A stretch of 64,000 nucleotides of DNA from Pseudomonadota bacterium (GTDB lineage Bacteria > Myxococcota_A > Polyangia > JAAYKL01), in contig JALNZK010000012.1 in assembly GCA_023229365.1 (NCBI GenBank), forward strand, positions 3,472 to 67,471, read 5' to 3'. Made by a program: the position numbers and the translations under genes. Below are positions 1 through 64,000 of the stretch, piece after piece. Below the pieces are notes generated by a model. That model did not search any database. It was not told the origin of the DNA and saw nothing but the letters and a program-made list of their open reading frames with translations. Within the stretch, counting starts at the first letter, position 1. Each line of letters begins with the position of its first letter.

Positions 1-1
1 C

Positions 2-1624
2 GAGCGCGAGGGCGACTACGCCCTGGTCGCGACGACGCCGAGCTCGAGCACCGAGTACATCACCAGCCAGGAAGACATCTTCGCCAAGCTCCCGATAGGC
101 GCGCTGAACCTCGCCGCCGAGTTCCGCGCCGGAGACAGGTGGTCGCTCGACTACGTCATCGTCGGGATGCGGCGGGCGCGGACTGCGGCGTTCGGCCGCG
201 ACGCGCTCTCCGTCGGGTGCGCGCGTGCGACGCACTTCGTTTCCGGCATGGCGATAGGCGCGTACCGCCTCGTGTCCGAAGCGCGCCGCCGAGCGGGCGT
301 GGAGGCAGGCGTTTCCGGCGCGGGCGCCGGCGCGTCGACCGCTGCGGGCGCGGGCACGCTGCGCCAGGACGGCTTCCCGGAGACGTGCGCCGGCGAGCAG
401 GCGCGCGCCGACGATCCGCGCTGCCAGGCGATCGTGCAGCTGTTCCTCGAGCCTTTAGGCGAACGGGCCGCGGACGAGCAGCCGGCGGCCCCCGCGAGCG
501 GCGCCGGGGCGGGCGCGGCGACCCCGCCTGTCGCCGTGACGCAGAAGGGCGCCGCCAGCTACGGCGCGCAGCTCGAGGGGGCGTGGGCCGCGCTGCGCGA
601 CAAGGCGAAGGGCGCCGATCTGGAGCGTCGGCTCGAGCTGTACCAGCGGTTCCTCAGCGACTACCCGGTGGAGAACCCGCACGCGGCCGGCGCGCGGCAG
701 GAGATCGCGCGCATCGACGACGCGCTCGCGGCGAGGGCAGCGGCAGAGGGTGCGGACGCCGAGAAGGAGAGGAAGCTCGCCGCCGAGCGCGAGCGGGCGA
801 CGCTGATCCGTGAGGCGTACGAGGCCGCGCGCGGGGCGAAGGGCAGCGCGGCCGAACGGCTGGCGATCTGGAAGCGGTTCATCCAGGCCTACCCGGGAGA
901 GGACAACCCGTACCTGAAGACCGCGATCCGCGAGGCGAAGCGGCTCTCCGCGCAGGGCGAGACGTCGTCGAAGGAGGTCGGTCCCGCGGGCGTGGAGTGG
1001 GTCTACTCGGCTCCCGCCGGCGTGCGCTTGACGCGGAGCGAGATCACGGTGGAGCAGTACCGGGCGTGCGTGGGCGCCGGGGCCTGCTCGTCGGCGGGCC
1101 TCGGCGTGCCGTTCGACGGCGCCGTCGAGCGCCCGGAAGCGGCGGCGACGTGCAACTGGGGAAAGGCCGGCCGCGGGAAGCACCCGATGAACTGCATCGA
1201 TTGGCGGCAGGCGGTGGCGGTGTGCGCCTGGCTCGGCGGCAGGCTGCCGACGGAGGAGGAGTGGGCCGCGGAGGCGTCCGACGCCGGCGGGCGTCTGTGG
1301 CCGTGGGCCGGGGCCGCCGGCGTCTCCTGCGATAGGGCGGTGTGGGGCGGGGGCGCCGAGGGGGACGGCTGCGGCCGCGGTGCGACCTGGCCGGTCTGCT
1401 CGAAGCGCGGCGGCGACAGCGCCTCCGGGCTCTGTGACGTCGTCGGCAACCTCTGGGAGTGGACGAGCTCGGCCTACGACGGCGAGCACGACTGGCGCGT
1501 GCAGCGCGGCGGCTCCTGGCACACGGGCGATCCGTCGCTGGCGACCGCGCAGGTGCGGGGCAGCGCCGGTCCGACGCAACGGGACGGGTACACAGGCGTG
1601 CGCTGCGCGCGGACCGGGAGCTGA
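2..1624 (+). CDS. 5'-partial protein with C-terminal formylglycine-generating-enzyme (FGE-sulfatase/SUMF1) domain. The frame is open from the window edge.
   Basis: Frame 2 has no stop from nt 2. The C-terminal region carries FGE motifs (RLPTEEEW, NLWEWT, GGSWH, GVRCAR). The N-terminal part has TPR-like repeats. Confidence 0.75.
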   Translation, partial: EREGDYALVATTPSSSTEYITSQEDIFAKLPIGALNLAAEFRAGDRWSLDYVIVGMRRARTAAFGRDALSVGCARATHFVSGMAIGAYRLVSEARRRAGVEAGVSGAGAGASTAAGAGTLRQDGFPETCAGEQARADDPRCQAIVQLFLEPLGERAADEQPAAPASGAGAGAATPPVAVTQKGAASYGAQLEGAWAALRDKAKGADLERRLELYQRFLSDYPVENPHAAGARQEIARIDDALAARAAAEGADAEKERKLAAERERATLIREAYEAARGAKGSAAERLAIWKRFIQAYPGEDNPYLKTAIREAKRLSAQGETSSKEVGPAGVEWVYSAPAGVRLTRSEITVEQYRACVGAGACSSAGLGVPFDGAVERPEAAATCNWGKAGRGKHPMNCIDWRQAVAVCAWLGGRLPTEEEWAAEASDAGGRLWPWAGAAGVSCDRAVWGGGAEGDGCGRGATWPVCSKRGGDSASGLCDVVGNLWEWTSSAYDGEHDWRVQRGGSWHTGDPSLATAQVRGSAGPTQRDGYTGVRCARTGS

Positions 1625-1672
1625 CGGCGGGCTCACCCCAGCGGGAGGGACGGTTCGATAGGATCCCCGGGT

Positions 1673-2023
1673 TCAGCGCGGGGTGAGGCGCCGCACCTGC
1701 CGCGCGATGCCGACGGCGAACGGGATCAGGCAGACGAAGAAGACCATCGCGCCGAAGATGAGCGGGATCCGCGCCTCGGCGTAGCCGACTTCCGCGATCT
1801 CGGGAGCGAAGCCGTCCCCCCAGGCGATCGCCTCGGCTACCATCATGCGCCCGTATACCCAGCCCGCGACGCCGACGAGCAGCGGCACCGGGACGTTGGC
1901 GATCCCGAGGATGAACGACCACCTCCGCGCGAACGCCGCGTGGAGGATCGCCGCGACGAATGCGGCGAGGCCGAAGAGCGTGATGAAGGGCATGGCAAAG
2001 CCGCCTTCCAGGAAAAGATCCAT
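1673..2023 (-). CDS. small integral membrane protein (3 predicted TM helices), hypothetical
   Basis: ORF with a strong upstream AGGAGG RBS and hydrophobic helices. Confidence 0.55.
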   Translation of the reverse strand: MDLFLEGGFAMPFITLFGLAAFVAAILHAAFARRWSFILGIANVPVPLLVGVAGWVYGRMMVAEAIAWGDGFAPEIAEVGYAEARIPLIFGAMVFFVCLIPFAVGIARQVRRLTPR

Positions 2024-2093
2024 GGTCGCCTCCTCGTTGCGGTCGGTCGTCGTGGATTCTAGTGCGGCGTGGGGCGGGGCTCAACCGGCGACG

Positions 2094-2975
2094 CTACTCC
2101 CAGTAGTAATAGGGGTTGTACGGGCGCGGGGGCGGGGGCGGTGCGAAGCCGGGGTCCGGGCTGTGTGGGAACGGATTCGGTTCGTAGGGGCGGGGCGGCG
2201 GCGGGTAGTAGGGCCGGATGACGCCGCGGGCGATCAGCCCTTGGTGATCGTCATAGTAGATTGCAAGCTTGGAGTCGGGCCGGCGGCTTCGCCGTTCGAA
2301 CGTCGTCTCGGAGGCGGGCGAGTAACGATCCTCCCCGTAGCCGGTGCCGATCCCCTGCTCGGAGCGCTCGCGCGCCGCGTAGCCACCCGCCGCGTCACCG
2401 CTCGCGGACGGCGCGGCCGACTTGCCGTGAGAGGAGCCGAGCCTGCGGGACTCGTAGTAGTCGTCTTCGTATACCGGAACGGGGCGCCTGTCCTTCTCAC
2501 GGAAGATCGCGACGCCGATCACGCCGACGTCGCTGTCGTCGCCCATGCGTGCTGCGTAGGACTCCTCCACCTCAGTGAACCGGAACGCCGCGACGCCGCT
2601 CCATGACGTCCTGAACCCGTCGATCTCCACCGAGGCATACGGGTCGATGACGTACCCGCGCTGGCGCTTGTAGTTGCCCTGGCGGCCCGTGATCACGTCA
2701 CGGCCGTCCACGGTGACAACCGCCTCGACGCGCTCGCCGGTGCCGTTGTAGACGCGGATCGTGTATCGCAGCCCCTGGCGCCCTTCGACGAAGGTGTAGC
2801 CGCGATGATGGTACGTCGGCAGGACGCCGTCGTCCGAGTCGATCTGGACGCTGAAACTCCCGCCCCACGAAACCGAACGGGACATCTTCTGCGCGGCGGC
2901 GGGCGCCGCGTACAACGCTACGGCGACGGCGCCGGCGGCGACCGCGAGGGCGACTGTCGAAACGGAACGGCGCAT
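2094..2975 (-). CDS. secreted hypothetical protein with a proline-rich C-terminal tail
   Basis: N-terminal signal peptide (ALAVAAGAVAVALYAAPAAAQ), AGGAGGA RBS, and PPPPRPY repeats at the C-terminus. Confidence 0.6.
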   Translation of the reverse strand: MRRSVSTVALAVAAGAVAVALYAAPAAAQKMSRSVSWGGSFSVQIDSDDGVLPTYHHRGYTFVEGRQGLRYTIRVYNGTGERVEAVVTVDGRDVITGRQGNYKRQRGYVIDPYASVEIDGFRTSWSGVAAFRFTEVEESYAARMGDDSDVGVIGVAIFREKDRRPVPVYEDDYYESRRLGSSHGKSAAPSASGDAAGGYAARERSEQGIGTGYGEDRYSPASETTFERRSRRPDSKLAIYYDDHQGLIARGVIRPYYPPPPRPYEPNPFPHSPDPGFAPPPPPRPYNPYYYWE

Positions 2976-3048
2976 GTCTCTCCTCCTTGAACGGCTCAGG
3001 TGGATTTCCTGTGCTCCTGCGGTGAGACGGGCGGCCGGGAAAAAGGAT

Positions 3049-3699
3049 CTACTCGCGCTGTCCCCGATGCATTCCCTCGCGCCAGCGCCGCAGGTCCTCT
3101 GCCGTGTCGATATCCCACAACGTCGGGCCGCGCCGCACCGAGAAGCCGGAGCTCATGACCGCGTGCTCCAGCGCGGCGAGCGCGCCTCCTGTCCCGAGAG
3201 GGACGGTGCGGAGCGCCTCGCGGATATCGACCGTGGCACCGAGCGCCCAGAAGCCGCCGTCCTCGGCGGGACCTATCGACACGTCCGCCTCGTCGAGCAG
3301 GGATGCTGCGCTGAGCACGTCGGCGGGAGCTATCTCGGGGTGATCCGCACCGACGGCGACGACGCCGCGCCGCGGGGCGTTCGGGTCGGGGCAAAACAGC
3401 GCGCAGAGGTTCCCGAGCATGTCCGCGTTCGGCTGGGGACGCAGGTTCGAGGCGATCGCGGCCGGAAGCGGAGACGACGCCGGCCACTCCCCGAGGTGCC
3501 AGAGCACCGGTGCGAGATCCGGTCGCTCCCGGCACGCCGCGACGACAGCGGCGATGGTCCTGTCGAGCAGCTCTGTGTACACGGCGAGCGCCTCAGCCGC
3601 CCCGATCTCCTCGGCGAGGCGCGTCTTGACGCGGCCGAGGATCGGCGCACGCACGAACAGCGCGATCTCGAGCATCCCTCTTTTCTTGTCTGTCCCCAC
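3049..3699 (-). CDS. DUF2064 family protein (TIGR04282-like, 'rSAM/selenodomain-associated transferase 1'; CofC/MobA-like nucleotidyltransferase fold)
   Basis: N-terminal motif LFVRAPILGRVKTRLA is characteristic of DUF2064. A GTG start with an AAGGA RBS is likely. Confidence 0.7.
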   Translation of the reverse strand: MGTDKKRGMLEIALFVRAPILGRVKTRLAEEIGAAEALAVYTELLDRTIAAVVAACRERPDLAPVLWHLGEWPASSPLPAAIASNLRPQPNADMLGNLCALFCPDPNAPRRGVVAVGADHPEIAPADVLSAASLLDEADVSIGPAEDGGFWALGATVDIREALRTVPLGTGGALAALEHAVMSSGFSVRRGPTLWDIDTAEDLRRWREGMHRGQRE

Positions 3700-3743
3700 G
3701 TTGCGTCCTTATCCTATCGGCAATCCCCCATCAACGTGTCCGC

Positions 3744-4595
3744 CTACCCCGTGAACGTCGACTGTCGAGCGCCGGTGGACGCCTTGGAGTAGCAGTACGC
3801 GCACCCTCCGAGGCACACGTCGTCGTAGCGGCCGATCTCCTCGCTCTCGACGCAGAGGCAGTGCGTCCGCTGGGAGCGATCCCGGCCCAGCGTGCAGGGC
3901 TCTCCGTGCGGATGGCCATGGGCGAGGATGTCCGCGGGAACGCACTGCGCGGGCTGGACGTACGGGCTCAACGAGAGGTTGTCGGGTTGCGCGCACGAGA
4001 GGAGCGCGATGCCGAGCGGTCGCGCGATTTCGACCATCGAGCGCACGAAGGCCGGTTTCTCCTCTTCGCGCCAGCGAGGGATCCCCGCGGCCTCGAACTG
4101 CGGAGCCAGATCGCCCTTGAGGCTGCGATACGAAGGAAAGGAGAACGTGCACGTGGTCACGCCGAGCGCCGACATCGCGGCCGCGATACGTGCGAAGTCT
4201 TCGAGCCGCGAGTGTCCGGCGAGGATCGGATCGAACCGCCACCGCACGCGCCAGGGCTCGTCGTGGAAGGCGCCGACGAGCGCCGGCAGGGCGTCGATCG
4301 CGGCGTCGACGGACGGTGTCGCGGGTTCGAGGCGTCCTCCGCCGAGTCCCGTGATCGTGAGGTTGACGATCGGGTTCGCGAGCTCGAGGCGCACGAGATC
4401 GTGGAGCGCGCCGCCGCGGAGGAAAGGTGCGAGGTGTCTCGTCCAGAAAACGACGCCATAGAGCGGGCGCGTTCTCGAGCGCGCCACCCGGCCGCGGATC
4501 CGGGACGCGCACGTCTCGGCGTGGAAGCCAGGCAGATCGGTGCGCCGCGACGCGGACAGGATGAGCGGGCGGCCGCTCTTTTCGGGCTGGCCCAT
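3744..4595 (-). CDS. DUF1848 family protein with a C-terminal CxxxCxxC cysteine cluster
   Basis: N-terminal ILSASRRTD signature. The C-terminus has VCLGGCAYCY (C-x3-C-x2-C) plus further Cys residues (CLC). Length about 283 aa. Confidence 0.65.
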   Translation of the reverse strand: MGQPEKSGRPLILSASRRTDLPGFHAETCASRIRGRVARSRTRPLYGVVFWTRHLAPFLRGGALHDLVRLELANPIVNLTITGLGGGRLEPATPSVDAAIDALPALVGAFHDEPWRVRWRFDPILAGHSRLEDFARIAAAMSALGVTTCTFSFPSYRSLKGDLAPQFEAAGIPRWREEEKPAFVRSMVEIARPLGIALLSCAQPDNLSLSPYVQPAQCVPADILAHGHPHGEPCTLGRDRSQRTHCLCVESEEIGRYDDVCLGGCAYCYSKASTGARQSTFTG

Positions 4596-4706
4596 CGCGG
4601 CATTCTATCCCGGCGGGCCGCTCGCGTCAGCCTCGCAGCGAGAGGGTCGCATTGACCTGCCCGCGGCTGTGTGATAGTTGATTGGCAACGATTTCGGGAG
4701 GTTGCA

Positions 4707-4970
4707 ATGCGCGTAATTGAGACCGAAGAGGCCGCCCGGCGACTGGCGCGGGCGATCGCATCGGACCTGTCACTCTACAATGAGGACAAGATCCTCGAGG
4801 GGCTCCAGGCCGACAACCTCTACGAGATCCTCGCCGAGGAGATCGAAGAGGGGCGCGAGCTGTTCCGCGGCCGCGTCATGCCCGAGCTGTTCGGGCTGAA
4901 TTTCTACGATCGCGCGATTATCGATCTGCTCATCAAGTCCAAGGGCCACATCAAGTGCAAGCTCTGGTAG
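4707..4970 (+). CDS. small acidic hypothetical protein
   Basis: ORF with a GGGAGG RBS 7 nt upstream of the ATG at 4707. It sits immediately upstream of the rluD-like gene. Confidence 0.45.
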   Translation: MRVIETEEAARRLARAIASDLSLYNEDKILEGLQADNLYEILAEEIEEGRELFRGRVMPELFGLNFYDRAIIDLLIKSKGHIKCKLW

Positions 4971-4974
4971 GTCG

Positions 4975-5961
4975 GTGATCCACGAACCTTCCCTTTCGGA
5001 AAGCGACATCCTCGACGTCTGGCGCTGGGTCGTGGAGGACGGCGATCGCGGTGCGCGGCTCGACAAGTTCCTGTCCCGCCAGGAAGACGTCGAGATCACG
5101 CGATCGCAGCTGAAGCGGGTCATCGACGCGGGGTTCGCGCGCGTCGACGGAACGGCCGCACGCCCGGCGAGACTCCTTCGGCCCGGTCAGATCGTCGAGT
5201 TGCGCGTGCCGCCCCCCGAGCCGCTCTCGGCCGAGCCCGAGCCGATCCCGATCGAGATCCGCTACGAGGACGAGCACGTCGTGGTCGTCGACAAGCCGCA
5301 GGGGCTCGTCGTGCACCCGGCCCCGGGCCACGCGCGCGGGACGCTCGTGAACGCCCTGCTGCACTGGTGCGCGCCGCGGGGAGGCGATCCGCTTCGCCCG
5401 GGCATCGTCCACAGGCTCGACAAGGACACCTCCGGGTTGATGGTCGTCGCCAAGACCGAGGCGGCCCACGCGCACCTCGCGGTGCAGTTCCACGAGCACA
5501 CCGTAGATCGACGCTACCGGGTCCTCGTTTCCGGGACGCCTCCGGATCGCGGCGAGTGGCGCACGCTGCACGGCAGGCGCGAGGGCGATCGCAAGCTGTT
5601 CAGCTCGCGGGTGAGGCGCGGCAGGAGCGCGGTGAGCGCTTTCGAGACCGTGGAGCGTTTCCCCGCCGGGCCGGCGGCGATGCTCGCCGTGACGCTGTCG
5701 ACCGGGCGGACCCACCAGGTGCGCGTGCATTGTGCGGACCACGGCCTTCCGGTGCTCGGCGATCGCGCGTACGGCCCCAAGCACCTCCAGCCCGCCCTGC
5801 GCGCGGTCCACGATGCGCTCCCCGGACAGGCGCTCCACGCCGAGTTGCTGGGGTTCGACCATCCGATCCTCGGACGGCGGATGACGTTCACGAGCGAGCC
5901 GAACCCCGCGTTCTCGGCCGCGCTCGACGCGCTGCGCCACCTCGGCGAGGCGATCGGCTGA
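4975..5961 (+). CDS. rluD: RluA-family 23S rRNA pseudouridine synthase (RluD/RluC-like) with an N-terminal S4 domain
   Basis: Motifs HRLDKDTSGLMVVAKT and GRTHQIRVH; S4-like N-terminus. Confidence 0.85.
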   Translation: MIHEPSLSESDILDVWRWVVEDGDRGARLDKFLSRQEDVEITRSQLKRVIDAGFARVDGTAARPARLLRPGQIVELRVPPPEPLSAEPEPIPIEIRYEDEHVVVVDKPQGLVVHPAPGHARGTLVNALLHWCAPRGGDPLRPGIVHRLDKDTSGLMVVAKTEAAHAHLAVQFHEHTVDRRYRVLVSGTPPDRGEWRTLHGRREGDRKLFSSRVRRGRSAVSAFETVERFPAGPAAMLAVTLSTGRTHQVRVHCADHGLPVLGDRAYGPKHLQPALRAVHDALPGQALHAELLGFDHPILGRRMTFTSEPNPAFSAALDALRHLGEAIG

Positions 5962-6197
5962 CCGACCCCGAGCCTTCACTTCCATCTGTTGGTTCGAATA
6001 TTGCTTCCGACGGGAGACGGATTTTGCCGAAAAGATGACAAGACTGTTATAAGTACGCGAAAATCCAGGAATGATGGAACGGAGAATCGACAAGCTCGGG
6101 ACGAGGTGTTGCTGAAACGACACGCTTGCAGTGTGGCAAACGCGTGTCACTGTGACTTTTTGATACAGTTTCGAATTGGAATATGAGGAATTTCGAG
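5962..6197 (+). promoter_or_regulatory. AT-rich (roughly 45% GC) intergenic leader upstream of the cytidylyltransferase-transaminase fusion gene
   Basis: A marked GC drop relative to the ~70% GC surroundings. A GAGGA RBS lies before the ATG at 6198. Confidence 0.25.
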
Positions 6198-8063
6198 ATG
6201 AAGCGCGCTATCGTACTCGCGGATGAACGAAGTGCTAGAATCGTAAATGGTTCCGGGCATATGAAGGCTCTGGCGAAGGTGGGCGGACTGCCGCTCATCA
6301 TCCGGAACCTCCGGACCCTGCACGCGGCGGGCGTCGAGGAAGCGATCGTCGTCACCGGCTATCAGGACCAGCGCGTGCGGCGAGCGCTCGAGAGCTATCA
6401 CCTCGGCATCAAGGTCACCGTGGTGCACAACGAGAACTGGCACCTCGGCAGCGCCCACTCCCTGATCGCCGCTTCGGGGTGGATCGAGGACCAGACGATA
6501 CTCGTTCCGTCGGACCACATGTACCCGCCGTCGCTCGTGCGGCGCGTCATCCACTGCCCGGTCGCCGCGGACTCGGTGCTGCTCGCGGTGGACCGACGCC
6601 GCGACGAGGTGTTCGACGAGGAGGAGTGCATCAAGGTCCGGCTCAAGGGCGATCTCGTCACCGATCTCGGGACCGACCTTGACGACGCGGATGGCGTCTG
6701 TCCGGGGCTCGTGCGGATCTCCGCACAGCTCGTGGAGCGCCTGCGGCGGCTGCTGCACGACGTCGACATCGATCTCCTCGACGCGCTCCGCGCCATGGCC
6801 CGACGCGGCCAGGTGCGCACGCTGGACGTCGAGAACGCCCGGTGGATCAGCATCTCGAGCCCGCAGGCGCGCCGCTACGCCGAGCTGCTCCTGCAGCTCC
6901 ATGGCGACACGCTCGAGACTGCCTACGCCGGGGAGCACGCCGTGCTGCTGAACCCCGGTCCCGTGGTGACAACACCGCGCGTCAAGGCCGCCGTCGGGGC
7001 GCGCGACATGTGCCACCGCGAGCCGATCTTCTCGAGCCTGTTCGATTCCGTGACGCGGAAGATGAAGACGGTGTTCTGCGCGGACAAGGACCACGACGTG
7101 CTCGTCGTCACCGCGTCGGGCACGGGCGGCATGGAGTCGGCGATCAACACGTTCGTCCCGGCGACCGGGAAGTTCCTCGTGATCAGGAACGGCGCGTTCG
7201 GCGAGCGGCTGGCCGAGATCGCGCGGACGCACGGCATCGCGGTCGAGGAGATCGCGCTGTCCTGGGGCGCACCGATCCCGCTCGACGAGGTGGAGCGCCT
7301 GCTCGACGCGCGGCCCGACATCAAGGCCGTGGGCATCGTGCACCACGAGACCTCGGTCGGCGTGCTGAACCCGGTCGCCGCCGTGGGCGCCATGACGCGC
7401 AAGCGGGGGGTGACGCTCATCGTGGACACGGTTTCGAGCCTCGGGGCCGAGGACGTCGACGTTGTGCGCGACAACATCGACGTGTGCGTCGCGAGTGCCA
7501 ACAAGTGCCTGCACGCGTTCGCCGGCCTCGTATCGGTCTGCGTTCGCCGGGACGTTTGGCAGACCATCGAGGGCGACAAGCCGCGGTCGTACTACCTGGA
7601 TCTGCGAAGGTACCGCGCGTTCCTCAGGGACCGCTGCCAGACGCCCTTCACGCCGGCGGTCAACACGATGATGTCGCTCAACGCGGCGCTGGACGAGCTG
7701 CTCGAGGTCGGGCTCGTCGGACGGCGCAACCACTACGTGCGCCTGAACGATCGCATCCGGCGCGGGCTCCTGTCGCTCGGCATGGACCTGGTCGACGAGG
7801 AGCGCTCGTCGCACAGCATCACGGTCGTCAAGGTGCCGGACGGCATGACGTACCAGGACATTTACCTCGGCCTCAAGGATCGCGGGTTCATCGTCTACGA
7901 GAGCAAGGGCGCCATGTCCGGGGGGTACTTCCAGGTCGCCAACATGGGCGCGCTCGAGGAGATCCACATCGACGAGTTCCTCGCCGCCATGGGGCAGGTG
8001 CTCGCCGAGGCACGCCACGGCTCGCTCGTCTCCGCCGCCGCCGGGGCGCTGCGGCTCGTCTGA
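6198..8063 (+). CDS. bifunctional nucleotidyltransferase (LicC/PntC-like cytidylyltransferase) fused to 2-aminoethylphosphonate:pyruvate aminotransferase (PhnW-like, class V)
   Basis: The N-terminal ~240 aa resemble an NTP-transferase (KALAKVGGLPLI..AIVVTGY). The C-terminal ~360 aa resemble PhnW (LLNPGPVVTTPRVKAA; SANKCL active-site Lys region). Confidence 0.7.
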   Translation: MKRAIVLADERSARIVNGSGHMKALAKVGGLPLIIRNLRTLHAAGVEEAIVVTGYQDQRVRRALESYHLGIKVTVVHNENWHLGSAHSLIAASGWIEDQTILVPSDHMYPPSLVRRVIHCPVAADSVLLAVDRRRDEVFDEEECIKVRLKGDLVTDLGTDLDDADGVCPGLVRISAQLVERLRRLLHDVDIDLLDALRAMARRGQVRTLDVENARWISISSPQARRYAELLLQLHGDTLETAYAGEHAVLLNPGPVVTTPRVKAAVGARDMCHREPIFSSLFDSVTRKMKTVFCADKDHDVLVVTASGTGGMESAINTFVPATGKFLVIRNGAFGERLAEIARTHGIAVEEIALSWGAPIPLDEVERLLDARPDIKAVGIVHHETSVGVLNPVAAVGAMTRKRGVTLIVDTVSSLGAEDVDVVRDNIDVCVASANKCLHAFAGLVSVCVRRDVWQTIEGDKPRSYYLDLRRYRAFLRDRCQTPFTPAVNTMMSLNAALDELLEVGLVGRRNHYVRLNDRIRRGLLSLGMDLVDEERSSHSITVVKVPDGMTYQDIYLGLKDRGFIVYESKGAMSGGYFQVANMGALEEIHIDEFLAAMGQVLAEARHGSLVSAAAGALRLV

Positions 8064-8070
8064 GCACGAC

Positions 8071-8108
8071 GGGCGCGGGAGGAGAACCGGCGCGCCCCTT
8101 CTACTTCT
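8071..8108. terminator. putative bidirectional rho-independent terminator between convergent genes
   Basis: GC-rich inverted repeat GGGCGCG...CGCGCCC followed by a T-rich tract (CTTCTACTTCTT). Confidence 0.4.
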
Positions 8109-9906
8109 TGAACAGGGCGTGGAGGTCGGCGAGCGCTGCCGAACGGCTCTTCTTCTCGCCGCCGCCGGACTGCCCGGATGACGGGCCCGAGCGCGGGCCG
8201 CCGGTCGTCTCGACCATGGGGGGCAGGGCGTGCTGCCCGCTCTCCCGCCGCGGCGCCTGGGACCGCTCTCCGGGCACCGGCGCGGGCTTGAGGGAGAGCG
8301 CGATGCGGTTCTTCTCCGGGATCACCTCGGGCACGCGTGCCGTGACGCTCTGGCCGATCCGCACGACCTGCGACGGCTCGTCCACGAACTCGGTCGAGAG
8401 CTGCGACACGTGGATCATCGCCTCCGTGGACAGCCCGATGTTGACGAAGGCGCCGAACCGCGTGAGGTTCGTGACGACGCCGTCCACCACCATCCCCGGC
8501 TTCAGATCGCGGACGGTCTTCACGAGCGGGTTGAGGCGCTTGATCGTCCGCACCGCCTGGGATCGGTGTCCTCCTCCGTCGGCCGCCAGCGCCGCGCCGC
8601 CCTTGCGCCGGACGCGCCGCGCCCAGCCCGCGATGAGGCGCGCCTCGGACAGCACGGCGTCGAGCTTCTCGGGATCGAGATCGGTGGAGTACTCGCCGAG
8701 GCCCAGCGCGCCCGGCGCCACCTTCCCGAACTCGCTTGTCGGGCGCTGCGCGCGCCTCCCGAGCACGACGGCCGCTCCGATCGCCTGTGGGAGCTCGACG
8801 TCCAACTCCTCGCGCGCCTCCTTGAGCGCGCCCGTATGCACGCGTGTCACCGGGAGCTCGCCGAGGGCCGCGACCGCCGTGTTCAGGCGATCCGTGTCGC
8901 CCGCGGATATCGGCAGCGCCGCGGCTTCGGGCTTGTGCTCCTCGACGAGCGCCGCGACAGCGGCCGGGAGGTCCTCGCCGCCGGGGATGATCCGGGTGGC
9001 GACGGGGACGCCCGCCTTGTCGATCACCGCGGCGCCGATGGGCGAGCTCACGCTCCCGACGTACAGCGCGAGCAGCGGCTCGACCTTGACCGGCGGCGCG
9101 GTCAGGAGACCGAGGTAGGCGAGGCTCGCGGAGCGCAGCGCCTCCGACTCGGCCCGGTGATCGAGCTGGACGCGGATCGCCCGCTCGAGGTTGCCGAGGA
9201 CGAGCTCCTCGAGGACGCCGTCCGAGCCGCGCTTCTGCGCGCAAAGCCCGAGCGAGGGGAGGCGGGCCTCGGACTGCTCGCGGATCTCGTCGTGCGGCAG
9301 AATCAGCGAGATCCGGAGGATCCCCGCGCGCTCGCCGCGTCGGGCGCCGAGCCATTGGTAGCCGCGGATCTCCGCGATGCCGATCTTCGAGGTGGCGTGC
9401 GACGAGAACTGGTCTGCGTCCGGGTGGTCTGGCGCCGCGACCTCGATCCGGATCCATCCGGCGCGCAGCGACAGCTCGACGCTCGCCCGCCACAGCTCCA
9501 CGTGTCCGTCGAGCGCCTTGCCCCACGCGTCGTGATCCGGGTGGGACGCGCGCTGGCACATCCGCGCGGCCCGCTCGAGCGCGCCCAGCTCCTGCGGCGT
9601 GGTCGCGATCTTCATGGCGCCGTCCGGGAGCTTCAGACCGCTCTGGCCGAGAACGCGTCGCAGCTCGCGGGCGGCCCCTTTCCACGCGGCGAACGCTCGG
9701 TGGGCGTCCGCGAGCTCGCACAGCCGGGCCGCCGGGAACGGGGCCAGGGATGCGTCGTTGCCCTCCAGGAGCGGCGCGATGCCGTCCGCCTGGTCGAGGG
9801 CACGACCGATCCTCTGGAGCGCGTCACGCTCGCAAGAGTCGTAGAGGCTGCGGTTCAACCGCTTTGTCAGCTCGATGAAATCCATGCTATTCGCGTTGTG
9901 TATCAC
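8101..9906 (-). CDS. Tex-like RNA-binding protein with a C-terminal S1 domain
   Basis: Clear S1 domain (GMVVDGVVTNLTRFGAFVNIG...IHVSQLS...RIGQSVTARV). The overall architecture resembles transcription accessory protein Tex. Confidence 0.6.
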   Translation of the reverse strand: MIHNANSMDFIELTKRLNRSLYDSCERDALQRIGRALDQADGIAPLLEGNDASLAPFPAARLCELADAHRAFAAWKGAARELRRVLGQSGLKLPDGAMKIATTPQELGALERAARMCQRASHPDHDAWGKALDGHVELWRASVELSLRAGWIRIEVAAPDHPDADQFSSHATSKIGIAEIRGYQWLGARRGERAGILRISLILPHDEIREQSEARLPSLGLCAQKRGSDGVLEELVLGNLERAIRVQLDHRAESEALRSASLAYLGLLTAPPVKVEPLLALYVGSVSSPIGAAVIDKAGVPVATRIIPGGEDLPAAVAALVEEHKPEAAALPISAGDTDRLNTAVAALGELPVTRVHTGALKEAREELDVELPQAIGAAVVLGRRAQRPTSEFGKVAPGALGLGEYSTDLDPEKLDAVLSEARLIAGWARRVRRKGGAALAADGGGHRSQAVRTIKRLNPLVKTVRDLKPGMVVDGVVTNLTRFGAFVNIGLSTEAMIHVSQLSTEFVDEPSQVVRIGQSVTARVPEVIPEKNRIALSLKPAPVPGERSQAPRRESGQHALPPMVETTGGPRSGPSSGQSGGGEKKSRSAALADLHALFKK

Positions 9907-9960
9907 TATCCCGGGAACGTGGAACGACGCGGCCGGGAGTGTGAATCTTGTTGGCGAACT

Positions 9961-10548
9961 CTATCTGCCGCGGACGCAGCGGGCGCGGCAGTCATAATCG
10001 AAGCGTACCGCCAAATCGTTGGACGCGCCAGAGGTAATGCCGACGATGACGCCGCGCTTGTCGCCGCGCCGCGTCGAGGTCCACATCACGTAGGGCTCTT
10101 CCTTGAGCTTGCCGGACGCGAACGCCGCGACCGCCTCCTCCTCGGTCGGGAGGCGCCAGTCGTCCTTGTCGGCGAGCACCAGCTTCTCGCAGTACGCCTT
10201 GGCCGCGGCGAGGTTGACGTTCTCGCCGTTGTGGTACTGCTGGACCCACATCCCGTCGAGCTCGAAGTACGCCTGCATCTGGTCGGCGAGCGCCTTCTCC
10301 TCGGCCGCGGCGGCGGCCGCGACGCGCGCGGCGGAGGAGGCGGCCTCGGCGGCCCGGGCCTGCTCGATCTGCCGCATGCAGGTCGCGTCGTCCGCGCACC
10401 CGTCGTCCTCGCAATCGAGGAGGCCGTCGTTGTCCTGATCGACGTTGTCCACGCAGTCGTTGGCGCCCTTGCCCTCGGGGCCGGCCATGCAGGAAGAGAG
10501 GGCGAGCGCACCGAACGCAAGGCCGAGCGTCTTTCGCATGTTCTTCAC
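9961..10548 (-). CDS. lipoprotein with a DUF1566 (Lcl C-terminal-like) domain
   Basis: Signal peptide and lipobox (LALSSC). DWRLPT motif typical of DUF1566. Confidence 0.6.
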   Translation of the reverse strand: MKNMRKTLGLAFGALALSSCMAGPEGKGANDCVDNVDQDNDGLLDCEDDGCADDATCMRQIEQARAAEAASSAARVAAAAAAEEKALADQMQAYFELDGMWVQQYHNGENVNLAAAKAYCEKLVLADKDDWRLPTEEEAVAAFASGKLKEEPYVMWTSTRRGDKRGVIVGITSGASNDLAVRFDYDCRARCVRGR

Positions 10549-10598
10549 TCCAGCATCATGGTCGCGCCCGCGCGGAGCGCGGCGGCTCGGGCGATCGG

Positions 10599-10683
10599 CG
10601 GAGAGATAGGGATTCGAACCCTAGGTACCTTGCGGTACACACGATTTCCAGTCGTGCACCTTCGGCCACTCGGTCATCTCTCC
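10599..10683 (-). tRNA. tRNA-Ser (anticodon GGA), no encoded CCA
   Basis: Reverse complement folds as a cloverleaf with a long variable arm: GGAGAGATGACCGAGTGGCCGAAGG...anticodon loop CTGGAAA...GGTTCGAATCCCTATCTCTCCG. Confidence 0.9.
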
Positions 10684-10713
10684 TTTTCCAAAGAGTGCGG
10701 GCTTGACGCCCGG

Positions 10714-10799
10714 CGGAGAGAGTGGGATTCGAACCCACGGAGGTAGTTAGCCTCACACGATTTCGAATCGTGCGCCTTCGGCCACTCGGCCATCTCTCC
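10714..10799 (-). tRNA. tRNA-Ser (anticodon CGA), no encoded CCA
   Basis: Reverse complement GGAGAGATGGCCGAGTGGCCGAAGGCGCACGATTCGAAATCGTG...GGTTCGAATCCCACTCTCTCCG with a long variable arm. Confidence 0.9.
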
Positions 10800-10858
10800 G
10801 CCGCGCAAAATATATGCGGGCAGATGGCGCGTCAAGTGCCGTGGGGGGTGTCTGCGCC

Positions 10859-11809
10859 TCAGAACCCCACGCCAACGCCCATCTGGGCGCTCATGGTGTA
10901 CCGCCCCTCCTCGGGGAACACGTAGTTGTCGTCCTGTTTCGTGGGCTTCATGGGGAGGTACCCGGCGACGAAGATGTCGAAATCGAAGTCGTAGAGCCGG
11001 AACATCCTGACGCCGATGCGCCCGAAGGCGTGGGGTGCGAAGTCGTTGATGGTGTCGATTCCGCCGCCCAACTCCTCCGCCCGCCGCTCGAACCTCAGGT
11101 ACTGCAGGCCGAGGCCGAGGGCGAAGTAGAAGGTCGCGGCCGCGTTCGCGCTCAGCTCGTACCCGATCCCGACGTCGGCGCCGGCCGCTATCTTGAGCAC
11201 GGGCTTGTCCTCCTCGGCCTCCTTCGGCCAGCCCGAGAAGGTGAGCCGCCCGAACACCTGCCAGTGCCTCGCCCCGCGCGTGACGCCGAACGCACCGCCG
11301 GGCACGAACTCGGCGCCCGAGCCCGTGCGGTACGCCGCCTGGAACAGCTCGAACCGCCAGACGTTGACGCCCTGCACGGCCATGGCGTGGCTCGCCCGCT
11401 CGATGGCGGAGAGCTTCGTGATGTCCTCGGCGAGGGAGACCGGGTCGTTGCCGAGGACGAGCGACATCGCCTCGGAGACCCGCGCGGGGAGGGAGTCTCC
11501 CTTGCCGATCGTGAACCGGATCGGGACGTTCTCGTCGAGCCGCATCGTCAGCTGCTGGCTGCCGCCGACCCGGAACAGCTCGACCGTGAGCGCGACCCGG
11601 CAGTCGGCCCCGACGAGCGCGTGGCTCGGGTGGCGCGCGAGCTCGATCTCGACGAGCTTCAAGAGCCCCGGCTGCATTTTCGGATCGTCCGCCTGGACGG
11701 TCAGGCAGGTCGTCACCGCCGCGGCGCGCCCGCCGCATGGCAGGGCGACGATCGCGAGGAGCGCGAGCGCAGCGGCGAGCAGCGGGCCATGTGGTGCGCG
11801 GTTCGGCAC
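10859..11809 (-). CDS. outer-membrane beta-barrel protein (hypothetical), ending in C-terminal Phe
   Basis: GTG start with a GAGGAGAGG RBS, signal peptide, alternating amphipathic strands, and the C-terminal motif VGVGF. Confidence 0.6.
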   Translation of the reverse strand: MPNRAPHGPLLAAALALLAIVALPCGGRAAAVTTCLTVQADDPKMQPGLLKLVEIELARHPSHALVGADCRVALTVELFRVGGSQQLTMRLDENVPIRFTIGKGDSLPARVSEAMSLVLGNDPVSLAEDITKLSAIERASHAMAVQGVNVWRFELFQAAYRTGSGAEFVPGGAFGVTRGARHWQVFGRLTFSGWPKEAEEDKPVLKIAAGADVGIGYELSANAAATFYFALGLGLQYLRFERRAEELGGGIDTINDFAPHAFGRIGVRMFRLYDFDFDIFVAGYLPMKPTKQDDNYVFPEEGRYTMSAQMGVGVGF

Positions 11810-11829
11810 GTCGTCCTCTCCTCGCTCCG

Positions 11830-13164
11830 CTAGAACACCACGCCGAGCTTCAGCGACACGCCCGGGAACCACGTGCGCAGCTTGCCCGAGGTGTCCTCGG
11901 TCTGGGCCACGTAGGCCGGGGCGTTGATCTCGCCCTGGAGGTAGAACTGCACCGCCGACGCGCGCATGAACTCCCAGCCGATCACGCCGTCGATGTCGAG
12001 GCCGCCTGTAACGAGCGTGGAGCGCGTGTCGTCGTGATCGCGGTGATCCACGTCCTTGATCGCCCGGAACCACAGGAGCTCGAAGGTCGCGCCCGCGCCC
12101 AGGTAGAAGGAGCTCAGGCCGCGCGGATCGAAGTAGTGGAGGAAGTGCACGGCCATTCCCGCGTCACCACCGAGGTCGATGTGGCCGCCTTCCGGGTTCT
12201 CGTCGACCGAGGTCGACTGGGTGCCGATGCCGATCTGGGCCATCGCCTCGAGCCCCCAGTTCTCGAAGCGCCCGCGGTACCCGAGCCCGGCCTTGAGGGG
12301 GCTGAACACGCGGATCTTCGACTCCGTGCCGCCCTCGTTCGCGCCGCTCTCGATCGCCGAGTCGATCTGGCCGCCCCGCAGCTGCGTGCCCAGGATGAGC
12401 ACGAAGTGGTTCGACCCCTTGACCCGCTGGACGGACTTCTGCGAGTCGGACCTGAGCACGTTCTCGCGGTTGATGGTGTCACTGATCGGGACGTCGTCGA
12501 GGAGCGCGAGCACGGCGCGCTCCGCGTACTGGCTGAGCTCCGAGGGGAAGAGCTGATCCACCCGCTCCTCGCGGCCGGTGCCGCTGTAGCGCGCGAACAC
12601 GGTCCACCCCTCGCGCAGCGGATACAGCTCGACGACGATCCGCTGCTCGCACTTGTCGTCGACGGCGACGTAGCCGGGCTGGTGCGTGACGAAGTGCTCG
12701 AAGAGCCGCTTCAGGTAGACGACGGAGGTCTGGCCGAAGGGCAGCTTCGTGTCGCTCGTCCACAGCGGGATGGGCCCGCGGCCGGGCTTCGGCGGCCCCT
12801 CGGCCGGCGGGAAGGAAGGCCTAGGCGGCGCGGCCTTGCGCCCGCTCGGCGTGATCGGGAAGCCCTTCCCGGAGGGAGGGCCGGGCAGGAGCGCCGCGTC
12901 CTGTCCGTCGGGAGGCGGCTCGCCCGGGACCAGCGCCGGCGCCTCCGCTTCCGTGGGCGAAGCGGCCTCCGCTTCGGGCGCGGCCTCCTGGGCCACGGGT
13001 TGCTCCTCCCCGGCGGCGTCCTTCGAAGGCGCGGCCTGTCCGGCGCTGTCGTCCAGCCGCTCGACGACCTGTACGCACACCTTGACGTCCGCGGCGGACG
13101 CCGGCGCCGACGCGAGCATCAGTGCGGCGAGCGCGGCACAGCCGATGGCGAGTTCGTGTTTCAT
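11830..13164 (-). CDS. outer-membrane beta-barrel protein (hypothetical), paralogous architecture to the downstream gene
   Basis: Signal peptide MKHELAIGCAALAALMLASAPASA, an acidic/Pro-rich linker, then a beta-barrel ending LKLGVVF. Confidence 0.6.
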   Translation of the reverse strand: MKHELAIGCAALAALMLASAPASAADVKVCVQVVERLDDSAGQAAPSKDAAGEEQPVAQEAAPEAEAASPTEAEAPALVPGEPPPDGQDAALLPGPPSGKGFPITPSGRKAAPPRPSFPPAEGPPKPGRGPIPLWTSDTKLPFGQTSVVYLKRLFEHFVTHQPGYVAVDDKCEQRIVVELYPLREGWTVFARYSGTGREERVDQLFPSELSQYAERAVLALLDDVPISDTINRENVLRSDSQKSVQRVKGSNHFVLILGTQLRGGQIDSAIESGANEGGTESKIRVFSPLKAGLGYRGRFENWGLEAMAQIGIGTQSTSVDENPEGGHIDLGGDAGMAVHFLHYFDPRGLSSFYLGAGATFELLWFRAIKDVDHRDHDDTRSTLVTGGLDIDGVIGWEFMRASAVQFYLQGEINAPAYVAQTEDTSGKLRTWFPGVSLKLGVVF

Positions 13165-13303
13165 GGTGTCCTCCTTGTTTGCAGGAGGCGTTTGCAAGCT
13201 CCGTGCCGTTCGCCGAGAAGTGCGAGGAGTCAGGAACGGCGCGGTTTCGGGGCATGTCGGGCGTTCGGGAAACTGTGAACTGTGGTCACACCGTGACTCT
13301 CGG

Positions 13304-14500
13304 TCACGGTTCGATCCCGAGCCGCGCCGCGATCCAGTCGAGGATCTCTTCCGCGAGCTCGATCTTGGAGAGGCGGCCCGTGCTGCGCTCGAACCCGGCG
13401 TCGTCGACGAGGACCGCGGTGTTGTCCTTGCCGCCGAGCGCGTCCGCGGCGAGGTTGCCGACGATCAGGTGGCAGCGCTTCGCCATAAGCTTGGTCCGCG
13501 ACGCGTCGACGAGCGCCTCGGTCTCGAGCGCGAAGCCGACCAGGACGGGCCGCGCCGACCCTTTGAAGCGCGCGCCGAGCCCCGCGAGGATGTCCGGGTT
13601 TAGCACGAGCTCGATCGTCGGCGCCGTATCCAAGGACTTCTTGATCTTCCTCTCACTCGGGCGGGCCGGGCGGAAGTCCGCCACGGCGGCGGCCATCACG
13701 ATCGCGTCGGCGCCCGCCGCGGCGTCGTTCATCGCGCGCTCCATCTCGAGCGCCGTGCACACACGGATCACGGTCGCGCCGCGCGGCGGCTCGAGCTCCG
13801 TCGGGCCTGTCACGAGCGTCACGGTTGCGCCGCGCCGTCCCGCGGCGGAGGCGATCGCGTAGCCCATCCGGCCAGAGGATCGGTTCGAGATGAACCGCAC
13901 CGGGTCGAGCGCCTCCTCGGTCGGGCCGGCCGCGACGACGACGCGCTTGCCGTCGAGATCCCGGCGCAGCGCCGCTGCGACGGCCCCGAGGATCTCCTCC
14001 GGCTCCGCCATCCGGCCCGCGCCCACCGTTCCGCACGCGAGCTCGCCGTGCCCGGGCTGCACGATCCGCCAGCCGTGCTCGCCCACGAGGATCGCGACGT
14101 TGCGCCGCGTCGCCGGGTTCGCCCACATGTTCGAGTTCATCGCCGGCGCGGCGATCACGGGACCCGTGAACGCGAGCGTCACGGCGGAGATGAGGTCGCT
14201 CGCGCGGCCGCAAGCGCATCGCGCCAGATAGTCGGCCGTGGCCGGGGCCACCACGAGCAGCTCCGCGTCGTTCGGCAGATCGATGTGCTCGAGCGCACCC
14301 GCGGTCCGGCCGAACATCTTCACCGGCACCGGCTTGCCCGAGAGCGTCTCCATGGTGAGCGGCGTGATGAACTCGCACGCGGCCTCGCTCATGACGACGC
14401 GCACGTCGGCGCCGGCCTTGACCATGCGCCGACAGAGATCGGCGGCCTTGTAGGCCGCGATGCCGCCGGTCACTCCGAGGAGAATCTTGCGACCCTGCAT
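13304..14500 (-). CDS. coaBC: bifunctional phosphopantothenoylcysteine decarboxylase / phosphopantothenate-cysteine ligase
   Basis: N-terminal flavoprotein motifs (ILLGVTGGIAAYKA) and the C-terminal CoaB ligase domain. Confidence 0.9.
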   Translation of the reverse strand: MQGRKILLGVTGGIAAYKAADLCRRMVKAGADVRVVMSEAACEFITPLTMETLSGKPVPVKMFGRTAGALEHIDLPNDAELLVVAPATADYLARCACGRASDLISAVTLAFTGPVIAAPAMNSNMWANPATRRNVAILVGEHGWRIVQPGHGELACGTVGAGRMAEPEEILGAVAAALRRDLDGKRVVVAAGPTEEALDPVRFISNRSSGRMGYAIASAAGRRGATVTLVTGPTELEPPRGATVIRVCTALEMERAMNDAAAGADAIVMAAAVADFRPARPSERKIKKSLDTAPTIELVLNPDILAGLGARFKGSARPVLVGFALETEALVDASRTKLMAKRCHLIVGNLAADALGGKDNTAVLVDDAGFERSTGRLSKIELAEEILDWIAARLGIEP

Positions 14501-14724
14501 GAGTTGGGCTCCTGTGGGGCGACCTGCGACGCGGGCAGCCTCCCTCCAGGCTTTCGGGAGGCAACCCGCTGCGCGGTCGCCCTTTTTGCGGGCTCGGATG
14601 CTATATCATTTCGCGCCTTTTTGTGTGACCGCCGAAACATCTGTAGTTTTTTTGCTTACATCTCCCCACCATGGTATACATTGGGCATACAGCGCGGAGA
14701 GGCGGTCCGCGATAGGAGGGTGCG

Positions 14725-16011
14725 ATGAGCAACGGTGACGAGACGAAGAGCGCGAAGGACGGCAGGGACTTGATACGGCTCCGGGTCGACGGATCGACCG
14801 CCGCCGTGAACACGCTGCGGGATCAGCACACCGCGCGCGGCATGTCCTTGGTCTGCCCCTTCCCGGCGCTCGAGGTCGAAATCCCGGTCCGCTTCGGGAA
14901 GGCCGACGAGGCGATGACGGTGGGCACGATCCACCGAATCGGTGTCGAGGACGATCCGGAGGGCGGGCTGCCGCGCCTGCGCCTGTCGGTCCGGGTTCGC
15001 GAGACGCGCTCCACGGTCGTCGCCTCGCCGTCGAGATCGCTGCTCGACGAGGCGAGCCGGACCACCCATGCTCCTGACGCCAACGCGCAGACCGACCTCG
15101 ACATCCTGTCCGGAACGGAGTTCGAGGATATTCGTCTCGACGATATCGTAGGAGAGGAGAGCCTCGAGCTCGGCGAGGTGCGCGCCGAGGCGGGCGAGGA
15201 ACTCACCGTTCCCTCGCCGCCGCCGCTCCCGGCGGCCGCCGAGCCGGCGTGGGTCGGGTGCGGCGAGATCGCGTTGCCGGCGCACCTCGGCGAAAGGGAG
15301 CGGACGCGGCGCCGGCGTCGCCTCGGGACGTTCGCCGCGTGGGCGTTCATCTTCGGGATCGCGGCCGGCGGGGTCTACGTGCTCGGAAGGGCCGAGGTCG
15401 TGGACTTCGGATCCCTCCGCGATGCGATCGCGGGTTTCGATCTCTCCTCCGCGCCCGACAGCGCGCGGCTCGAACCGATCGCCTTCATCGACACGGCCGC
15501 GACCCGCGCCGTCTCGGCTGTGGCGAGCGAGTCCGCGGGGGCCGCCACCGGCTGGGAGACCCACGCCGATGCGGAGGTCGATCTGGAAACGGAGACGCCC
15601 GCACCACTGCCCGCGACCGAATCCGCGGTCGCGGAGGCGGAGCCAGTGGAAGCCGCGTCCGACGCGGCTGAAGCGCTCACCGAGGAAGAGGACACGATCA
15701 CGTTGCCGACCCGCTGGCCGGCCGAGTACGCGAGCGCCTACCGCCTGCGGAACCCGAACGGTGTGGTCGTCGACGTCCCAGGCGCTCTCGTGGCGCGCGA
15801 GGGGTACATCGAGGTCGGCGACGAGCACCCGATGGTGCGCTCGGTCAAGGCGATGCAGCGCGAGACCGGCGCGCGATTCGTCGTGTACGTCAACGGCGAG
15901 CTGCCGCGATTCATGACGGCGCCGAAGACGAACGGAATCGCGCTCAAGCTGATCCGCGACGCAGTGGCCGCCGCGGGCCCCGCCGAAGCGGTCGCCGCTC
16001 TCGATAAGTGA
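14725..16011 (+). CDS. hypothetical protein with one TM segment and an acidic low-complexity region
   Basis: GGAGGG RBS at 14716. It overlaps the downstream gene by TGA/GTG. Confidence 0.5.
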   Translation: MSNGDETKSAKDGRDLIRLRVDGSTAAVNTLRDQHTARGMSLVCPFPALEVEIPVRFGKADEAMTVGTIHRIGVEDDPEGGLPRLRLSVRVRETRSTVVASPSRSLLDEASRTTHAPDANAQTDLDILSGTEFEDIRLDDIVGEESLELGEVRAEAGEELTVPSPPPLPAAAEPAWVGCGEIALPAHLGERERTRRRRRLGTFAAWAFIFGIAAGGVYVLGRAEVVDFGSLRDAIAGFDLSSAPDSARLEPIAFIDTAATRAVSAVASESAGAATGWETHADAEVDLETETPAPLPATESAVAEAEPVEAASDAAEALTEEEDTITLPTRWPAEYASAYRLRNPNGVVVDVPGALVAREGYIEVGDEHPMVRSVKAMQRETGARFVVYVNGELPRFMTAPKTNGIALKLIRDAVAAAGPAEAVAALDK

Positions 16012-17498
16012 GCGCGGCCACCGATAGCCCGCTCTGGCCCCGCTTCCTGCCGCTCCTCGGCGCACGCGCAATCGTCGGTGTCTTCCTCGTGCTCGGGCTC
16101 GCCCCGATCTGCGTCGACGACTACTTCCGGGTGTTCCACGCCGACTGGTGGTGGGATCACCCGAGCTTCACGAGCTCCCACGAGTGGCTGCCGGGCTACC
16201 TCTACGTGTACGGACCCGTCGTCGGCTTCACACACGATCTCGTCGTCGCGCCCCGCGTCCTGACCACCGCGCTGCAGCTGGTCGCCGGCGCGCTCATCGC
16301 GCTCCTCCCGAATGCGGCGCGGGGCACCAGGCTCCTCGCGGCCGGCATCTTCCTGTTCTCTCCGCTCTCTCTCGCCCTCGGCACGGCGCCGCTCTCCGAG
16401 ACGCTCCTCTTCTGCCTGCTCGTCGCGGGGGTCGGGGCGCTCGCGCGGTACCTCGCGTCCGGCGACGTCCGCATCGGTCTGGTCGCCGCCGTGCTCTACC
16501 TCGCCGCGACGGCCGTGCGGTACGAAGGATTCGTCTTCGCCGCCGTGTTCTTCGCCCTCGTCGTCGCAAGACGGCCGGCGAACGCTGGGCGCTGGCTCGG
16601 GGTCGCCGTGGCGGCGGTTCCGTGGATCTTCCCGATCGCGTGGACGGCGCTTCTGTGGGCTTCCGTGGGAGCGCCGTTTTCGTACCTCGGCAGCGTCCGC
16701 GACGATCACTTCGGCCCGGGCGACGTCCTCGGATCGCTCGCCTCGGCGGAGGGGGCCGTGACCGCGCTCCTCGCCCTCGCCGCCCTCGCCGTCTCCGCGG
16801 TGCGGGTCGCGGCGTCAGCCGTTCGCGGGGAGCTCGGGGGGCGGGTCCTCGAGCTTCACACCGTGGTCGCCATGGCCTTGGCCGGCGCCGTGATCCTCAC
16901 CGGCAACGTTCCCTCCCAGTACCCGCTCCGCCTCCTCTTCCCGGTGATCGCGTTCGGCGCGCTGCCGCTCGCGGAAGCGGCCCTCGCCCGCTTCGCCGCG
17001 CACCCCCGCGCCGCGGTGCTCGCCGTCGCCGGAGCGGCCCTCTCGTTCGCAGGCGCCGGGCTCGCCGTCGTTTCGCGGGCACCGGGTGTTCCCGCCGAGG
17101 ACCTCGAGGTCGCGGCCGCGATTCGGGAAGGCTATTCGAGCGGGACCCTGCGCGACGAGGAGCACGTGGTCATCCAGCGAGACCTCCCGTCTGCGGCGGC
17201 CGTCTTCGTGTTCGCGAACATCGACGATCGCGTCCACGTCGACGCGCTGGGCGTGAGGTGCCCGGCGAGGCTCCTCACGGCTAGCCCGGCCCTGTGCCCG
17301 GATCCCGCCTGGGCGAGGCGGGCGCGGGTGGCCGTCGTCCGCGCGGGCGGCTTCGAGGAGCTCTACGTCGCGAGGCTCGGTTGGACACTCGGCGGAGTGG
17401 CTGGGACATGGCGTCTTTACGTGTGGCGCGAGGGTGCACCGGGCCTTGCCAAGGGCGCCGTTTTCAGGATTCGTGACCGGCGCGCACCGCCTTGGTAG
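16008..17498 (+). CDS. polytopic membrane protein, possibly an ArnT/PMT-like (GT39/GT83-type) glycosyltransferase
   Basis: About 10 TM helices. An N-terminal loop with a DDYFRV...DWWWDHP motif resembles lipid-linked sugar transferases. Confidence 0.5.
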   Translation: MSAATDSPLWPRFLPLLGARAIVGVFLVLGLAPICVDDYFRVFHADWWWDHPSFTSSHEWLPGYLYVYGPVVGFTHDLVVAPRVLTTALQLVAGALIALLPNAARGTRLLAAGIFLFSPLSLALGTAPLSETLLFCLLVAGVGALARYLASGDVRIGLVAAVLYLAATAVRYEGFVFAAVFFALVVARRPANAGRWLGVAVAAVPWIFPIAWTALLWASVGAPFSYLGSVRDDHFGPGDVLGSLASAEGAVTALLALAALAVSAVRVAASAVRGELGGRVLELHTVVAMALAGAVILTGNVPSQYPLRLLFPVIAFGALPLAEAALARFAAHPRAAVLAVAGAALSFAGAGLAVVSRAPGVPAEDLEVAAAIREGYSSGTLRDEEHVVIQRDLPSAAAVFVFANIDDRVHVDALGVRCPARLLTASPALCPDPAWARRARVAVVRAGGFEELYVARLGWTLGGVAGTWRLYVWREGAPGLAKGAVFRIRDRRAPPW

Positions 17499-17508
17499 AC
17501 TCGTCGCA

Positions 17509-18261
17509 ATGATCGGGCTCGTGGACATCCAGCGCACGTTCGACGGCGAGAAGGCCTTGGACGGCCTGTCGCTCCGCGTGCCGGAGGGGGTGCTCTTCGG
17601 CGTGATGGGCCCCGGCGGGTGCGGCAAGTCGACCTTGTGCCGCGTGATCTGCGGCCTCGTGCGGCCGGAGTCGGGCGTGGCGATCGTCGACGGGGTCGAC
17701 CTCATGCGCTCCGGGCGGCGGGAGATCGCCGCGGTCCAGCGCCGTTGCGGCGTCCAGTTCCAGAACGACGCGCTGTTCGAGCACATGACCGTGCTCGAGA
17801 ACGTGGAGTACCCGCTGCGCCGGCTCACGTCGCTCGGGAACGTTGAGATCAGAGCGCGCGCCGAGGAGCGCCTGGGGATGGTCGGGCTCGACGGCTACGA
17901 GGACCGGCTGCCCAACCGGCTCTCGGGAGGGCAGCGGCGGCGGGTCGCGCTCGCGCGAGCCTGCGTCAACGATCCGCGGCTGCTCGTCTGCGACGATCCG
18001 ACGGCAGGGCTCGATCCGGTCACCTCGCGGAAGATCCTCGAGATGATCCTGGGGATCCGGTTCCAGACACAGAACACCGTGATCGTCGTGTCGTCCGACG
18101 TCGTGGGGCTCATGTCGGTGTGCGACGACGCGGCGCTCGTGTGGGACGGCCGCGTGATCGCGCAGGGCCGGCCGCAGGCGTTCGCCGCGAACCCCGCGCC
18201 CGAGGTGCGGCGCTTCCTCGCGGACGCTCGCCTTCCGTTCGGGAGCGCCCCGTGGGAGTGA
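17509..18261 (+). CDS. mlaF: ABC transporter ATP-binding protein (MlaF/Ttg2A-like)
   Basis: Walker A GPGGCGKST, signature LSGGQRRRVALARA, Walker B LLVCDDPTAGLD. Confidence 0.8.
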   Translation: MIGLVDIQRTFDGEKALDGLSLRVPEGVLFGVMGPGGCGKSTLCRVICGLVRPESGVAIVDGVDLMRSGRREIAAVQRRCGVQFQNDALFEHMTVLENVEYPLRRLTSLGNVEIRARAEERLGMVGLDGYEDRLPNRLSGGQRRRVALARACVNDPRLLVCDDPTAGLDPVTSRKILEMILGIRFQTQNTVIVVSSDVVGLMSVCDDAALVWDGRVIAQGRPQAFAANPAPEVRRFLADARLPFGSAPWE

Positions 18262-19028
18262 CGGCATACCCGGCGAAGGTCGGGCGCGTCTTCCTCGACG
18301 CGTCGATCGAGGTGGGCGGCACGGCGCGGCTCACCGTCGACATCCTGCGCCGGCTCGTGCCCCCGGCCTTCGACGTCGGCGAGCTGAAGCGGTGCCTCTA
18401 CCGCATGGGCTACAAGTCGCTGTCGATCATGGTCGCGACGTCGCTCGTCGTGGGCATCATCCTCGTCATCCAGGCGTTCGTGTTCGTCGATCGCTACGGC
18501 CTGCGTTCGCAGCTCGGATCCGGCGCGGGCTTCAACACCGTCCGCGAGCTCGGGCCGATCATCCTCGCGCTCATGTTCTCGGGCCGCGTGGGCGCCTTCA
18601 CGGCGGCGGAGCTCGGCACGATGACCGTGACCGACCAGGTGGACGGGCTCCGCTGCCTCGCGATCGATCCCATCTCCTACCTCGTCGTGCCGCGCTTCCT
18701 CGCGATGATCGTGTCGCTCGTCGCCCTGACGATCGTCGGCAACACGATGGCGCTGGTGAGCGCGTCGATCATGGGCGACGTGATGATGGACGTGGACCTG
18801 TACACGTTCTGGAGCAACCTGTTCGTCCAGCTGACGCCGTGGGACTACGCGCTGGGCGTCACCAAGTCGGCGCTGTTCGGCGCGATCGTCGCGGTGACGA
18901 GCTGCTACCACGGGCTCGCCACGACGGGCGGCGCGCCGGGCGTCGGCCTGTCGGTCAACAAGGCCGTGGTCTCTTCGGCGGTGGCGATCTTCGTCGTCGA
19001 CTTCTTCTCGACCTTCGTGCTCGGGTGA
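18252..19028 (+). CDS. mlaE: ABC transporter permease (MlaE/Ttg2B-like)
   Basis: GTG start overlapping the mlaF stop; conserved MlaE-like TM core. Confidence 0.75.
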   Translation: MGVTAYPAKVGRVFLDASIEVGGTARLTVDILRRLVPPAFDVGELKRCLYRMGYKSLSIMVATSLVVGIILVIQAFVFVDRYGLRSQLGSGAGFNTVRELGPIILALMFSGRVGAFTAAELGTMTVTDQVDGLRCLAIDPISYLVVPRFLAMIVSLVALTIVGNTMALVSASIMGDVMMDVDLYTFWSNLFVQLTPWDYALGVTKSALFGAIVAVTSCYHGLATTGGAPGVGLSVNKAVVSSAVAIFVVDFFSTFVLG

Positions 19029-19050
19029 CGAGGGGCGCGGACCGTCGCGC

Positions 19051-19821
19051 TCACAGCACGAACGGGATGATCGCCCTGCGCTCCTTCGGGTAGTCGGGGA
19101 AGCGGGACAGGTACCACTTGTGGTTCGACATGGCGCGGGGGACGAGGTTCGCCGCGGTGAAAACGGCGAACGCGAGGCCGGCGAGCGACCACGTCGCGAG
19201 CGCCCACCCCAGCCACTCGACGAGCTCGCCCAGGTAGTTCGGCATGGTCACGAAGCGGAAGAGCCCGCCCCGCGGGATGCGGTACTCGAGCTCGCCGGGG
19301 CGCCGCAGCGCGAGGAGGGTCTCGTCGGAGCGGACGTTGATCGCCATGCCGGCGAGGAAGAGCGCCGCGCCCCCGATGAACCGCGGATCGCAGAGCCAGC
19401 CCGCGCCACGCTCCGGGCCGAGCGCGAACAGCCAGCGGCCGTTGAGGTACGCGTTCCAGGAGTTGAAGACGATCGCCATCGCGACGACCGAGATCGGCAT
19501 CGGCCGCGCGCCGCCCTTGCGGCGGAACGGGTACACGAACGCGCGGTGCAGGTAGTGGATCTCCCACAGCGCGAGGAGGGCGATCGCCGCGGGGTCCTCA
19601 GTCCGGTCGCCGAAAAGGAAGAGCGCCGGCATGCCGATCGCCGCGACCGCCTCCATGAGGATCCAGCCCGCGGTGCTCGGCATCGTCGCGCCGAACCCCT
19701 TGCGTACGTGGCGGCCGTACGGCGCGGCGATCCGCAGGAGCGCGACCACCGTGACAGCGGCGCAGACGAACAGCCCGACGAGCGCGGCGTCGAAGAAGGT
19801 CCGCTCGGTCATGGCGCGCAT
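19051..19821 (-). CDS. 3-oxo-5-alpha-steroid 4-dehydrogenase (steroid 5-alpha-reductase / polyprenol reductase) family membrane protein
   Basis: The C-terminus GGLFRFVTMPNYLGELVEWLGWALATWS...HKWYLSRFPDYPKERRAIIPFVL aligns closely to the eukaryotic SRD5A C-terminal motif. Confidence 0.85.
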   Translation of the reverse strand: MRAMTERTFFDAALVGLFVCAAVTVVALLRIAAPYGRHVRKGFGATMPSTAGWILMEAVAAIGMPALFLFGDRTEDPAAIALLALWEIHYLHRAFVYPFRRKGGARPMPISVVAMAIVFNSWNAYLNGRWLFALGPERGAGWLCDPRFIGGAALFLAGMAINVRSDETLLALRRPGELEYRIPRGGLFRFVTMPNYLGELVEWLGWALATWSLAGLAFAVFTAANLVPRAMSNHKWYLSRFPDYPKERRAIIPFVL

Positions 19822-19920
19822 CTTCGCGGCAAACGGGGGAGGGTGCAAGGTTCCGCTGAGCCACTTTCGGGGTTCCGTGATACTGTAACTGCGGATTTCG
19901 ACCAACACGGAGGTGCGTCG

Positions 19921-21507
19921 ATGCAGCGTTTCCGGTGTTCGATCCTGATGGGTCTTCTCGCCCTCGCGGCGGCCTCGTGCGAGGGGGCAGCCCCCGGTCC
20001 CCTCCCGGCGCCCGACGCGCGCCAGATCGTCGGCGGCTCCGTGGAGGCGGGCTATCCCGCAGTGGGCGCGCTCACGTTCTACTACCCGGGGAACGGCTAC
20101 GTGGGATCGTTCTGCACCGCGTCGCTCATCGACGACGACTGGCTGCTCACCGCCGCGCACTGCGTGCTCCCGTCCTCCGACTTCACGCCGGTGCCGGCGC
20201 TCACGTACTTCTACGTCGGCGGAAACGCGAACCCGCCGAGCCTCGGCGAGGAGCCGACCGCGGGCGATCTCTACCAGGCGGAGTCGTTCTTCCCGCACCC
20301 GAGCTACAGCACCATGACCAGCGCGAACGACATCGCGCTCGTCCACCTCGCGGCCCCCATCGACGGCATCACTCCGCTCCAGATCTACACCGGCACGGCG
20401 CTCGCGGCGGAGGAGGGAGAGCCGGCGTTCTACGTCGGGTTCGGGGTGACCACCGGCAGCGGCACCGACAGCGGCGTCAAGCGCTCGGCGTACATCGACA
20501 TCGGCGACGTCGGCACGTTGTCCTACACGAGCTACTACGACGGCACGGGGATCTGCTTCGGCGACTCGGGCGGCCCGGGGCTCTTCGACTTCGGCTCCGG
20601 CGATCGGATCATCGGCGTCAACTCGACGGTCGGCGGGTCCCCGACGTGCATGAGCTCGTACAACGACACCCGCGTCGACGCTTACGACACCTGGGTCGCG
20701 AACACGATGGCGTCGAACCCGGACTGCGGGAGCGATTCGGATCTGTGCGTCTGCCCGGATGCGTGCCAGGTCGACGGCAGCTGCGACAACACCGTGTGCC
20801 AGACGCTGGACTGCGAGGGGCTCTACGATTGCGCCTCCGGGTGCGGGGTGACCGAAGAGGACTGCTACATCGGCTGCTACCTGACCGCGACCTTCTCGGG
20901 ACAGGGCCAGTTCGACGATCTCATGGTCTGCGCGTACGAGAACTGCGACGGCATCTCGGATGACACCGAGTACGCCGAGTGCGTCGCCGAGGACTGCGCG
21001 ACGGAGCTCGACGACTGCTTCCCGCCGTGCGACATCCTCGGCGGCGACTGCGACGACGACGCCTGCTACGTCACCACGACCGCCACGACCGCGTGCTTCC
21101 CTTCCGTCGGCAACGTCGACGGAGAGGACTGCTCGGACACGTCGACCACGCTCGGGTGCGCGGACGGCCTGATGTGCTACGGCGGCACCTGCCACGACTT
21201 CTGCCTCGGCGAAGGGGACTGCGAGGCGGACGAGACCTGTAACGACGGCCTCTTCTCCAGCTACGATCCGAACCTCGGCTACTGCGACGGGGACGCGGAC
21301 TCGGACACCGACTCGGACGCCGACACCGATTCGGACTCGGACACCGACTCGGACACCGATTCGGACGCGGATTCGGACTCGGACTCCGACTCGGATTCGG
21401 ACGGCGATGGCGACGCCGATTCCGACACGACCGGCGACAGCTCGTGCGGGTGCGGCGCGGCGGGCCTCGGCGACTCGGGCGGCCTCCTCTCGCTCCTGCT
21501 CGGTTGA
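19921..21507 (+). CDS. secreted trypsin-like (S1) serine protease with a Cys-rich C-terminal domain, an SD/TD repeat and a MYXO-CTERM-like tail
   Basis: GGAGG RBS; lipobox LAAASC; IVGG, TAAHC and GDSGGP catalytic motifs; DSDTDSD repeat; C-terminal GCGAAGLGDSGGLLSLLLG. Confidence 0.85.
   Translation: MQRFRCSILMGLLALAAASCEGAAPGPLPAPDARQIVGGSVEAGYPAVGALTFYYPGNGYVGSFCTASLIDDDWLLTAAHCVLPSSDFTPVPALTYFYVGGNANPPSLGEEPTAGDLYQAESFFPHPSYSTMTSANDIALVHLAAPIDGITPLQIYTGTALAAEEGEPAFYVGFGVTTGSGTDSGVKRSAYIDIGDVGTLSYTSYYDGTGICFGDSGGPGLFDFGSGDRIIGVNSTVGGSPTCMSSYNDTRVDAYDTWVANTMASNPDCGSDSDLCVCPDACQVDGSCDNTVCQTLDCEGLYDCASGCGVTEEDCYIGCYLTATFSGQGQFDDLMVCAYENCDGISDDTEYAECVAEDCATELDDCFPPCDILGGDCDDDACYVTTTATTACFPSVGNVDGEDCSDTSTTLGCADGLMCYGGTCHDFCLGEGDCEADETCNDGLFSSYDPNLGYCDGDADSDTDSDADTDSDSDTDSDTDSDADSDSDSDSDSDGDGDADSDTTGDSSCGCGAAGLGDSGGLLSLLLG
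21286..21432 (+). repeat. degenerate hexanucleotide repeat (GAC-WCS)n encoding a (D-S/T)n linker
   Basis: The hexamer GACTCGGACACC recurs directly. Confidence 0.8.
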
Positions 21508-21619
21508 TCGAGCGCCCTTGGAACAGGACGACAAAGCGAGGGCGCGCGCCAGGCGGGACTACCTCTTCGCGGGAGCGACGGCCCTGGCCGCGGCCATCGT
21601 CGGGATCGCGGATCGCGGA

Positions 21620-21949
21620 ATGCTGTCCGAGATCCCGATCCCCGTTGCGGTCGCCGCAATCATCCTGGCCGCGGTCGTGTACGTCCGCGTCGCCTACGGG
21701 CTGCTGCGCGGACGCGACGACGACTCCGCCGCGCCGGCCACGGAGCGGATGCGGCGGATGGCGTTCATCTGGCTCATCCTCACGGCCGTGATCGGCGTCG
21801 CCGTCGTCAAGGATCCCGCCGCGTCCGTATGGGAGGGCGGGGCGGCAGGGCTCGAGCTCCGCGACTGGGCCGCCGGCGCCGCCGGGATCGCCGTCGTCGT
21901 CGCGGCGATCGTGCGCGCGGTCCGGATGATCTCTCTCGGGAGGCGGTGA
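21620..21949 (+). CDS. small membrane protein (hypothetical). An alternative TTG start at 21518 is possible.
   Basis: Three hydrophobic helices. The overlapping antisense ORFs are Arg/Ser-rich junk. Confidence 0.4.
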   Translation: MLSEIPIPVAVAAIILAAVVYVRVAYGLLRGRDDDSAAPATERMRRMAFIWLILTAVIGVAVVKDPAASVWEGGAAGLELRDWAAGAAGIAVVVAAIVRAVRMISLGRR

Positions 21950-23605
21950 CTACTTGACCGGGGTCGCCTTGAGTGACGCCTTGCCGTCCTTCTCGTAGAC
22001 CTGGAACTGCACGACCTTGCAGCCGTACCGCGCGACGAGCGCGTCGCGGTTCTTCTTGAGCGTGACCTCGAACCTCTCGAACGTGAGCTGATCGACCGGC
22101 TCGCCGAGCTTCTGCTTGAGCGCGACGAACTCGCCGTGGATCTTCCTGAAGTACGCCTGCTCCTCCTCCGGGGAGAGCGCGGGTGGCCCCCCCTGGGGCG
22201 CGGGTGGCGCGGGCGGCGGCGGCACCGGCGGGCGCGTGCCCGGGCTGCCCGACGCGGGCGGCGGGGGCGCACCTGCGATCGGGCGGGGCGGGGCGATCGC
22301 GGCCTGCGGGCCGGACGCCGGCCTGGGCGCGCCGGCGCTCGGCGGGGGCGGGGCGTCCGGAATGTCGTCCGCGCTCGCCTCGACGAACTTGAACGACGCC
22401 GACGAAAGGCGAGGTCCCTCCGACGCCTTGCCGAGGATCGAGTCGATGCTCTTCCCCGCGCCGGCGGCGGATTCGAACGCGGCCTTCACCTTGAGGTCCG
22501 CGACCTTGTTGAACGAGATCGCGGTCTTCCGGATGCGGCGGCTGAACTTGTAGATGTTGAGCTGATCCTTCGGGTCGGCCGTCTCGAGCGCCATGACCGC
22601 CTTGTGGAGCTTCCCCACGGGGCGCTCCGCCTCGAGGTAGTTCCACAGCCAGCCGAGCAGGACGACGAGCACGATTCCGCCGATGAGCAGCTCGCGCGGC
22701 AGCTTGTCGATGTCCTGGACGCCCGCCTTCTCGTAGAACTCCGTCGGCTTGGCCATGAGCGACACCGGCGTCAGGAGCAGGTAGCCGACGTCGTTCGCCG
22801 CCGCCTCGCCGTGCACCAGCGCGTAGGCGGTCATGAAGTCCTCGGTCTTGGACTGCACGCGCGAGACCTCGCTGTAACCCTTCTCGCGGAACGTCTTGTC
22901 CACGAGCACCTTCTCGAGCTGCTCCGCGATGAGGGCGCGCTGCGGGCTCGTGAGCGGCTTCCCTTCCGGGGAGCCCGCCGCGATGATCGTGTTGCCCGCG
23001 AAGAAGGCGAGGAGCACCTTCGGCGAGAGCTCGGCCGCGAGCTTGTCGTTCACGAGCAGGGCGTGCACGAGCGCGCCGACGTACCGGCCGCCCTGGACGA
23101 CCGGCCGCGCGGCGACGAGCATCACGTCGTTGTCCAGCTTCCAGACATCGTCGCGGATGTAGCCCCGCAGCGCGCCGTCGACCGCCGGGAAGCCGGCGAG
23201 GTTGTAGCCCTTGGCGTGCGGGTTCGTCCCGATCTGCCCGACGACGGTGCCCTTGGCGTCGAGCGCGATGAGGAGATCGGCCTTGTACTTTCCGAAGGCC
23301 GCGTTCCTCTCCAGCAGCACCTTGAGCAGCTTGTCTCTGACCGAGGCCGCCTTGTCCGGGTTCGCCGAGACCTCCGCGAGCATCTTGCGGACGTCCTCGT
23401 CGGCGGTGGCGCCGAGCAGCACGTCGAGACGTTTGCGCGCGTGCAGCGTCAACGCGATCTCGACCTTGTCGGACTCTTTGTAAAGGAGCGCGGTCGAGTT
23501 CTCCAGGCGCTCGCGGTTCACGAGGTCGGTGGCGAGCAGCACGATCGCGATGAGCGCTCCGCCGAGCAGTGCGAGCAGCAACGTCCAGATTCGGGATGCA
23601 AACAT
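21950..23605 (-). CDS. membrane protein with a periplasmic sensor-like domain between two TM helices, a Pro-rich linker and a conserved ~70-aa C-terminal domain
   Basis: AGAGGGA RBS; TM1 WTLLLALLGGALIAIVLL; TM2 LLIGGIVLVVLLGWL; a PPPP-rich segment; C-terminus YGCKVVQFQVYEKDGKASLKATPVK. Confidence 0.6.
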   Translation of the reverse strand: MFASRIWTLLLALLGGALIAIVLLATDLVNRERLENSTALLYKESDKVEIALTLHARKRLDVLLGATADEDVRKMLAEVSANPDKAASVRDKLLKVLLERNAAFGKYKADLLIALDAKGTVVGQIGTNPHAKGYNLAGFPAVDGALRGYIRDDVWKLDNDVMLVAARPVVQGGRYVGALVHALLVNDKLAAELSPKVLLAFFAGNTIIAAGSPEGKPLTSPQRALIAEQLEKVLVDKTFREKGYSEVSRVQSKTEDFMTAYALVHGEAAANDVGYLLLTPVSLMAKPTEFYEKAGVQDIDKLPRELLIGGIVLVVLLGWLWNYLEAERPVGKLHKAVMALETADPKDQLNIYKFSRRIRKTAISFNKVADLKVKAAFESAAGAGKSIDSILGKASEGPRLSSASFKFVEASADDIPDAPPPPSAGAPRPASGPQAAIAPPRPIAGAPPPPASGSPGTRPPVPPPPAPPAPQGGPPALSPEEEQAYFRKIHGEFVALKQKLGEPVDQLTFERFEVTLKKNRDALVARYGCKVVQFQVYEKDGKASLKATPVK

Positions 23606-23612
23606 GTTCCCT

Positions 23613-24380
23613 CTACCTGCCTGTCGGCTTCTTGGCGGGCTCCGCGGGAGCCTTGGCCGGTGCCGCGGGCGCCTTGCCCGGGGCGGGAGCCTTGTCGAGC
23701 TTCACTTCGACCGGAACGTCGCCGCGTTCGCTCTCGATTTTGATCTTCTGCTCGTGGACCCACTTGCCGCGGAAGAAGACGCGCAGGGTGTAGTCGCCGA
23801 CGGCGAGGCCGTCCTGGGAGAAGCCGCCGCTCCCGTCCGCCGAGAGCACGAAGGTCGCGTTCGTGACGACGATCCAGCCGCGGAAGTGCGGCATCAGCCG
23901 GCACCGCACCTCGTAGACGCCCTCCCGCGCGAACTCGATCGTCCTGAAGGAGCCACGCGACTGCTTCTCCGGCTTGAAGTCGTCGAAGCCCGGGACGTAG
24001 AGCTCGTGATCGAACGGATCGACGCCCCGGAACTTGACCGCGGCGCCGGGCCGCACGACAACGACGTCCTTGTCGAGCCCGCCCGCGCGGACGTCCACCT
24101 CGACCGGCTCGGCCTTCGGCGGCGGCGCGCCTTCCCGGATGAGCACGATGCCGAGATCGGTTTTCGGCACGACGAACGGCGGCTCGACGTTGCGCACCGC
24201 GTTCGGCTCGTTCCAGTAGCCGGGCTTCACGGCGGTCGGCGCCTTGGCGTCCTCGTCCACGAGCGCCTGGCGGAACTGGTCGGTGACGGCGATCTTGCCG
24301 ACGACCTTGGCCGCCTCCGCCCTCGCGCCGATGGCGAGGGACAATAGGAGAACGGCCGAAATCAACACGCGCGGGAACAT
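23613..24380 (-). CDS. secreted hypothetical protein, possibly a cupredoxin-like fold
   Basis: GGAGG RBS; signal peptide MFPRVLISAVLLLSLAIGARA; a His/Cys/Met cluster (HELY...CRLMPH). Confidence 0.5.
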   Translation of the reverse strand: MFPRVLISAVLLLSLAIGARAEAAKVVGKIAVTDQFRQALVDEDAKAPTAVKPGYWNEPNAVRNVEPPFVVPKTDLGIVLIREGAPPPKAEPVEVDVRAGGLDKDVVVVRPGAAVKFRGVDPFDHELYVPGFDDFKPEKQSRGSFRTIEFAREGVYEVRCRLMPHFRGWIVVTNATFVLSADGSGGFSQDGLAVGDYTLRVFFRGKWVHEQKIKIESERGDVPVEVKLDKAPAPGKAPAAPAKAPAEPAKKPTGR

Positions 24381-24409
24381 GGCGACCTCCTGCTCGAAAC
24401 GGAAAACGG

Positions 24410-25294
24410 TCAATCGGACATCCTGACGAACGCGTTGTCGACCAGCACCTTGGTCTGGGAGCTCGGGCGGTAGCTGATCAGCGCGTCGCCGAGGACCGCG
24501 AAGTTGTCGTCCTTGCCGACGCTGTCCAGCGTGTACTCGAACCGGATGACGGACAAGGCGGTGTTGGCCCCGTCGAGGCCGTCCACGGTCTTGCCCTCCT
24601 CGTAGAAGTACTCGCAATCGGTGACCGTGCCCGCGCCGCTCGAAGGCATGCCCACGGAAACGTTGTCGAACGAGTACGCGATGGTGCATTTCGTGTCGTC
24701 TATCAGCGTGTAGTTGTAACTCTCGATGCGCTGCTCGATCACCGCGCCGGAGCCGTCCGTCAGCACGAGGTTCGACTCGCGCAGGTAGGAGCTCCCACCG
24801 TCACTGAACAGGAGATTGTACGAATCTCCAAAAACGTAGACGCTGTCGTGGTTGAAATCGGGCCCGAGGAACAGGACGTCACCGGCGCTGCCGAGCGAGT
24901 ACATGGTGTCCTGCGTGAAGTTCATGTAGACCGCCGCGAGCTCGTCCAGGGTGCTCACCTCGCCGAGATCCTCGGCCCAACCGCCGCTGAAGGAGATCCT
25001 CCCGCCGGAGCCGACGGACCACTCGCCGTCCCGGGCGGTCGTCTCTTCGACGGGCGTCAACGCGGTGACCTCCTCGTGCGTGTGGGTGAGGGTGAACGTC
25101 CCGTCCGCTCGCAGCGCCAACGTCCAGGTGTCCGTCTCCGGGTCCGAGGCGTCTCCCGGCTGGAAGATCCTCGTGCGCACCCAGGTTCCTGCGAGATCCG
25201 CGGCCGCGCCGCCGCCGCTCTCGTCGCAAGCGAGGGCGCTCGCGGCGCAGAGAGCCCCGAGAACCCCGCACAGGACAGCCCGTTTCGAAGGCAT
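24410..25294 (-). CDS. hypothetical lipoprotein
   Basis: Signal peptide and lipobox (ASALAC). Confidence 0.55.
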   Translation of the reverse strand: MPSKRAVLCGVLGALCAASALACDESGGGAAADLAGTWVRTRIFQPGDASDPETDTWTLALRADGTFTLTHTHEEVTALTPVEETTARDGEWSVGSGGRISFSGGWAEDLGEVSTLDELAAVYMNFTQDTMYSLGSAGDVLFLGPDFNHDSVYVFGDSYNLLFSDGGSSYLRESNLVLTDGSGAVIEQRIESYNYTLIDDTKCTIAYSFDNVSVGMPSSGAGTVTDCEYFYEEGKTVDGLDGANTALSVIRFEYTLDSVGKDDNFAVLGDALISYRPSSQTKVLVDNAFVRMSD

Positions 25295-25438
25295 GCTTCG
25301 TGACCCTCCTCGATGAGGAACGACGTCGAAGACACGTCGTCTCAATTGTGCAGTTTTACCCCCTCGAGCCCCCCGACTCAAGGCTTGACTCGCCTTCAAC
25401 CGGGGGCGCGGAACCGAATTCGAGTGTATGCTTCGGCC

Positions 25439-26296
25439 ATGACCCGGGACCCGGAAAGCCGCCGCGCCGCTCTCGTCGCGAGCCTCGAGCGCCTCGGCTC
25501 CGCGCTCGTCGCCCTGTCGGGCGGCGTCGACTCCGCGCTGCTTGTCGCGCAGGCCGTCGCACACGTGCGCGGGCCCGTCGAGGCGGCCGTCGCGGTCACG
25601 CCGCTGCACCCCGATCCCGGAGCGGCCCGGGCGGCGGCTTCGCACCTCGGCGTCCGCCTGCACGAGATCCGCGTCCCGGTGCTCGACGACCCCGAGCTCC
25701 GCGAGAACCCTCCATGGAGGTGCTACCTGTGCAAGCGGGCCATCTTCGGGAGGCTCGCGCAGCTCGCTCGAGACCGGGACCTCCTGGCCGTGCTGGACGG
25801 GAGCAACGCGGACGATCTGCGCGATCACCGCCCCGGGCGCCGCGCGCTCCGCGAGCTCGGCGTATCGAGCCCGCTCGCGGACGCCGGGCTGACGAAGACC
25901 GAGGTCCGCGCGCTGGCCGGCGAGATGGGGCTCGAGGCCGCTTCGAGGATCTCGGACACCTGCGCGGCGACCCGCTTCCCGTACGGAGCCCGGCTCACCG
26001 ACGAGGCGATCGCGCGCGTCCGGCGCGCCGAGCGGGCCGTTGCGGCGGAGGTGGGCGGGCCGATCCGGGTCCGGGTGCACGGGGACCTGGCCCGCGTCGA
26101 AGTGGTGCCCTCGGCCATCCAGGTCCTCTCGGATCCGCTCGTGCGGGAGCGGATCCGCCGCGCGCTCCGGGAGGCCGGATTCCTCTACGTCGCGCTGGAC
26201 CTCGACGGGTACAGGAGCGGCGCGATGGACGAGGCGCTCACCGAGGCGGAGCGCCGCGCGGCGCTCTCGGGAGACGATCTCAGCGGGCCTGCCTGA
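25439..26296 (+). CDS. larE: LarE-like ATP-dependent sulfur transferase of the PP-loop superfamily
   Basis: PP-loop SGGVDS, a CYLCK cysteine, and a C-terminal LarE-like region (DTCAATRFPYG). Confidence 0.7.
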   Translation: MTRDPESRRAALVASLERLGSALVALSGGVDSALLVAQAVAHVRGPVEAAVAVTPLHPDPGAARAAASHLGVRLHEIRVPVLDDPELRENPPWRCYLCKRAIFGRLAQLARDRDLLAVLDGSNADDLRDHRPGRRALRELGVSSPLADAGLTKTEVRALAGEMGLEAASRISDTCAATRFPYGARLTDEAIARVRRAERAVAAEVGGPIRVRVHGDLARVEVVPSAIQVLSDPLVRERIRRALREAGFLYVALDLDGYRSGAMDEALTEAERRAALSGDDLSGPA

Positions 26297-27680
26297 GCCC
26301 GAGGATCCAGCTCGACCAGTCCTGCTCGATCTCCTCCGCGGAGCCGCCGCCGAGCACGTGCAGAAGCGTCCTGTAGCCCGTCGGATCCTCGCCGCGAGCT
26401 TCGTAGAAGGCGTGGTAGAAATCCACGAGCAGACCGCGCTGTTGGAGGTAGTAGCAGATGTATCGCGCCTCGGCGTAGTTGGTGCCCGGATCCTCGCCGT
26501 AGAACTGCTCGTCCGTCCGCGAGGTCAGCCACTCGAACGTCGGCAGCTCACCGAGCGCGATCGCCGCCTTGAGCGTCGGGAGGCGCCAATTGACGAGCCC
26601 GCGGATGTGGCCGTCGACCGAGGTCGGGTACTCGAACAAAGAGGCGAGCCCTTCGTCGAGCCACGGTGGGCTCGACGGGAAGTTGGCCGCCACGAACGGG
26701 TGCACGATCTCGTGGACCAGGGTGCCGCCGCCGGTCGCGATGTTGATGACGATCGCCCGGTGCTCCCGGGAGTAGAAGCCGTAGGGCGTGCCCGGCGATT
26801 CGCCGAAGACGCGCAGCGTGTGCTCCGTGTAGCTCTGGTTGGCGGAGAAGAGCCAGATGTCGACGATCTCCTTCGGATCGCGGGCGAAGAAGTCCTTCTT
26901 CAGCAGCGCGACGGCCCGCCGGATCGTGCCGTGCGCGTACGCCTCGACCTCCACGGGGTGCGCGTCGCTCACGACGACGAACGGCGGCTCGACCGCTACC
27001 ACGAAGCCCTGCGGCACGATCCGCCGCAGCCGCATCACGTGCTGCGCGAAGTCGGCGGGCGTGTTCGCGTCCGAGGCGTCCCCGTACTCCAGCTCGCGCG
27101 GGTCGAGGCGGAGGCGGACGACGCCCCACTGGTAGCGGCCCTGGATCGACCAGAGATCGAGGAACTCCTCGCGGCTCATCCGGCGGTACGCGCCGTCCTG
27201 GATCGATGGGTCGTGGTACACAACCTCGTCGGACGCCCCCTCGTAGCCGAGCACGAGGTGGAAGTGCTCGGTGGCGTCGGCCGGCGAGGCGCGCATCAGC
27301 ACGATCGACGGCACCCCGCTCGCGAGGTCGGCGTGGAGGGCCGCGAACGCCGCGTCCATCTCGGCGTCCGACCCGATCGGGGTCCAGATCCGGCCCATCT
27401 CGAACCCGATCCGCGCGAGCGCGAACGCCAGCTCGGAGGCGTCCAGGCCGCGTCCTTCGACCGGATCGACGTCCGCGCGATCGAACACGTAGTCTTGGTC
27501 CATGTTCTCGCCGAGCTTCCGCAGGTACATCTCGGCGGCCGCCTCGCCGCAGAAGTCCTCCTTTTCCACGACGTGGGGCACTCCGGGGATGAGGACGCTC
27601 GTGTAGAGGGGAGGGGCGTTCTCGGCTTTCGAGGTGAGCACCGCGGTCAGAATGGCGAGCTGCAACACGCGTTTGAGCAT
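26280..27680 (-). CDS. secreted protein with an N-terminal C39-like (papain-fold) cysteine peptidase domain and a downstream HExxH metallopeptidase-like motif
   Basis: Signal peptide; C39-like CGEAAAEMYL...HFHLVLGY...YHDP; later TLVHEIVHPF. Confidence 0.6.
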   Translation of the reverse strand: MLKRVLQLAILTAVLTSKAENAPPLYTSVLIPGVPHVVEKEDFCGEAAAEMYLRKLGENMDQDYVFDRADVDPVEGRGLDASELAFALARIGFEMGRIWTPIGSDAEMDAAFAALHADLASGVPSIVLMRASPADATEHFHLVLGYEGASDEVVYHDPSIQDGAYRRMSREEFLDLWSIQGRYQWGVVRLRLDPRELEYGDASDANTPADFAQHVMRLRRIVPQGFVVAVEPPFVVVSDAHPVEVEAYAHGTIRRAVALLKKDFFARDPKEIVDIWLFSANQSYTEHTLRVFGESPGTPYGFYSREHRAIVINIATGGGTLVHEIVHPFVAANFPSSPPWLDEGLASLFEYPTSVDGHIRGLVNWRLPTLKAAIALGELPTFEWLTSRTDEQFYGEDPGTNYAEARYICYYLQQRGLLVDFYHAFYEARGEDPTGYRTLLHVLGGGSAEEIEQDWSSWILGLRQAR

Positions 27681-27906
27681 CGCTCGACCTCCGCCGCACG
27701 GGTGTTCCCGTAATGCATAGACATACAGAGGGACGTATAAGTTCCCATCATGATCACGGAATTACGAAAAAAAAATGTAAATGCTTTGTATGTTCGGGGC
27801 GAGGAACGCGCGGCCGGAGCTTGCGCGTCTTTCGGCCGAATGAGATGGTATCGTGCGGCGCCGCAAGGGCGGTGCGTGGCCCCGGGGACGAGGGGAGAAT
27901 CGTGAG

Positions 27907-28899
27907 ATGACCGGACTATTCGCACGCGACGCGCGGGACATCCTCGATCTCGAGGGGCACGCGCTCGTCTCCGCCATGGCCGAGTCGAGTCGCCTGCGGG
28001 AGCGCCGGCACGGCCGCTCGGTCAACCTGTGCTGGATCGCCAACGCGCGCAGCGGCTCCTGCGATCAGGACTGCGCGTTCTGCGCCCAGTCGTCCCGTTC
28101 CGAGGCCCCCATCGAGAAGCACCCGCTCCTCGGCGCGGACGAGATCGTGCGGGCGGCGAGGAAGGCGGCGGACGGCGGCGCGGTGCGGTTCAGCATCGTG
28201 ACTTCCGGGGGCGCCATGCGCCGCGGCAGCATGCTCGACACGGTGCTCGCCGCGATCGCCCGCATCCGCAATGAGACCGGGCTCGACGTGTGCGCCTCGC
28301 TCGGGTGCGTGGAGCGCGGCGTGCTCGACGATCTCAAGCGCGCGGGGCTCACGCGGTACCACCACAACGTCGAGGCGGCCGAGTCGTTCTGGCCGCGCGT
28401 GTGCTCGACGCGGCCGTACGCCGAGCAGCGGCGCGTCGTCGGCGACGCGGCGGCGGCGGGGCTCGAGGTCTGCTGCGGCGGCATCTTCGGGATGGGCGAG
28501 TCGCTCGACCAGCGCATCGAGCTGCTCGAGGAGGTCCGCGCGCTCGAGGTCGACTCGGTCGCGATCAACTTCTTCACGCCGATCTCCGGGACGCCGCTCG
28601 GCGGGATCGCGCCCATCCCGGCGCTCGACTGCCTGCGCGTCGTCATCGCCGCGCGGATGATGATGCCGCGGCGCGACATCCGGGTGTGCGGCGGACGGGA
28701 GCGGAACGTCCGTGACATCCAGGCGCTGCTGCTGCTCGGCGGCGCCTCCGGGATCATGATCGGGGGGTACCTCACGACGACCGGGCGGCCGCCGGAAGAG
28801 GATCTCGCCATGATCCGCGATCTCGGTTTCGTGCCGGACGAGATCCCGGAGGGGCGCGACACGGTCTCGGCGCCCGAACCGGAGAGCCGTCGTGCCTGA
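27907..28899 (+). CDS. bioB: biotin synthase (radical SAM)
   Basis: CDQDCAFCAQSS (CxxxCxxC), YHHNVEAAESFWPRV...T, CCGGIFGMGES, SVAINFF. Confidence 0.85.
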   Translation: MTGLFARDARDILDLEGHALVSAMAESSRLRERRHGRSVNLCWIANARSGSCDQDCAFCAQSSRSEAPIEKHPLLGADEIVRAARKAADGGAVRFSIVTSGGAMRRGSMLDTVLAAIARIRNETGLDVCASLGCVERGVLDDLKRAGLTRYHHNVEAAESFWPRVCSTRPYAEQRRVVGDAAAAGLEVCCGGIFGMGESLDQRIELLEEVRALEVDSVAINFFTPISGTPLGGIAPIPALDCLRVVIAARMMMPRRDIRVCGGRERNVRDIQALLLLGGASGIMIGGYLTTTGRPPEEDLAMIRDLGFVPDEIPEGRDTVSAPEPESRRA

Positions 28900-29638
28900 G
28901 ACGCGCTACAACCGGCAGGTGCTCGTCTCCGGGATCGGGGCCGCCGGGCAGGAGCGGATCCGCAGGACGCGCGTGGCGCTCGTCGGCGTGGGCGCGCTCG
29001 GGTGTGCCATCGCCGATCAGCTCGTCCGCGCCGGGATCGGGTACCTGCGCCTCGTCGATCCGGACACCCCCGAGATCTCGAACCTCCAGCGGCAGGTGCT
29101 CATCGACGAGGACGACGTGCGCGAGCAGCGCCCCAAGGCGCTCGCGGCCGCCGCGAAGCTCAAGCGCGCCAACAGCGCGGTGGCGATCGAGCCGGTGGTC
29201 GGCCGGCTCGACGCGCGGAACGCGAACGAGCTGCTCGGCGGCGTCGACATCGTCCTCGACGGCACGGACAACTTCGAGGCGCGCTACCTCATCGACAGGA
29301 CGTGCGTCGCGGCCCGCCGGCCGTGGGTGTTCGGCGGCGTGCTCGCGTGGAGCGGGATGTCGTTCCCGGTCGTGCCCGGCGGTCCGTGCCTGCGGTGCGC
29401 GCTCGGGCCCGAGCCGCCGAGCGGGCAGGCGCCCACCACGGCGGACGTCGGGATCCTCTGCGCGACCGTCGCCACCGCCGCGTCGATCGAGGTCGCCCGC
29501 GCGCTCAAGATCGCGGTCGGCCGGGCGGTCTCGCCGACGCTCGTCGTCTTCGACCTGCTCGCCGAGACGATGCGGTCGATCGCGGTGGTCAGCGATCCCT
29601 CCTGCCCGGTGTGCGGCGTCCCTGACGACGCGGGGTGA
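28892..29638 (+). CDS. ThiF/MoeB/HesA-family E1-like adenylyltransferase
   Basis: Rossmann ALVGVGALGCAIADQLVRAGIG, NLQRQ, a C-terminal CxxC...CPVC zinc site; GTG start overlapping the bioB stop. Confidence 0.8.
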   Translation: MPETRYNRQVLVSGIGAAGQERIRRTRVALVGVGALGCAIADQLVRAGIGYLRLVDPDTPEISNLQRQVLIDEDDVREQRPKALAAAAKLKRANSAVAIEPVVGRLDARNANELLGGVDIVLDGTDNFEARYLIDRTCVAARRPWVFGGVLAWSGMSFPVVPGGPCLRCALGPEPPSGQAPTTADVGILCATVATAASIEVARALKIAVGRAVSPTLVVFDLLAETMRSIAVVSDPSCPVCGVPDDAG

Positions 29639-29674
29639 GAGGCGCTCGGCGCGAGTGTTTGACCGGCGTCGCCC

Positions 29675-31222
29675 TCACGGCGCGAGGCGGGCGATGAACA
29701 TGTCGCGATCGCCGGCCGAGACGACCGTGTCGTCCGCGGGCTGGCCGAGGTCGAACGCGGCTGCGTCCTCGAACGAGCCGACGAGCACCGGCGAGTCGTC
29801 CGTCAGCGCGGCCAGGGCGCTCGGCCGCTCGGTGCCGATGCCGCCCATGGCGCGCGTCCAAATTACCGCGCCTTCGGCGTCGTACCTCGCCAGCGCGACG
29901 TCGAAGCCGCCAGCGGTGGCCAGAACGCATTCCCCCGACGTCTCGGCGCCGAACGTGATCGTGCCGTCGGACCACCCGAACTGTCCGGCAGCGTAGATCG
30001 GGCCGGCCGCGCCCTCCATCGATGCGAGGGCGTGGCCGCTGCCCTTGCCCGCCTTCACGGCCCAGGCGAGGCTGCCGTCTGGCTCGTACGCCGCCGTGAA
30101 CATCCCGCCGAGGTACCCGGTGAGCGTGGTCTGGTTCGGCTCGCCCTGCCCGAAAGTGACAGCCCAGCTGTAGTCGCCGGCCACGGTCACACCGCCGTCG
30201 CCGAACTCGCCGATCGCGCGTGCGCGACCGCCATCGCCTTGAGGGAGGCCGTTCGCGGTCACCGCCCATGCGAGCGCGCCGTCCGGGTCGAACCGGGCCA
30301 CGACCAGGCCGATGTTGCTCTGGTAGAGCGTGGCCTCGTTCGGCTCGCCGGACCCGAGAACCAGGGTGCCGGAGAAGGCTCCGGCCATCGCGAACGAGCC
30401 GTCCGGATACGCCACCACGTCGTACGGGAACAGGTTGCCGTCGCCGTCCGTGGCCCGGGCGAACACGAGCGACCGCGACGGATCGTACCGCGCGAAGAAG
30501 CCTTGCTGGCACCCCGGCGTGGCGGTCAGCTCCACCTCGCCGGGCTCGCCCTCCCCGAGGAGGATCGAACCGACGAAGATTCCCACGACGATCGCGGAGC
30601 CGTCCTCGAGCGCGGCCGCGGCGTAGCCGGCGGCTCCGGCGCCGCCCGCTTCGGATACCACCTCGATCAGCCCGCCGTCGGCTGCGTACCAAGCGGCGAA
30701 GAAGGCGTACTCCTCGTCGCCCCACGGGAGCGTGGTCTCGTTCGCCTCGCCCTCGCCGAACACCGCGTCGCCCTCGACCTGGCCCGTGACGATCGACGTG
30801 CCGTCCGCGAACGCGTCGGCGCCGAGCACGGTGTCGATCCCGGCGCTGCCTGCTCTCTCGGCCCAGAGCAGCGCGCCGTCCGGGCCGTACGCGGCCACGA
30901 ACACGTCCTTGCCGCCCGCCGCGGCGAGCGCGATCTCTCCGGGCTCGCCCTCGCCGAACACCGCGGTCTGCTCGAACGAGCCGACCGCTATCGACGTGCC
31001 GTCCGCGGCGGTCGCGACGTGGGAGGCGCGATCCTCGCCGGGCCCGCCGGCGCTCCGCACCCACACGGTCGCCGGGATTCCGGTGTCGGTATCCCCGTCG
31101 ACGTCGGTGTCCGCGTCGGAATCCGCGTCGGCGTCCGAGCCGGCCGTCTCGCCGAAGATCAGGCCGGTCTTTCCGCAGCCCGCGAGGAGAAGGGTGGCGG
31201 CGATCGCGGCGGCTCGGGTCAT
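29675..31222 (-). CDS. lipoprotein with a (D-S/T/A)n linker and SBBP-type beta-propeller repeats
   Basis: Lipobox LLAGCG; [19 protein letters not shown]; repeated ...YGPDGALLWA... blades. Confidence 0.7.
   Translation of the reverse strand: MTRAAAIAATLLLAGCGKTGLIFGETAGSDADADSDADTDVDGDTDTGIPATVWVRSAGGPGEDRASHVATAADGTSIAVGSFEQTAVFGEGEPGEIALAAAGGKDVFVAAYGPDGALLWAERAGSAGIDTVLGADAFADGTSIVTGQVEGDAVFGEGEANETTLPWGDEEYAFFAAWYAADGGLIEVVSEAGGAGAAGYAAAALEDGSAIVVGIFVGSILLGEGEPGEVELTATPGCQQGFFARYDPSRSLVFARATDGDGNLFPYDVVAYPDGSFAMAGAFSGTLVLGSGEPNEATLYQSNIGLVVARFDPDGALAWAVTANGLPQGDGGRARAIGEFGDGGVTVAGDYSWAVTFGQGEPNQTTLTGYLGGMFTAAYEPDGSLAWAVKAGKGSGHALASMEGAAGPIYAAGQFGWSDGTITFGAETSGECVLATAGGFDVALARYDAEGAVIWTRAMGGIGTERPSALAALTDDSPVLVGSFEDAAAFDLGQPADDTVVSAGDRDMFIARLAP
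31079..31141 (-). repeat. short GAC-NNN repeat encoding the D-S/A/T linker of the lipoprotein
   Basis: GTCGGTGTCCGCGTCGGAATCCGCGTCGGCGTC periodicity. Confidence 0.6.
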
Positions 31223-31226
31223 GGGA

Positions 31227-32198
31227 TCATCTCTTTCTTTTCGGCTTCACGGGCGCGGGGCTTGCGCCCGGGCCGAGCGCCATCGCCGCGACCGGATCCA
31301 GGGCCGCGCGCTTCGCGAGCACGTAGTACGCGATCGCCGCCGCTATCAACGTGGCGATCCCGATGATCTGCGAGGTGGAGAGCGGGCCGAGCCCGCCGCG
31401 GCCGACGTCGCCGCGCAGGAGCTCCATCGCGGCGCGCGTGGCGCCGTAGTACATCGTGAACACCAGGAAGACCTGCCCGCGGAAGCGCGTGCGCCGCCGG
31501 ACGATCATCGTGATCGCGAACGCGATCCAGCCGTTGAGCACCTCCATGAGCTGCGTCGGGTAGACGAGCGCCGACCAGGCGTCCGACGCGCGCACGAGCC
31601 CGTCGTGCACGTGGTGGAGGAACGCCGGCGCGCCGTCGAGCTGCTTGGCGCTGCCGAACGAGCTCTCGGCGAGGCGCGTCTTCAGATCGGCGAGCTGCAC
31701 GTCCCAGTTCGGGAAGCGCACGCCGAGCGCGCGGACGAAGCCGGGCGCGTCCGCCGGAATCGGCCTGCCGTAGTCGCAGCCGAAGAGGAAGCAGCCGATG
31801 CGCGTGATGCCGAGCCCGGCCGCGAGCGTCGGCACGACGACGTCCGCCCACGGCAGGAGCCGGATTCTCGCCCGCCTCAGGTAGATCCACGAGCCGACAA
31901 AGCCGCCGAGGAAGCCGCCGTACGCGACGATCCCGCCGCCGCGCGGATCGAGGAACGTGCCGAGGCTCGCGCCGTAAAACAGCGACGGGTTGGTGACGAT
32001 GTACAGCAGCCGCGAGCCGAAGAGCGCCGCGATCGCGGTCACGACGAAGCAGCCCATGAGCCGATCCTTGGGCAGCCCGTCCTTGGCGCCGAGGCGCATG
32101 ACGATGTTCCACCCGACGATCAGCGAGAGCGCGAGCATCATCCCGTACGAGAAGATCGGGAGATCGATGCCGGGGATCGTGAACGCGACCGGGTGCAT
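31227..32198 (-). CDS. lgt: prolipoprotein diacylglyceryl transferase
   Basis: Full-length Lgt similarity (GIDLPIFSYGMMLALS...; conserved H/Y/G signature region). Confidence 0.9.
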   Translation of the reverse strand: MHPVAFTIPGIDLPIFSYGMMLALSLIVGWNIVMRLGAKDGLPKDRLMGCFVVTAIAALFGSRLLYIVTNPSLFYGASLGTFLDPRGGGIVAYGGFLGGFVGSWIYLRRARIRLLPWADVVVPTLAAGLGITRIGCFLFGCDYGRPIPADAPGFVRALGVRFPNWDVQLADLKTRLAESSFGSAKQLDGAPAFLHHVHDGLVRASDAWSALVYPTQLMEVLNGWIAFAITMIVRRRTRFRGQVFLVFTMYYGATRAAMELLRGDVGRGGLGPLSTSQIIGIATLIAAAIAYYVLAKRAALDPVAAMALGPGASPAPVKPKRKR

Positions 32199-32296
32199 GG
32201 AGGCAGGTTAGTTTGGAACGGGAAGATTGGAAAGGACGGGATTGAAGAGAGGAGGGGGTCCGACTATAGTGCGCCGAACCGAAGCGGAGGCGTGAG

Positions 32297-33835
32297 ATGA
32301 ACGACGTGACGGGCAAGCGGATCGGGTTCGACAACGAGCGGTACCTCGCCGAGCAGTCGGCCGCGATCCTCGAGCGCGTGGCGCGGTTCGGTGACAAGCT
32401 GTACCTCGAGTTCGGCGGCAAGCTCGTGTTCGACTACCACGCGGCCCGCGTGTTGCCGGGCTACGACCCCAACGTCAAGATCAAGCTGCTGCAGCGGCTC
32501 AAGGACAAGATCGAGATCGTGTTCTGCGTCAGCGCGCAGGACGTGGCCAAGGGCCGCATCCGCGGCGACTTCGGGATGACCTACGACACCGCCACGCTCA
32601 AGACGCTGGACGATCTCAGGGACTACGGCTTGCCGGTCATCGCGGTGTCGCTCAACCGGTTCGCAGAGGAGCCGACCGCGGTGCAGCTCAAGAACAAGAT
32701 CGAGCGCCGCGGGACCAAGGTCTACACGCAGGGCGAGATCCGCGGCTACCCGACCGACGTGGACCGCATCGTGAGCGATCAGGGCTACGGCAAGAACCCC
32801 TACATCGAGACGACCAAGCCGATCGTGGTCATCACCGGCGCCGGACCGGGCAGCGGGAAGATGGCCACGGCGCTGTCGCAGATGTACCACGACCACCGCG
32901 CCGGGAGGCAGGCGGGGTTCGCGAAGTTCGAGACGTTCCCGATCTGGAATCTGCCGATCGACCACCCGGTCAACGCGGCCTACGAGGCGGCGACCGCGGA
33001 CATCGGCGACTTCAACCTCGTCGATCCGTTCCACCTCACCGCCCACGGAACGAACGCGATCAACTACAACCGCGACGTCGAGAACTTCCCGATCCTGCGG
33101 GCAATCATCGAGCGCATTCTCGGGGCCGGCGGCAACATCCCGTGCTACCGCTCCCCGACCGAGATGGGAGTCAACCGCGCGTCGAGCGGGATCGTCGACG
33201 ACGAAGTCGTACGCGAGGCGTCCCGCCAGGAGATCCTCCGGCGCTACTTCCGGTACAGGTGGGAGTACGCGATCGGCGTCGAGCGCCGGGAGACTGTCGA
33301 CCGGATCGAGGCGTTGACCCGGAGGCTCGGGTTGCAGCCGACCGACCGGGCGCCCGTGCGGCACGCGCGCGACGCGGCGAGGGGCGCCGAGGAGTCGGGC
33401 AAGGGCCACGACGGGATGTTCTGCGGCGCCGCGATCGAGCTGAAGGATCGGACGACGATCACGGGGAAGAACTCGCCGCTGCTCCACTCGGCGTCGGCCG
33501 CGGTGCTCAACGCCGTGAAGTCGCTCGCCGGCATCCCGGACAGCATCGACCTCCTGCCCTCGGCGGTGATCCAGAACCTCGCGCGGCTCAAGCGCGACGT
33601 CATGGGCCTCTCGGCCACGAGCCTCGACGTGGAGGAGGTGCTCGTGGCGCTCGCGATCAGCGCGGCGAGCAACCCCGCGGCCGACGCGGGGATGAAGGCG
33701 CTCGCCAGCCTGCGTGGCACCGAGATGCACATGACGCACATCCCGACCCAGGGCGATCTCGTCGGCATCCGGCGGCTCGGGATCAACCTCACCACCGACG
33801 CCGAGCTCACGCCCGGCGGGTACTTCCTGCGTTAG
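32297..33835 (+). CDS. DUF1846 / UPF0371 family protein
   Basis: Family-typical motifs (IGFDNERYLAEQS, KLYLEFGGKL, KFETFPIWNLP, HPVNAAYEAAT, NYNRDVE). Confidence 0.8.
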   Translation: MNDVTGKRIGFDNERYLAEQSAAILERVARFGDKLYLEFGGKLVFDYHAARVLPGYDPNVKIKLLQRLKDKIEIVFCVSAQDVAKGRIRGDFGMTYDTATLKTLDDLRDYGLPVIAVSLNRFAEEPTAVQLKNKIERRGTKVYTQGEIRGYPTDVDRIVSDQGYGKNPYIETTKPIVVITGAGPGSGKMATALSQMYHDHRAGRQAGFAKFETFPIWNLPIDHPVNAAYEAATADIGDFNLVDPFHLTAHGTNAINYNRDVENFPILRAIIERILGAGGNIPCYRSPTEMGVNRASSGIVDDEVVREASRQEILRRYFRYRWEYAIGVERRETVDRIEALTRRLGLQPTDRAPVRHARDAARGAEESGKGHDGMFCGAAIELKDRTTITGKNSPLLHSASAAVLNAVKSLAGIPDSIDLLPSAVIQNLARLKRDVMGLSATSLDVEEVLVALAISAASNPAADAGMKALASLRGTEMHMTHIPTQGDLVGIRRLGINLTTDAELTPGGYFLR

Positions 33836-33838
33836 AGA

Positions 33839-35353
33839 TCACGGCGATCGCCGGCCCGGCAGGCGCATGAGCGCGAGGTGCGCGGCGCGGAGCCACCGCG
33901 GCGTGCGCAGGACCGCCTCACGGATCGCCGGGTGCCATAGCACGCGCTCCTTGAGGAACGCCCGCGCCTCGTCGCGGGGCGAGCGGCCGCCGCAGGTGAA
34001 CGGCCGATAGAGCCGCAGCGCGGCGTCCTCGATCGGGAACTCCCCGAGCGAGATGCCGTGCTCCTCGGCCCGCTCGGTCAGCTCGCAGGAGCTCGGGAGG
34101 TTGAACAGCGACAGGTTGAGGAAGTCGACGTGGCGATGGTTGCGCGCGAGCAGCTCGAGCGTGGCCTCGCGATCCGCGTCGGTCTCGCCCGGCAGGCCGA
34201 ACAGGAGGTATAGGTACGTCCGGATGCCCGCGCCGGCGACCGCGGCGATCACGCGCTCCGCCTCCGCCGGGTCGACGCCCTTGTCGAACCGCCCGAGCAG
34301 CGCGCCGCTCCCGCTCTCCACGCCGAGCTGCAGCATCAGGCAACCGGCGTCCGCTGCGGCGTCTACGAGGGAGCCGCGCAGGAGCTGCCGGGTCGGCCGG
34401 GCGAAGCCGTAGAACGCGGCGCCCGCCGCCTTCGCGAGCGGCAGGAAGCGCCGCAGGGGGCCCGGCGGGATCGCGGAATCGACGAGGTGCACGACGGGTC
34501 GCGCCGCAAAGACCGAGGCCGGGACCGACCCGAAGAACCGCTCGAGCGACGCGGCGGGGACGCCTCGATAGGGCAGCGCGCGATCCGGGCAGAACCGGCA
34601 CCGCCGCCAGTAGCAGCCGCTGCTCAGGGCGAGCGGCACGATCGGCCGCGCCGAGAGGTACGGATCCTTTGCGAGCATCCGCGGCCACGCGAGCGTGTCC
34701 AGGAGCGGGCGGCGCGCGTCCCCGCCGAGCAGCGCGGAGCCGTCCCCGAGATCGACGGGGCCGATCGCGGCCCTGAGCGCGTCGAGCCCTGCGCCCGTCG
34801 CCGCGAGGCTCCGCGGGAGCGAGCCCCCGACCGCGTAGCGCGCGCCGTTGCGATCGAGGAAGCGGACGAGATCGATCGCCGCCGGGAGCTGCGAGAGGTA
34901 CGCGAGCGACACGAGCACGCGGCGCGGCCGCTCCGCCTCGAGCACCGGCCGGAGCGACTCCTCCCACAGCTCCGAGAACGGGCTCGGGTTCTCGGCGAGC
35001 CATCGCGCCACCGCCGCTGGGTCGTGGACGCGGACCGGCGGCTCGAGATCCATGAGCGTCAGCCGCCAGCCCGGGTGCCGCTCGCCGAACGGCCGGAGCC
35101 TTCTGTGGAGCTGCCCGACGGCGGAGCGGTGCCTGTCGGGCTCGTACCCCGATCGCGCGTCGAGGAGGTAGCGCAAGGCGGCCTCGCCGACGCGGCCCTC
35201 TCCCCGCCGCAGCTCGCGCCAGAAGAACGCGAGCGACAGGTCGAGGAGCGCGACGTCCCGCCCGGCGCCGGCGAGCCCTGCGGCGAGCAGGAAGGCGCCT
35301 GCGGCGGGCTCGGCCGGCGAGTGGACCGGGGGCGTGAGCACGAGCTCGTCCAT
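33839..35353 (-). CDS. B12-binding radical SAM protein
   Basis: N-terminal cobalamin-binding-like domain, then CYWRRCRFC (CxxxCxxC) with a glycine-rich SAM motif. Confidence 0.75.
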   Translation of the reverse strand: MDELVLTPPVHSPAEPAAGAFLLAAGLAGAGRDVALLDLSLAFFWRELRRGEGRVGEAALRYLLDARSGYEPDRHRSAVGQLHRRLRPFGERHPGWRLTLMDLEPPVRVHDPAAVARWLAENPSPFSELWEESLRPVLEAERPRRVLVSLAYLSQLPAAIDLVRFLDRNGARYAVGGSLPRSLAATGAGLDALRAAIGPVDLGDGSALLGGDARRPLLDTLAWPRMLAKDPYLSARPIVPLALSSGCYWRRCRFCPDRALPYRGVPAASLERFFGSVPASVFAARPVVHLVDSAIPPGPLRRFLPLAKAAGAAFYGFARPTRQLLRGSLVDAAADAGCLMLQLGVESGSGALLGRFDKGVDPAEAERVIAAVAGAGIRTYLYLLFGLPGETDADREATLELLARNHRHVDFLNLSLFNLPSSCELTERAEEHGISLGEFPIEDAALRLYRPFTCGGRSPRDEARAFLKERVLWHPAIREAVLRTPRWLRAAHLALMRLPGRRSP

Positions 35354-35451
35354 CGGGCCAACCTAGCCGGTCGCGGGCCGGCGCTCAATAAATCGCGTCG
35401 GGGATTCGACCTCGCGCTTGGTTGAGACTACACTTCCGGCAGGAGGCGGAC

Positions 35452-35868
35452 ATGCAGTGGATCTTCTACTGTCCCAAGTGCGGAGCCGCGATCAACCCTG
35501 GCGGGGTCGTGACGCTCATCGCCTCGCGGGGCAGCGTGACCATCCTGCTCGGGTTCAACCCGGAGCCCGGGAACTACGACCTCTTCCTGCCACCGGGCAT
35601 CGCCCTGCCGCCCGGCACGGAGTGGAGCTTCTCTTGTCCGGTGTGCCGGGCCGACCTCGCGAGCGCCGAGCACGACAAGCTGTGCGAGCTCGTGCTGATG
35701 GTGGGGACCGAGCGGCGCCGGCTGCTCTTCTCGCGCATCGCCGGCGAGCAGGCGACCTACGTGCTCCGCGGCGACGCGGCGCTGGTCGAGCGCCACGGCG
35801 AGCACTCGGACAGGTACGACGACACGGTCCGCCTGAAGCGGCAGCGTCCCGAGGAGCTCGGTCAGTAG
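35452..35868 (+). CDS. small protein with two CxxC zinc-ribbon motifs (hypothetical)
   Basis: GGAGG RBS; CPKCG...CPVCR. Confidence 0.5.
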   Translation: MQWIFYCPKCGAAINPGGVVTLIASRGSVTILLGFNPEPGNYDLFLPPGIALPPGTEWSFSCPVCRADLASAEHDKLCELVLMVGTERRRLLFSRIAGEQATYVLRGDAALVERHGEHSDRYDDTVRLKRQRPEELGQ

Positions 35869-36491
35869 ATCAGGTAGCTCAGGTTGTCGACGACGTCGTC
35901 GGGATACGGCGACACCGGCACCCCGCACAGGAGCACGGAGGGCGTCCCGGCAAGCTCTAGAGCGCCGGCGAGCGCCGCGTCGCGCTCCACTTCCGCCGCG
36001 ACCTCGTCGGACCCGAGATCCGCGGCGAACGCCTCCGTGTCGAGCCCGGCGGCCGCGGCGTAGGACGCGATGTGCCCGTCGGTCAGCTCGGCGGCGGGCT
36101 TGAGGAGCAGCGGGAAGAGCCTCCAGAAGGCCTCGTCCCCCTGCCGGTGCGCGGCGGCGGCGCCGACGGCCGCTGCGTACGCGCGCTCGTGGATCGACGT
36201 CAGCGGGAAGTGGTGGAACCGCACGGCGAGGGAGTCGGAGCGCCCGTCCGCGGCCAGCCGGTCGAGAAACGGCCCGAGACCGAACCACAGCTGCGCGGTC
36301 CCGGGGCACTGGAAGTCGCCGAAGATCGCGAGCTCGACGGGCGCGTCGCCCGGTCCGAGCCGCGGCGCGTCGTCGTCGTCGAGGGCGATGCCCTGGCCCG
36401 CGACGCAGTGCTCCACGGGGAAGTCGTCGCACGCGCAGATCGCCAGCGCCGCGAGCGCCACCTTCGTCAGTCGACGCAGACCTCGATGCAT
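35862..36491 (-). CDS. thioredoxin-fold (DsbA-like) lipoprotein with a degenerate active site (CPGT)
   Basis: Lipobox LAICAC; FGDFQCPGT in place of CPHC. Confidence 0.45.
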   Translation of the reverse strand: MHRGLRRLTKVALAALAICACDDFPVEHCVAGQGIALDDDDAPRLGPGDAPVELAIFGDFQCPGTAQLWFGLGPFLDRLAADGRSDSLAVRFHHFPLTSIHERAYAAAVGAAAAHRQGDEAFWRLFPLLLKPAAELTDGHIASYAAAAGLDTEAFAADLGSDEVAAEVERDAALAGALELAGTPSVLLCGVPVSPYPDDVVDNLSYLIY

Positions 36492-37165
36492 CCGGCCTCG
36501 ACCTCGATCGCCTCGAGCTCGATCTCGCCGCCGCCCTCCGCGGAGGCCGTCGCGCCCGCCTTGAAATCGTCGGCGCTCTCGATGCGCCGCGGAACGAGCG
36601 CCCGCCTCGCCCCTTCGCGCGGGGAGAGGCGCGCGAAAGCTTCCCGGAAGGCGGCGACCGAACCCGCGTCCGCGGGCCCGTCCGCGCTCGCCGCGCCGTG
36701 GAGCACGTGCATCGCGTCGGGCGCCAACGCCGCGCCCTCGACCTCGATCGTGCCCTCCTCGCCGTCGCGCTCGAACCGAACGAGCCACGTCTCGCCCACG
36801 AGGGCAACCCAGACGCGGGCGTTCACCGCGCGAAGCTCCGCCGCGCCGACGCGGATCACGGCGCCCTTCGAGCCGACGGCGACGCGGAACGCGCCGTTCG
36901 ACAGCTCCACGCGGGTCCCGCCGCCGCACGCGATCGAGGCGCGCGAGCCGTCCGCCGCCGAAACGAGGGCGGCGCCGCAGGCCACGAGCGCCGCGCCGTC
37001 GCCGCGCGCGAGCACCTGCCCCGGGGACGATCCCTGCGGCTCGAACGCAGCGCCCCCGTCGACCGGGACGAGCGCCGCGATCGGGGGCTCGGCGGCGGCG
37101 GGTCCGGCCGCGCCGAGCGCGAGCCCGATGAGGAGGAGTGGCGGCGCCGATCTCATGCGGTCCAT
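36467..37165 (-). CDS. secreted hypothetical protein
   Basis: Signal peptide MDRMRSAPPLLLIGLALGAAGPAAA. The long upstream extension of this ORF is antisense to the kinase gene and was rejected. Confidence 0.45.
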   Translation of the reverse strand: MDRMRSAPPLLLIGLALGAAGPAAAEPPIAALVPVDGGAAFEPQGSSPGQVLARGDGAALVACGAALVSAADGSRASIACGGGTRVELSNGAFRVAVGSKGAVIRVGAAELRAVNARVWVALVGETWLVRFERDGEEGTIEVEGAALAPDAMHVLHGAASADGPADAGSVAAFREAFARLSPREGARRALVPRRIESADDFKAGATASAEGGGEIELEAIEVEAGCIEVCVD

Positions 37166-37225
37166 CGTCGTCCCGGCGCAGAAACCTGTCAACCGCGGCG
37201 CGTCGGCGCTTGCGTTTGCCGCCCC

Positions 37226-38926
37226 ATGTTCTATGAAGCGTTGAGGGGGAGACGGGGAGCGGAGAGCGCGGTGGACGGCCACGACGCAGAGGAGCTCGGA
37301 CCGGACGTCGTCGAGCTGATCGAGCGTGTCGATCTGCTCGAGCGGCGGGTCCGCGAGCTCGAGGACGAGAACGCCCTCGTGCGGGGGCGGGAGCGGAGGC
37401 TCGCCGGGGTCCTCGAGTCGACGCCGTACGGCGTGGCGATCCTGGACATCGACGGGTTCATCATCTACCTGAACCGGGGCGTCCTGAGCCTCACGGGGTA
37501 CGAGGAGCGCACGAACCTGCTCGGCCGGCGCCTCGAGGAGCTCACGGACGCGGGAGGGCGCAAGACCCTGTCGGTCGGCCTGGGCGCGGTGATGGCCGAG
37601 CGCGGCTACTGGACGGGGGAGATCGCGATCCTCCACCAGGACGGCACGGCGATCCCGACGCAGATCTCGTGCGGGCGGTTCTTCGACGAGCGGCATCGGC
37701 CCAACGACGTCATCGTCACGCTGCGCGACCTCTCGCGCGAGAAGAGCTCCCCGCGGATGGAGCGACGCCTCGAGGACCAGGTCGTGCAGTCGCAGAAGAT
37801 GGAGGCGATCGGCACCCTCGCGGGCGGCGTGGCGCACGACATGAACAACGTGCTCACGGCGATCCTCAACCTCGGCGCGATCCTCCGCGAGGAGATGGGC
37901 GCGGACGAGCGGCACCGCGGCGACGTGGAGGGAATCCTCTCCGCCGCGAAGCGGGGCCGGGACCTGACGCGCAACCTGCTCGCGTTCGCGCGCAAGGGCA
38001 AGTACCGCCGCGAGCGGCTGTCGCTGAACCACGTCGTCGAGGAGGTGCGCGGGCTCCTCGCGCACACAGCCCCGAAGACCGTCGGGTTCCAGCTCGTGCT
38101 GGACGAGTCGATGCCGCCCGTCGAGGGGGACTTCGGGCAGATCTCCCAGGCGATCATGAACCTGTGCATCAACGCCATCGACGCGATGGACGGGGAGGGG
38201 ACGATCACCTGCTGCACCGGGACCGTCCGCCTCGAGGCCGGGGAGCTGCCCGGGTGGACGGAGCTGCCCGGCGGCGAGTACGCGCGGCTCGAGATCATCG
38301 ACACCGGCGCGGGCATGGAGCCCGACGTCCTCGAGCGCGTCTTCGAGCCGTTCTTCACGACCAAGGATCCGCAGCGCGGGACCGGCCTCGGGCTCGCGAT
38401 GGTCTACGGCACGGTCAAGAACCACGGGGGCGCGGTCCTCATCGACTCGAAGCGCGGCGCCGGGACCCGGGCGACGATCCACCTCCCGCTCGCGCGGGGC
38501 GGCGAGCTCCCGGTCCGGATCAGCGGGATCTTCCCGACGGTGCACGCGGCCGACGCCGCGGGGACCATCCTGCTCGTGGACGACGAGGAGATGATCCGCC
38601 GCTCGGTCAAGCGCGCCCTCGTGCGGCTCGGCTACGAGGTCGTGCTCGCTGGCAACGGGCTCGAGGCGCTCGAGCTGATCCGATCGCGGCGCCGCGAGCT
38701 GTCGCTCGTGATCCTCGACCTCCTGATGCCCGTGATGGGCGGCGAGGAGGCGTTCCACAAGATCCGCGCCCTCGATCCCGACCTCCCGATCCTGATCGCC
38801 TCGGGCTACGCCGAGGAGGAGAAGGTCGAGGCGCTGCTCGCCGCCGGCGCGAGGGGGTTCGTCGAGAAGCCGTTCGACCTCGCGCGGATCTCCGAGGAGG
38901 TCAAGCTGGCGGCGCGGGTGCTGTGA
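37226..38926 (+). CDS. hybrid sensor histidine kinase / response regulator (PAS + HisKA + HATPase_c + REC)
   Basis: PAS (GVAILDIDGFIIYLNRG), H-box VAHDMNN, N, G1 and G2 boxes (DTGAGM...GTGLGLAMV), receiver ILLVDDEE...D...K. Confidence 0.85.
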   Translation: MFYEALRGRRGAESAVDGHDAEELGPDVVELIERVDLLERRVRELEDENALVRGRERRLAGVLESTPYGVAILDIDGFIIYLNRGVLSLTGYEERTNLLGRRLEELTDAGGRKTLSVGLGAVMAERGYWTGEIAILHQDGTAIPTQISCGRFFDERHRPNDVIVTLRDLSREKSSPRMERRLEDQVVQSQKMEAIGTLAGGVAHDMNNVLTAILNLGAILREEMGADERHRGDVEGILSAAKRGRDLTRNLLAFARKGKYRRERLSLNHVVEEVRGLLAHTAPKTVGFQLVLDESMPPVEGDFGQISQAIMNLCINAIDAMDGEGTITCCTGTVRLEAGELPGWTELPGGEYARLEIIDTGAGMEPDVLERVFEPFFTTKDPQRGTGLGLAMVYGTVKNHGGAVLIDSKRGAGTRATIHLPLARGGELPVRISGIFPTVHAADAAGTILLVDDEEMIRRSVKRALVRLGYEVVLAGNGLEALELIRSRRRELSLVILDLLMPVMGGEEAFHKIRALDPDLPILIASGYAEEEKVEALLAAGARGFVEKPFDLARISEEVKLAARVL

Positions 38927-38954
38927 GCGGGGCGCGAGGGGCGGGGCCGGACTC

Positions 38955-40250
38955 TCAGCCCTCGGGCACGACGTTGACCGCGATTGGCGTGACGATGGGC
39001 GGCGCGGCCTTCGCCTCAGCCTCGGCGGGCGCCTCGGCGGGGGACGCGAGCGACTCCGCGACCGCGGCCTGGACGAGATCCGCCAGGGTCCCAACGTCGA
39101 CGGTAGCTTCCACGTCGACATCCGTCTCGGCCTCGGTCGCCGGCGCCTCGGGCGACTCCGTCGCGGCCGCCTTGCGCGCGAGGCGGATCTTCTCGATCTC
39201 CTCGGCCTTCATGCCCGCCTTGCCGTAGATCGCCTTCTCGCCGGGCCGCGAGTAGTCGATCCAGTAGGCGTCCTTCTCGCGGGTGTCGAGGTGGATGAAC
39301 ACCGAGTTCGGGTAGTAGCCGACGCCGACCTGATCGAGCTTCCGGACGAACGTCACCAGTCGCGCGTTCGAGACGCCCTCGACGCGGAAGTCGATCGCCC
39401 GGCCCTTGTTGTGGAGCGACTCGTTCTTCTGGCTCTCCTTGCGCGGCCGCTGGCCCGAGACGATCTCGAGCCGCTTGCCCGGGTACTGCTCGGCGACGCG
39501 CTGCAGCAGCCTGACGAGCCGCTCGTGGAGCGGGAACGGCACCGGCTGGCGGGGCGGAGCGGAGACGGCGGACAGCACCTCGATCCCCTCCGGGGTCGGC
39601 TCGCCGTTGCAGCGGCACAGGGAGACGGTCCTCGTCTCGTCGGTCCGGACGCGGTACAGGGTGACTGGCGGCTTCAGGCAGGGGACGATCTCGAGGATCT
39701 TCGAAGCGCCCGGGATGAGAAGCTTCTGCCCGGCGCGCACCCGGCCCGTGGCCCCGAGCCCGTTCGCCTTCGCGATCCGCTTCCACGGGATGTCGTAGAT
39801 CTCGGCGATGCGCGACAGGGTCACGCCCTTGGGCACGGTGATCCGCACGCCCTCGAGCGCCTTCGGCCGCTTCGCGACCTTCTTAGGGGCGGCGGCCGCG
39901 CCGGGGATCTTCAGCTTCGCCCCGGCGTGCACGTCGTCCGGGTCCGAGATCCCGTTGGCCGCGACGAGCTCCGCCGTGCGGATCCCGTGAGCCTCCGCGA
40001 TCTCGCTGAGCGAGTCGCCCGGCTGGACGACGTACTCCGGGGGCTTCGCGTCGGCCTCGGGTGCCTCCTCGGGCTCCACCCCGGCATCCGCCTCGCCGTC
40101 GTCTTGCGCCAAAGAGCCCGGAGGCGCCAGGATCGCCTCGGACGGACCGGCGGCGCGCGCGGTCACCGCGATCATCCAGGCCGCGGCCGTGAAGGCCAGC
40201 AGCGCCATCAGCTGCACCATTTGCCATCGGGGTTGCAGGCTCATGGTCAC
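38955..40250 (-). CDS. LysM-domain protein with a DUF882 / peptidase M15-like (YcbK-like) domain
   Basis: Two LysM repeats (YVVQPGDSLSEIA; ITVPKGVTLSRIAEIY) and an M15-like H..D...H region (LHNKGRAIDFRVEG...VFIHLDTR). Confidence 0.75.
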   Translation of the reverse strand: MTMSLQPRWQMVQLMALLAFTAAAWMIAVTARAAGPSEAILAPPGSLAQDDGEADAGVEPEEAPEADAKPPEYVVQPGDSLSEIAEAHGIRTAELVAANGISDPDDVHAGAKLKIPGAAAAPKKVAKRPKALEGVRITVPKGVTLSRIAEIYDIPWKRIAKANGLGATGRVRAGQKLLIPGASKILEIVPCLKPPVTLYRVRTDETRTVSLCRCNGEPTPEGIEVLSAVSAPPRQPVPFPLHERLVRLLQRVAEQYPGKRLEIVSGQRPRKESQKNESLHNKGRAIDFRVEGVSNARLVTFVRKLDQVGVGYYPNSVFIHLDTREKDAYWIDYSRPGEKAIYGKAGMKAEEIEKIRLARKAAATESPEAPATEAETDVDVEATVDVGTLADLVQAAVAESLASPAEAPAEAEAKAAPPIVTPIAVNVVPEG

Positions 40251-40366
40251 CTCCTCTGATAACTACGTAGGCACACACATGGGATAATGTCAAAAAAGAT
40301 ACTACATGTAGGCAAAACAAATCGAAAACCCTTGAACTTTCCGGGAGCTTCGGTGTCCATCGCCAT
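40251..40366 (+). promoter_or_regulatory. AT-rich intergenic region with a direct repeat TAC(G/A)TGTAGGCA upstream of the archaemetzincin gene
   Basis: CTACGTAGGCA and CTACATGTAGGCA about 35 nt apart; GC drop. Confidence 0.25.
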
Positions 40367-41119
40367 ATGAAAACCGCATCAGCCGCGTTCTGGATCGCCG
40401 CGTTCGCCATCGGTTGCGGCAACTCCACCGCCGCGCGAGCCCCGGACTCGTCCGCGGATCAGTCCGTCGATCCGGCTCCGATCTCCACGGTCGAGGCGCC
40501 CCCGGCTCCCGTCGAGGCGGAGGTGCCGAAGGCGCCGCCCGAGCCCCCGCCGCCCCCCAAGCGTCTCGCCCTTCTTCCTCTCGGCGAGATCCCGGCGAGC
40601 GACATCGCCCTCGCCACGAGCTCGATCGCCAAGACCTACGGGTGGATCGTCGACGTGCTGCCGCCGCAGGACCCGCCTTCTTCGGCGTGGTACGCGAAGC
40701 GGAAGCGCCACCGCGCCGAGAAGATCCTCGACTGGCTGCGGCCGCAGCTCCCCGAGGGCGCGGACCGGATCATGGCGCTCACCGCGCTCGACATCTCGAC
40801 GACCAAGCCGCCGCGCGCGGACTGGGGGATCTGCGGGCTCGCCGACATGCCCGGCACGGCGTCGGTGGTGTCCACGTTCCGCATCCGGAAGAAGATGGGC
40901 GGCGCGACCGGCGCCGAGCGCGAGGCGCGGTACGAGCAGCGGCTCCGCGATCTGACGGCGCACGAGTTCGGCCACCAGCTCGGCCTCGATCACTGCCCGA
41001 ACCGCGGGTGCCTCCTCGAGGACGCGAAGGGCACGGTGTCGACCTTCGACCGATCGAAAGGCGCGCTCTGCGCCGACTGCGCCGCGAAGCTCGCCGAGGC
41101 CGGCTTCCCGCTGCCGTGA
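40367..41119 (+). CDS. archaemetzincin-like (peptidase M54) zinc metallopeptidase lipoprotein
   Basis: Lipobox AIGCG; HEFGHQLGLDHCPNRGCLL (HExxHxxGxxHC...C). Confidence 0.8.
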   Translation: MKTASAAFWIAAFAIGCGNSTAARAPDSSADQSVDPAPISTVEAPPAPVEAEVPKAPPEPPPPPKRLALLPLGEIPASDIALATSSIAKTYGWIVDVLPPQDPPSSAWYAKRKRHRAEKILDWLRPQLPEGADRIMALTALDISTTKPPRADWGICGLADMPGTASVVSTFRIRKKMGGATGAEREARYEQRLRDLTAHEFGHQLGLDHCPNRGCLLEDAKGTVSTFDRSKGALCADCAAKLAEAGFPLP

Positions 41120-41167
41120 CCTCGCGTCGCCTTTGACACGGCGGGCGCGACCCTTTAAACGTTGGCC

Positions 41168-42346
41168 ATGGCCTATCCGAAGCTGTTCCTGAAGAAGGGC
41201 AAGGAGGCGTTCGTCGCGTCCCGCCACCCGTGGGTGTTCGACGGCGCCCTCGACCTCGGCCGATCGCGCGGCGCCGAGCCGGGCCCGGTCGAGCTGTGCG
41301 CTTCGGACGGCGCGTTCGTCGGGATCGGCACCTTCAACCCGGCGAGCGCGATCTCGGTGCGGCTGCTCGCGCGGGAGCGCGCCGAGCTCGACGAGGCGTT
41401 CTTCGCCGGAAGGCTGCGCACGGCAGCCGCGCTGCGCGAGGACGCCGTCCCGCGGGACACGAACGCGTATAGGCTCGTGAACAGCGAGGGCGACGGCCTG
41501 CCGGGCCTCGTCGTCGACCGCTTCGCGGATCACCTCGTCGTCCAGGTCGGGACGCCCGGGATGGCGGCGCTCGAGCCGGCGTGGCTTCCGGCGCTCGTCG
41601 CGGCGGTTCGGCCGGCCTCGATCCTGCAGCGGGCGAACCAGTCCGCGGCCAACCGCGAGCGGATGACCGCACCGAGCGGCCAGCTCCTGGGGGAGACGCC
41701 GCCGCTCATCGACGTCGCGGAGCAGGGCGTCCGGCTCCGCGTGGATCCGCACCACGGCCAGAAGACCGGTTTCTTCTGCGACCAGCGGGACACGCGCGCG
41801 ATCGTCCGCGGGCTCGCGAGGGATGGCCGCGTCCTCGACGGCTACGCCTATACGGGCGCCTTCACGGCGCACGCCCTGGCTGGAGGGGCCGCGTCGGTGA
41901 CCGCGGTCGAGAGCTCGCCGTCCGCGGCGGAGCTCGTCCCCGTCAACGCGGAGCTCGCCGTGGCGGGCGGGGCGCAGCGCGTGTCGGTCGTCCGGGGCGA
42001 CTGCGCCGAGCTTCTCGGCGCCGCGGGCGACGCGTTCGATCTCGTCATCGTCGACCCCCCCGCGCTCGCGAAGAAGCGGCAGCACGTCGAGAAGGCGGCG
42101 CGCCTCTACGTGGATCTCTTCGCGAAGGCGCTTGCCCGCACCGTGCCCGGCGGTTACCTCGTCGCGTGCTCGTGCTCCGCGGCCGTGGACCGCGGCCTGT
42201 TCGAGCAGATCCTCGCGGCCGCGTCCCGGGAGGCCGGGCGGGAGACGCGCATCGTCCATCGCGGCGGCGCCGGCGCCGACCACCCGACCTCGGCGTTCCA
42301 CCCCGAGGGCGAGTACCTCAAGGCGGCGGTGCTCTACGCGCCGTGA
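41168..42346 (+). CDS. rlmI: 23S rRNA (cytosine-C5) methyltransferase RlmI-like (PUA + class I SAM MTase)
   Basis: RHPWVFDGAL N-terminus; SAM-binding DGYAYTGAF; DLVIVDPP. Confidence 0.75.
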   Translation: MAYPKLFLKKGKEAFVASRHPWVFDGALDLGRSRGAEPGPVELCASDGAFVGIGTFNPASAISVRLLARERAELDEAFFAGRLRTAAALREDAVPRDTNAYRLVNSEGDGLPGLVVDRFADHLVVQVGTPGMAALEPAWLPALVAAVRPASILQRANQSAANRERMTAPSGQLLGETPPLIDVAEQGVRLRVDPHHGQKTGFFCDQRDTRAIVRGLARDGRVLDGYAYTGAFTAHALAGGAASVTAVESSPSAAELVPVNAELAVAGGAQRVSVVRGDCAELLGAAGDAFDLVIVDPPALAKKRQHVEKAARLYVDLFAKALARTVPGGYLVACSCSAAVDRGLFEQILAAASREAGRETRIVHRGGAGADHPTSAFHPEGEYLKAAVLYAP

Positions 42347-42361
42347 GCGAGTTCGGGTAAG

Positions 42362-43501
42362 ATGGGCGCGGAGCGTGAGCCGTTGAGCGAGCCAGGCACC
42401 AGCGAGACCAGGAAACCGACAGGGCGGCGGATCCCGTTGCGCGCAGCGGTCGGCGTCGCGCTCGTCGCGGCGATGGCCGCGGGAGTGCTGCTCCTGCGCA
42501 AGCCGGACTACGAGCCTATCGTGCTCGAGTTCAGCGGCGAGACGATGGCGACCACGTACCATGTCAAGGTGGTCGATCCGAGCGCGCACCCCGCGACACG
42601 GCAGGCGATGGAGCGCGGCGTCGCAGGCGAGCTCGACCTCATCAACTTCACGATGTCGCGCTTCGACGCGGAGTCGGAGCTGTACAGGTTCAACCAGCGC
42701 CGCGACACGGCCCCGTTCGCCATGTCCGAGACCGCGATCGAGGTGATCGCCGAGGCGCGGCGCATGGGCGAGCGGACGGGCGGCGCGTACGACGTCACGA
42801 TCGGGCCGCTCATGCGGCTGTGGGGCTTCTGGGGGGGCGCGCCGCGCACGTCGGTGCCGTCGGACGCCGAGATCGAGGCGGCGCGGGCGAAGGTGGGCCT
42901 CCGCCTCTTCGAGGTGGACGAGAAGGCGCGGACCGTGCGCAAGCTCGATCCCGAAGTCGAGCTCGATCTCTCGTCCATCGCGAAGGGCGCGGCGGTGGAC
43001 CGGCTCGCCCACATGTTCGAGGCGTTCGACTACGACGACTACATGGTCGAGATCGGCGGCGAGGTGCGGTGCCACGGTCTGCGGCCGGACCGCACGCCGT
43101 GGCGCATCGGGATCGAGAAGCCGGTGGACGCCGCGCACGAGGTGAAGGAGATCGTCGAGCTCTCCGACACGGCGATGGCGACCTCCGGCGACTACCGCCA
43201 GGCCTACGAGCTCGGCGGGAAGCGCGTGTCGCACACCATGGACCCGCGCACCGGGCGGCCGATCGACCACGGGCTCGCCTCGGTGACGGTCGTCCTGGAG
43301 GAGTGCATGATGGCCGACGCCTGGGCCACCGCGCTCAACGTCCTCGGGCCAGAGGAAGGGTACGCCGCGGCCGAGCGCGAGGGGCTGGCCGCGCTCTTCA
43401 TCGAGCGCGGGTCCGGCGGCAAGCTCCGCGAACGCGCGACCCCGGAGTTCGAGGCGGTGCGTAAGCGCACGAGGGGCGCCGACTCGGAGCCGGCCGACTG
43501 A
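42362..43501 (+). CDS. apbE: FAD:protein FMN transferase (ApbE family)
   Basis: GETMATTYHVKV; DVTIGPLMRLWGF; SIAKGAAVD; SGDYRQ. Confidence 0.85.
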   Translation: MGAEREPLSEPGTSETRKPTGRRIPLRAAVGVALVAAMAAGVLLLRKPDYEPIVLEFSGETMATTYHVKVVDPSAHPATRQAMERGVAGELDLINFTMSRFDAESELYRFNQRRDTAPFAMSETAIEVIAEARRMGERTGGAYDVTIGPLMRLWGFWGGAPRTSVPSDAEIEAARAKVGLRLFEVDEKARTVRKLDPEVELDLSSIAKGAAVDRLAHMFEAFDYDDYMVEIGGEVRCHGLRPDRTPWRIGIEKPVDAAHEVKEIVELSDTAMATSGDYRQAYELGGKRVSHTMDPRTGRPIDHGLASVTVVLEECMMADAWATALNVLGPEEGYAAAEREGLAALFIERGSGGKLRERATPEFEAVRKRTRGADSEPAD

Positions 43502-43567
43502 TCCCGCCCACGTCGATCATCCGAAAACGTCTTGTAGAATGATGGTACTGTTTGCACGTCGAACCTG

Positions 43568-43600
43568 AAACGCCGTACGAACGGCGCGTTTGTTCGGGGA
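43568..43600 (+). terminator. possible rho-independent terminator or 5'-UTR hairpin downstream of apbE
   Basis: AAACGCCGTACGAACGGCGCGTTTGTT: inverted repeat followed by a T-rich tract. Confidence 0.35.
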
Positions 43601-43606
43601 GGTTTC

Positions 43607-44653
43607 ATGCGGTTCCATCTTTTCTCTTGCTTGCAGACGCGCTGGCTCGCGGCGGTGCTCGCCGGGTGCGCGTCGATGGAAACGGCCGACAACGCGGGCG
43701 AGTCGGACGCGGATTCAGATAGCGACAGCGACACGGACGCCGATTCGGACGCGGACACCGATTCGGATGCGGACACCGACACCGCCTCGGATTCGGACAC
43801 GGACACGGACACAGACTCGGACTCGGGTACGGATAGCGATACGGACACCGACACCGACGCGGACACCGATACCGACACGGACACCGACTCGGATACGGAC
43901 GCGGACACGGATATCGAGTGTGGCGACGGGAACCTCGATTCCGGAGAGCTCTGCGACGACGGCGACAGCCCGCCCGCGGGCGGCGACGGCTGCGACGCGA
44001 GCTGCCAGATCGAGCGGTACTGGGCGTGCGACGGCGCGCCGAGCGCCTGCCATCACGTGAACATCCTGTTCGCGATCGCGAACGCCGACGACGCGACCTA
44101 CCGGGCCAACATCGCCGCGATCACGGGCGGCACGGTGGACCACTTCGACGCGGCGGCCGGCACGCCGACGCTCCTGCAGATGCAGGGCTACGACTGCGTC
44201 TACACCCACCCAAACAGCACCTACGCCGATGCGACCGGGCTCGGGAACCTGCTCGCGAGCTACGTCGACTGGGGCGGCACGGTCGTCATCGGCGTGTTCT
44301 CGACGTACACCTCCTTCGAGCTGGGCGGCGCCATCATGGGATCGTCCTATTGTCCGGTGTACAGCCCGTCCTCCACGAGCGTCGCGGGCACCTATACCTA
44401 CGCGGGGGGCGGCACGAGCCAGATCCACTATTCGGTTTCGTCGTATGCGACCGGCTACCGTGACGACATCGCGCTCCAGGGGGCGGGGATCGCGGACGGC
44501 GCGTACACCGATGGCGAGATCGCGCACGCCTATCGGCCGGACTACAAGGTCGTGTTCAGCAACGGAGACGGCAGCGCCGGCCTGGGCGGCACCGGCGACT
44601 GGCCGCGGCTCATGGCCAACGCGTGCTCCGCGGGCCACTACCTGGGTTATTGA
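43607..44653 (+). CDS. lipoprotein with a (S/T-D)n linker, a Myxococcus cysteine-rich repeat and a C-terminal uncharacterised domain
   Basis: Lipobox LAGCAS; TD repeats; [17 protein letters not shown]...[11 protein letters not shown]. Confidence 0.7.
43702..43912 (+). repeat. hexanucleotide (GAC-WCS)n repeat encoding the D-S/T linker
   Basis: The hexamer GACACGGACTCG recurs. Confidence 0.8.
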
Positions 44654-44667
44654 GGAGGGGCGATCCC

Positions 44668-45744
44668 ATGCGCCTATCGAAACGGGTCATCGCCTTGATC
44701 GCTTCGTCCATCCCGTGGCTGGCGGTTTGCGCGTGCATGAACGCCACTATCGAGCCGGGCCAATCGGACTCGGACACGGACAGCGACTCGGACACGGACA
44801 GCGACTCGGGCACGGACAGCGATACCGACACGGACAGCGATACGGACACGGACGGCGACTCGGACACGGACAGCGATACGGACACGGACGGCGACTCAGG
44901 TCCGGACACGGATACGGACACCGACACCGACGCGGACACCGACGCCGACGCGGACACCGATACCGACACGGACACGGATGCCGATACCGACACGGACATC
45001 GAGTGCGGCGACGGGAACCTCGATTCCGGAGAGCTGTGCGACGACGGCGACAGCCCGCCCTCAGGCGGCGACGGCTGCGACGCGAGCTGCCAGATCGAGT
45101 GGTACTGGGCGTGCGACGGCACGCCGAGCCTCTGCCACCGCGTCAGCATCCTGTTCGCGCTCGCGGACTCCGACGACGCCACCTACCGCGCCAGCATCGC
45201 CGCGATCACCGGCGCCGCCGTGGATCACATCGACGCGATATCATCCACCCCGACGCTCGCGCAGATGCAGGCGTACGACTGCGTCTTCACGCACTCCAAC
45301 AACCCCTACTACGACCCGACGACGATGGGGAACAACCTCGCGAGCTACGTCGACTGGGGCGGGACGGTCGTCGTCGGCGTCTTCGCCCTCTCGACGGGGT
45401 GGGCGCTCGGCGGGACGATCATGGGCTCGGGGTACATGCCGGTCTACAGCCCGTCGGGGGGCCACTCCTCCTCGTCCCTGAGCTACTCCGGCGACGGCAT
45501 GTCCCCTATCCACTACGCGGTCTCGTCCTACTCGAGCGTGTTCCGCAACGACCTCGCGCTCCAGGGATCCGGGGTCGCGGACGGCCACTACACGGACGGC
45601 ACCATCGCGCACGCCTATCGAGCGGACTACAAGGTGATCTACAGCAACGGCTACGCCAACGCGAGCACGGGGTACGGCCCGGTCGGCGACTGGGCGCGGC
45701 TCATGGCGAACTCCTGCTCGGCCGCGTACCACTCGGGGACCTGA
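44668..45744 (+). CDS. paralogue of the upstream lipoprotein ((S/T-D)n linker, Myxococcus cysteine-rich repeat, same C-terminal domain)
   Basis: GAGGAGGGG RBS; near-identical [32 protein letters not shown] block. Confidence 0.7.
   Translation: MRLSKRVIALIASSIPWLAVCACMNATIEPGQSDSDTDSDSDTDSDSGTDSDTDTDSDTDTDGDSDTDSDTDTDGDSGPDTDTDTDTDADTDADADTDTDTDTDADTDTDIECGDGNLDSGELCDDGDSPPSGGDGCDASCQIEWYWACDGTPSLCHRVSILFALADSDDATYRASIAAITGAAVDHIDAISSTPTLAQMQAYDCVFTHSNNPYYDPTTMGNNLASYVDWGGTVVVGVFALSTGWALGGTIMGSGYMPVYSPSGGHSSSSLSYSGDGMSPIHYAVSSYSSVFRNDLALQGSGVADGHYTDGTIAHAYRADYKVIYSNGYANASTGYGPVGDWARLMANSCSAAYHSGT
44764..44997 (+). repeat. hexanucleotide (GAC-WCS)n repeat encoding the D-S/T linker
   Basis: GACTCGGACACGGACAGC periodicity. 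Confidence 0.8.
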
Positions 45745-46320
45745 TCAACCGCCTTTCGACGACTTTCTGCGCTCGCGGCGGTACTCCCACGGCGGGGTCG
45801 GGTCCGGATCGGCCCACAGCCCGCGCCGCGCGGCCTTCGCCTCGGCCTCGAGCTCTCCGAGGCGCGTGTCCTTCGAGTACTGCCGGTACCACCACGCGAG
45901 CCCGTCTCGGACCAGGATCTCGTTGAGCGATCCGCCGTCCGGGAGCGCGACCTTCCCGACCGCGCGGCCGTAGCGATCCCGGGTCTCGGAGCTCACGCGC
46001 ACGACGCGCCCGAAGGCGAGCTCCGAGGCGCGCCGCTTCGCCTTCTTGCCGAAGGGCTGCTTCTTCTCGGGGCAGTCGATGCCCGCCAGCCGCACGCGGA
46101 CGGCGCGGCCTTCGTGCATCACGTCGACGGTGTCGCCGTCGAGCACCGCGACGACCTCTCCCGAGAAGCTCCCGCTCGGCGCGCGCGCGCGCGGCGAGCG
46201 CTCCGCCTCCCTCACGGGCTCCTCGCCGAGGAGCCACCACGCCGCGAACCCGGCGAGCGCGGCGACGAGGAGGCCCGCGAGCGCGGCCTTCGAACGGGGC
46301 TTCGTCTTGGCGGCGCTCAT
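45745..46320 (-). CDS. thermonuclease (SNase-like) family protein, membrane-anchored
   Basis: N-terminal TM; DGDTVDV...VRLAGIDCPE; start overlaps the ptb-like stop (ATGA). Confidence 0.7.
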   Translation of the reverse strand: MSAAKTKPRSKAALAGLLVAALAGFAAWWLLGEEPVREAERSPRARAPSGSFSGEVVAVLDGDTVDVMHEGRAVRVRLAGIDCPEKKQPFGKKAKRRASELAFGRVVRVSSETRDRYGRAVGKVALPDGGSLNEILVRDGLAWWYRQYSKDTRLGELEAEAKAARRGLWADPDPTPPWEYRRERRKSSKGG

Positions 46321-47225
46321 GGCGCGGCGCAGGAGAGCGCGGCGACGATCGAGCAGTACTTGTCGTCCGGCGAGGAGGCGCGGGAGAGGAGCACGATCGG
46401 CACCGCGCCGCCGACGACGCAGCCGCCGGAGCGCATCCCCTCGGCGAACAGGAGCATCGCCTTGCCCATCAGGTTGCCCGCCACGACGTCGGGGCAGTGC
46501 AGGACGTCGGCGCGGCCGACGACGCACCCCCCGCGCCCCTTGATCCCCGCGGCGCAGGCGTCGAGCGCGCAGAAGAGGTCCATCGGCCCGTCGAACTCGC
46601 CGAGCTCCGCGAGCTCGCCGCCGGGCGCGAACAGCTCCTTGAGGCGCGCCATCTCGAGGGAGCTCGGGATCCTCTCGTCCGGCACCTCGGTGGACGAGAG
46701 CCCGGCGATCCGCGGCCGGGCGACGCCCAGCCGGCGCAGGGCGTCGACGGCGTTCTTCAGGATCTCGACGCGCTGCGCGAACGAAGGGAACGGCACGACG
46801 CCGCCGTCGGTCATCGCGACGAGCCTGTCGAACCGCGGGTGATCGAAGAGCGTGAGGTGGCTGAGCAGCCTGTCGGGGCGCTTCAGGCCGTGCTTCAGCC
46901 CGACGCGCATGAGCTCAGGAGTGGAGAGCCGCCCCTTCATCAGGGCGTCGGCCCGGCCCTCACCGATGGCGCGCATCGCGGCGAGCACCATCTCCTCCGG
47001 ATCCCGCACGTCCTCGATCGGGAAGCCGCCGAGCTCCACGCCCGCCCTTCCGGCGGCGTGCTCGATGGCCCCGCGATCGCCGACGAGCAGCGGACGGGCG
47101 ATCCCCTCGGCCGCGGCGCGGGCCACCCCGGCGAGCACGGCCCCCTCCTCCGCGCCCACGACGACGAGCGTCCTCGGGTCGCGCGCCCGGATCCGCGCGG
47201 CGAGCTCGTCGAAGCCGATCCTCAT
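46317..47225 (-). CDS. ptb: phosphate acetyl/butyryltransferase family protein
   Basis: Pta/Ptb fold, about 300 aa (MRIGFDELAARIRA...). Confidence 0.7.
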   Translation of the reverse strand: MRIGFDELAARIRARDPRTLVVVGAEEGAVLAGVARAAAEGIARPLLVGDRGAIEHAAGRAGVELGGFPIEDVRDPEEMVLAAMRAIGEGRADALMKGRLSTPELMRVGLKHGLKRPDRLLSHLTLFDHPRFDRLVAMTDGGVVPFPSFAQRVEILKNAVDALRRLGVARPRIAGLSSTEVPDERIPSSLEMARLKELFAPGGELAELGEFDGPMDLFCALDACAAGIKGRGGCVVGRADVLHCPDVVAGNLMGKAMLLFAEGMRSGGCVVGGAVPIVLLSRASSPDDKYCSIVAALSCAAP

Positions 47226-47770
47226 CCGGCCGCGAGGCCGGCGTCGAACGCCTTGAGGTTGTCGTCGGCGGATCCCTTGGAGAGGGCGGCGACGATCGCG
47301 CGCACCTCGGCGCCGTCGAACGGCACCTCCTCGAGCGCGCAGAAGGAGCCCATGAGGTAGAGGTTGGCGGTAAGCGGCTTGCCCGCCGCGAGCGCGAGGC
47401 GGTCCGCGTCGAAGGAGCGGATCTTCACGCGGCTCCGCTCGAAGAGCGCCGAGACCGCGGGCGGCACGTGCGAGAGGTCGGGCGCGTTGACGAGGTAGAC
47501 CCCGCCCGGGCGCAGGAACTCGAGGTTGCGCAGCCCCTCCGTCTTCTCAAGGGCGACGAGCGCGTCGGCGGTCCCCGGGATCACCATCGAGCTCGCCTGA
47601 TCGCCCATCTTGAAGTGGGAGACCACCGAGCCGCCGCGTTGGCTCATGCCGTGCGTCTCGGCCCCCATCACCTTCTGGCCCCTGGCCATCGCGGCCTCGA
47701 ACAGGATCCGGCTCGCGAAGAGGATCCCCTGCCCGCCGACGCCCGCCAATACGACGTTGAAAGGTCTCAT
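47222..47770 (-). CDS. iorB: indolepyruvate:ferredoxin oxidoreductase, beta subunit
   Basis: VVLAGVGGQGILFASRIL; translationally coupled (ATGA) to iorA. Confidence 0.85.
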   Translation of the reverse strand: MRPFNVVLAGVGGQGILFASRILFEAAMARGQKVMGAETHGMSQRGGSVVSHFKMGDQASSMVIPGTADALVALEKTEGLRNLEFLRPGGVYLVNAPDLSHVPPAVSALFERSRVKIRSFDADRLALAAGKPLTANLYLMGSFCALEEVPFDGAEVRAIVAALSKGSADDNLKAFDAGLAAG

Positions 47771-49689
47771 GCGCGCTCCTCCCGATCCGCCTTCGCGATC
47801 TCGACGATGGCGCCGCGGTTGCACACCGCGACGCACTGCCCGCACTTGGCGCAGACGCGCGGGTCGATCGCGGTGAGGAAGCGGCCCTCCTTGCCGGGCA
47901 CGGGCGCGGCCGGCACGAGCGCCTGGCACTCGAAGGTCGTGCGGCAGAGCGCGCAGCCGTTGCACTTGTCGTTCACCTCGACGGCGTGCGTGTTGAGCTG
48001 CGCCGCGGTCTTCCTGTCGTTCAGGAGGCACGGGTGGCGCGAGACGATCACCGCGACGCGCCCGTCCGGGCCGCGGCAGTGGGCCTGCGCCTCCTTCAGC
48101 AGCGCCGTCATGCCTTCGAGGTCGTAGGGGTCGTGCACGCGGACGAACTGGACGCCGAGCCCGCGGCAGGCGTCCTCGATAGGCAGCACCGGCCCGATCG
48201 TCCCGTCCGCCTGCTGGCCGAGCGCGAGCGTCGGCTGCATGCCGGTCATCGCGGTGACGAAGTTGTCGAGCACGACGAGGACGTAGCGCGCGCCCGAGTT
48301 GATCGCGCCGGCGAGCGCCGGCAGCCCGGCGTGGTAGAAGGTCGAGTCGCCGATCGTCGCGACGATCGGCGGGATCTCGCCGCCGTCGTGGGCGTACGCG
48401 TGGTAGAAGCCGGTCGCCATGGAGATCGCGGCGCCCATGTCGTGGCAGGTGTCGACCGCGTCCAGGTTGAGGCCCAGCGTGTAGCAGCCGATGTCCGAGG
48501 TGTAGATCCCCTTCTTTCCGAAGGTCTTGCGGATCCCGTAGAACGCCGAGCGGTGCGGGCACCCCGGGCAGAGGCTCGCCGGACGGACCGGGAGCTTCAG
48601 GTCGGATACAACCGCAGCGGCGTCGGGGCTGGCACTCCACGGCGCGTCGACGATCCCGTGCGCGTGCAGCGCGCGGCCGAGCACCTCGGTGAGCACGCCC
48701 GCGGTCAGCTCGCCCTCGTCCGGCACCGTGCCGTCGCCGCGCCCCATCACGCTCCTTCTATCGCGGAGCTGGAGCTCGACGACCTGATCCGGCTCCTCGA
48801 CGACGAGCACGCGCTCGTACTTCGCGACGAACTCCTCCAAGATCCGCTGCGGGAGCGGGTAGACGGCGCCGACCTTGAGCATGGGCACGCGGTCGAGGAC
48901 GCCGCGCTCCGCCAGGATGTCGCGGATCGTCGCGAACGGGTTGCCCGCGGCGATGATCGCGAGCGGCGACTTCGCGCCGGGGTTCAGCACGGCGTTCCAC
49001 GGCGAGGACTCGAGCTCCAGGGCGATGCGGCGCAGCTTCTCGTTCAGCTTCTTGTGGAGCAGGAGGCGCCAGCGTGGCGTCGCGGCCCACCTGTGCGGAT
49101 CCTTCTCGAACTTCGCGGGGCGCCCCCCGCGCGCGGGCTCGCCGAGCTCACAGCTCTCGCGGCCGTGGCAGACGCGGAGCGACGGCCGGAGGATCACCGG
49201 GATCTCGTGCCGCTCCGAGAGCTCGAACGCGTACGGCACCATGCGGCGCGCCTCGTCCGGGGAGGACGGGTCGAGCACCGGGATCTTCGCGAAGAAGCCG
49301 AAGAGGCGCGTGTCCTGCTCGGTCTGCGACGAGTGCGGCCCGGGATCGTCTGCGCAGATGACGACGAAGCCGCCCTTCACGCCGATGTACGCCGAGCTCA
49401 TCATCGGATCGGCCGCGACGTTCAGGCCGACCTGCTTCATGATCACCGCGGCGCGCTTGCCCGTGTACGCCGCCGCGAGCGCCTCCTCGTAGGCGACCTT
49501 CTCGTTCGCGCTCCACTCGCCGTGGACCTTCACGCCCGCCGCCTTCGCGGCGCGGATGAACGAGGGGAGGATCTCGGAGCTCGGCGTGCCGGGGTACGAC
49601 ATCGCGAGCTGGCAGCCGGCCTCGACGAGGCCGCGTCCGATCGCCTCGTTGCCCAGAAGGACGACCTTCTTCTTCGGGGTTCCGCTCAT
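47767..49689 (-). CDS. iorA: indolepyruvate:ferredoxin oxidoreductase, alpha subunit (TPP-binding, two 4Fe-4S ferredoxin motifs)
   Basis: N-terminal KVVLLGNEAIGRG; CPGCPHR; C-terminal CNGCALC...CAKCGQCVAVC. Confidence 0.9.
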   Translation of the reverse strand: MSGTPKKKVVLLGNEAIGRGLVEAGCQLAMSYPGTPSSEILPSFIRAAKAAGVKVHGEWSANEKVAYEEALAAAYTGKRAAVIMKQVGLNVAADPMMSSAYIGVKGGFVVICADDPGPHSSQTEQDTRLFGFFAKIPVLDPSSPDEARRMVPYAFELSERHEIPVILRPSLRVCHGRESCELGEPARGGRPAKFEKDPHRWAATPRWRLLLHKKLNEKLRRIALELESSPWNAVLNPGAKSPLAIIAAGNPFATIRDILAERGVLDRVPMLKVGAVYPLPQRILEEFVAKYERVLVVEEPDQVVELQLRDRRSVMGRGDGTVPDEGELTAGVLTEVLGRALHAHGIVDAPWSASPDAAAVVSDLKLPVRPASLCPGCPHRSAFYGIRKTFGKKGIYTSDIGCYTLGLNLDAVDTCHDMGAAISMATGFYHAYAHDGGEIPPIVATIGDSTFYHAGLPALAGAINSGARYVLVVLDNFVTAMTGMQPTLALGQQADGTIGPVLPIEDACRGLGVQFVRVHDPYDLEGMTALLKEAQAHCRGPDGRVAVIVSRHPCLLNDRKTAAQLNTHAVEVNDKCNGCALCRTTFECQALVPAAPVPGKEGRFLTAIDPRVCAKCGQCVAVCNRGAIVEIAKADREERA

Positions 49690-49782
49690 GTTGCTCCCTC
49701 GGGTGCGGGGTCCGCTGCGTCCGCGCGTCACGAACTCGTGTGCCCGAAGAATACGTGAGGCGGGCCGCCGGCTGTCAAGAGA

Positions 49783-51345
49783 TCATTCGGTGAGCTTGAG
49801 GATGAAGGCGTCCGCTGTCGTGCCCTCGGAGTGGGCGTGCAGCGGGGGCTGGCCGTAGGGGCCGTCCCAGGAGGAGTCGGAGCGCCCGTACACGTAGAGG
49901 GTGCCGCCCCCGCCCGGGACGATCCCGTAGGCGTAGTCCTGGGAGTCGGCGCCGTAGAGCGTGTGCCAGGCGTAGGAGCCGTCCGCGCCGAGCGCGAGGA
50001 TCCTGGCGTCGAAGCCGTTCGCGTGGGCGTGGTCCGGCTCCTCGCCGTCCGGGCCGACCGAGTACCCGCCGCTCCCGGCCGCGTACAGCGAGTCGGCCGT
50101 GCCGGCGGCGATCTTCACGGGGTTGGAGTAGGGGATGCCGCGGCTGTGGAACGTGTGCCACTCGTAGGCGCCGTCCGCGTCGAGCTTGAGGACGTAGTCC
50201 TGGCCGACGTCCCATTCGAACGCGTGGATCGGCTCCTCGCCCTCCGGCCCGGTCCACTCCGGCCCGGACGGCCCGCTCAGGAAGACCCCGCCGCTCCCGT
50301 CCACGCCGACCCCCGGGCTCTCGTGGGTCCCGGTGGGGTAGAAGGTGTGCCACGCGTACGCGCCGTCCGGGCCCAGCTTGAAGATCACGGAGTTGTCCGA
50401 GCCCGTCGTGTACCCCTGCAGCGGGTCCTGCCCCTCCGGGCCGTGGATCCCGCCGTAGGACGTCCCGGCGAGGTACAGGTTGCCGCTCCCGTCGATCGCG
50501 AGCCACCCGCCGAGCGCCTCCTCGAGCTGCACGCTCCAGAGGAGCGCGCCGTCTCCGTCGAGCTGGAAGACGTTCAGATCGTGGGAGTAGGACCACGGAT
50601 CGAACGGGTTGTTCGTCCGCGTGGGGATCGCCAGGTCGAGGTGCCCGCTCCCGTCGACGGCGATCCCCAGAGGAGAGCACAAATCGCCGAACGCCCGGAA
50701 CGTGTGCCAGAGGTAGCCGCCGTCGGCGTTCAGGCCGAGCACGAAAACGTTGCAGGCGCCCTCCGTGTAGGCGTGGAGCGGGCTCTCGCCGCCCGGCCCG
50801 TCCCAGGACGCGTTCGCCTTGCCGGCCACGAACGCGCCGCCGTCCCCGCCGGCGGCGATCACCGCCGCCCAGCACGACGGCCCGAGGAAGGTGTGCCACT
50901 GGTACTCCCCGTCCGGGCCCAGCGCGAGGACGAAGCCGTCCCGAACGCTTCCAGAGTGGGGGTGGAGCGGCGGCTGGTCCTCCGGGCCGTCCCACGAGGA
51001 GGAGGATCCCCCCGCCAGGAAGACCCCGCCCGCGGCGTCGACGGCGATGGCGTCGGCGTAGGACTCGAACGAGCTCGCCCAGAACGTGTGCCAGAGGTAG
51101 TGGTGGTCGATGTCGACGACGGACACGGACTCCGTGTCCGCGACCGCGATGGACTCGGTGTCGGCGCCGGTGTCGGTGTCGGCGTCGACGTCGGTGTCGG
51201 CGTCGGAACCGGAGCCCGTGTCGGTATCGGTGTCCGCGTCGGCGTCGGTCCCGGAGTCGGCCGCGTGCTGGGCGGCGCTGCCGTAGCAGCCGATCGCAAA
51301 GAGCGCGATCGCGAGCCCGGTGGTTGTTCCTCGAGACATCGTCAT
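49783..51345 (-). CDS. lipoprotein with a (D-T/A/S)n linker and SBBP beta-propeller repeats (recurrent Y-x-WHTF blades)
   Basis: Lipobox FAIGCYG; TD repeats; the motifs YLWHTF, YQWHTF, YAWHTF and YEWHTF. Confidence 0.7.
   Translation of the reverse strand: MTMSRGTTTGLAIALFAIGCYGSAAQHAADSGTDADADTDTDTGSGSDADTDVDADTDTGADTESIAVADTESVSVVDIDHHYLWHTFWASSFESYADAIAVDAAGGVFLAGGSSSSWDGPEDQPPLHPHSGSVRDGFVLALGPDGEYQWHTFLGPSCWAAVIAAGGDGGAFVAGKANASWDGPGGESPLHAYTEGACNVFVLGLNADGGYLWHTFRAFGDLCSPLGIAVDGSGHLDLAIPTRTNNPFDPWSYSHDLNVFQLDGDGALLWSVQLEEALGGWLAIDGSGNLYLAGTSYGGIHGPEGQDPLQGYTTGSDNSVIFKLGPDGAYAWHTFYPTGTHESPGVGVDGSGGVFLSGPSGPEWTGPEGEEPIHAFEWDVGQDYVLKLDADGAYEWHTFHSRGIPYSNPVKIAAGTADSLYAAGSGGYSVGPDGEEPDHAHANGFDARILALGADGSYAWHTLYGADSQDYAYGIVPGGGGTLYVYGRSDSSWDGPYGQPPLHAHSEGTTADAFILKLTE
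51106..51255 (-). repeat. GAC-NNN repeat encoding the D-T/A linker
   Basis: GTCGGTGTCGGCGTCGACGTC periodicity. Confidence 0.7.
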
Positions 51346-51380
51346 TCTCTTCGAAGCGAGCGTATCACAGCTCCAGGCGA

Positions 51381-52385
51381 TTAGCGTTCGTTTGCGCACT
51401 GCGGGTCGTCGGCGAGGGGATCGCCCGAGACCGCGCTCGCGAGCGCGCGGCAGCCGGCGCAGCCCGGGAGGTCGCAGGCCGCGCAGCGCGGGCCCGAGAG
51501 GCGAGGGCGGATCGCGTCCGGCGCCCAGGCGGCGAGCCGCTCCCGGATCGCCGCGAACGGCTCCTCGAGGACGTTGCCGACGGCGATCGGCAGGCGCCGG
51601 CACGGGTACACCGTCCCGTCGGGCATGAGGCACATCGAGTCCGGCCCGAGGTTGCAAAGCGCGCCCGAGAGCGGCTCGTCGGCGCCCGGGCTCGTGTCCA
51701 CCCAGAACGCCCGGTGCGCGAGCAGATCCCCGGGCTCCGCGTCGACGCCGGCGGCGGCGGCGATCGCGCGCGCGGCCGCGCTCCACTCCCGCGGGCCGAG
51801 GAGATCGCCGCGCATGGCGGCGCCCCGCCCGAGCGGGACGAACCTCTCGAAGATGACGCCGGAAGCCCCGCTCTCCCGGGCCAGGTCGACGGCGGAGGCG
51901 ATCGACGCGGCGTTGCGTCTCGAGAGCGTGAGCATGAGCACGACCGGGCGACCGGTCGCGAGGAATCGCGGGAGGTTTTGCATCACCGCGTCGAAGTGGC
52001 CGGGCCAGCGCAGCGCATCGTCGATCCCACGATCGCCGCCCTCGATCGAGATCTTGAAGCACCCGAGCTTGGGGAGCGCCGCGATCTCGTCGAGGACCGC
52101 GCGATCGGCGATCGTCCCGTTCGTGATGACGTTCACCTCGTCGAGCGCCTCGTGGCGGTGCAGGGCGCCGAGAAGATCGGTGAGGCGCGGCTGGAGGAAC
52201 GGCTCGCCGCCGGTGACGTTGATCGAGACGCGGTGGTCGCGCAACCCGCCGAGCACTCGCCCGGCGACGTCGACGAGGCCGCCCAGCCCGAGCTCGCGCG
52301 CGCTCGTGAAGTCGGACTGATAGCAGTGCGCGCAGCTGCCGTCGCACCTGTCCGTCACGTGCCACTGGAAGCCGAATTCGCGCAT
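51381..52385 (-). CDS. radical SAM / SPASM-domain protein (short, 334 aa)
   Basis: N-terminal CDGSCAHC (CxxxCxxC); C-terminal SPASM cysteines CNLGPDSMC...PC and CAACDLPGCAGC. Confidence 0.8.
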   Translation of the reverse strand: MREFGFQWHVTDRCDGSCAHCYQSDFTSARELGLGGLVDVAGRVLGGLRDHRVSINVTGGEPFLQPRLTDLLGALHRHEALDEVNVITNGTIADRAVLDEIAALPKLGCFKISIEGGDRGIDDALRWPGHFDAVMQNLPRFLATGRPVVLMLTLSRRNAASIASAVDLARESGASGVIFERFVPLGRGAAMRGDLLGPREWSAAARAIAAAAGVDAEPGDLLAHRAFWVDTSPGADEPLSGALCNLGPDSMCLMPDGTVYPCRRLPIAVGNVLEEPFAAIRERLAAWAPDAIRPRLSGPRCAACDLPGCAGCRALASAVSGDPLADDPQCANER

Positions 52386-52449
52386 GCGGAGAGTATTACT
52401 CCGGAAAACGGTCGAAGATGAAGGGGGTTCAGCGAATGAGAGCGCGACT

Positions 52450-54468
52450 CTAGTCGGTCAGCAGGCGAATGTTGTCGACATAGACGTCGTTGCCGTATCC
52501 GGAATTGGCGACGAGCCGGAACTGGGCGGTCGCGCTGCCGGCGAGCTCGGTCGAGAGATCCACGAGCTCCGCGGCCCACGCGTCACCTTCGCTCGAGTAG
52601 CGCAGGAATAGCGGACCGACGTTGGTCCAAGCCGTGCCGTCGAATACCTGCACCTGGATACTGTCGTTGGCGTAGCCATAGCCGTCGTCGTGGAACATGT
52701 CGAACGAGAGAAACGCAACCGTCGCTGTAGACAGATCGATCGCTGCCGACTCGAGGCTCGCCGTGTCACCGCTGTAGTCGTAGGAATTGAAACGCGCGAT
52801 GTACGAGCCATCGGTTGGCGCACCGCCGGCCGGGTTCACCGTCGCCGCGGCCTGTGCCCAAGTCGCAGTTCCGGTCGGCGCGCCGAGGGTGAGGTTGGTG
52901 GGCGGCCACGCCTCGAAGCTCTCGGACCACAGAACCGTCAGCGCCACGATGGAGTCCACCGTGACGGTCACCGTGTAGTCGACCGCCGGGAAGCCGGTGG
53001 CGGCCTCGTCCAGGACGATGTAGTAGGTCGCGCCGTCGGTGAGCGTCACCGCGAACGAACCCTCGCCCGTCGCCGTGTCGTCGGTAGCCAGCACGGTGCC
53101 CGTGCCGTCCCGGATCTCAACGATCGCGTCGTCGGTGAGCGTCTCGAGACAGTACGAAACGGTGGCGAAGACCGTGTCGGTGGTGGTGCCGCCGTCCACG
53201 GCGAACGAGAAGTAGTCGTCGCCGCTCGTGGTGTCGTCCTCCAGCAGGCCGCACGCCGCGACGTCGTCGCCGGCCGCCGTCAAGGTGACCGCGGTGCTCA
53301 CGGCGGTGGCGATGTCGCCGTTGCCGTTGGAGGTGCCGGTCACGTCGCCCGTCTCGGTGACGCCGTCCACCGGGCACGCGCAGGTCGGGGGCAGGCACTC
53401 CACCGGAGCCGCGGCGTCGTCGCAGCCGTCATCGCACACCGTCGTCTCGGTCCAGCCGAGGCCGTCGGCGTCGCAGGTCTCGATGTTGTCGCCGACGCTG
53501 CACTGCGTCTCGCCCGGCGTGCAGATCTGCTCGCAGGCGTACTCGCCCGAGCCCACGCTGGTCTCCGCGCACGCCGCCGGGCAGTCGAGCAGCACCCACT
53601 CGAGGCCGTCCTCGGAACAGGTCTCCAGGTTGGCGTCGCCGTTGCACAGCGTCGTGTCGGGAACGCACAGGGCGTCGTACACGCACGCTTCGCCGACGTA
53701 CCACTCGTCGGCCCAGTCGCCGGTGTAGAGGAACGCCAGGGTGACCGCCGGCTCGCCGGCGAAGGCCGCGAGGTCTGCGGACGACGTGACCCACACCTCG
53801 TTCGTGTAGCCGGTCGAGTCGTACTCCGCGATCAGGGTGAAGTCCGTCACGTCGGTGACCGTCGCCTGGGCCGCGCCGTACACGAAGTGCCCGTCATAGT
53901 AAGTTGGGAAATAGATCGCTTCTTCGAAAACGAGGACCGGCGTGGTCATGCCCGTGAGATCGAACGCCGGCGAGATCAGCCAGTCGCTCGCGCCCGTGGC
54001 CACGTTGTCGTCGTTGTGCCAGGCGTACGCGGGATCGTCGCCGTCCACGAACGGCCAATCGGCCTCGAACTGCCACCCCGCCGGGTCGCCCGCTTGGATC
54101 TCGGTCCAGCCCTCCGGCATGACGCCGCCGTCGAACGACTCGCAGGGCTCGGCCTCTTCGCCGCCATCGACCCCGGCGTCTTCGGCGCCGCCGTCCGCGT
54201 CGGTGTCGGTGTCGGTGTCGGTGTCAGTGTCAGTGTCGGTATCGGTGTCAGTGTCCGAATCAGTGTCAGTGTCGGTATCGGTGTCGGTGTCCGAATCGGT
54301 GTCGGTGTCGGTGTCGGTGTCCGAGTCGGTGTCGGTGTCGGTGTCGGTGTCCGTGTCCGAATCACCGCCGCCTCCGCCTCCGTCGTCGCATCCGGAGATC
54401 GAGAGAGTCGAGAACCCCAATACCAGCACCAGCACTGCAATCCACCCAAGTTTTCCGTTCATTCTCAT
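52450..54468 (-). CDS. large lipoprotein with a long (T-D)n repeat, an N-terminal jelly-roll-like domain, Cys-rich repeats and a C-terminal beta-sandwich domain
   Basis: Lipobox SISGCDD; a roughly 60-residue [14 protein letters not shown] stretch; the [10 protein letters not shown] / [10 protein letters not shown] repeated unit. Confidence 0.65.
54196..54366 (-). repeat. near-perfect (GTCGGT/GTCAGT)n hexanucleotide repeat encoding (T-D)n
   Basis: GTCGGTGTCGGTGTCGGTGTCAGTGTCAGTGTCGGTATC... Confidence 0.85.
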
Positions 54469-54699
54469 GGCTCCTTTACTGGACGACGAGGCCCGGTTCA
54501 GCGGAGGGGAAATCCCTCTCTACGGTTTTTCGGCGCGACCGCCGGCTGGCGATCGCGCAAGTGCATGCAACATAGAGTTGAAAAATCTACTGTCGAGCGA
54601 TGATTCTCGAATGGATATTCATGAAGAGAGCTTGGTGGATTTCCTGCGCTCGTTTGAGCCTCGGCTGCTTTTTTGCCATGCCGCACGACCTCTGCGTAC

Positions 54700-55923
54700 A
54701 TGATTGTCGTGCGGACGATAGTGTTAGTCGCGCTCGCGGCGCTGGTGCCCGCCCCGGCGGCGGCGGCCGGCCCGCTTGCACCTCCCGTTCCCGAGAGCGT
54801 GCGCGCCGAGGACGTTCCGGACGACGGCGGCCGCGGCATCTCCGTGACGTGGGAGATGGAGGCCGCGCCAGGCCTCTCTGAATTCGAGATCGTGCGGATC
54901 GACTCGAAGGGCGCCCGGGAGACCGTCGGCACGGCGCCCGCGGCCGACAGGAGCTTCAGCGACGGCGCCGACGCGGCGAAGGCCCCCCTGGACGGCGTGC
55001 CGTACGGGTACCTGATCCGCGCGGTGTTCGAGGGCGGCAGGGCGGCCGACTCCGCGCCGTCCGCCACGGCGATCGCGGAGCCGTCGTGGGTGCACCGCGC
55101 GCGGCTCCCGGGCCTCGCCGCGGTGATCGCGCTCGCGGTCATGTTCGGCGTCCTCATCGTGCGCGCGAGGCGCGGCGATACGTCGTACATCCGCCCGATC
55201 CCCGCGCTCGAGGCGATCGACGACGCGGTCGGGAGGGCCGCGGAGATGGGCCGCCCGGTGCTCTACGCGCCCGGGCTCGAGTCCGTGACGAGCCCGGTGA
55301 CCGTCGCGTCGGTGGGCGTCCTCTCCCGCGTCGCCGAGCGGGCCGCGCGCCTGCACACGCGGATCAAGGTGCCGAACTACGATCCGCTCACCTACCCGGT
55401 CGCCCAGGAGATCGTGCGCCGGGCGTTCGCCAAGGTCGGGCTCGCGGAAGAGTTCAGGCCGGACGACGTCTCGTACCTGACGAGCCGATCCTTCACGTAC
55501 GCGGCGGCGGTCGCGGGCATGATGACCCGCGAGAAGACCGCGTCCAACTTCTTCATCGGGCACTTCTTCTCGGAGTACCTCATCCTCGCCGAGACAGGCG
55601 CCGCGACCGGCGCGGTGCAGATCGGCGGCACCGACTCGGTCGCCCAGCTCCCGTTCGTCATCACGACCTGCGACGAGACCATGATAGGCGAGGAGGTGTT
55701 CGCCGCGGCCGCGCTGGTCAGCGACGATCCCGTCAGCCGCTCCACGATCCGGGCGCACGACTGGTTCAAGACGCTCGTCATCGCGTGCGTCGCGCTCGGC
55801 GCCGGGCTGAAGCTCGCCCTCGACGCCGGGGCGCTCGTCTGGATGCTCGACGGGCTCGGCGTGGACGGCGCCGAGGATCTGGCCGCGCGGATCGCCGCCG
55901 CGCTGTTCGGCGGTACGCCATGA
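54700..55923 (+). CDS. membrane protein: signal peptide, Ig/FN3-like extracytoplasmic domain, TM segment and a ~250-aa cytoplasmic domain (uncharacterised). First gene of a four-gene operon.
   Basis: TMs at LPGLAAVIALAVMFGVLIV and near the C-terminus; the stop overlaps the next start (ATGA). Confidence 0.5.
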   Translation: MIVVRTIVLVALAALVPAPAAAAGPLAPPVPESVRAEDVPDDGGRGISVTWEMEAAPGLSEFEIVRIDSKGARETVGTAPAADRSFSDGADAAKAPLDGVPYGYLIRAVFEGGRAADSAPSATAIAEPSWVHRARLPGLAAVIALAVMFGVLIVRARRGDTSYIRPIPALEAIDDAVGRAAEMGRPVLYAPGLESVTSPVTVASVGVLSRVAERAARLHTRIKVPNYDPLTYPVAQEIVRRAFAKVGLAEEFRPDDVSYLTSRSFTYAAAVAGMMTREKTASNFFIGHFFSEYLILAETGAATGAVQIGGTDSVAQLPFVITTCDETMIGEEVFAAAALVSDDPVSRSTIRAHDWFKTLVIACVALGAGLKLALDAGALVWMLDGLGVDGAEDLAARIAAALFGGTP

Positions 55924-56555
55924 AGCGGATGATCGGGTACCGCGTCCCGGCCGCGCTCCTCCTCGTGCTCGGCCTCTTCATGGCGATCCAGTACTACGTG
56001 CCGCACCCTTTCGCGCAGCGCCCGAAGGAGCTGATCCTCCAGTGGAAGCAGCCGATCAACGCGTTCATCATCTTCCTCGCGCTCGGCGGGCTCGTCGCGA
56101 TGCACGCGCGGCGCGTGGTGAAGCGCCAGGAGCGGTGGGGCTACTCGGTGATCACGCTTGCGTCCGCCGCGGCGATGACGTTCCTCGGCCTCGCGTACGG
56201 CGTCCAGGACGACACCGTGTTCGCGGACTGGTTCGCGTACCTGGTGACGCCCATCGAGGCGACGATGTTCTCGCTGCTCGCGTTCTTCGTCGCCTCCGCG
56301 GCGTTCCGCGCGTTCCGCGCGCGGACGGTCGGCGCCACGATCCTGCTCGTGTCGGCCGCGATCGTCATGCTCGGCATGATCCCGGCCGTCCAGGCGGCGA
56401 TCCCGCCGCTCGGGGACGCGGCGGAGTTCCTCCTCAAGTACCCGAACACCGCGGCCAAGCGCGCGATCATGATGGGCGTCGCGCTCGGTGCCATCTCCGT
56501 GTCGATCAAGGCGATCCTCGGGATCGACAAGACGATCCTGACGAAGGGGGAGTGA
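55920..56555 (+). CDS. polytopic membrane protein (about 5 TM), uncharacterised
   Basis: ATG overlapping the upstream stop; hydrophobic helices. Confidence 0.55.
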   Translation: MKRMIGYRVPAALLLVLGLFMAIQYYVPHPFAQRPKELILQWKQPINAFIIFLALGGLVAMHARRVVKRQERWGYSVITLASAAAMTFLGLAYGVQDDTVFADWFAYLVTPIEATMFSLLAFFVASAAFRAFRARTVGATILLVSAAIVMLGMIPAVQAAIPPLGDAAEFLLKYPNTAAKRAIMMGVALGAISVSIKAILGIDKTILTKGE

Positions 56556-56559
56556 GCGA

Positions 56560-57426
56560 ATGGACGCGCGCGCCCTCCTCGGCAGGCTCTCCCGGCTGGA
56601 TCGGCGCGCGGTGTTCGCGGCCGTCGCGGTGGTGGTCGTCCTGCCGTTCCTCTCGCCCGTCGAGATGCGCGCCGAGCCGTCCCGGGAGACCCTCGCGTTC
56701 GACGCCGCGCTCGAGAGGGCGATAGGCGAGGGCAAGCCGCTGCTCGTCGGCGTCGACTTCGGTCCGCAGACCGTTGCCGAGATGGAGCCTCTGCTGCTCG
56801 CGGTGCTCGATCGCGTCTTCGCCGCCAGGTGCAAGGTCGTCTTCATCACGTTCATGACCGAGGCGTCGTCGCCGCTGCGCCGCTACCTCGAGCGGATGGA
56901 GGAGCGGCACGGGCTCGAGTACGGCGTCGACTACGTCTTCCTCGGTTACGCCTCGGCGTACGCCTACACGATGTACGGCATGGGGACGAACATCGGCGCG
57001 TACTTCCACTCCGACGACCGCGGCACGAAGCTCGCCGAGCTGCCGATCATGCGGGGCGTGAAGAGCCTCAAGGACGTCTCGGCCGTGATCGACGTCGCCT
57101 CGAACTCCATGCCGCGGTTCTGGGTGCAGTACGCGGTCGCGCCGCACGGGATCGATCTGCTCGTCGGCGCCACCGCGGTGAACGCCACCGACTACTACCC
57201 GTACCTGCAGACCGGGCAGATCCGGGGGCTGCTCGGCGGCGGCCGGGCCGCGGCCGAGTACGAGGGGATCCTCCTCGAACGCGGGATCCGGAAGGAGCCC
57301 GGAGACGCGACGCGCGGGCTCGGATCGCAGTCGCTGGCGCTCGCCGTGATCCTCGCGTTCATCGTGATCGGGAACGCGGCGTACTTCCTCGGCCGCGCGG
57401 GCCGCGCGAAGGGGGCCACGCGTTGA
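56560..57426 (+). CDS. bitopic membrane protein with a large extracytoplasmic domain, uncharacterised
   Basis: GAAGGGGGAG RBS; N- and C-terminal TM helices. Confidence 0.55.
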   Translation: MDARALLGRLSRLDRRAVFAAVAVVVVLPFLSPVEMRAEPSRETLAFDAALERAIGEGKPLLVGVDFGPQTVAEMEPLLLAVLDRVFAARCKVVFITFMTEASSPLRRYLERMEERHGLEYGVDYVFLGYASAYAYTMYGMGTNIGAYFHSDDRGTKLAELPIMRGVKSLKDVSAVIDVASNSMPRFWVQYAVAPHGIDLLVGATAVNATDYYPYLQTGQIRGLLGGGRAAAEYEGILLERGIRKEPGDATRGLGSQSLALAVILAFIVIGNAAYFLGRAGRAKGATR

Positions 57427-58052
57427 GCGGCGATCCCTACATCTGGATCGCCGCGCTGCTCACGATCGGCGTGTTCTCGTTCCTCGTCGAGGACAACCCG
57501 GTGTTCTGCGCGATCGAGCACCTGCTCGTCGGCCTGTCGACCGGGTACATGTTCTGCACCTACTGGGACCGCGTGTTCATCCCCGAGCTCGTGCGCCCGC
57601 TGTGGGAGCGGGGCGCCGGGACCGAGGCGCACCTGTGGGTCGTCGTGGTGGTCTGCCTCCTGTGGTCGTGCAAGTACATCGAGCGCGTCCGGGATCTCGC
57701 GAAGATCGCGCTCGCGTTCTGGCTCGCGGTCGACCTCGGGCTCGCGATCCCGACCGAGATGGACGCGGGCGTGATCGAGCAGGTCATGGGCACGATCGAC
57801 GTGAGCTTCAAAGGGGATCCCGTTAGCGTCGTCGGCGAGATCGTGCTCCTCCTCGGGACCGTGGCCGCGCTGACGTACTTCATCTTCTCGAAGGCGCACC
57901 GCGGGGTCCTCGGCGCCTCCGCGAAGGTCGGCACGTGGGTGCTCATGATCGGCTTCGGCGCGTCGTTCAGCTACACGATCCTCTCGCGCGTCTACCTGCT
58001 CATCGGGAGGGTGCTCTTCCTGCTCCGCGACTGGTTGGGGGTGGTGGGGTAA
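57423..58052 (+). CDS. polytopic membrane protein (about 5 TM), uncharacterised
   Basis: TTG start overlapping the upstream stop (TTGA); the N-terminus begins directly in a TM helix. Confidence 0.5.
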   Translation: MSGDPYIWIAALLTIGVFSFLVEDNPVFCAIEHLLVGLSTGYMFCTYWDRVFIPELVRPLWERGAGTEAHLWVVVVVCLLWSCKYIERVRDLAKIALAFWLAVDLGLAIPTEMDAGVIEQVMGTIDVSFKGDPVSVVGEIVLLLGTVAALTYFIFSKAHRGVLGASAKVGTWVLMIGFGASFSYTILSRVYLLIGRVLFLLRDWLGVVG

Positions 58053-58209
58053 AGACGGATCCTGTTCAATTCGAACGAGACGGCAGCTCATCTTGATTGA
58101 TTATTGCGCGCCGCGGCATGCCGAAGAGAGGCAACTGACCCCAATCATTCCATTCGTGCCGTTGGCTCGGAAGATGCAGCGTTTGGAGTGCCGAACCACG
58201 ACGAGGAAA

Positions 58210-59094
58210 ATGGGAGACGACACACAAAGGGTGCAGTTCCGGAAGGAAGCCGACGACGCCCGGCTGCGCGGGCTCTTGAGCCCAGACGCGCTGACCGTCA
58301 GCCTGGTCTCCGCGTTTGCGGGGGACCGTCCCCTGTCCGAGGAGGAGCGAAAAGTTCTCAGCGACATGGAGGAGCGGCGCAAGGATCTGTTCTTCACTGA
58401 TCTCCTCTACGCGACCACCCACCAGTTCTTCGCCCCCGCCGTCGCCCGGATCTTGTGGCACGACATCCTCCAACACAAATACACGATGTCGAAGCTGCTT
58501 GGCCGGAACGTGCGCGTCACCGTCGCCACGCTGGACTATCTCTCGAATGTCACGAAGGACATCATGTCTTCCACCGTGATCAACGAGGGGCACATCGCCC
58601 GGATCGCGGATCTCTCGATGCGCGACGGCTTGACGGGGCTGTTCAATCACACGAGCTGCCACGAGATCGTCGGGCTCGAGCTGAAGACCTACCTTCGCTA
58701 CGGGATGATCGTGTCCCTGATCCTCGCGGACATCGACGACTTCAAGCTGGTCAACGACCGGCACGGGCACCAGGAGGGCGATCGCGTCCTTGTGGAGCTC
58801 GCGGAGATCTTCCGCGCCTCCTCGAGGGACTCGGACATCGGTTGTCGTTACGGGGGCGAGGAGTTCGCCGTGATCCTGCCTGGCACGGGCGCCGCCGAGG
58901 CCGGCGAGGTGGCGGAGAGGATCCGAGCGAAGGCAATGACGATCCGCGTCGGGGATCAGGCGATCACCGTGAGCCTCGGGGTGGCGGCATGCGACCCGGA
59001 CACGACGACGGCGCATGCGCTCGTCGAAAAGGCGGATCAGGGATTGTACCGGGCGAAGCTGGAAGGGAAGAACCGGGTCGTGATCGTGGTCTAG
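58210..59094 (+). CDS. GGDEF-domain diguanylate cyclase with an uncharacterised N-terminal domain
   Basis: GAGGAAA RBS; RYGGEEFAVIL (GGEEF) and DDFKLVNDRHGHQEGD. Confidence 0.8.
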   Translation: MGDDTQRVQFRKEADDARLRGLLSPDALTVSLVSAFAGDRPLSEEERKVLSDMEERRKDLFFTDLLYATTHQFFAPAVARILWHDILQHKYTMSKLLGRNVRVTVATLDYLSNVTKDIMSSTVINEGHIARIADLSMRDGLTGLFNHTSCHEIVGLELKTYLRYGMIVSLILADIDDFKLVNDRHGHQEGDRVLVELAEIFRASSRDSDIGCRYGGEEFAVILPGTGAAEAGEVAERIRAKAMTIRVGDQAITVSLGVAACDPDTTTAHALVEKADQGLYRAKLEGKNRVVIVV

Positions 59095-59247
59095 ACGCAG
59101 CCGCCGACGTCGCATCTCCGAGCTGTGAAATGGTTTGCGTGGGGGGCGAGCCTTGGCCCATGTGCTCGATGACGTCCGGGCGGATGCGGATGACGACGTA
59201 GTCCGGGGCGTCGGCCATGCGCACCTTCGCGTTGCGCACCCAGGGTC

Positions 59248-59505
59248 TCAGTACGTGTCCGGCATGGCGAACGACAGCACGACGTAGGCGACCTCGAAAA
59301 CGATGTTGACGATCGAGACGATGATCCCCGCGGTGGTGAGCCCCTTCCCGCCCAGGCCGCCCAGGGACTTGTTGTAATCGTCGGTCTCCTTGCGCGCGCG
59401 GATCGAGAGGACGAGCCCGACGACGCCGCAGAAGAACGCGGTGATGAACCCGGCGATCGCCAGACCGTTCACCGGCCTGCCCGCCCTGCGATCGATTTCG
59501 TCCAT
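59248..59505 (-). CDS. DUF4190-like small membrane protein
   Basis: Two hydrophobic helices around the conserved GLAIAGFITAFF...GLVLSI. Confidence 0.5.
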   Translation of the reverse strand: MDEIDRRAGRPVNGLAIAGFITAFFCGVVGLVLSIRARKETDDYNKSLGGLGGKGLTTAGIIVSIVNIVFEVAYVVLSFAMPDTY

Positions 59506-59871
59506 CTATTGCAGCGCGGTCTTGATGAGGTTGTCGACCTCGTCCTGCGCGATGCCGAGGGCGGTCGCGACCTCGGCGATCAGCTCCCGCTCCGCCTTGG
59601 CCAGGGCGCCGTCCGCGGCCACGGCCATGGCGAGCTCCACGATCAGCGCGTTCTTGGAGTCCAGCGCCTCGATGCCTTCGGCCAGCGCCACCGGATCGTC
59701 GCCGATGTTGCGGGCGAGCACGTCCTTGCGCTCCGCGTCGTCGAGCCCGTAGCGGTCCATCAGCTCGTTCAGGATCTCGCGCTCGGCGTCCGCGAGCTGC
59801 GCGTCGGCCAGGATGGCCTGGGCGACGACCTTGCAGATCTGCACCTGGTCCTTCTTCGTGAGCTCGGTCAT
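59506..59871 (-). CDS. TerB-like (tellurite-resistance TerB domain) protein
   Basis: About 120 aa, all-helical acidic protein with TerB-like AxADG...E repeats. Confidence 0.6.
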   Translation of the reverse strand: MTELTKKDQVQICKVVAQAILADAQLADAEREILNELMDRYGLDDAERKDVLARNIGDDPVALAEGIEALDSKNALIVELAMAVAADGALAKAERELIAEVATALGIAQDEVDNLIKTALQ

Positions 59872-59946
59872 GTCGATCCTCCTCGCGTGCGGTGCGCAAC
59901 GTTAACCCGATTTTGAGAAAAACCCAATCCGCGCGATGATCCCGGC

Positions 59947-61482
59947 ATGGAAAATCCATCGACCCGGTCGACCCCCGTCGGCGCGCGCGGCGCGGGCGTC
60001 CTCCTCCACGTCACGTCGCTGCCAGGAGGGCACGGTGTGGGCGATCTCGGCGCGGCCGCGCACCGCTTTGCCGGGCTCGCGGCGGAGTGCGGGTTCTCGG
60101 CGTGGCAGATCCTGCCGCTCCACCCGACGGACGCGACCGGCTCGCCGTACTCCGGGCTCTCCGCGTTCGCCGGCAATCCGCTGCTCATCGATCTCGACGA
60201 CCTCGTGGCGCGCGGGCTCCTCGAGCGCCGGGACGTGTGGGACCCACCGGGCTTCCCGCGCGGCGCGGCCGACTACCGGACCGCCGCGGCGTTCAAGCGG
60301 CCGCTCGTCGACAGGGCGGCGCGCGCGCTGCTCGCGGGCCGGGGCGCAGCTCTCGGCGACCGCTTCGCGGCGTTCTGCGAGGAGGCGGGGCCCGCCTGGC
60401 TCGACGACGCGGCGCTCTACGCGGCGCTCGCGCGAAGGCACCGGGGCGCGCCGTGGTGGCGGTGGGAGGCTCCTCTCAAGCGCCGCCGCGCCCGCGCGAT
60501 CCGCGCCGCCCGCGCCGCGCTCGCCGGGGATGTCGAGCGGTACCGCGCGATCCAGTTCCTGTTTGACGTGCAGTGGCGCGCGCTCACGGCGCGATGCAGG
60601 GAGCTCGGCCTCCGGCTCTTCGGAGACGTGCCGCTCTACGTCGCCCGGGGCGCGGTCGACGTGTGGGCGCGGCCCGAGCTCTTCGCGCTGGATCGCGAGC
60701 TGCGCCCGCGCGCGGTCTCCGGTGTGCCGCCGGACTACTTTTCCGAGAAGGGCCAGCTGTGGGGCAACCCGGTCTACCGCTGGCGCGCGCACCGCGAGGA
60801 GCGCTTCCGCTGGTGGACCGCGCGGCTCGCCCGGGAGCTCGAGCTCGCGGACTGGGTTCGGATCGACCACTTCCGGGGCCTCTGCGCGTGCTACGAAATT
60901 CCGTTCGGGGCGCGGGACGCGCGGCGCGGGAGGTGGGTGCGGGCGCCCGGTCGCGAGCTGCTCGAGGCCGCGAGGGCCCGGCTCGGCCGCGCGCCGTTCG
61001 TGGCAGAGGATCTCGGCCTGGTCGGCGAGGACGTGCTCGCGCTGCGCGACGCGTTCGGCCTGCCCGGCATGGCGGTGCTGCAGTTCGGCTTCGGCGACGG
61101 CGCGGGGGCGGCGCACCTGCCCGAGAACCACCGCGAGCGGCAGGTCGTCTACACCGGCACGCACGACAACGACACGCTCGTCGGCTGGTGGCGGGCCGCG
61201 GGTGCGGATGTCCGGGAGCACGTGCGGCGGACCCTGCGCGTCCGCGGCGGAGAGCGGGAGATCGCGCGAACGCTCGTCGAGGCCGCGCTCGAATCGGTCG
61301 CCCGGCTCGCCGTGATCCCGATGCAGGATCTGCTCGGCCTCGGTTCCGAGGCGCGCATGAACACGCCCGGGAGCCCGCCCGGCCGGAGTTGGCAGTGGCG
61401 GCTCGAGGGTAGAGAGCTCACCCTGCGCCGCGTCGGCGCCATCCGGGAGCTGATCGAGGCGAGCGGCAGGGCACCGGGTTGA
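59947..61482 (+). CDS. malQ: 4-alpha-glucanotransferase (amylomaltase)
   Basis: GVLLHVTSLPG; PLHPT...SPYS; YTGTHDNDT; IPMQDLLGLG. Confidence 0.9.
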   Translation: MENPSTRSTPVGARGAGVLLHVTSLPGGHGVGDLGAAAHRFAGLAAECGFSAWQILPLHPTDATGSPYSGLSAFAGNPLLIDLDDLVARGLLERRDVWDPPGFPRGAADYRTAAAFKRPLVDRAARALLAGRGAALGDRFAAFCEEAGPAWLDDAALYAALARRHRGAPWWRWEAPLKRRRARAIRAARAALAGDVERYRAIQFLFDVQWRALTARCRELGLRLFGDVPLYVARGAVDVWARPELFALDRELRPRAVSGVPPDYFSEKGQLWGNPVYRWRAHREERFRWWTARLARELELADWVRIDHFRGLCACYEIPFGARDARRGRWVRAPGRELLEAARARLGRAPFVAEDLGLVGEDVLALRDAFGLPGMAVLQFGFGDGAGAAHLPENHRERQVVYTGTHDNDTLVGWWRAAGADVREHVRRTLRVRGGEREIARTLVEAALESVARLAVIPMQDLLGLGSEARMNTPGSPPGRSWQWRLEGRELTLRRVGAIRELIEASGRAPG

Positions 61483-61498
61483 AGGGCGGGAACGCCGG

Positions 61499-62329
61499 TC
61501 AGAACACCGGATCCGCACAGCAGCGGAAGCCCGTAGAATAGTCGTGGTAGGTCGTCGTGTGCGCGGTCGTCGTGTACGTGCACCCCGGGCCGTTGATCGA
61601 GCCGTCCGCGTAGAAGCCGCCCTTGAACGTGCCGTCCGGATCCGCGATCCACTCGTGCAGGTTGCCGTGCATGTCGAAGATCCCCTCGGCCGTGACGCAG
61701 CCGGGGTTCGCGCCGGTCGTGTCGACCGTGTCCTCCTGCTGATTGATCCCCGGATCGTTCATGTGCTCGCCGTCCCAGACGCCATCGCTCGTGCCGAAGT
61801 AGTCGACAACGGGGTGCGTGCCCGGGTACGTGTCGTTGCACGCGCCGTCGACGTACGTGTCGCCGTACGGCCAGGTCCACTCGAGAGGGCCCTGGCAGGC
61901 GCGCAGCCACTCGTCGAGCGTGCACAACCGCCTGCCCGCGGCCTCGCACGCCGTCGCCGCGACGTCGCCGCTGATGTAGCCTTGCGGCACGACACCTCCG
62001 ATCGAGGTCGCGACTCCGTCTTCCGGGACGTCGTAGGGGGACCAGTCGACGAGCGAGGCCTCCCACCTGTCGACGCACGCCGACCCCGCGAGCGCCATCC
62101 CGGCGGGGCAGGGGGAGATCTCGGTGTCCGTGTCCGTACCGCCGTCCGGGCCGGCGTCCGAATCGGAACCGGAATCCGCGTCCGCGTCCGAGTCGGAGTC
62201 GGTGTCCGAGTCGGAGTCGGTGTCGGAGTCGGAGTCGGTGTCCGAGTCGCCCGCCGCGCCGTCGCCGCAGCCGGCGGCGCCCGAGCCGAGGCACAGCGCC
62301 GCGATCGTCAGCCAGGTGAGCCTCGCCAC
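61499..62329 (-). CDS. lipoprotein with a (S-D/T-D)n linker and a formylglycine-generating-enzyme (FGE-sulfatase) domain
   Basis: GTG start 8 nt after the upstream stop; lipobox GAAGCG; RLCTLDEW, DMHGNLHEW, GFRCC. Confidence 0.75.
   Translation of the reverse strand: MARLTWLTIAALCLGSGAAGCGDGAAGDSDTDSDSDTDSDSDTDSDSDADADSGSDSDAGPDGGTDTDTEISPCPAGMALAGSACVDRWEASLVDWSPYDVPEDGVATSIGGVVPQGYISGDVAATACEAAGRRLCTLDEWLRACQGPLEWTWPYGDTYVDGACNDTYPGTHPVVDYFGTSDGVWDGEHMNDPGINQQEDTVDTTGANPGCVTAEGIFDMHGNLHEWIADPDGTFKGGFYADGSINGPGCTYTTTAHTTTYHDYSTGFRCCADPVF
62121..62250 (-). repeat. (GAGTCG/GTGTCC)n repeat encoding the SD/TD linker
   Basis: GTCCGAGTCGGAGTCGGTGTCCGAGTCGGAGTCGGTGTCGGAGTCGGAGTC. Confidence 0.8.
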
Positions 62330-62337
62330 GGATCGGC

Positions 62338-63912
62338 CTACGGCTCGTACCAGTCGCACAGCCGCTTCGGGATCTCGAACGACTGCGCGAGGGAGTCGGT
62401 GAACAGCGGCCCGACCTGGTACGGCGCGTCGAACGTCCCGTCGCCGTTGCCCATGTAGATCTCCAGGATGGACGGGCCCGTCCACGCGTCGCCGGAGTAG
62501 CAGTGGCCCACGATGACGTCCATGTCACCGTTGAAGTCGAAATCGAAGACCTGGGCGCTGCTCGTCACGCCCGGCGAGTCCGAGCCCGACTCGATCGCGG
62601 GCTCGAGGTCGATCGCCGGGTAGGCCGTCGAGGCGAACCCGCCGGAGCCGTCGCCGACGTAGTACCAGCTCTGCCCCGGATCGCCGTCGTCGTCGAATCC
62701 CATGAGCACATCGCCGTTGTCGTCCGAGGTGAAGTCGGCGAACACGGTGGAGTTGACCGGGTAGTTGTGCGTGAGGACGGACGTCGGCGTGGAGCTGAAC
62801 GTGCCGTCGCCGACCCCGTCCAGCCGGTAGACGTTCGCCGAGGTCGCGCCGCCGCTCGCGAAGACGGCGAACACGATGTCCTTAACGTCGTCGCCGGTGA
62901 TGTCCATCGCCTGCCGGCTCTGGGAGTAGCCCCACTGGCCGTCCACGACGCTCCCCGTGCCGAGCGTGAACGCCTCGCGCAGGGTGAAGGCGCACGAGGT
63001 GTCCGGGTAGTCCGCGACCGCGCAGTCCGCCGTGCGGATCGTCCCGTTGTTCAGGAAGACCCAGCCGGTGATCGACTCGATGTACCCGGAGGAGGGCGAC
63101 CGTGTCGCCGTGACGAGGTCGAACAGGTTGTCCGAGTTGACGTCCGCCACGATGCCGCCCGCGCGCAAGGCGGTGGGGCCGACGTCGATCTGGACGAACT
63201 CGTCCTCCTTGTCGGTGCGGTAGAAGAAGTACATCTCGAAATCGCCCGTCGTGCCGTCCGCGGTCGCGTCGTGGGCGATGAAGTCGGTCCGGCCGTCGTC
63301 GTCGAAGTCGGCGATCGCGAACGCGCGGTAGTTGTCGTCGATGTCGTCCGCCGGCCATTCGATCTGATCCTGGAAGGTGCCGTCCTGGTTCGACAGGTAG
63401 AAGTAGAAGGTGCCGTTGTTGTTCGCCTGGATGATGTACTCCGGGAACGGATCGAGGGGGTACGGATCATCGACGTCGAGGATGTCGTCCGAGTCTCCGT
63501 CCGCCGAGAAGGGATCGGAGATCACGCAGTCCGCGCCGTAGTCCGCCTCCTCGAGGTCGGAGATGGAGTCGTTGTCGTCGTCGGTGTCCGCGTTGTCCCC
63601 GGTGCCGTCGCTGTCGTGATCGTCCCACTCGGACGGGTCGGTGGGGAACGCGTCATCGTCGTCCGGGATGCCGTCGGAGTCCTGGTCCGGGGCCTCGGTG
63701 TCGGAATCGATATCGGTGTCCGTGTCCGAATCGGTGTCCGTGTCCGAATCCGAATCCGAATCCGTGTCGACGTCCGTGTCGGTATCGGTGTCGGAATCGG
63801 AGTCCGAGTCCGATGCGGACGGCTCGTTGGCCGACTCCGCGCACCCGAGCGCCGCGAGCCACAGCAGCGATGCCGACACGAAGAGCCCGTGTTTCCAGCG
63901 AAGTGTTCGCAT
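62338..63912 (-). CDS. lipoprotein with a (S/T-D)n linker, Asp-rich calcium-binding-like segments and FG-GAP/VCBS-type beta-propeller repeats
   Basis: GGAGG RBS; lipobox LAALGCAES; FDDDGRTDF and FNGDMDVIV FG-GAP-like blades. Confidence 0.7.
   Translation of the reverse strand: MRTLRWKHGLFVSASLLWLAALGCAESANEPSASDSDSDSDTDTDTDVDTDSDSDSDTDTDSDTDTDIDSDTEAPDQDSDGIPDDDDAFPTDPSEWDDHDSDGTGDNADTDDDNDSISDLEEADYGADCVISDPFSADGDSDDILDVDDPYPLDPFPEYIIQANNNGTFYFYLSNQDGTFQDQIEWPADDIDDNYRAFAIADFDDDGRTDFIAHDATADGTTGDFEMYFFYRTDKEDEFVQIDVGPTALRAGGIVADVNSDNLFDLVTATRSPSSGYIESITGWVFLNNGTIRTADCAVADYPDTSCAFTLREAFTLGTGSVVDGQWGYSQSRQAMDITGDDVKDIVFAVFASGGATSANVYRLDGVGDGTFSSTPTSVLTHNYPVNSTVFADFTSDDNGDVLMGFDDDGDPGQSWYYVGDGSGGFASTAYPAIDLEPAIESGSDSPGVTSSAQVFDFDFNGDMDVIVGHCYSGDAWTGPSILEIYMGNGDGTFDAPYQVGPLFTDSLAQSFEIPKRLCDWYEP
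63697..63822 (-). repeat. (GTCGGA/GTCCGA)n repeat encoding the SD/TD linker
   Basis: GGTGTCGGAATCGATATCGGTGTCCGTGTCCGAATCGGTGTCCGTGTCCGAATCCGAATCC. Confidence 0.8.
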
Positions 63913-64000
63913 ACGCTTCCTCCCCTCGTTGTCTTTGCCTTCTCCAGCGTCTCGAAACACGGTACCACAGAACACCGGCGCGCGCTGGGCGCTCGAGAGG

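What the first reader, a model, noticed from the sequence alone, without database searches (positions are those of the whole stretch)
3049..4595. Adjacent DUF2064 (rSAM-associated transferase-like) and DUF1848 genes; DUF1848 carries a radical-SAM-type CxxxCxxC at its C-terminus
The 3049-3699 product has the DUF2064/TIGR04282 signature (LFVRAPILGRVKTRL). That family of CofC/MobA-like transferases is characteristically found beside radical-SAM/Cys-rich-domain enzymes. Its neighbour here, 45 nt upstream on the same strand, is a DUF1848 protein (ILSASRRTD). Its only cysteine cluster is C-terminal (VCLGGCAYCY = C-x3-C-x2-C, plus CLC). That is a circularly permuted arrangement relative to canonical radical SAM enzymes. 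Two orphan families paired as a candidate [4Fe-4S] enzyme plus nucleotidyl/glycosyl transferase suggests an uncharacterised small-molecule or cofactor modification module.
Basis: partly seen in the sequence, partly recalled or inferred. Interest (0 to 1): 0.6.

Follow-up and report, generated by a model that had tools for sequence, protein, structure and literature searches.

The report
Rearranged radical-SAM-like enzyme beside a nucleotidyltransferase
Two adjacent genes of unknown function are real, and one looks like a radical SAM iron-sulfur enzyme whose cluster-binding loop has moved to the C-terminus, but the two genes sit together only in one narrow bacterial lineage, so there is little evidence that they work as a team.

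Summary
Window 3744-4595 (-) encodes a full-length DUF1848 protein (PF08902, E 8e-37). Window 3049-3699 (-), 44 nt downstream, encodes a DUF2064 protein (PF09837, E 2.4e-14).

DUF1848 is very probably a radical SAM superfamily enzyme with a relocated cluster loop.
- Its C-terminal C261-x3-C265-x-Y-C268-Y is invariant in an unbiased sample of 143 relatives (median 30% identity).
- That loop matches the N-terminal cluster loop of SPL-like PA0069 radical SAM proteins (hhalign probability 94%).
- Circularly permuting the sequences brings out sub-threshold Pfam Radical_SAM hits.
- Four more invariant cysteines (C201, C218, C246, C248) suggest an auxiliary cluster.

The proposed two-enzyme module is weakly supported. 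DUF2064 lies within 6 kb of DUF1848 in 1 of 80 species-level genomes, and DUF1848 lies near 0 of 80 distant DUF2064 genes. The pair occurs only in orthologues at least about 68% identical, sometimes with opposite-strand genes in between, inside a block that is syntenic as a whole. Distant DUF2064 genes instead pair with the canonical radical SAM ArsS, so a partner swap cannot be excluded. Both genes are ordinary members of catalogued but uncharacterised families.

The parts
3744..4595 (-). DUF1848 gene (283 aa): radical-SAM-like (beta/alpha) barrel enzyme with a C-terminal cluster loop
3792..3815 (-). Codons for C261-L-G-G-C265-A-Y267-C268: the C-x3-C-x-aromatic-C radical-SAM-type [4Fe-4S] loop, followed by invariant Y269
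   Evidence: Read directly from the sequence. 100% conserved in 143 unbiased representatives. Aligns to the PA0069 N-terminal loop YRGCEHGCVYCFARP.
3852..3995 (-). Region holding the four further invariant cysteines C201 (3993-3995), C218 (3942-3944), C246 (3858-3860) and C248 (3852-3854): candidate auxiliary Fe-S (or metal) site
   Evidence: 99-100% conserved in 143 representatives and 81 locus-derived sequences. The role is inferred, not shown.
4536..4556 (-). Codons for S14-A-S-R-R-T-D20, the invariant loop after the first beta strand; T19-D20 is proposed as the counterpart of the Ser-Asp that binds the SAM amino group in SPL
   Evidence: Conservation. The SPL Ser142/Asp143 role comes from PMC3467042. 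The equivalence is an inference from motif resemblance (SRRTDLP against PA0069 GTNTDPY).
3049..3699 (-). DUF2064 gene (216 aa; alternative start at 3675): CofC/FbiD-like nucleotidyltransferase
3700..3743 (-). 44-nt intergenic spacer between the two genes, with no terminator-like hairpin
   Evidence: Co-transcription is inferred. The spacer is 4 nt in the P0011 contig, 7 nt in L081 and 170 nt in L169.
4602..4630 (-). Sigma-70-like promoter match (CTGACG, 17 nt, TAGAAT) directly upstream of the DUF1848 start codon
   Evidence: 2 sites found against 0.2 expected in shuffles. This is a consensus match only.
2094..2975 (-). 293-aa protein with no family match (signal-peptide-like N-terminus, Pro-rich C-terminus); the most constant neighbour of DUF2064 in the clade
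   Evidence: A full-length homologue follows DUF2064 directly in P0011, L169, L083, the P0012 contig and L001, and a truncated ORF follows in L081. A homologue is present without DUF2064 in L004. No Pfam, NCBIfam, PADLOC or PHROGs family.

Best explanation
These are two ordinary chromosomal members of catalogued but uncharacterised families, in an uncultured Myxococcota-like bacterium.

DUF1848 is a radical SAM superfamily enzyme with an unusual layout. The [4Fe-4S]-binding C-x3-C-x-Tyr-C loop, which normally follows the first strand at the N-terminus, is supplied by the C-terminal tail. This is a circular-permutation-type relocation. The tail probably folds back over the C-terminal face of a (beta/alpha) barrel. 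There the invariant residues at the strand ends (S16-R-R-T-D20, W51-T-K/R, T80/T82/G83...E90, R120-x-D122-P123) would form the SAM and substrate pocket. Four further invariant cysteines (C201, C218, C246, C248) most likely hold an auxiliary Fe-S cluster.

Its cluster loop is most like that of the SPL / PA0069 / Rv2578c ('DNA repair photolyase') clade. Relatives are fused to a ParB DNA-binding domain or a DNA methylase, or partner a defence reverse transcriptase. The many invariant arginines also fit a phosphate-rich substrate. The most likely substrate is therefore a nucleic acid (DNA repair or modification). That step is inferred.

DUF2064 is a CofC/FbiD-like nucleotidyltransferase that would join an NMP to a small phosphorylated acceptor.

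The two genes are probably co-transcribed in this genome. Their adjacency is a lineage-restricted feature of a locally syntenic block (99-aa ORF - RluD / DUF1848 / DUF2064 / 293-aa ORF), not a conserved functional module.

Shown: family membership, residue conservation, fold class, loop homology and the synteny statistics. Inferred: Fe-S binding, SAM cleavage, the auxiliary cluster, the nucleic-acid substrate and co-transcription.
For: - Family membership.
- Seven invariant Cys plus Y267 and Y269 in 143 unbiased representatives (median 30% identity). The family has 3,182 clusters at 50% identity with E<=1e-3 and is nearly always single-domain.
- Loop homology: the DUF1848 HMM hits two PA0069-family proteins exactly at their N-terminal cluster loop. 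hhalign gives tail 249-275 against PA0069 53-84 at probability 94.2%, E 1e-7, score 58.7. The LipA control scores 22.7.
- Permutation: the permuted DUF1848 profile gives one collinear 151-column alignment at probability 95.5%. Permuted sequences gain PF04055 hits (20.5 bits spanning profile 6-146 of 166; 23.2 bits). In native order three of the four relatives tested, and the window protein, give none, and the fourth gives a 15-bit fragment. Of 18,950 NCBIfam models, only PA0069 and Rv2578c are hit.
- DNA link: ParB-HTH and N6_N4 DNA methylase fusions. PADLOC model RTasDUF1848 and the UG25 RT association (PMC9226505). An AlkB neighbour on a Planktothrix plasmid. PA0069 described as an SOS-regulon gene.
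- DUF2064 fold.
- Synteny.
Against: - No DUF1848 member reaches the PF04055 gathering score. The window protein gives no PF04055 hit even when permuted.
- The core register between DUF1848 and PA0069 is ambiguous. hhalign and my by-eye motif matching disagree, and permutation adds only about 6 score units.
- Cys-Cys distances could not be measured, because no coordinates are returned.
- No biochemical data exist in the searchable literature.
- The DNA-substrate inference rests on a handful of fusions and contexts. Most contexts are uninformative housekeeping genes.
- Within its own small subclade, DUF2064 lies within 2.5 kb of DUF1848 in all 7 loci with enough flank. That is compatible with a real functional link.
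Confidence: 0.6

Rival explanations
1. One reading: DUF1848 and DUF2064 form a genuine two-enzyme module for small-molecule or cofactor modification. The Fe-S/radical enzyme makes or alters a phosphorylated metabolite, and the CofC-like transferase nucleotidylates it. In this view the divergent DUF2064 subclade exchanged its usual canonical radical SAM partner (ArsS) for the permuted DUF1848.
For: - The genes share a strand, are 44 nt apart, have no terminator between them and have a promoter-like site upstream of the first. The gaps are 4 and 7 nt in two relatives.
- In all 7 loci of the close DUF2064 subclade with enough flank, DUF1848 is within 2.5 kb.
- Distant DUF2064 genes are truly partnered with a radical SAM enzyme: ArsS is present in 29 of 80 loci.
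- The close clade has no ArsS or other canonical radical SAM nearby, so DUF1848 is the only radical-SAM-like neighbour.
Against: - 79 of 80 species-level DUF1848 loci lack DUF2064 within 6 kb, even with a profile HMM. None of 80 distant DUF2064 loci has DUF1848.
- In the P0012 contig, L001 and L083, one or two opposite-strand genes separate the pair.
- Orthologues at 62-63% identity already lack DUF2064.
- The whole neighbourhood (RluD, the 99-aa ORF, the 293-aa ORF, FliO/FliP/Lon) is syntenic in the same genomes, so adjacency carries little independent weight.
- DUF2064's more constant neighbour is the 293-aa ORF.
- DUF1848 fusions point to DNA, not to small molecules.
Confidence: 0.2
2. DUF1848 is not a SAM-radical enzyme. 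The cysteines hold a structural or redox Fe-S cluster or zinc, as in Fe-S DNA glycosylases or zinc ribbons. The TIM-like barrel then performs polar chemistry (hydrolase, nuclease or lyase) on a phosphorylated or nucleic-acid substrate.
For: - No PF04055 hit above threshold in any member.
- Foldseek finds only generic TIM barrels such as isopropylmalate synthase, aldolases and OYE.
- There is no canonical GGE motif.
- Seven cysteines could make other metal sites.
Against: - The motif is the full C-x3-C-x-aromatic-C with invariant Tyr, followed by a second invariant Tyr, as in SPL (C-x-Y96-C97-Y98; PMC3467042).
- It aligns specifically to the PA0069 cluster loop at 94% probability.
- Permutation raises the PF04055 scores.
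- SPL itself lacks GGE and uses Ser-Asp, and DUF1848 has an invariant Thr-Asp.
Confidence: 0.15
3. The locus is part of an anti-phage defence system of the DRT (UG25 reverse transcriptase plus DUF1848) type.
For: The window protein hits the PADLOC model RTasDUF1848 at E 1.5e-31. UG25 RTs are reported to associate with a DUF1848 protein (PMC9226505). Homologues occur in a few phages and plasmids.
Against: - No reverse transcriptase or methylase ORF lies near the gene. Its neighbours are the 99-aa ORF/RluD, DUF2064 and the 293-aa ORF.
- The same housekeeping context is conserved in relatives.
- The PADLOC hit is simply family-level similarity.
- Only 5 plasmid and 6 phage records carry a homologue.
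Confidence: 0.03

Closest known systems
Pfam PF08902 (DUF1848), an uncharacterised family
   Same: Full-length HMM match (127.9 bits), the same length class (about 260-310 aa), and all family-invariant residues including the seven cysteines.
   Different: Nothing distinguishes the window protein from the family. It belongs to a Myxococcota-type subclade. From memory, not from a tool result, the Pfam entry already remarks that the C-terminal cysteines resemble the N-terminal radical SAM cluster motif.
SPL-like radical SAM clade (spore photoproduct lyase 4fhc; PA0069 NF033668; Rv2578c NF038135; annotated 'DNA repair photolyase')
   Same: - The cluster loop Y-x-x-C-x-x-G-C-x-Y-C-[YF]-A, including the aromatic before and after the third Cys.
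- A [ST]-D dipeptide after a core strand in place of GGE.
- A T-K/R motif and a [ST]-I-T-x-L...E-P-x-x-P motif.
- Links to DNA.
   Different: - The loop is at the C-terminus, not the N-terminus.
- DUF1848 has four extra invariant cysteines.
- There is no significant core sequence similarity: NF033668 scores 13-19 bits against a cutoff of 360, and only through the loop.
- A PA0069 profile does not itself reach 4fhc by sequence, so clade membership of DUF1848 is not established.
Canonical radical SAM superfamily (Pfam PF04055)
   Same: C-x3-C-x-aromatic-C motif, a partial or full (beta/alpha) barrel, and best structural matches to PFL-AE, HemN, MqnE, RlmN, NifB, viperin, LipA, MiaB and others.
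   Different: The motif position is permuted. The PF04055 score is below threshold in every member tested, and PF04055 is absent for the window protein. SAM cleavage is untested.
TIGR04282 / ArsS-associated DUF2064 transferases and PDB 3cgx
   Different: The score is 109 bits, below the 134-bit cutoff. It belongs to a small separate subclade: about 20 clusters at E<1e-35, followed by a gap to E 1e-19. No ArsS is nearby, whereas ArsS accompanies 29 of 80 distant members.
CofC / FbiD guanylyltransferases of F420 biosynthesis (7p97, 2i5e, 6bwg)
   Different: TIGR03552 scores 26.5 bits against a cutoff of 105. No F420 genes lie nearby. The substrate is unknown.

Membership tests
DUF1848 (PF08902) | Pfam HMM score at or above the gathering threshold (30.5 bits), over the full domain | tested here: met
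   127.9 bits, E 8e-37, profile positions 1-261 of 262.
DUF1848 (PF08902) | Family-invariant residues: S-R-R-x-D loop, W51, T80, E90, R120-x-D-P, and the seven Cys including the C-terminal C-x3-C-x-Y-C-Y | tested here: met
   All are present in the window protein. Each is 94-100% conserved in 143 unbiased representatives.
DUF2064 (PF09837) | Pfam HMM score at or above the gathering threshold (25.8 bits) | tested here: met
TIGR04282 (arsenosugar-associated DUF2064 equivalog) | NCBIfam score at or above the curated cutoff (134 bits) | tested here: not met
   109.4 bits.
TIGR04282 (arsenosugar-associated DUF2064 equivalog) | Genomic association with the radical SAM (seleno)protein ArsS (TIGR04167) | tested here: not met
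   A local ArsS HMM finds nothing in the 64-kb window or in close-clade loci L001, L081, L082, L083 and L169. It finds ArsS in 29 of 80 distant DUF2064 loci.
Radical SAM superfamily (PF04055) | Pfam Radical_SAM HMM score at or above the gathering threshold (29.5 bits) | tested here: not met
   The window protein gives no hit, native or permuted. Relatives reach at most 15.4 bits native and 23.2 bits permuted.
Radical SAM superfamily (PF04055) | C-x3-C-x-aromatic-C motif that ligates a site-differentiated [4Fe-4S] cluster | tested here: met
   The sequence motif C261-LGG-C265-A-Y267-C268 is present and invariant. Actual cluster binding cannot be tested here.
Radical SAM superfamily (PF04055) | Cluster motif located after beta-1 at the N-terminus of the core | tested here: not met
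   The motif is at residues 261-268 of 283. The loop after the first strand reads S-R-R-T-D instead.
Radical SAM superfamily (PF04055) | Partial or full (beta/alpha) TIM-like barrel resembling solved radical SAM cores | tested here: met
Radical SAM superfamily (PF04055) | The three motif cysteines are clustered in 3D over the barrel, and the enzyme cleaves SAM reductively | not testable with these tools
   Model coordinates are not returned. The tail has pLDDT 86-93, so it is confidently placed, but distances could not be measured. Biochemistry is required.
SPL-like / PA0069 / Rv2578c radical SAM clade | NCBIfam NF033668 or NF038135 score at or above the cutoff (360 / 430 bits) | tested here: not met
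   13-23 bits, restricted to the cluster loop. These were nevertheless the only NCBIfam hits among 18,950 models.
SPL-like / PA0069 / Rv2578c radical SAM clade | Profile-profile homology over the catalytic core | tested here: inconclusive
   The loop aligns at probability 94%. The permuted profile extends the alignment to 151 columns at probability 95.5%, but the core contributes only about 6 score units and the register is ambiguous.
CofC/FbiD (TIGR03552) | NCBIfam score at or above the cutoff (105 bits) | tested here: not met
DRT UG25-type defence system | DUF1848 protein encoded next to a UG25 methylase-reverse transcriptase | tested here: not met
   The PADLOC RTasDUF1848 model is hit at 108 bits, but no RT or methylase ORF neighbours the gene.

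The most novel reading that the evidence does not exclude
DUF1848 is a large, wholly uncharacterised family (over 3,000 clusters at 50% identity) of circularly permuted radical SAM enzymes. Each would carry a C-terminal SAM cluster plus a four-Cys auxiliary cluster and act on DNA (lesion repair or base modification). In addition, in this Myxococcota lineage a divergent CofC-like DUF2064 has replaced its usual canonical partner (ArsS) with this permuted enzyme, creating a new two-step pathway.
Probability: 0.12. Interest if true: 0.65.

Novelty: new member of a known kind. Interest (0 to 1): 0.35.

Why it matters
Taken at face value, the locus is ordinary: two members of catalogued DUF families whose adjacency is a narrow lineage feature.

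The DUF1848 family as a whole is what deserves attention. It looks like a genuine radical SAM relative in which the cluster-binding loop has moved to the other end of the chain, with a second conserved four-cysteine site. It has no published biochemistry and is absent from the canonical PF04055 census. If it is confirmed to cleave SAM, it would add a permuted topology to the radical SAM superfamily. It would also show that motif-position-based searches undercount the superfamily. The ParB and DNA-methylase fusions, the reverse-transcriptase partnership, and the resemblance of the loop to the SOS-linked 'photolyase-like' PA0069 clade give a concrete hypothesis to test: radical chemistry on DNA.

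The DUF2064 result also matters for annotation. This subclade should not inherit the 'arsenosugar biosynthesis glycosyltransferase' name, because it fails the cutoff, lacks ArsS, and is structurally closest to the CofC/FbiD nucleotidyltransferases.

Tried and rejected
1. ArsL (arsinothricin 'noncanonical radical SAM') as a relative of DUF1848: rejected. ArsL has a canonical motif and an RCCLKC tail, so it is a different family.
2. Sequence search of PDB with the DUF1848 protein and with its profile: no meaningful hits.
3. Bridging PA0069 to SPL 4fhc by profile search: no hit. The residue equivalences to SPL Ser142/Asp143/Lys174 therefore remain an inference.
4. hhalign of DUF1848 against LipA (a canonical radical SAM, built from neighbouring genes in the loci): not significant, score 22.7. 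I used it as a control.
5. Crude gene calling and ORF clustering in the 80 DUF1848 loci to find a universal partner: many shadow ORFs. The recurrent real neighbours (an LptB-like ABC ATPase in 24 loci, LipA, aspartate racemase, YfiH-like, DmpA) reflect lineage synteny, and none is DUF2064.
6. Defence-system reading: rejected for this locus, since no RT is present and there is no PHROGs hit.
7. Foldseek against PDB: only generic TIM barrels, not discriminating.
9. The look-up of encoding contigs for the window's own protein: not on record.
10. Literature searches for DUF1848, DUF2064, PF08902, PF09837, TIGR04282 and their IPR ids: no functional study found.
11. Measuring Cys-Cys distances in the model: impossible, because coordinates are not exposed.
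Full report

Yes. The ORF list shows two minus-strand ORFs at exactly the stated coordinates.

- ORF 3744-4595 (283 aa, ATG start) matches Pfam PF08902 (DUF1848) at E 8e-37. It scores 127.9 bits against a cutoff of 30.5, over profile positions 1-261 of 262.
- ORF 3049-3699 (216 aa, GTG start) matches PF09837 (DUF2064) at E 2.4e-14, 53.6 bits against a cutoff of 25.8. An in-frame ATG at 3675 is the start used by some homologues.
- The DUF2064 ORF also matches NCBIfam TIGR04282 at 109.4 bits. That is below the model's curated cutoff of 134 bits, so it is a DUF2064 protein but not a member of the TIGR04282 equivalog.

The spacer is 44 nt (3700-3743). No terminator-like hairpin lies between the genes, and a sigma-70-like site (4630-4602) sits just upstream of the first gene. 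Both proteins are 100% identical to proteins of a public MAG labelled 'Proteobacteria bacterium', and the nearest relatives are Myxococcota or Polyangia MAGs. The region is about 69% G+C. All the quoted peptide motifs are present.

**2. What is the DUF1848 protein?**

*Conservation.* I first aligned 30 relatives of 43-83% identity, then 81 sequences taken from genome loci. Those loci had been retrieved with peptide patterns that included the two motifs, so I treated that conservation as biased. I repeated the analysis on the top 150 hits of an index-free HMMER profile search over 1.84 billion representatives. From these I aligned 143 sequences (142 full-length hits plus the window protein), with median 30% and minimum 24% identity to the window protein.

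- Seven cysteines are 99-100% conserved in that set: C201, C218, C246, C248, C261, C265 and C268.
- Also conserved at 94-100% are S16, R17, R18, D20, W51, T80, E90, R120, D122, P123, R243, G255, Y257, Y267 and Y269.
- C149 is conserved in only 47-69% of sequences, depending on the sample.

So the tail motif is the full radical-SAM signature C-x3-C-x-aromatic-C (C261-LGG-C265-A-Y267-C268), followed by a second invariant Tyr. It is not the only cysteine feature. Four further invariant Cys give a 3+4 pattern, which is typical of a SAM cluster plus a fully ligated auxiliary cluster (inference).

The family holds 3,182 clusters at 50% identity with E<=1e-3 and 1,793 with E<=1e-10. Nearly all are single-domain proteins of 260-310 aa.

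*Fold.* AlphaFold2 with the 30-sequence alignment gave a confident model: pLDDT 91.7, pTM 0.90, and 86-93 in the Cys-rich tail. It shows seven beta/alpha units, then short C-terminal strands and the Cys loop.

- Foldseek gave only weak generic TIM-barrel matches.
- Sequence searches of PDB found nothing.

*A specific sequence link, found by accident.* When I searched DUF2064 loci with a DUF1848 HMM, two weak hits appeared. Both are canonical N-terminal-motif radical SAM proteins of the PA0069 family (NF033668, 538 bits). They are related to Rv2578c and to 'mobile pair protein B', carry PF04055, and are named 'DNA repair photolyase' by JGI. They match DUF1848 at two places.

- Their N-terminal cluster loop INPYRGCEHGCVYCFARP aligns with the DUF1848 C-terminal consensus Y-d-t-C-p-h-G-C-l-Y-C-Y-A-n-p.
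- More weakly, their core motif LSITTLDaklaraMEPRaatP aligns with DUF1848 f-T-i-T-G-l-g-g..l-E-P-g-v-P.

Profile-profile comparison confirms the first match. DUF1848 249-275 aligns with PA0069 53-84 at probability 94.2%, E 1.1e-7 and score 58.7. The same tail against LipA, a canonical radical SAM profile built from genes in the loci, scores only 22.7.

*Permutation test.*

- I moved the C-terminal segment of the DUF1848 alignment to the N-terminus, trying cut points at residues 236-251. Two separate alignments then became one collinear alignment of 151 columns (probability 95.5%, score 64.6).
- The gain from the core is small. The core register chosen by hhalign also differs from the one suggested by the motifs. 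My by-eye register pairs SASRRTDLP with IGTNTDPY, VFWTK/R with TIVTKS, and TITGLGG..EP..P with SITTLD..EP..P. The core correspondence is therefore not settled by sequence.
- As an independent check, I submitted permuted sequences to the curated libraries. Pfam Radical_SAM appeared below threshold in 4 of 5. In one case it ran contiguously over profile positions 6-146 of 166 (20.5 bits, E 5.7e-4), and in another it reached 23.2 bits.
- The same proteins in native order gave no PF04055 hit for the window protein or for 3 of the 4 relatives, and only a 15.4-bit core fragment in the fourth.
- Of 18,950 NCBIfam models, the only ones hit were PA0069 and Rv2578c.
- The window protein itself gave no PF04055 hit in either order.

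*Comparison with SPL.* The SPL structure paper (PMC3467042) states the following.

- SPL lacks the GGE motif and uses Ser142-Asp143 to bind the SAM amino group.
- Lys174 and Ser195 bind the SAM carboxylate.
- Tyr96 is the aromatic of the C-x3-C-x-aromatic-C motif.
- Tyr98, next to the third Cys, is strictly conserved.

DUF1848 has invariant T19-D20 after its first strand, W51-T-[K/R] after its second, T80/T82 after its third, and Y267 and Y269 flanking C268. The resemblance is suggestive. The equivalence is an inference, because I could not bridge PA0069 to 4fhc by sequence.

*Conclusion for DUF1848.* It is very probably a radical SAM superfamily member in which the cluster loop is supplied by the C-terminus. 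From memory, the Pfam description of DUF1848 already notes that the C-terminal cysteines resemble the N-terminal radical SAM motif. That is a recollection, not a tool result.

**3. What might DUF1848 act on?**

The searchable literature has no functional study. The one substantive mention is that UG25 methylase-reverse transcriptases associate with a DUF1848 protein (PMC9226505). PADLOC accordingly has a model, RTasDUF1848, which the window protein hits at family level (E 1.5e-31). No RT is near the window gene, so this locus is not such a system.

Context elsewhere points loosely to DNA.

- Rare fusion proteins carry a ParB HTH domain (P0240), an N6/N4 DNA methylase (P0276) or a GNAT domain (P0261).
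- A Planktothrix plasmid copy lies two genes from AlkB, in a phage-like region. Other replicon contexts are uninformative.
- Homologues are rare in plasmids (5 records) and phages (6 records, including a 735-kb megaphage).
- PA0069, the loop's closest relative, is described as one of 15 SOS-regulon genes of P. aeruginosa.

Together with the many invariant arginines, this makes a nucleic-acid substrate the best guess, at perhaps 40-50% probability. It remains an inference.

**4. What is the DUF2064 protein?**

It retains every invariant residue of a 32-sequence family alignment: P19, K25, R27, L28, Q89, D119, D147-G-G and D196/D198. Its model is confident (pLDDT 95.0).

A nucleotidyltransferase acting on a small phosphorylated acceptor is therefore the best reading. 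The 'glycosyltransferase' in the NCBIfam name is less well founded. The window protein belongs to a small, distinct subclade: about 20 clusters at E<1e-35, then a gap to E 1e-19.

**5. Are the two genes a module?**

*From the DUF1848 side.* I took 80 loci from one-genome-per-species contigs (29-69% identity, up to 6 kb of flank on each side where the contig allowed). I searched them by tblastn with the window's DUF2064 and with a profile HMM built from 46 diverse DUF2064 proteins. Only L001 (69% identity) has DUF2064. There it is 2.3 kb away, with two ORFs between that fall on the opposite strand in my gene call.

*From the DUF2064 side.* I took 80 metagenome loci of distant DUF2064 genes (24-35% identity; 50 loci of at least 5 kb). 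None has DUF1848, while the control HMM recovers all 80 DUF2064 genes.

*In the close clade.* Contig look-ups gave the following.

| Locus (DUF1848 identity to the window protein) | Arrangement |
|---|---|
| Window | adjacent, 44-nt gap |
| L169 (83%) | adjacent, 170-nt gap |
| P0011 contig (70%) | adjacent, 4-nt gap |
| L081 (DUF1848 identity not computed; its DUF2064, P0123, is 68% identical to the window's) | adjacent, 7-nt gap |
| P0012 contig (72%) | separated by two opposite-strand genes |
| L001 (69%) | separated by two opposite-strand genes |
| L083 (68%) | separated by one opposite-strand gene |
| P0049 (63%), P0035 (62%), L004 (63%) | DUF2064 absent |

Everything more distant also lacks DUF2064.

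In the same genomes the flanking genes are conserved too. These are the 99-aa ORF, RluD and the NTP-transferase/aminotransferase fusion upstream, and a gene of about 295 aa with no family match, FliO/FliP and Lon downstream. The adjacency is therefore part of regional synteny and has little independent weight. The most constant neighbour of DUF2064 is the 295-aa gene. That gene also occurs without DUF2064, in L004.

The canonical radical SAM ArsS (TIGR04167, 414-444 bits in 7 of 10 ORFs tested) lies on the same strand, usually directly upstream of DUF2064. It is present in 29 of 80 distant loci, and in 19 of the 46 with at least 1.6 kb of upstream flank. Neither the window nor the close-clade loci contain ArsS or a PA0069-type protein. 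The two canonical-motif ORFs in the window are more than 20 kb away. So a DUF2064 subclade that swapped ArsS for DUF1848 cannot be excluded. In all 7 subclade loci with enough flank, DUF1848 is within 2.5 kb.

I put the functional-module reading at about 0.2.

**6. Comparison with what is known, and novelty**

Both genes are bona fide members of catalogued Pfam DUFs. Neither passes the membership thresholds of any characterised family:

| Model | Score | Cutoff |
|---|---|---|
| PF04055 | not reached | 29.5 |
| NF033668 | 13-19 bits | 360 |
| TIGR04282 | 109 bits | 134 |
| TIGR03552 | 26.5 bits | 105 |

DUF1848 works like a radical SAM enzyme with a permuted cluster loop (fold, motif and loop homology), but it cannot be filed in PF04055 or in the SPL clade. 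As a genome feature, this is a new member of known but uncharacterised kinds.

The family-level idea, a permuted two-cluster radical SAM possibly acting on DNA, is interesting and testable. However, it is partly anticipated by the Pfam annotation and is not specific to this window.

**7. Verdict**

- Observation: confirmed.
- Interpretation: partly supported. The radical-SAM-like, permuted and CofC-like parts hold.
- Interest: 0.35.

Noticed in passing
window 6183-8063 (+): A 626-aa fusion of a MobA-like NTP-transferase domain (PF12804) with a class-V aminotransferase. The aminotransferase is closest to 2-aminoethylphosphonate aminotransferase PhnW-AepZ (TIGR03301, 308 bits, below the cutoff of 360.8). 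It is 69-70% identical in L010-L012, and a similar fusion is present in the P0011 contig and L081. It looks like a phosphonate activation/tailoring enzyme.
   Followed up: partly
window 4671-4970 (+): A 99-aa ORF with no hit in Pfam, NCBIfam, PADLOC or PHROGs. It is 83-88% identical in L009-L012, where the neighbouring DUF1848 is only 49-58% identical. It ends 5 nt before the RluD-like pseudouridine synthase gene (4975-5961) and is transcribed divergently from DUF1848. This is a strongly conserved small protein of unknown function.
   Followed up: partly
window 2094-2975 (-): A 293-aa ORF with a signal-peptide-like N-terminus, a Pro-rich C-terminal tail and no family match. It is the constant downstream neighbour of DUF2064 across the clade, and it occurs without DUF2064 in L004.
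   Followed up: partly
L087-L166 (distant DUF2064 loci), e.g. L090 4921-5973, L096 4894-5964, L117 2073-3128: The arsenosugar radical SAM (seleno)protein ArsS (TIGR04167, 414-444 bits) lies on the same strand as DUF2064, usually directly upstream, in 29 of 80 loci. A common spacing of about 480 nt suggests a small intervening gene.
   Followed up: partly
proteins P0240, P0276, P0261 (DUF1848 representatives): Rare DUF1848 fusions: an N-terminal ParB HTH domain (P0240), an N-terminal N6/N4 DNA methylase (P0276) and a C-terminal GNAT acetyltransferase (P0261). P0276 is the only representative that lacks one of the seven Cys (C248 is replaced by Gly).
   Followed up: partly
window 10597-10799 (-): Two tandem tRNA-Ser genes (anticodons GGA and CGA), 28 nt apart.
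   Followed up: no
window 27844-28896 (+) and 51384-52457 (-): Two ORFs with a canonical N-terminal CxxxCxxC (CDQDCAFCAQS and CDGSCAHCYQS). The first weakly matches the LipA HMM (E 9e-8). These are presumably ordinary radical SAM enzymes, more than 20 kb from the finding.
   Followed up: no
L082 895-4111: In one relative, a PhdYeFM/PIN toxin-antitoxin pair and an AbiEi/AbiEii pair are inserted into the otherwise syntenic block between DUF2064, the 295-aa gene and FliO/FliP.
   Followed up: no
phage records LR756501.1 / LR756503.1, about 319199-319957: A 735-kb uncultured megaphage encodes a DUF1848 homologue (25% identity over 93% of the query). Four human-gut 'Bacteriophage sp.' contigs do too.
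   Followed up: no
window 167-1624 (+): A 485-aa protein with a C-terminal FGE-sulfatase (formylglycine-generating-enzyme-like) domain (E 1.2e-26) after a long Ala/Gly/Arg-rich N-terminal region. Similar FGE-domain ORFs recur near DUF1848 in L014, L017 and L021 at low identity.
   Followed up: no

Follow-up and report, generated by a model that had tools for sequence, protein, structure and literature searches.

The fusion gene analysed here, from a 64-kb stretch of DNA (the window), more likely belongs to an uncharacterised, myxobacteria-wide pathway for lipid or solute head groups than to phosphonate synthesis. The explanation put forward as a whole, which we hold to have about an even chance of being right, is that a PLP enzyme of a 'Q-type', so named because Gln replaces the substrate-anchoring Arg, is joined to a non-catalytic domain of nucleotidyltransferase (NTase) fold and acts in a CDP-alcohol head-group or solute pathway of the Myxococcota. 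The original prediction took the fusion as the signature of CMP-2-aminoethylphosphonate (CMP-AEP) synthesis; that reading is weakly supported, the PntC catalytic consensus being broken and the aminotransferase (AT) lacking the Arg of FR(I/V). The gene and its parts are the following.

6198..8063, + strand: coding sequence, 621 aa plus stop, joining an NTase-like domain to a class-V PLP enzyme
6198..6872, + strand: N-terminal domain, residues 1-225, IPCT/PntC-like NTase fold with an eroded catalytic signature
6873..6935, + strand: interdomain linker, residues 226-246, pLDDT below 50 at residues 242-246
6936..8012, + strand: C-terminal domain, residues 247-605, class-V AT fold, AepZ-like, 'Q-type'

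The ORF listing gave 6183..8063 on the + strand, 626 aa from the first possible ATG. The true start is ATG 6198, giving 621 aa, since the N-terminus MKRAI is kept in all clade-A relatives of the protein, its homologs are 618-630 aa in length and this ATG has a Shine-Dalgarno sequence, GAGGA, 8 nt ahead of it; the upstream ATG at 6183 was rejected on the homolog lengths and the clade-A N-terminus. The GC3 of the gene (0.91) matches the expectation for a real gene in a window of 70% GC, and the single 621-aa ORF originally proposed was borne out by the start analysis, GC3 and homolog lengths. An antisense ORF of 623 aa (6147..8018) was dismissed as one of the shadow ORFs that are typical of high-GC DNA: the GC3 signal, like all of the homology, belongs to the + strand. 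The proposed Pfam check of the protein, which contains the strings LLNPGPVVTT and SANKCL, found NTP_transf_3 (residues 9-163, 2.1e-14) and Aminotran_5 (residues 272-571, 2.2e-21). The AlphaFold2 model of the 621-aa protein had a mean pLDDT of 87.8 with both domains confident, and the linker sequence HGDTLET is conserved within clade A. A search for the exact protein sequence found no entry in public assemblies.

The best full-length match by sequence was 6PD1 (phmmer E 1.5e-51, 2-596 vs 3-603), which was also the top Foldseek match of the predicted model (E 2e-50); with the Pfam result, these matches confirm the fusion of an NTase to a class-V AT. 6PD1 and 6PD2 represent Tde1415, the PntC-AEPT of Treponema denticola (PMC6697681). 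Both proteins have the same length and the same domain order, NTase then class-V AT, and share the PLP Lys and Asp, a C-x-R-E motif and a PRxYY/MRNYY motif. They are, however, only 24% identical, and the fusion protein has EXSAR..MK for GXG(T/S)R..PK, Pro for Glu104, WISIS for WREID, QTPFTPA for QTRFTPP and FQVANMG for FRIANIG. In a true bifunctional PntC-AEPT the AT would make AEP from phosphonoacetaldehyde and the N-terminal domain would make CMP-AEP, destined for phosphonolipids or phosphonoglycans, with ppm and ppd elsewhere in the genome. The match to 6PD1 speaks for such an enzyme, as do TIGR03301 (PhnW-AepZ) as the top AT family, the agreeing JGI annotation of the homologs (2-aminoethylphosphonate-pyruvate transaminase) and the retention of R14, K23 and D106.

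The state of the NTase motifs speaks against it. In Tde1415 the motif GXG(T/S)RX4-8PK is the pyrophosphate site (Arg15, Lys25), the substitutions R15A, K25A and K153A left less than 10% of activity, and the amine of AEP is liganded by Glu104 and Glu196 (Rice et al. 2019, PMC6697681). The fusion protein, whose motif states were read from alignments A1 and F.aln, has E10-R11-S12-A13-R14 (6225-6239) in place of GXG(T/S)R and M22-K23 in place of PK, so that both Gly and the Ser/Thr of the NTase consensus are lost and the Arg and Lys kept. Where W-x-(D/E)-x-D is expected, with acidic residues that we took for metal ligands from the homology with LicC Glu216, it has W216-I-S218-I-S220 (6843-6857). 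The position of Glu104 is P104, and Glu196 falls in a part of the domain without reliable alignment. LAAGRGSRL..PKPL of the canonical relatives aligns unambiguously to LADERSARI..MKAL, and WLDVDTPQA aligns to WISISSPQA; D106, D132, D140 and K146 are kept along with R14 and K23. The motif loss suggests that the domain has probably lost NTase catalysis. With the NTP- and metal-binding signature gone in this lineage, probably no CMP- or CDP-activated product would be made.

The N-terminal domain alone matched IPCT in the PDB (2XME 5e-12, 4JD0 7.8e-12, 4MND 2.6e-11) far better than PntC 6PD1 (E 2.5e-4). The PntC-like label originally given to it therefore stands as regards colinearity with 6PD1 and fails as regards the closest match of the domain by itself, a further point against a bifunctional PntC-AEPT. 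IPCT (A. fulgidus 2XME/4MND; 4JD0) was the best sequence match across the whole domain, but the G-loop, the Lys of IGK, DxVDTG and DxD are all replaced in the fusion protein (in clade A, IGK by LGT and DxVDTG by DGVCPG), and IPCT is fused to or partnered with DIPPS whereas the window protein carries an aminotransferase. Against the IPCT half of NF041135 (model positions 2-216), whose cut-off of 580 is set for the whole bifunctional model, the query scored 76 bits and the canonical relatives 110-131 bits. The domain probably descends from an inositol-1-phosphate or PntC-like cytidylyltransferase.

Among 14 clade genomes of 36-70% GC the mean pairwise identity was 68.5% for the N-terminal domain vs 68.3% for the AT domain, and the altered NTase motif blocks rank among the most conserved stretches of the former. 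According to the NJ tree, the NTase motif eroded independently at least three times within the family, and the N-terminal domain is as conserved as the AT domain despite this repeated erosion. The domain is under purifying selection and would most likely be a ligand-binding (regulatory) or scaffolding part of a dimeric enzyme. A second solved case of an NTase fold joined to a dimeric class-V AT, the N-terminal tandem of Mycoplasma penetrans MetRS (9OS7), is a full-length fold match to the fusion protein; its NTase-like domain resembles active NTases little in sequence, and it is the tandem that sets the oligomeric state (PMC13215547). It differs in being appended to a tRNA synthetase, in its identity of 18% and in its AT, which is AGAT-type and not AepZ-type.

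The altered loop has newly gained the acidic residues D9 and E10, conserved in clade A as LAD(E/D/Q)RS, while S218 and S220 replace two acidic residues. Since two acids were gained exactly where two were lost, a rewired active site stays a candidate: D9/E10 would take over metal binding from the lost D/E-x-D in a working bifunctional enzyme, whose product, for example CDP-inositol or a CDP-aminoalcohol, would be made from the AT product. The strong purifying selection on the altered blocks, the six retained residues named above and the IPCT-like canonical relatives, linked to MIPS and DIPPS-like genes, agree with this. On the other hand, the backbone amides of the GXG glycines form the pyrophosphate pocket (PMC6697681), in which Glu and Ser should clash, and the IGK and DxVDTG motifs are altered as well. 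The tblastn and Pfam searches of the window turned up neither MIPS nor a CDP-OH transferase, and eroded Kofleriaceae relatives carry a separate canonical NTase, which suggests that the eroded domain cannot do the NTase job. On balance we consider rewiring unlikely and keep to a non-catalytic N-terminal domain.

In the AT domain the PLP residues are intact (S307-G308-T309, D410, K436 at 7503-7505 and T485). In 7E7G and Tde1415 the residues aligned with K436 (SANKCL) and D410 (IVDTVSS) are the corresponding Lys and Asp; both positions are invariant or nearly so in alignment A1, and the fold of the predicted model superposes on PhnW 7E7G, 1M32 and 9KK8 with TM 0.94 and rmsd 1.5-1.6 Å. AepZ/PhnW was the best-scoring AT family (308 bits vs 179 for the next unrelated family), which upholds the PhnW-like assignment, though below the curated cut-off (TIGR03301, 308.1 vs 360.8 bits); the scores for TIGR02326 (209.3 vs 400.8) and NF010006 (222.9 vs 296) also lie below theirs. 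Like PhnW/AepZ proteins (TIGR03301, TIGR02326; 1M32, 7E7G, 9KK8) in fold and PLP-binding residues, the domain is unlike them in having Gln for the Arg of FR(V/I) and Pro for that of RFTPP: P483 (7644-7646) and Q579 (7932-7934) occupy Arg positions of PhnW and Tde1415, and FRIANIG of Tde1415 and FRVGCIG of P. aeruginosa PhnW align to FQVANMG. P483 is invariant in the family; Q579 is invariant in the 24 sequences of A1 and in all 73 motif-covering rows among 79. R340 of Salmonella PhnW reportedly anchors the phosphonate or carboxylate, and we take the position of Q579 to be that of this Arg and of the substrate-anchoring Arg of class-V ATs. TIGR03301 scores were 290-329 for all six Q-type relatives, 340-373 for R-type relatives and 420 for a Tde-like control; the sole Ppd-AT fusion seen was R-type. 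The replaced Arg residues and the score under the cut-off count against a bifunctional PntC-AEPT.

The AT domain would represent an uncharacterised sister group of the 2-aminoethylphosphonate transaminases with the fold of a class-V AT. Its most likely reaction is the interconversion of a small phosphorylated carbonyl compound with the corresponding amine; candidates are compounds resembling phosphoethanolamine, serinol phosphate or inosamine phosphate. Of the two branches of the original prediction, the fallback (a different amino-phospho(no) substrate) has the better support. Since AepZ/PhnW is by far the best AT family, AEP or phosphonoacetaldehyde is still a possible substrate, and the AT could act as an AEP/phosphonoacetaldehyde transaminase, in biosynthesis or in scavenging of environmental AEP, beside a catalytically dead N-terminal domain. 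In line with this, the CHRE motif is common to Tde1415 (as CPRE) and R-type AepZ-like proteins. A Q-type stand-alone relative lies in a cluster with GntR, an ABC importer and a phosphoesterase, which counts for an AEP transaminase because the cluster resembles a catabolic aminoalkyl-phosph(on)ate operon. We find this doubtful all the same, given that every Q-type tested scored under the AepZ cut-off, that the anchoring Arg is lost and that phnX, phnA, phnY, ppm and ppd were found neither among the Pfam-scanned window genes nor in the recurring neighbour clusters of 84 related loci.

Loss of the carboxylate-anchoring Arg would also permit a PLP reaction other than transamination, such as elimination or the formation of phosphoethanolamine by phosphoserine decarboxylation. 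Where class-V ATs have their carboxylate- or phosphonate-binding Arg the family has the invariant Q579, and it occurs in association with transferases of the PssA-like and CDP-alcohol kinds. H273-R274, the pair within CHRE, resembles the phosphate-binding His-Arg of phosphoserine aminotransferase. This proposal is purely inferential and in our judgement very improbable: no class-V family member with such an activity was identified, all other catalytic residues are typical of transaminases, and the Q-type relative in the apparently catabolic cluster better fits a transaminase.

Neither the PEP mutase motif EDKxxxxxNS nor the looser ED[KQ]x5[NS][ST] was found in the six frames of the window or in those of the 84 related loci, fetched with flanks of up to 10 kb on each side where the contig allows. 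Phosphonopyruvate decarboxylase (Ppd) was not found among the Pfam-scanned window genes; the scan took in nearly all GC3-supported genes to about 59 kb and excluded five ORFs at 59248-63975 and a few overlapping calls of low GC3. The sole TPP enzyme found in the window (47767-49731) was rejected as Ppd: it is IorA-like and, having POR_N and TPP_enzyme_C, looks like an indolepyruvate or 2-oxoacid ferredoxin oxidoreductase. These searches agree with the earlier description of a stand-alone gene with no ppm or ppd in the window; both genes may be encoded in the genome beyond the 64 kb covered here. Of the nucleotidyltransferase genes closest to ppm, two-thirds are no more than five genes away, and Tde1415 itself is in a ppm-ppd cluster (PMC6697681), whereas the window gene and its 84 relatives show no such linkage nearby, the PepM motif being present within about 10 kb in none of the 85 loci. 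The phnX or ppm/ppd setting of PhnW/AepZ was likewise not found, and a literature search on myxobacterial phosphonolipids found nothing relevant. Taken with the motif losses, this makes a bifunctional PntC-AEPT quite improbable in our view, and the family would stand outside PEP-mutase-dependent phosphonate synthesis.

The fusion family was found in 375 genomes of a species-level collection, and all 80 family loci fetched were Myxococcota MAGs. The neighbours of the gene in clade A are housekeeping genes and are uninformative on function; contexts that point to head groups come from relatives at 40-47% identity, outside clade A. Members with canonical motifs adjoin myo-inositol-1-phosphate synthase (MIPS) in three loci (L003, L020, L021), and the intact-motif relatives share GDHxY, ATK, IGK and WxDVD with IPCT. 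In three others (L040, L041, L043) the fusion shares an operon with two CDP-OH transferases, one PssA-like and one DIPPS-like, and a metallophosphoesterase. Kofleriaceae members from which the G-loop is deleted have a canonical NTase encoded separately, next to them or close by (L076, L078, L080, L082), accompanied in L078 and L080 by MIPS and an IMPase-family gene; GDPD (L076, L078, L080) and CDP-OH transferase genes (L075, L080, L082) are also near Kofleriaceae members. Among the Q-type stand-alone ATs, for which the one source-given name is the JGI label 2-aminoethylphosphonate-pyruvate transaminase, L086 adjoins a CDP-OH transferase and L085 is grouped with a metallophosphoesterase and an ABC importer. 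In the window itself tblastn with MIPS and stand-alone NTase queries found nothing else, and no MIPS, DIPPS or CDP-OH transferase was found by tblastn or among the Pfam-scanned genes.

These contexts point to a Myxococcota pathway in which the family would use CDP-alcohol chemistry to make polar head groups or solutes that are phosphorylated. An inositol-phosphate synthase, an IPCT-like NTase, transferases of DIPPS-like and PssA-like type and phosphoesterases would be its partners. The relatives' loci follow the same logic as the putative CDP-inositol lipid cluster of Bacteroides vulgatus and Prevotella, which holds MIPS, an NTP-transferase proposed for CDP-inositol, a CDP-alcohol phosphatidyltransferase and a phosphohydrolase (Heaver et al. 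2022, PMC9246714). That cluster, itself putative biochemically, has no aminotransferase, and the window gene lies outside any such cluster. A more ambitious version of the favoured explanation, which we advance as a tentative possibility, is that a cytidylyltransferase domain was turned at least three times into a non-catalytic ligand sensor, and that the AepZ-like domain with Arg changed to Gln carries out a new PLP reaction or uses a new substrate (an amino-cyclitol phosphate, serinol phosphate or phosphoethanolamine, for example). The two would act in an unknown CDP-alcohol branch for head groups or compatible solutes, expressed from sigma-54 promoters and allosterically controlled by its own activated intermediate.

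Automatic annotation calls the proteins of this family 2-aminoethylphosphonate transaminases, and the fusion would therefore be taken as a sign of phosphonate biosynthesis in hundreds of Myxococcota genomes; the number of phosphonate producers estimated for soils and sediments could come out too high as a result. What the data suggest instead is a head-group or solute pathway, so far uncharacterised, that draws on inositol-phosphate and CDP-alcohol chemistry. We know of no established biosynthetic genes for the ceramide phosphoinositol of myxobacteria, and the fusion family with its partners offers concrete candidates for the biosynthesis of lipids of this type. A work cited in PMC9246714 is given there as the source that myxobacteria make unusual lipids including ceramide phosphoinositol. 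One family also shows an enzyme domain becoming a conserved pseudo-enzyme several times, so that the role of such domains can be studied in it with good prospects.

The gene is preceded by a leader of 236 bp (5962-6197), and the gene upstream of this leader is an RluD-like pseudouridine synthase with its stop at 5961. The leader has a GC of 0.48 vs 0.70 for the window, as the original prediction of an AT-rich leader in about 70% GC had it, and its suggested regulatory role gains from a conserved element of sigma-54 promoter type, whose function is predicted from its sequence. Three conserved features were located in the leader.

5990..6004, + strand: sigma-54 (RpoN)-type -24/-12 element TGGTTCGAATATTGC (GG-N10-GC), putative promoter
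6107..6122, + strand: inverted repeat TGTTGC-N-GACA in the presumed 5' UTR
6146..6156, + strand: palindrome GTCACTGTGAC, about 55 nt before the start codon

The -24/-12 element sits 208 nt before the start codon, and TGG-N9-TGC is present at -191 to -246 in 16 of the 17 clade-A loci, several of them having the canonical form TGGCAC-N5-TTGC. A stricter sigma-54 pattern matched once in the whole 64-kb window (both strands), at 5990-6004, and similar elements also lie upstream of the gene in other clades. Transcription would start from this sigma-54-dependent promoter and would then need an enhancer-binding activator.

Structured RNA or a known riboswitch was dropped as an account of the leader in favour of promoter and operator-like DNA sites. 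The covariance-model check suggested earlier gave no match (Rfam 15, 5800-6400, either strand, E <= 10), the single-sequence fold was no better than shuffles (MFE z-score -0.26), and the leader alignment, with a consensus fold energy of -1.98 kcal/mol and almost no covariation, supports RNA structure weakly. The inverted repeat, with the family consensus TGTTGC-N6-GCAACA, aligns in alignments A2/A3 and gave regex matches at -86 to -95 in 9 of the 17 clade-A loci; it may be a protein operator. The pattern of the palindrome was found once only in the window, and TCA(C/G)TGTG occurs at -55 to -59 in 10 of the 17 clade-A loci. Since its one-base spacer rules out an RNA hairpin, GTCACTGTGAC is more likely a candidate DNA site for a dimeric regulator.

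The gene encoding the fusion was called, on the basis of GC3, within a forward-strand ORF at 6183-8063 (GC3 0.91). Its start was assigned to ATG 6198, because all close relatives carry an MKRAI N-terminus at the homologous ATG, homologs are 618-630 aa long and a GAGGA Shine-Dalgarno sequence precedes this codon. With this start the single ORF of 621 aa proposed in the original prediction was recovered, and the peptide strings quoted there were found in the translated query. The gene upstream, an RluD-like pseudouridine synthase, ends at 5961, so the leader is 236 bp long; its GC content is 48% compared to 70% for the window, in line with the predicted AT-rich leader. An antisense ORF of 623 aa (6147-8018, minus strand) spanning nearly the whole gene had neither homology nor GC3 support and was rejected as a shadow ORF, which are common in high-GC DNA. 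The features discussed are as follows.

5990-6004: sigma-54-type -24/-12 element, TGGTTCGAATATTGC, found in the alignment of clade A leaders (clade A being that of the query)
6107-6122: inverted repeat TGTTGC-N6-GCAACA, a conserved box in the presumed UTR
6146-6156: palindrome GTCACTGTGAC, a conserved box in the presumed UTR
6198-8063, forward strand: fusion gene
query residues 9-163: NTP_transf_3 (Pfam), in the N-terminal nucleotidyltransferase (NTase)-like domain
query residues 272-571: Aminotran_5 (Pfam), in the C-terminal class-V aminotransferase (AT) domain

A Pfam scan that took in almost every GC3-supported gene in the first 59 kb or so of the window identified DUF2064, DUF1848 and pseudouridine synthase genes upstream of the fusion and, downstream, a convergent S1-domain protein and an Lcl_C protein followed by CoaBC, MlaEF, BioB, ThiF, Lgt and others. 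The neighbours of the fusion are housekeeping or unrelated genes. As had been noted, no PEP mutase was visible, the EDKxxxxxNS motif being absent from all frames of the window, nor was a phosphonopyruvate decarboxylase, the sole TPP enzyme among the Pfam-scanned genes (to about 59 kb) being IorA-like. Searches of the window for myo-inositol-1-phosphate synthase (MIPS), a second NTase and a homolog of the alcohol dehydrogenase gene that accompanies clade C (described below) found none. The original observation was thus confirmed in every particular. Its interpretation as the signature of CMP-2-aminoethylphosphonate (CMP-AEP) synthesis was not supported, since four features that define a PntC-AEPT were tested and found lacking in the query (the NTase consensus, the acidic motif pair, the AepZ score together with the anchoring Arg, and linkage to the PEP mutase and phosphonopyruvate decarboxylase genes, ppm and ppd); for this reason the query is not classed here as a PntC-AEPT.

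The closest solved relative of the query is Tde1415, the PntC-AEPT fusion of Treponema denticola (6PD1), which aligned end to end (E 1.5e-51). An AlphaFold2 model built from 24 homologs was confident (pLDDT 87.8) and had 6PD1 as its best fold match as well, over the full length; in this model the AT domain superposed on PhnW structures with a TM score of 0.94 and an rmsd of about 1.5 Å. The fusion gene is therefore real and has the architecture of a known bifunctional enzyme, the NTase-class-V AT fusion described by Rice et al. 2019 (PMC6697681). A second solved tandem of this kind, at the N-terminal end of Mycoplasma penetrans MetRS (9OS7), chiefly sets the oligomeric state there.

In PntC the pyrophosphate site is GXG(T/S)RX4-8PK; the substitutions R15A, K25A and K153A each left Tde1415 with less than 10% activity, Glu104 and Glu196 are its AEP amine ligands, and LicC Glu216 was termed metal-coordinating (Rice et al., PMC6697681). 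The state of these motifs was read from an alignment of 24 close and distant homologs (A1) and from an alignment of 79 family members with Tde1415. The G-loop region, LAAGRGSRLVNGSGIPKPL in canonical relatives, is LADERSARIVNGSGHMKAL in the query, and the identical flanks make the alignment unambiguous. Two Gly are changed to E10 and S12 and the Ser/Thr to A13, whereas Arg14 and Lys23 are retained. Pro104 occupies the position of Tde1415 Glu104, and the acidic pair of WREID (Tde1415), WLDVD (relatives) and WMDVD (inositol-1-phosphate cytidylyltransferases, IPCTs), probably metal ligands by homology to LicC Glu216, is replaced in W216-I-S218-I-S220. When the N-terminal domain alone was compared with the PDB, IPCTs were the best matches (2XME at 5e-12, 4JD0, 4MND) and PntC gave 2.5e-4; IPCT motifs kept by relatives are altered in the query (IGK to LGT, DxVDTG to DGVCPG). 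Judged by its motifs, the domain would not be a working PntC. Yet it is not decaying in clade A: mean pairwise identity across 14 genomes of 36-70% GC was 68.5% for the N-domain and 68.3% for the AT domain, and the altered motif blocks rank among the best-conserved stretches. The canonical NTP chemistry has probably been lost or radically rewired in a domain still under selection for function, and ligand sensing or scaffolding would be the most economical reading of its role. With two acidic residues lost and two new carboxylates (D9, E10) gained in their stead, an NTase that is rewired yet active stays a live rival, albeit an unlikely one.

The PLP residues of the AT domain (S307-G308-T309, D410, K436 and T485) are intact. 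The best NCBIfam model was TIGR03301 (PhnW-AepZ) at 308 bits, short of its cut-off of 360.8; the query fell below the threshold of the PhnW models too. Two Arg shared by Tde1415 and PhnW are replaced, QTRFTPP of Tde1415 being QTPFTPA in the query and FRIANIG (Tde1415) or FRVGCIG (PhnW) being FQVANMG. P483 and Q579 are invariant across the family in both A1 and the 79-member alignment, in which the motif of Q579 is covered by 73 of 79 rows. We take the Arg replaced by Q579 to correspond to Salmonella PhnW R340 and to be the carboxylate-anchoring Arg of class-V aminotransferases. An exhaustive search with the AT domain over 1.84 billion representatives returned 8519 relatives, and among the best 150, which were inspected for motif form, three forms coexist: Q-type, AepZ-like with Gln in place of the anchoring Arg (QTP[FNY]TP ... 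FQ[VI][AS]NMG), R-type, with Arg kept, and Tde-like. TIGR03301 scores were 290-329 bits for Q-types (n=6), 340-373 for R-types (n=3) and 420 for a Tde-like control, and the sole fusion to a phosphonopyruvate-decarboxylase-like TPP enzyme among these 150 is R-type. By the curated test the query AT domain would be a sister of AEPT rather than a member. An AEP transaminase carrying a dead N-domain would suit the close superposition on PhnW; given the scores and the replaced Arg, it is improbable. A PLP reaction other than transamination is least probable of all. Two R-type relatives are fused to other domains, P0135 to an amino-acid kinase and P0136 to a 3-hydroxyisobutyrate-dehydrogenase-like NAD domain; these two add to the uncharacterised architectures within the AepZ-like superfamily.

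When one genome per species was scanned, 375 genomes were seen to encode a relative, and all 80 loci fetched were Myxococcota MAGs (labelled Polyangia, Kofleriaceae or 'Deltaproteobacteria'). The PEP mutase motif was found in none of 84 fetched loci with flanks of up to 10 kb. True CMP-AEP synthesis, with the resemblance to Tde1415 on its side, would require a ppm elsewhere in the genome, and we regard it as slightly less probable than the rewired NTase.

Genes were called in all loci, neighbours were clustered, and a neighbour-joining tree of the AT domains was annotated with NTase motif status. Besides clade A, which includes the MAGs JAUVDV01, JAUXHN01, JAQTNF01, JAFGQN01, JBNKCR01 and JBNLED01 and where conserved synteny comprises housekeeping genes only, the tree contained four groups. 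In group (a) (L003, L020, L021) all four catalytic features are kept and a divergent neighbour encodes MIPS. They are also intact in group (b) (L040, L041, L043), whose operon encodes PssA-like and DIPPS-like CDP-alcohol phosphatidyltransferases (CDP-OH transferases), a metallophosphoesterase and the fusion; here the N-domain matches the IPCT half and the neighbouring transferase the DIPPS half of the bifunctional IPCT/DIPPS model, the two halves of the archaeal bifunctional enzyme being separate genes. The PssA-like transferase of this operon is of the PssA/archaetidylserine-synthase-like kind (e.g. L043 6772-11959). Group (c), from Kofleriaceae, is sister to (b) and has the G-loop and DxD deleted; the fusions of L076, L078, L080 and L082 have a stand-alone canonical NTase gene adjacent or close by, accompanied by MIPS and an IMPase-family gene in L078 and L080, with GDPD genes nearby in L076, L078 and L080 and CDP-OH transferase genes in L075, L080 and L082. 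The compact cluster at L080 6090-12963 (CDP-alcohol transferase, stand-alone canonical NTase, MIPS, IMPase/CysQ-family phosphatase, fusion with deleted G-loop, GDPD phosphodiesterase), parts of which are present in L076, L078 and L082, resembles a full CDP-inositol-type route to a head group or solute, supplemented by a PLP enzyme. Group (d) is the large clade C, in which Asn takes the place of the catalytic Lys (PNCL), Arg15 is mostly lost, and the usual 3' neighbours are a Zn-ADH-family gene and then an isc operon (IscR-like, IscS, IscU, IscA, HscB, HscA; e.g. L001 9711-13008). Directly upstream of the fusion, or overlapping its start, 28 clade C loci have a called ORF of some 100 aa that lacks a Pfam match; since several loci have a sigma-54-like element within it, 31-71 nt upstream of the fusion start, this ORF may be spurious.

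Of the 74 family members in the tree, only 7 kept all four catalytic features, and the NTase motif has been lost by three or more different routes. The partners of intact-motif members point to CDP-alcohol and inositol-phosphate chemistry, not phosphonates. Two stand-alone Q-type ATs outside the family repeat this context theme: L086 8001-9095 is convergent with an adjoining CDP-OH transferase gene, and L085 8001-9107 is clustered with a GntR regulator, an ABC importer and a metallophosphoesterase. The reading we favour, at about even odds, is that the AT domain would be an active Q-type AepZ-like PLP enzyme acting on a small phosphorylated amine or carbonyl head-group precursor, joined to a conserved, non-catalytic N-domain derived from an IPCT and expressed from a putative sigma-54 promoter. 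The finding is of interest chiefly in correcting phosphonate annotation in Myxococcota and as an instance where an enzyme domain has repeatedly become a pseudo-enzyme.

The suggestion that the AT-rich leader is a regulatory region was supported by the conserved boxes found on aligning the leaders of clade A loci. TGG-N9-TGC, often the canonical TGGCAC-N5-TTGC, occurred at -191 to -246 in 16 of 17 loci, and the strict sigma-54 pattern has a single occurrence in the 64-kb window. Sigma-54-type elements of a comparable kind are also present ahead of the gene in the other clades. The inverted repeat and the palindrome lie downstream of this element in a presumed UTR of about 180 nt, with transcription predicted to start at about 6015-6020, and relatives with 62-78% protein identity have all three features in common. 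The most likely reading of the leader is an RpoN promoter accompanied by operator-like sites, under which the fusion gene would be sigma-54 dependent. A known riboswitch family, another possibility raised for the leader, was not indicated, an Rfam search returning zero matches, and folding of the leader gave no support for a structured RNA. Low GC continues for about 100 nt into the coding sequence (6198-6300; GC 0.47-0.51 for 6001-6300) and extends over the altered G-loop codons (GAT GAA CGA AGT GCT AGA ...); constraints on translation initiation, or a regulatory element overlapping the start, could account for this.

Elsewhere in the window, a radical SAM/SPASM protein (51381-52385, minus strand) adjoins a 672-aa protein without a Pfam match (52450-54468), a second radical SAM protein of 504 aa is encoded at 33839-35353 (minus strand), and a 485-aa protein (167-1624, plus strand) combines an N-terminal half without a match with a C-terminal FGE-sulfatase (formylglycine-generating enzyme-like) domain.

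Follow-up and report, generated by a model that had tools for sequence, protein, structure and literature searches.

The 64,000 nucleotides of DNA analyzed here (the window) contain eight genes, g1 to g8, whose products carry a low-complexity tract in which Asp alternates with a second residue, X. The original prediction had placed (Asp-Ser/Thr)n tracts in these genes, and all eight were confirmed, with the alternation in frame. Genes and tracts are as follows (TRF, Tandem Repeats Finder):

19921..21507, + strand: g1, predicted lipoprotein (AAS|C), serine protease domain of trypsin fold (Pfam Trypsin, E=5.9e-19)
21286..21429, + strand: g1 tract, 24 Asp-X dipeptides (aa 456-503), then a 25-residue tail; TRF array 21291-21419
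29675..31222, - strand: g2, predicted lipoprotein (LAGC), SBBP-like beta-propeller, weak match to NCBIfam Lepto_SBBP_lipo
31082..31135, - strand: g2 tract, 9 dipeptides; no other tract is as short or as degenerate (X = A, T, S, V, G)
43607..44653, + strand: g3, predicted lipoprotein (LAGC), linker of 83 residues followed by one Myxococcus-type Cys-rich repeat and a GATase1/ThuA-like domain of ~200 aa
43706..43915, + strand: g3 tract, 33 dipeptides; TRF array 43704-43912
44668..45744, + strand: g4, predicted lipoprotein (VCAC) with an 89-residue linker, tandem paralog of g3
44767..45000, + strand: g4 tract, 37 dipeptides
49783..51345, - strand: g5, predicted lipoprotein (AIGC), SBBP-like beta-propeller; orthologs P0005 and P0006 at 94% identity
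51169..51246, - strand: g5 tract, 11 dipeptides, split into two blocks
52450..54468, - strand: g6, predicted lipoprotein (ISGC), choice-of-anchor J domain (NF038128, E=7e-17)
54190..54363, - strand: g6 tract, 29 dipeptides, nearly pure Asp-Thr
61499..62329, - strand: g7, predicted lipoprotein (AAGC), FGE-sulfatase-like domain (PF03781, E=2e-9), inferred GTG start
62171..62248, - strand: g7 tract, 13 dipeptides, then a degenerate acidic stretch to 62117
62338..63912, - strand: g8, predicted lipoprotein (ALGC), acidic DxDxDG-type repeats and FG-GAP repeats (PF13517, E=5e-9)
63697..63810, - strand: g8 tract, 19 dipeptides

A probable shared spacer in unrelated exported proteins

The tracts differ in length among genes, as anticipated, but span 9 to 37 dipeptides; the predicted upper size of ~60 was not reached, the maximum being 37 (79 residues). 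X is mainly Thr, Ser or Ala. Ser and Thr are thus common, yet Ala, Gly, Val and Ile are also frequent. A canonical lipobox is present in g2 to g8; lipobox calls were made by pattern match, and the lipoproteins are therefore predicted. In these seven proteins the tract lies near the anchor, although it begins 8 to 15 residues past the lipobox Cys and not immediately after it, as had been proposed. The exception is g1, which has a Cys-rich region and carries its tract C-terminally, ahead of a short hydrophobic Cys-Gly tail. A stop codon closes this reading frame, and no continuation of the tail was found in the other frames.

Domain searches supported the view that a common spacer occupies a fixed position in exported proteins that are otherwise unrelated, as the cargo includes trypsin, SBBP propellers, GATase1-like, choice-of-anchor J, FGE-sulfatase and FG-GAP domains. 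The g3 Cys-rich repeat matches TIGR02232 (E=3e-8), the GATase1/ThuA-like call is backed by fold matches, and the globular part of g4 is 68% identical to that of g3. The g2 protein has an exact entry in NCBI (MCK9459771). The gene directly upstream of g2 is lgt (PF01790), and its presence together with MlaE/MlaF indicates a diderm with a lipoprotein pathway.

A relaxed six-frame scan (at least 5 Asp-X dipeptides) detected no tract in the other 43 window genes. Because tracts are thus limited to g1-g8, the original gene list is complete. With the pattern (D[STA])>=6, 11 segments were found in the window and none in 80 loci of diverse, unrelated genomes (1,237,392 bases). A tract at +8 to +15 is present in 7 of the 11 predicted lipoproteins of the window; for tract-less ones (M54-like, Lcl_C), the versions found in relatives are also tract-less.

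DNA repeats and linker length

TRF detected an array in each of the eight genes. They had been described as slippage-prone hexanucleotide repeats, a description that was not supported, since perfect hexamer runs extend over just 1.8-4.5 units. The g6 array, predicted to be near-perfect and ~170 nt long, has about that size (159-168 nt; 26.5 copies of GTCGGT, + strand), but its period-6 match is 83% and no perfect run in it exceeds 27 nt (4.5 units). Its near-perfection lies in the peptide rather than in the DNA. When synonymous codons were shuffled, the observed periodicity was reproduced from peptide and codon usage in six of eight tracts; exceptions were a modest 18-nt signal in g4 and g8 and a weak one in g5 and g6. 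The g4 tract, with 13 copies of the 18-nt unit GACACGGACACGGACAGC at 81% match (TRF), is the only one in the window with a clear excess of DNA-level periodicity (lag-18 z=3.3; 43-nt perfect run, P=0.014), and g8 harbors a perfect 18-nt-period run of 39 nt (P=0.008). Codon usage in the tracts is ordinary (GAT share 23%, compared with 22% in housekeeping genes), and the order of synonymous codons is as if random.

Linker length, counted between the Cys and the domain's first conserved residue, is nearly constant among syntenic orthologs in the three families compared, each with three or four orthologs. The g3 linker has 83 residues in the window and 83 and 84 in orthologs L084 and L085; that of g4 has 89, compared with 90 plus an inserted 38-aa module in L084; and that of g8 has 51, compared with 53 and 56. 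Between g3 and its L084 ortholog the Asp register is kept across all 83 residues, while X positions are near random (19/45 identical). In L085 the array has been rebuilt from a fresh 24-nt unit (8.9 copies, 94% match), its length unchanged relative to g3. Copy number can change, as the original prediction of variable length implied: an 18-nt unit present once in the close relatives L001 and L002 is duplicated in g5, and this is the sole indel in the mature protein relative to its 94%-identical orthologs. Constancy also breaks at distance: a g2 homolog with 37% identity has a linker of ~66 residues vs 34, and the g8 ortholog of L087 (others were found in L088, L090 and L091) has 103 plus a module vs 51. 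Constant length could reflect a low indel rate as an alternative to selection.

These data bear on the proposal that the arrays are contingency loci, in which slippage-hypermutable repeats vary tether length or switch genes and thereby generate adaptive surface variation. Simple-sequence contingency loci of pathogens are likewise short tandem repeats within surface-protein genes. The unit gained or lost between g5 orthologs, the 18-nt identity above expectation in g4 and g8, and near-pure arrays in some relatives (24 nt x 8.9 at 94%; 12 nt x 6.5 at 96%) can be read in this way, as can the one contig that ends in the interior of an array. Unlike pathogen loci, however, the window repeats are impure and in frame, and their length is conserved at 65-80% ortholog identity. 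As all repeat units are multiples of three, on/off switching by slippage is impossible; peptide and codon usage account for most of the periodicity; and across g2, a second assembly made from this population shows no difference. Contingency thus seems highly improbable. The related warning that the arrays would confound assembly proved true once: a short-read contig from a relative stops inside the g6 array, whereas assembly ran straight across about 20 arrays in the window and in related contigs.

A different view is that the tracts are a neutral by-product of repeat expansion in a G+C-rich genome, tolerated in an unstructured region and devoid of any selected property. Near-random X positions fit this idea, as does the abundance of Asp-containing low-complexity regions in myxobacterial proteomes (PMC6821194). 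Distant homologs, furthermore, swap linker type freely: those of the g3 domain have Pro/Ala-rich, Ser-rich, (Gly-Asp)n or TTDNP-repeat linkers instead, and others have extra Cys repeats, a PEP-CTERM anchor or no low-complexity linker. We nonetheless regard neutrality as very unlikely. The frame is invariably Asp-X, the tract of these exported proteins always occupies their anchor-proximal linker, the 43 other window genes and 1.24 Mb of other genomes lack tracts, length survives array turnover, and the tract is retained in relatives spanning 59-72% G+C.

An acidic class of predicted lipoproteins and the proposed role of the tract

All eight tract proteins are poor in basic residues: Lys plus Arg make up 0.9-3.6% of their globular parts (g1, 1.1%; g6, 0.9%), whereas in the remaining 43 window genes the median is 11.5% and the lowest value 5.4% (Mann-Whitney U=0, p=9e-6). 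Values of 1.3-3.8% were found in 11 tract proteins of relatives, and lipoproteins without a tract have normal Lys/Arg composition. Depletion runs throughout the g3 family independently of linker type; the tract therefore accompanies acidic cargo, yet it is not needed for it.

The coincidence of the tract with a distinct compositional class invites the idea of a sorting signal, a polyanionic sequence recognised for export across the outer membrane or into vesicles. Lys at +2, an inner-membrane retention signal in Myxococcus (PMC3222651), occurs in none of the tract proteins, and there is precedent in the lipoprotein export signal (LES) of Bacteroidota, in which 3-5 acidic residues at the critical positions +2 to +6 drive surface export (PMC5080379). 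Both share negative charge past the lipidated Cys, and the LES is associated with surface display. However, the window tracts belong to another lineage and span 18 to 78 residues starting at +8 to +15, acidic residues at +2/+3 are found in g6 only (CDDGGG), neither 20-90 residues nor a family-specific length would be required of a signal, and the g1 tract is C-terminal. Sorting as the explanation is, in our judgment, unlikely.

Cation binding as the main role deserves somewhat more credit, albeit as a minority view. A putative stalk or coat binding Ca2+, Mg2+ or other metals would make the tether stiffer or form bridges from it to lipopolysaccharide, exopolysaccharide or neighboring proteins. 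Net linker charge is -34 to -42, so that counter-ions must condense on the linkers; the g8 tract runs straight into DxDxDG-type acidic repeats; deep-sea sediment is the source of at least one relative (L090 = SDBV01; PMC6401483); and cation binding is consistent with a tether. On the other hand, Asp alternation that lacks a defined loop geometry is not known as a specific Ca2+ site, and homologs from other lineages place uncharged Ser-rich or Pro/Ala-rich linkers at the same site, which implies that the domain works without metal binding.

The reading we favor, and consider reasonably probable, is that (Asp-Ser/Thr/Ala)n is a disordered polyanionic tether, with a length particular to each protein, that marks acidic, probably surface-displayed lipoproteins. 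In the AlphaFold model of g3, residues 1-103 lack secondary structure (pLDDT 40-50) while residues 150-345 exceed 90. The tether would link the N-terminal lipid anchor (in g1, the C-terminal tail) to a strongly acidic globular domain almost devoid of Lys and Arg. Charge repulsion, both within the chain and toward its cargo, may keep it extended, and the domain would thus be held off the membrane. Length would be fixed family by family and maintained by selection, the DNA repeat arising mostly as a side effect of selection for the peptide pattern, and occasional gain or loss of 18-24-nt units may provide raw material for tether adjustment or rebuilding. The tract would then be a mark of lipoproteins that are probably surface-displayed or extracellular.

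Known linkers and recurrence in metagenomes

In Escherichia coli, about half of the outer-membrane lipoproteins have disordered N-terminal linkers of more than 22 residues that are required for sorting (10.1101/2021.01.05.425367). The linkers of RcsF, Pal and LpoB (El Rayes et al.) are, like the window tracts, unstructured regions between lipidated Cys and first fold; they too exceed 22 residues, their length matters, and other unstructured sequence can substitute. The setting is also alike, with Lgt encoded and a diderm envelope. The window linkers differ in being strictly alternating polyanions, with ~45% Asp and a complete lack of basic residues. They reach 89 residues in length, imperfect tandem repeats encode them, most predicted lipoproteins of the region have one, and they are coupled to Lys/Arg-poor cargo.

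The stalks of staphylococcal MSCRAMMs (SdrC/D/E, ClfA/B) also show anchor-adjacent alternation of Asp with hydroxy amino acids in a disordered, extended stalk, and they are encoded by degenerate 18-nt units that have varied in copy number over evolutionary time. The g4 unit (GAC-WCG-GAC-ACG-GAC-AGC) is similar to the MSCRAMM Ser-Asp repeat unit GAYTCNGAYTCNGAYAGY. Charge repulsion makes the SdrC repeat a highly extended, compaction-resistant stalk (PMC9881980). Differences lie in the anchor, which is an N-terminal lipid in a diderm vs a C-terminal LPXTG cell-wall anchor (no LPXTG motif was found), and in X, as Thr prevails in the window and Ala, Gly and Val are tolerated. Whole-protein MSCRAMM models scored 15-54 bits against window proteins, with cut-offs of 999-2500; the resemblance is convergence rather than homology.

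Staphylococcal Ser-Asp repeats are glycosylated by SdgA/SdgB, which confers resistance to proteolysis (PMC3794999), and this precedent raises the idea that the tracts are scaffolds for O-glycosylation or phosphorylation of Ser/Thr hydroxyls. Most X positions are indeed Ser or Thr, and local composition matches to the SD regions of SdrC, SdrD, ClfA and ClfB reach E-values down to 4e-15. Many X residues are, however, Ala, Gly, Val or Ile (in g2, Ser/Thr account for 4/9), X positions drift freely across orthologs, and no glycosyltransferase, SdgA/SdgB-like or other, was found among the window genes scanned. A modification scaffold is therefore rather improbable.

Myxobacteria are reported to be the bacteria richest in low-complexity regions, in which Asp makes up 15% of residues and which lie mostly in proteins of no assigned function (Ntountoumi et al. 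2019; PMC6821194). The window shares Myxococcus-type Cys-rich repeats (TIGR02232/DUF4215) with them. That survey deals with composition only; post-lipobox position, alternation, length conservation and Lys/Arg-poor cargo are not part of it. The tract appears to be a widespread, undescribed flavor of ordinary lipoprotein tether rather than a mutational switch, and the class may be common in this uncultured diderm lineage and recurrent across metagenomes. A phmmer search with residues 1-95 of g6 returned 2,748 cluster representatives at E<=1e-3; E-values are unreliable with a low-complexity query, and the best 150 of the 2,748 were checked by eye and by pattern. The post-lipobox Asp-X architecture looks widespread, seemingly extending to thousands of metagenomic protein clusters. 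Among those best 150, 129 have a tract within the first 70 residues, 103 of them with a lipobox-like Cys upstream; the median tract is 68 aa long, and the remainder of the protein has a median Lys plus Arg content of 3.7%.

Anchor, position and composition of the Asp-X tracts

In this window of about 70% G+C, all eight tract genes have intact reading frames on translation, and each encodes a long run of alternating Asp-X dipeptides in which X is most commonly Thr or Ser, with Ala, Gly, Val and Ile also present. The genes named in the original prediction are therefore real, but its numbers needed correction: "about 60 dipeptides" is an overstatement, as the longest tract has 37.

Tract genes (coordinates in the window, strand, lipobox, Asp-X dipeptides in the tract)
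g1: 19921-21507 (+), AAS-C, 24
g2: 29675-31222 (-), LAGC, 9
g3: 43607-44653 (+), LAGC, 33
g4: 44668-45744 (+), VCAC, 37
g5: 49783-51345 (-), AIGC, 11
g6: 52450-54468 (-), ISGC, 29
g7: 61499-62329 (-), AAGC, 13
g8: 62338-63912 (-), ALGC, 19

A lipobox of the form [LVIA][ASTGC][GAS]C was called by pattern at residues 16-27 in all eight. The N-termini of g2-g8 carry a positive charge and a hydrophobic stretch ahead of the lipobox Cys (pattern plus a check of the hydrophobic region), and the tract begins 8-15 residues past that Cys. Positions +2 to +6 after the Cys read GKTGL, ASMET, MNATI, YGSAA, DDGGG, GDGAA and AESAN in seven proteins. The tract of g1 occupies residues 456-503, directly ahead of the tail SSCGCGAAGLGDSGGLLSLLLG (window 21430-21507), which has a Cys-Gly motif, seven hydrophobic residues and no Arg; the frame ends at the stop after this tail, with no continuation in other frames. 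The tail resembles the first half of the MYXO-CTERM signal, whose model comprises a Cys motif, a membrane-spanning helix and a basic tail. However, g1 has no basic residues there, and its last 43 residues do not match the model even at E ≤ 10.

The linkers of g1-g8 are 34-89 residues long. In an AlphaFold2 model of g3 made with a family alignment, residues 1-103 have a pLDDT of 40-50 and no secondary structure, no helix or strand appears up to residue 138, and residues 150-345 have pLDDT values above 90. An unstructured linker of more than 22 residues is thus predicted for g3, and composition suggests the same for the other seven.

Runs of at least five consecutive Asp-X dipeptides are confined to g1-g8 in a relaxed six-frame scan of the window. 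With the stricter pattern (Asp-[Ser/Thr/Ala])≥6, the 64-kb window yields 11 segments, versus zero in 80 loci (1,237,392 bases) from diverse bacteria and archaea. These loci were obtained by scanning species genomes with the adjacent pyruvate-oxidoreductase gene as anchor; there was no match closer than 55% identity and no synteny, and the loci serve as a composition control only. Several Sec-type exported proteins of the window are without a tract, as are three predicted lipoproteins, and those with M54-like and Lcl_C domains are tract-less in relatives too.

Predicted lipoproteins without a tract
9961-10548: Lcl_C domain
24410-25297: predicted lipoprotein
40367-41119: M54-like, with a Pro/Ala/Glu-rich linker

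Exact matches to g1, g2 and g5 were found in a metagenome-assembled genome labelled "Proteobacteria/Pseudomonadota bacterium" (MCK9459762, MCK9459771). The exact g3, g4, g6, g7 and g8 proteins, five of the eight, are absent from a collection of 15 billion proteins, with 14 start-codon variants tried; strain variants were therefore examined only for g5. Their absence may reflect different start calls or different handling owing to the tract, which is masked as low complexity. Annotation pipelines may therefore mis-start or mishandle such genes.

Repeat DNA and linker length in relatives

Tandem Repeats Finder detects arrays in all eight tract genes, at 68-83% match, and one short 18-nt array at 95% match in g7. 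The longest perfect hexamer runs extend over 11-27 nt (1.8-4.5 units) across the tracts; the array of g6, once described as near-perfect, has a longest run of 27 nt. Synonymous codons were permuted among positions of the same amino acid within each tract; for six tracts, the shuffles reproduced both the lag matching (6, 12, 18 and 24 nt) and the length of the longest perfect run. An excess of 18-nt identity was found in g4 (z = 3.3; 43-nt perfect run, P = 0.014) and g8 (39-nt perfect run, P = 0.008), and a marginal 18-nt excess in g5 and g6. Codon usage in the tracts is ordinary, with GAT as the Asp codon in 23% of cases versus 22% in housekeeping genes. Because shuffled codons reproduce the periodicity and codon usage is ordinary, the peptide accounts for most of the DNA periodicity, to which occasional duplications of 18-nt units have added traces. 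Selection thus acts on the peptide and not on the DNA: a striking DNA repeat can passively reflect a selected peptide pattern.

Orthologs of g5 at 94% identity were found in two assemblies of public sequencing runs. The mature protein contains a single indel, of six residues, inside the tract, where the 18-nt unit CGACGCCGACACCGACRY is present in two copies in the window and in one copy in the relatives. Therefore, gain or loss of units does occur. Over 14,352 bases that include g2, a second assembly from the same population shows 100% identity.

Linker length runs from the lipidated Cys to the first residue conserved in the domain. Gene order is common to the window and three metagenome contigs, namely L084 and L085 (around ApbE, g3 and g4) and L092 (around CoaBC); L092 is syntenic but has a different gene beside the steroid dehydrogenase, with no g1 ortholog there. 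Four further orthologs came from a metagenome scan for the g8 domain, and one contig, L090 (SDBV01), comes from a deep-sea sediment assembly (PMC6401483). The search with the globular part of g6 returned one weak match, and hence no ortholog series.

Linker length in residues in the window and in ortholog-bearing contigs (protein identity in brackets)
g3: window 83; L084, 83 (67%); L085, 84 (66%)
g4: window 89; L084, 128, or 90 after subtraction of a 38-residue six-Cys module
g8: window 51; L090, 53 (78%); L091, 56 (80%); L087, 141 (65%), or 103 without its six-Cys-type module

Between g3 and its L084 ortholog the Asp register is held over all 83 residues, with Asp substituted and not shifted where the two differ. 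The X residue is identical at 19 of 45 places, which we judge close to chance for a three-letter alphabet. The tract of L085 is a young array (24-nt unit, 8.9 copies, 94% match), yet its length is that of g3. The length constraint weakens at greater distance: the linker of g2 has 34 residues, that of a homolog with 37% identity about 66. In the orthologs compared, linker length thus appears family-specific and stable among close relatives, and these families offer a natural test of selection on tether length.

The results above bear on the proposal that the repeats are slippage-prone contingency loci or length-variable spacers. Gain or loss of a unit in g5 and the traces of 18-nt duplication are the kind of event that such a locus would need. 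However, units of 6, 12, 18 and 24 nt all stay inside the reading frame and so provide no slippage switch, perfect runs are short (at most 4.5 units), the periodicity is mostly explained by the peptide, and linker length is stable among syntenic orthologs. A contingency locus is therefore unlikely, and the original prediction is only partly supported: the shared linker stands, while its contingency interpretation is not supported. The warning that the tracts would confound assembly seems to concern a minor problem, as only the L001 contig, one of the two that hold the g5 orthologs, terminates within an array (that of g6) among 22 contig ends examined, and assembly passed without a break through about 20 arrays of the window and related contigs.

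Some relatives have arrays purer than those of the window, such as L085:1523-1735 (the 24-nt array) and L086:5884-5961 (12-nt unit, 6.5 copies, 96% match). A lipoprotein of L086 has a tract that spans about 100 residues, first (Asp-Ser)n and then (Asp-Thr)n. Exact DNA matches exist between tracts of the window: up to 34 nt for g4 and g5, 32 nt for g3 and g4, and 27 nt for g3 and g5 (regions 43697-43915 in g3, 44764-45000 in g4 and 51148-51261 in g5). About 27-34 nt is roughly the minimum identity that supports homologous recombination in bacteria.

Lys/Arg-poor cargo and exchangeable linkers

Domain searches indicate that the parts following the tract are mutually unrelated, apart from paralogs and related propellers. 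Besides a trypsin-fold protease, the cargo includes choice-of-anchor J, FGE-sulfatase-like and FG-GAP proteins, two SBBP-like propellers related only distantly (25% identity), and two paralogs in tandem (68% identity) that carry a Myxococcus-type Cys-rich repeat. No Pfam family covers the domain of about 200 residues conserved in the g3/g4 family; in g3 (residues 150-345) it bears a weak likeness to class I glutamine amidotransferase/ThuA-like folds.

These unrelated domains share an unusual composition. The globular parts of g1-g8 contain 0.9-3.6% Lys+Arg and have a calculated pI near 4.1. In the other 43 genes of the window the median is 11.5% and the minimum 5.4%, without overlap (Mann-Whitney U = 0, p = 9e-6), and the median pI is 7.85 for 17 housekeeping genes of this set. 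Tract proteins of relatives (n = 11) have 1.3-3.8% Lys+Arg, while tract-less lipoproteins have 9.6-12.6%. Members of the g3 family have 1.5-5.6% whatever their linker type; the depletion is therefore a property of the exported domain, not caused by the tract. Protection of the cargo from the g1 protease was considered as an explanation and rejected: Gly, not Asp, aligns by eye with trypsin position 189, so g1 lends no support to Lys/Arg specificity.

The g3/g4 domain is present in 47 protein clusters, with lipobox, plain signal-peptide and PEP-CTERM variants. The PEP-CTERM variants and the choice-of-anchor J domain point to a surface or extracellular location, judging from what the family names mean. 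Outside close relatives, the gap between anchor and domain holds other elements:
P0014: Pro/Ala/Asp-rich linker
P0015: Ser/Gly/Thr-rich linker
P0017: Thr/Ser/Gly/Asp/Pro-rich linker
P0025: (Gly-Asp)n linker
P0030: TTDNP repeats
P0013: extra Cys-rich repeats
P0050 and others: no linker, in some cases (P0050) with a C-terminal PEP-CTERM anchor instead

A neighbour of P0017 has a linker of the same Thr/Ser-rich style. Given the varied fillers at this position, the linker is an element that can be exchanged, each lineage having its own "dialect": the tether is replaceable by other low-complexity linkers and is associated with acidic, Lys/Arg-poor cargo.

In some tracts outside the window, the Asp-Thr repeat encloses a six-Cys module some 38 residues long (C-P-Y-x-C ... 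GG-T ... E-Y-x-C ... CC-x2-GG). Its carriers are unrelated: the g4 ortholog at L084:11065-12252, the g8 ortholog of L087 (frame from near 4906) and the metagenomic tract proteins P0180, P0187, P0223, P0229 and P0242. The module matches nothing in Pfam or NCBIfam, and the window lacks it; it may represent a small disulfide knot that entered via recombination within tract DNA.

Residues 1-95 of g6 served as query in an exhaustive phmmer search of 1.84 billion cluster representatives, which gave 2,748 matches at E ≤ 0.001 and 116 at E ≤ 1e-10. Because E-values are unreliable for a low-complexity query, the best 150 of the 2,748 were inspected. A tract of at least 12 residues was found in 144 of these 150, within the first 70 residues in 129; 103 of the 129 have a lipobox-like Cys upstream (median gap, 16 residues). 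Total tract length has a median of 68 residues (range 20-198), and the remainder has a median of 3.7% Lys+Arg. By these counts, the lipobox-tract architecture is therefore widespread in public data. A sequence rule (lipobox, alternating Asp-X tract, cargo with less than 4% Lys+Arg) picks out a large unannotated class, probably surface-exposed lipoproteins of uncultured sediment bacteria.

Function of the tract and surroundings of the genes

The tract is best read as a disordered, polyanionic tether that joins lipid anchor and domain. It resembles the disordered N-terminal linkers of Escherichia coli outer-membrane lipoproteins (10.1101/2021.01.05.425367), and would work likewise: the window proteins combine a pattern-called lipobox and invariant Cys with a segment of more than 22 residues predicted to be unstructured. 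On this reading, the tract is a lineage-typical polyanionic form of the lipoprotein tether, itself a known kind of element. Charge repulsion would hold the chain extended, as measured for the Ser-Asp repeat of SdrC (PMC9881980), like-charged cargo would avoid collapse onto the tether, and the tether would set the reach of a domain that is presumably displayed at the surface. Contour lengths are about 12-32 nm, and generic polymer scaling gives rough coil estimates of 4-7 nm.

The likeness to staphylococcal Ser-Asp stalks concerns their action. Membership in the Sdr/Clf family was rejected, as scores of 15-54 bits, against cut-offs of 999-2500, come from matches that cover the repeat region only. 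In staphylococcal Sdr/Clf proteins LPXTG follows the repeat, whereas the window tracts are mostly N-terminal, and no LPx[TSA]G occurs in any of g1-g8. Modification of Ser/Thr in the tract is possible as an addition to the tether role. In the staphylococcal adhesins, dedicated glycosyltransferases of the SdgA/SdgB type glycosylate the repeat; no glycosyltransferase domain was found among the window genes scanned. Cation binding, which had been proposed as calcium binding, is likewise a possible addition.

A sorting role is a third possible addition. The Bacteroidota lipoprotein export signal has at least two acidic residues at +3 to +6, preceded by Lys, Gln or Ser (PMC5080379); it was rejected as a counterpart because the position is wrong, and only g6 (DDGGG) is comparable. 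In Myxococcus xanthus, Lys at +2 retains lipoproteins in the inner membrane and Ala at +7 directs export to the matrix (PMC3222651). No tract protein has Lys at +2, and only g3 has Ala at +7.

A more ambitious reading would be a dedicated surface-display route of an uncultured diderm lineage. Its signature would be a lipobox, a short neutral or acidic pre-tract, (Asp-Ser/Thr)n and Lys/Arg-poor cargo; sorting machinery would recognise the tether, or the tether would be threaded across the outer membrane; its length, tuned in each protein, would fix the height at which the domain stands in a surface layer bridged by cations; and the repeat DNA would be a recombination-friendly joint, through which the 38-residue six-Cys module would have been inserted. 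Taken whole, we regard this reading as improbable.

According to a survey of low-complexity regions in prokaryotes, myxobacteria are the bacteria richest in such regions, in which Asp is the second commonest residue and which mostly belong to proteins of unknown function (PMC6821194). The literature searched contained no description of Asp-Thr or Asp-Ser repeat lipoproteins or of the lipobox-tract architecture. The main interest of the tether lies in its length constraint despite array turnover, its tight link to Lys/Arg-poor cargo and its unrecognised abundance in metagenomes.

The tract genes form neither an operon nor a system and are scattered among housekeeping genes, with CoaBC, pseudouridine synthase, ApbE, radical-SAM enzymes, pyruvate oxidoreductase, MalQ and a GGDEF protein as neighbours. 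The gene for prolipoprotein diacylglyceryl transferase, lgt (31227-32198, -), lies directly upstream of g2, with a 4-base frame overlap as listed, and MlaE and MlaF are encoded in the window; the organism is therefore a diderm with a standard lipoprotein pathway. The Cys-rich repeat (TIGR02232/DUF4215) suggests, short of proof, an affinity to Myxococcota.

Two adjacent tRNA genes lie in the window:
10597-10683 (-): tRNA-Ser, anticodon GGA
10712-10799 (-): tRNA-Ser, anticodon CGA
They decode TCC and TCG, which make up 84% of the tract Ser codons, probably a coincidence.

Two differences in gene content distinguish relatives from the window. L084:6975-9830 contains a gene for a 951-residue Ser/Thr protein kinase, absent from the window, between ApbE and the g3 ortholog. 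L001, a close relative with 90-97% DNA identity, has a 4.2-kb insertion (L001:2834-7053) at window 51319-51391, between the radical-SAM/SPASM gene and g5; its genes encode XylR_N/V4R, GAF-STAS, STAS and two HATPase_c proteins, a partner-switching module.
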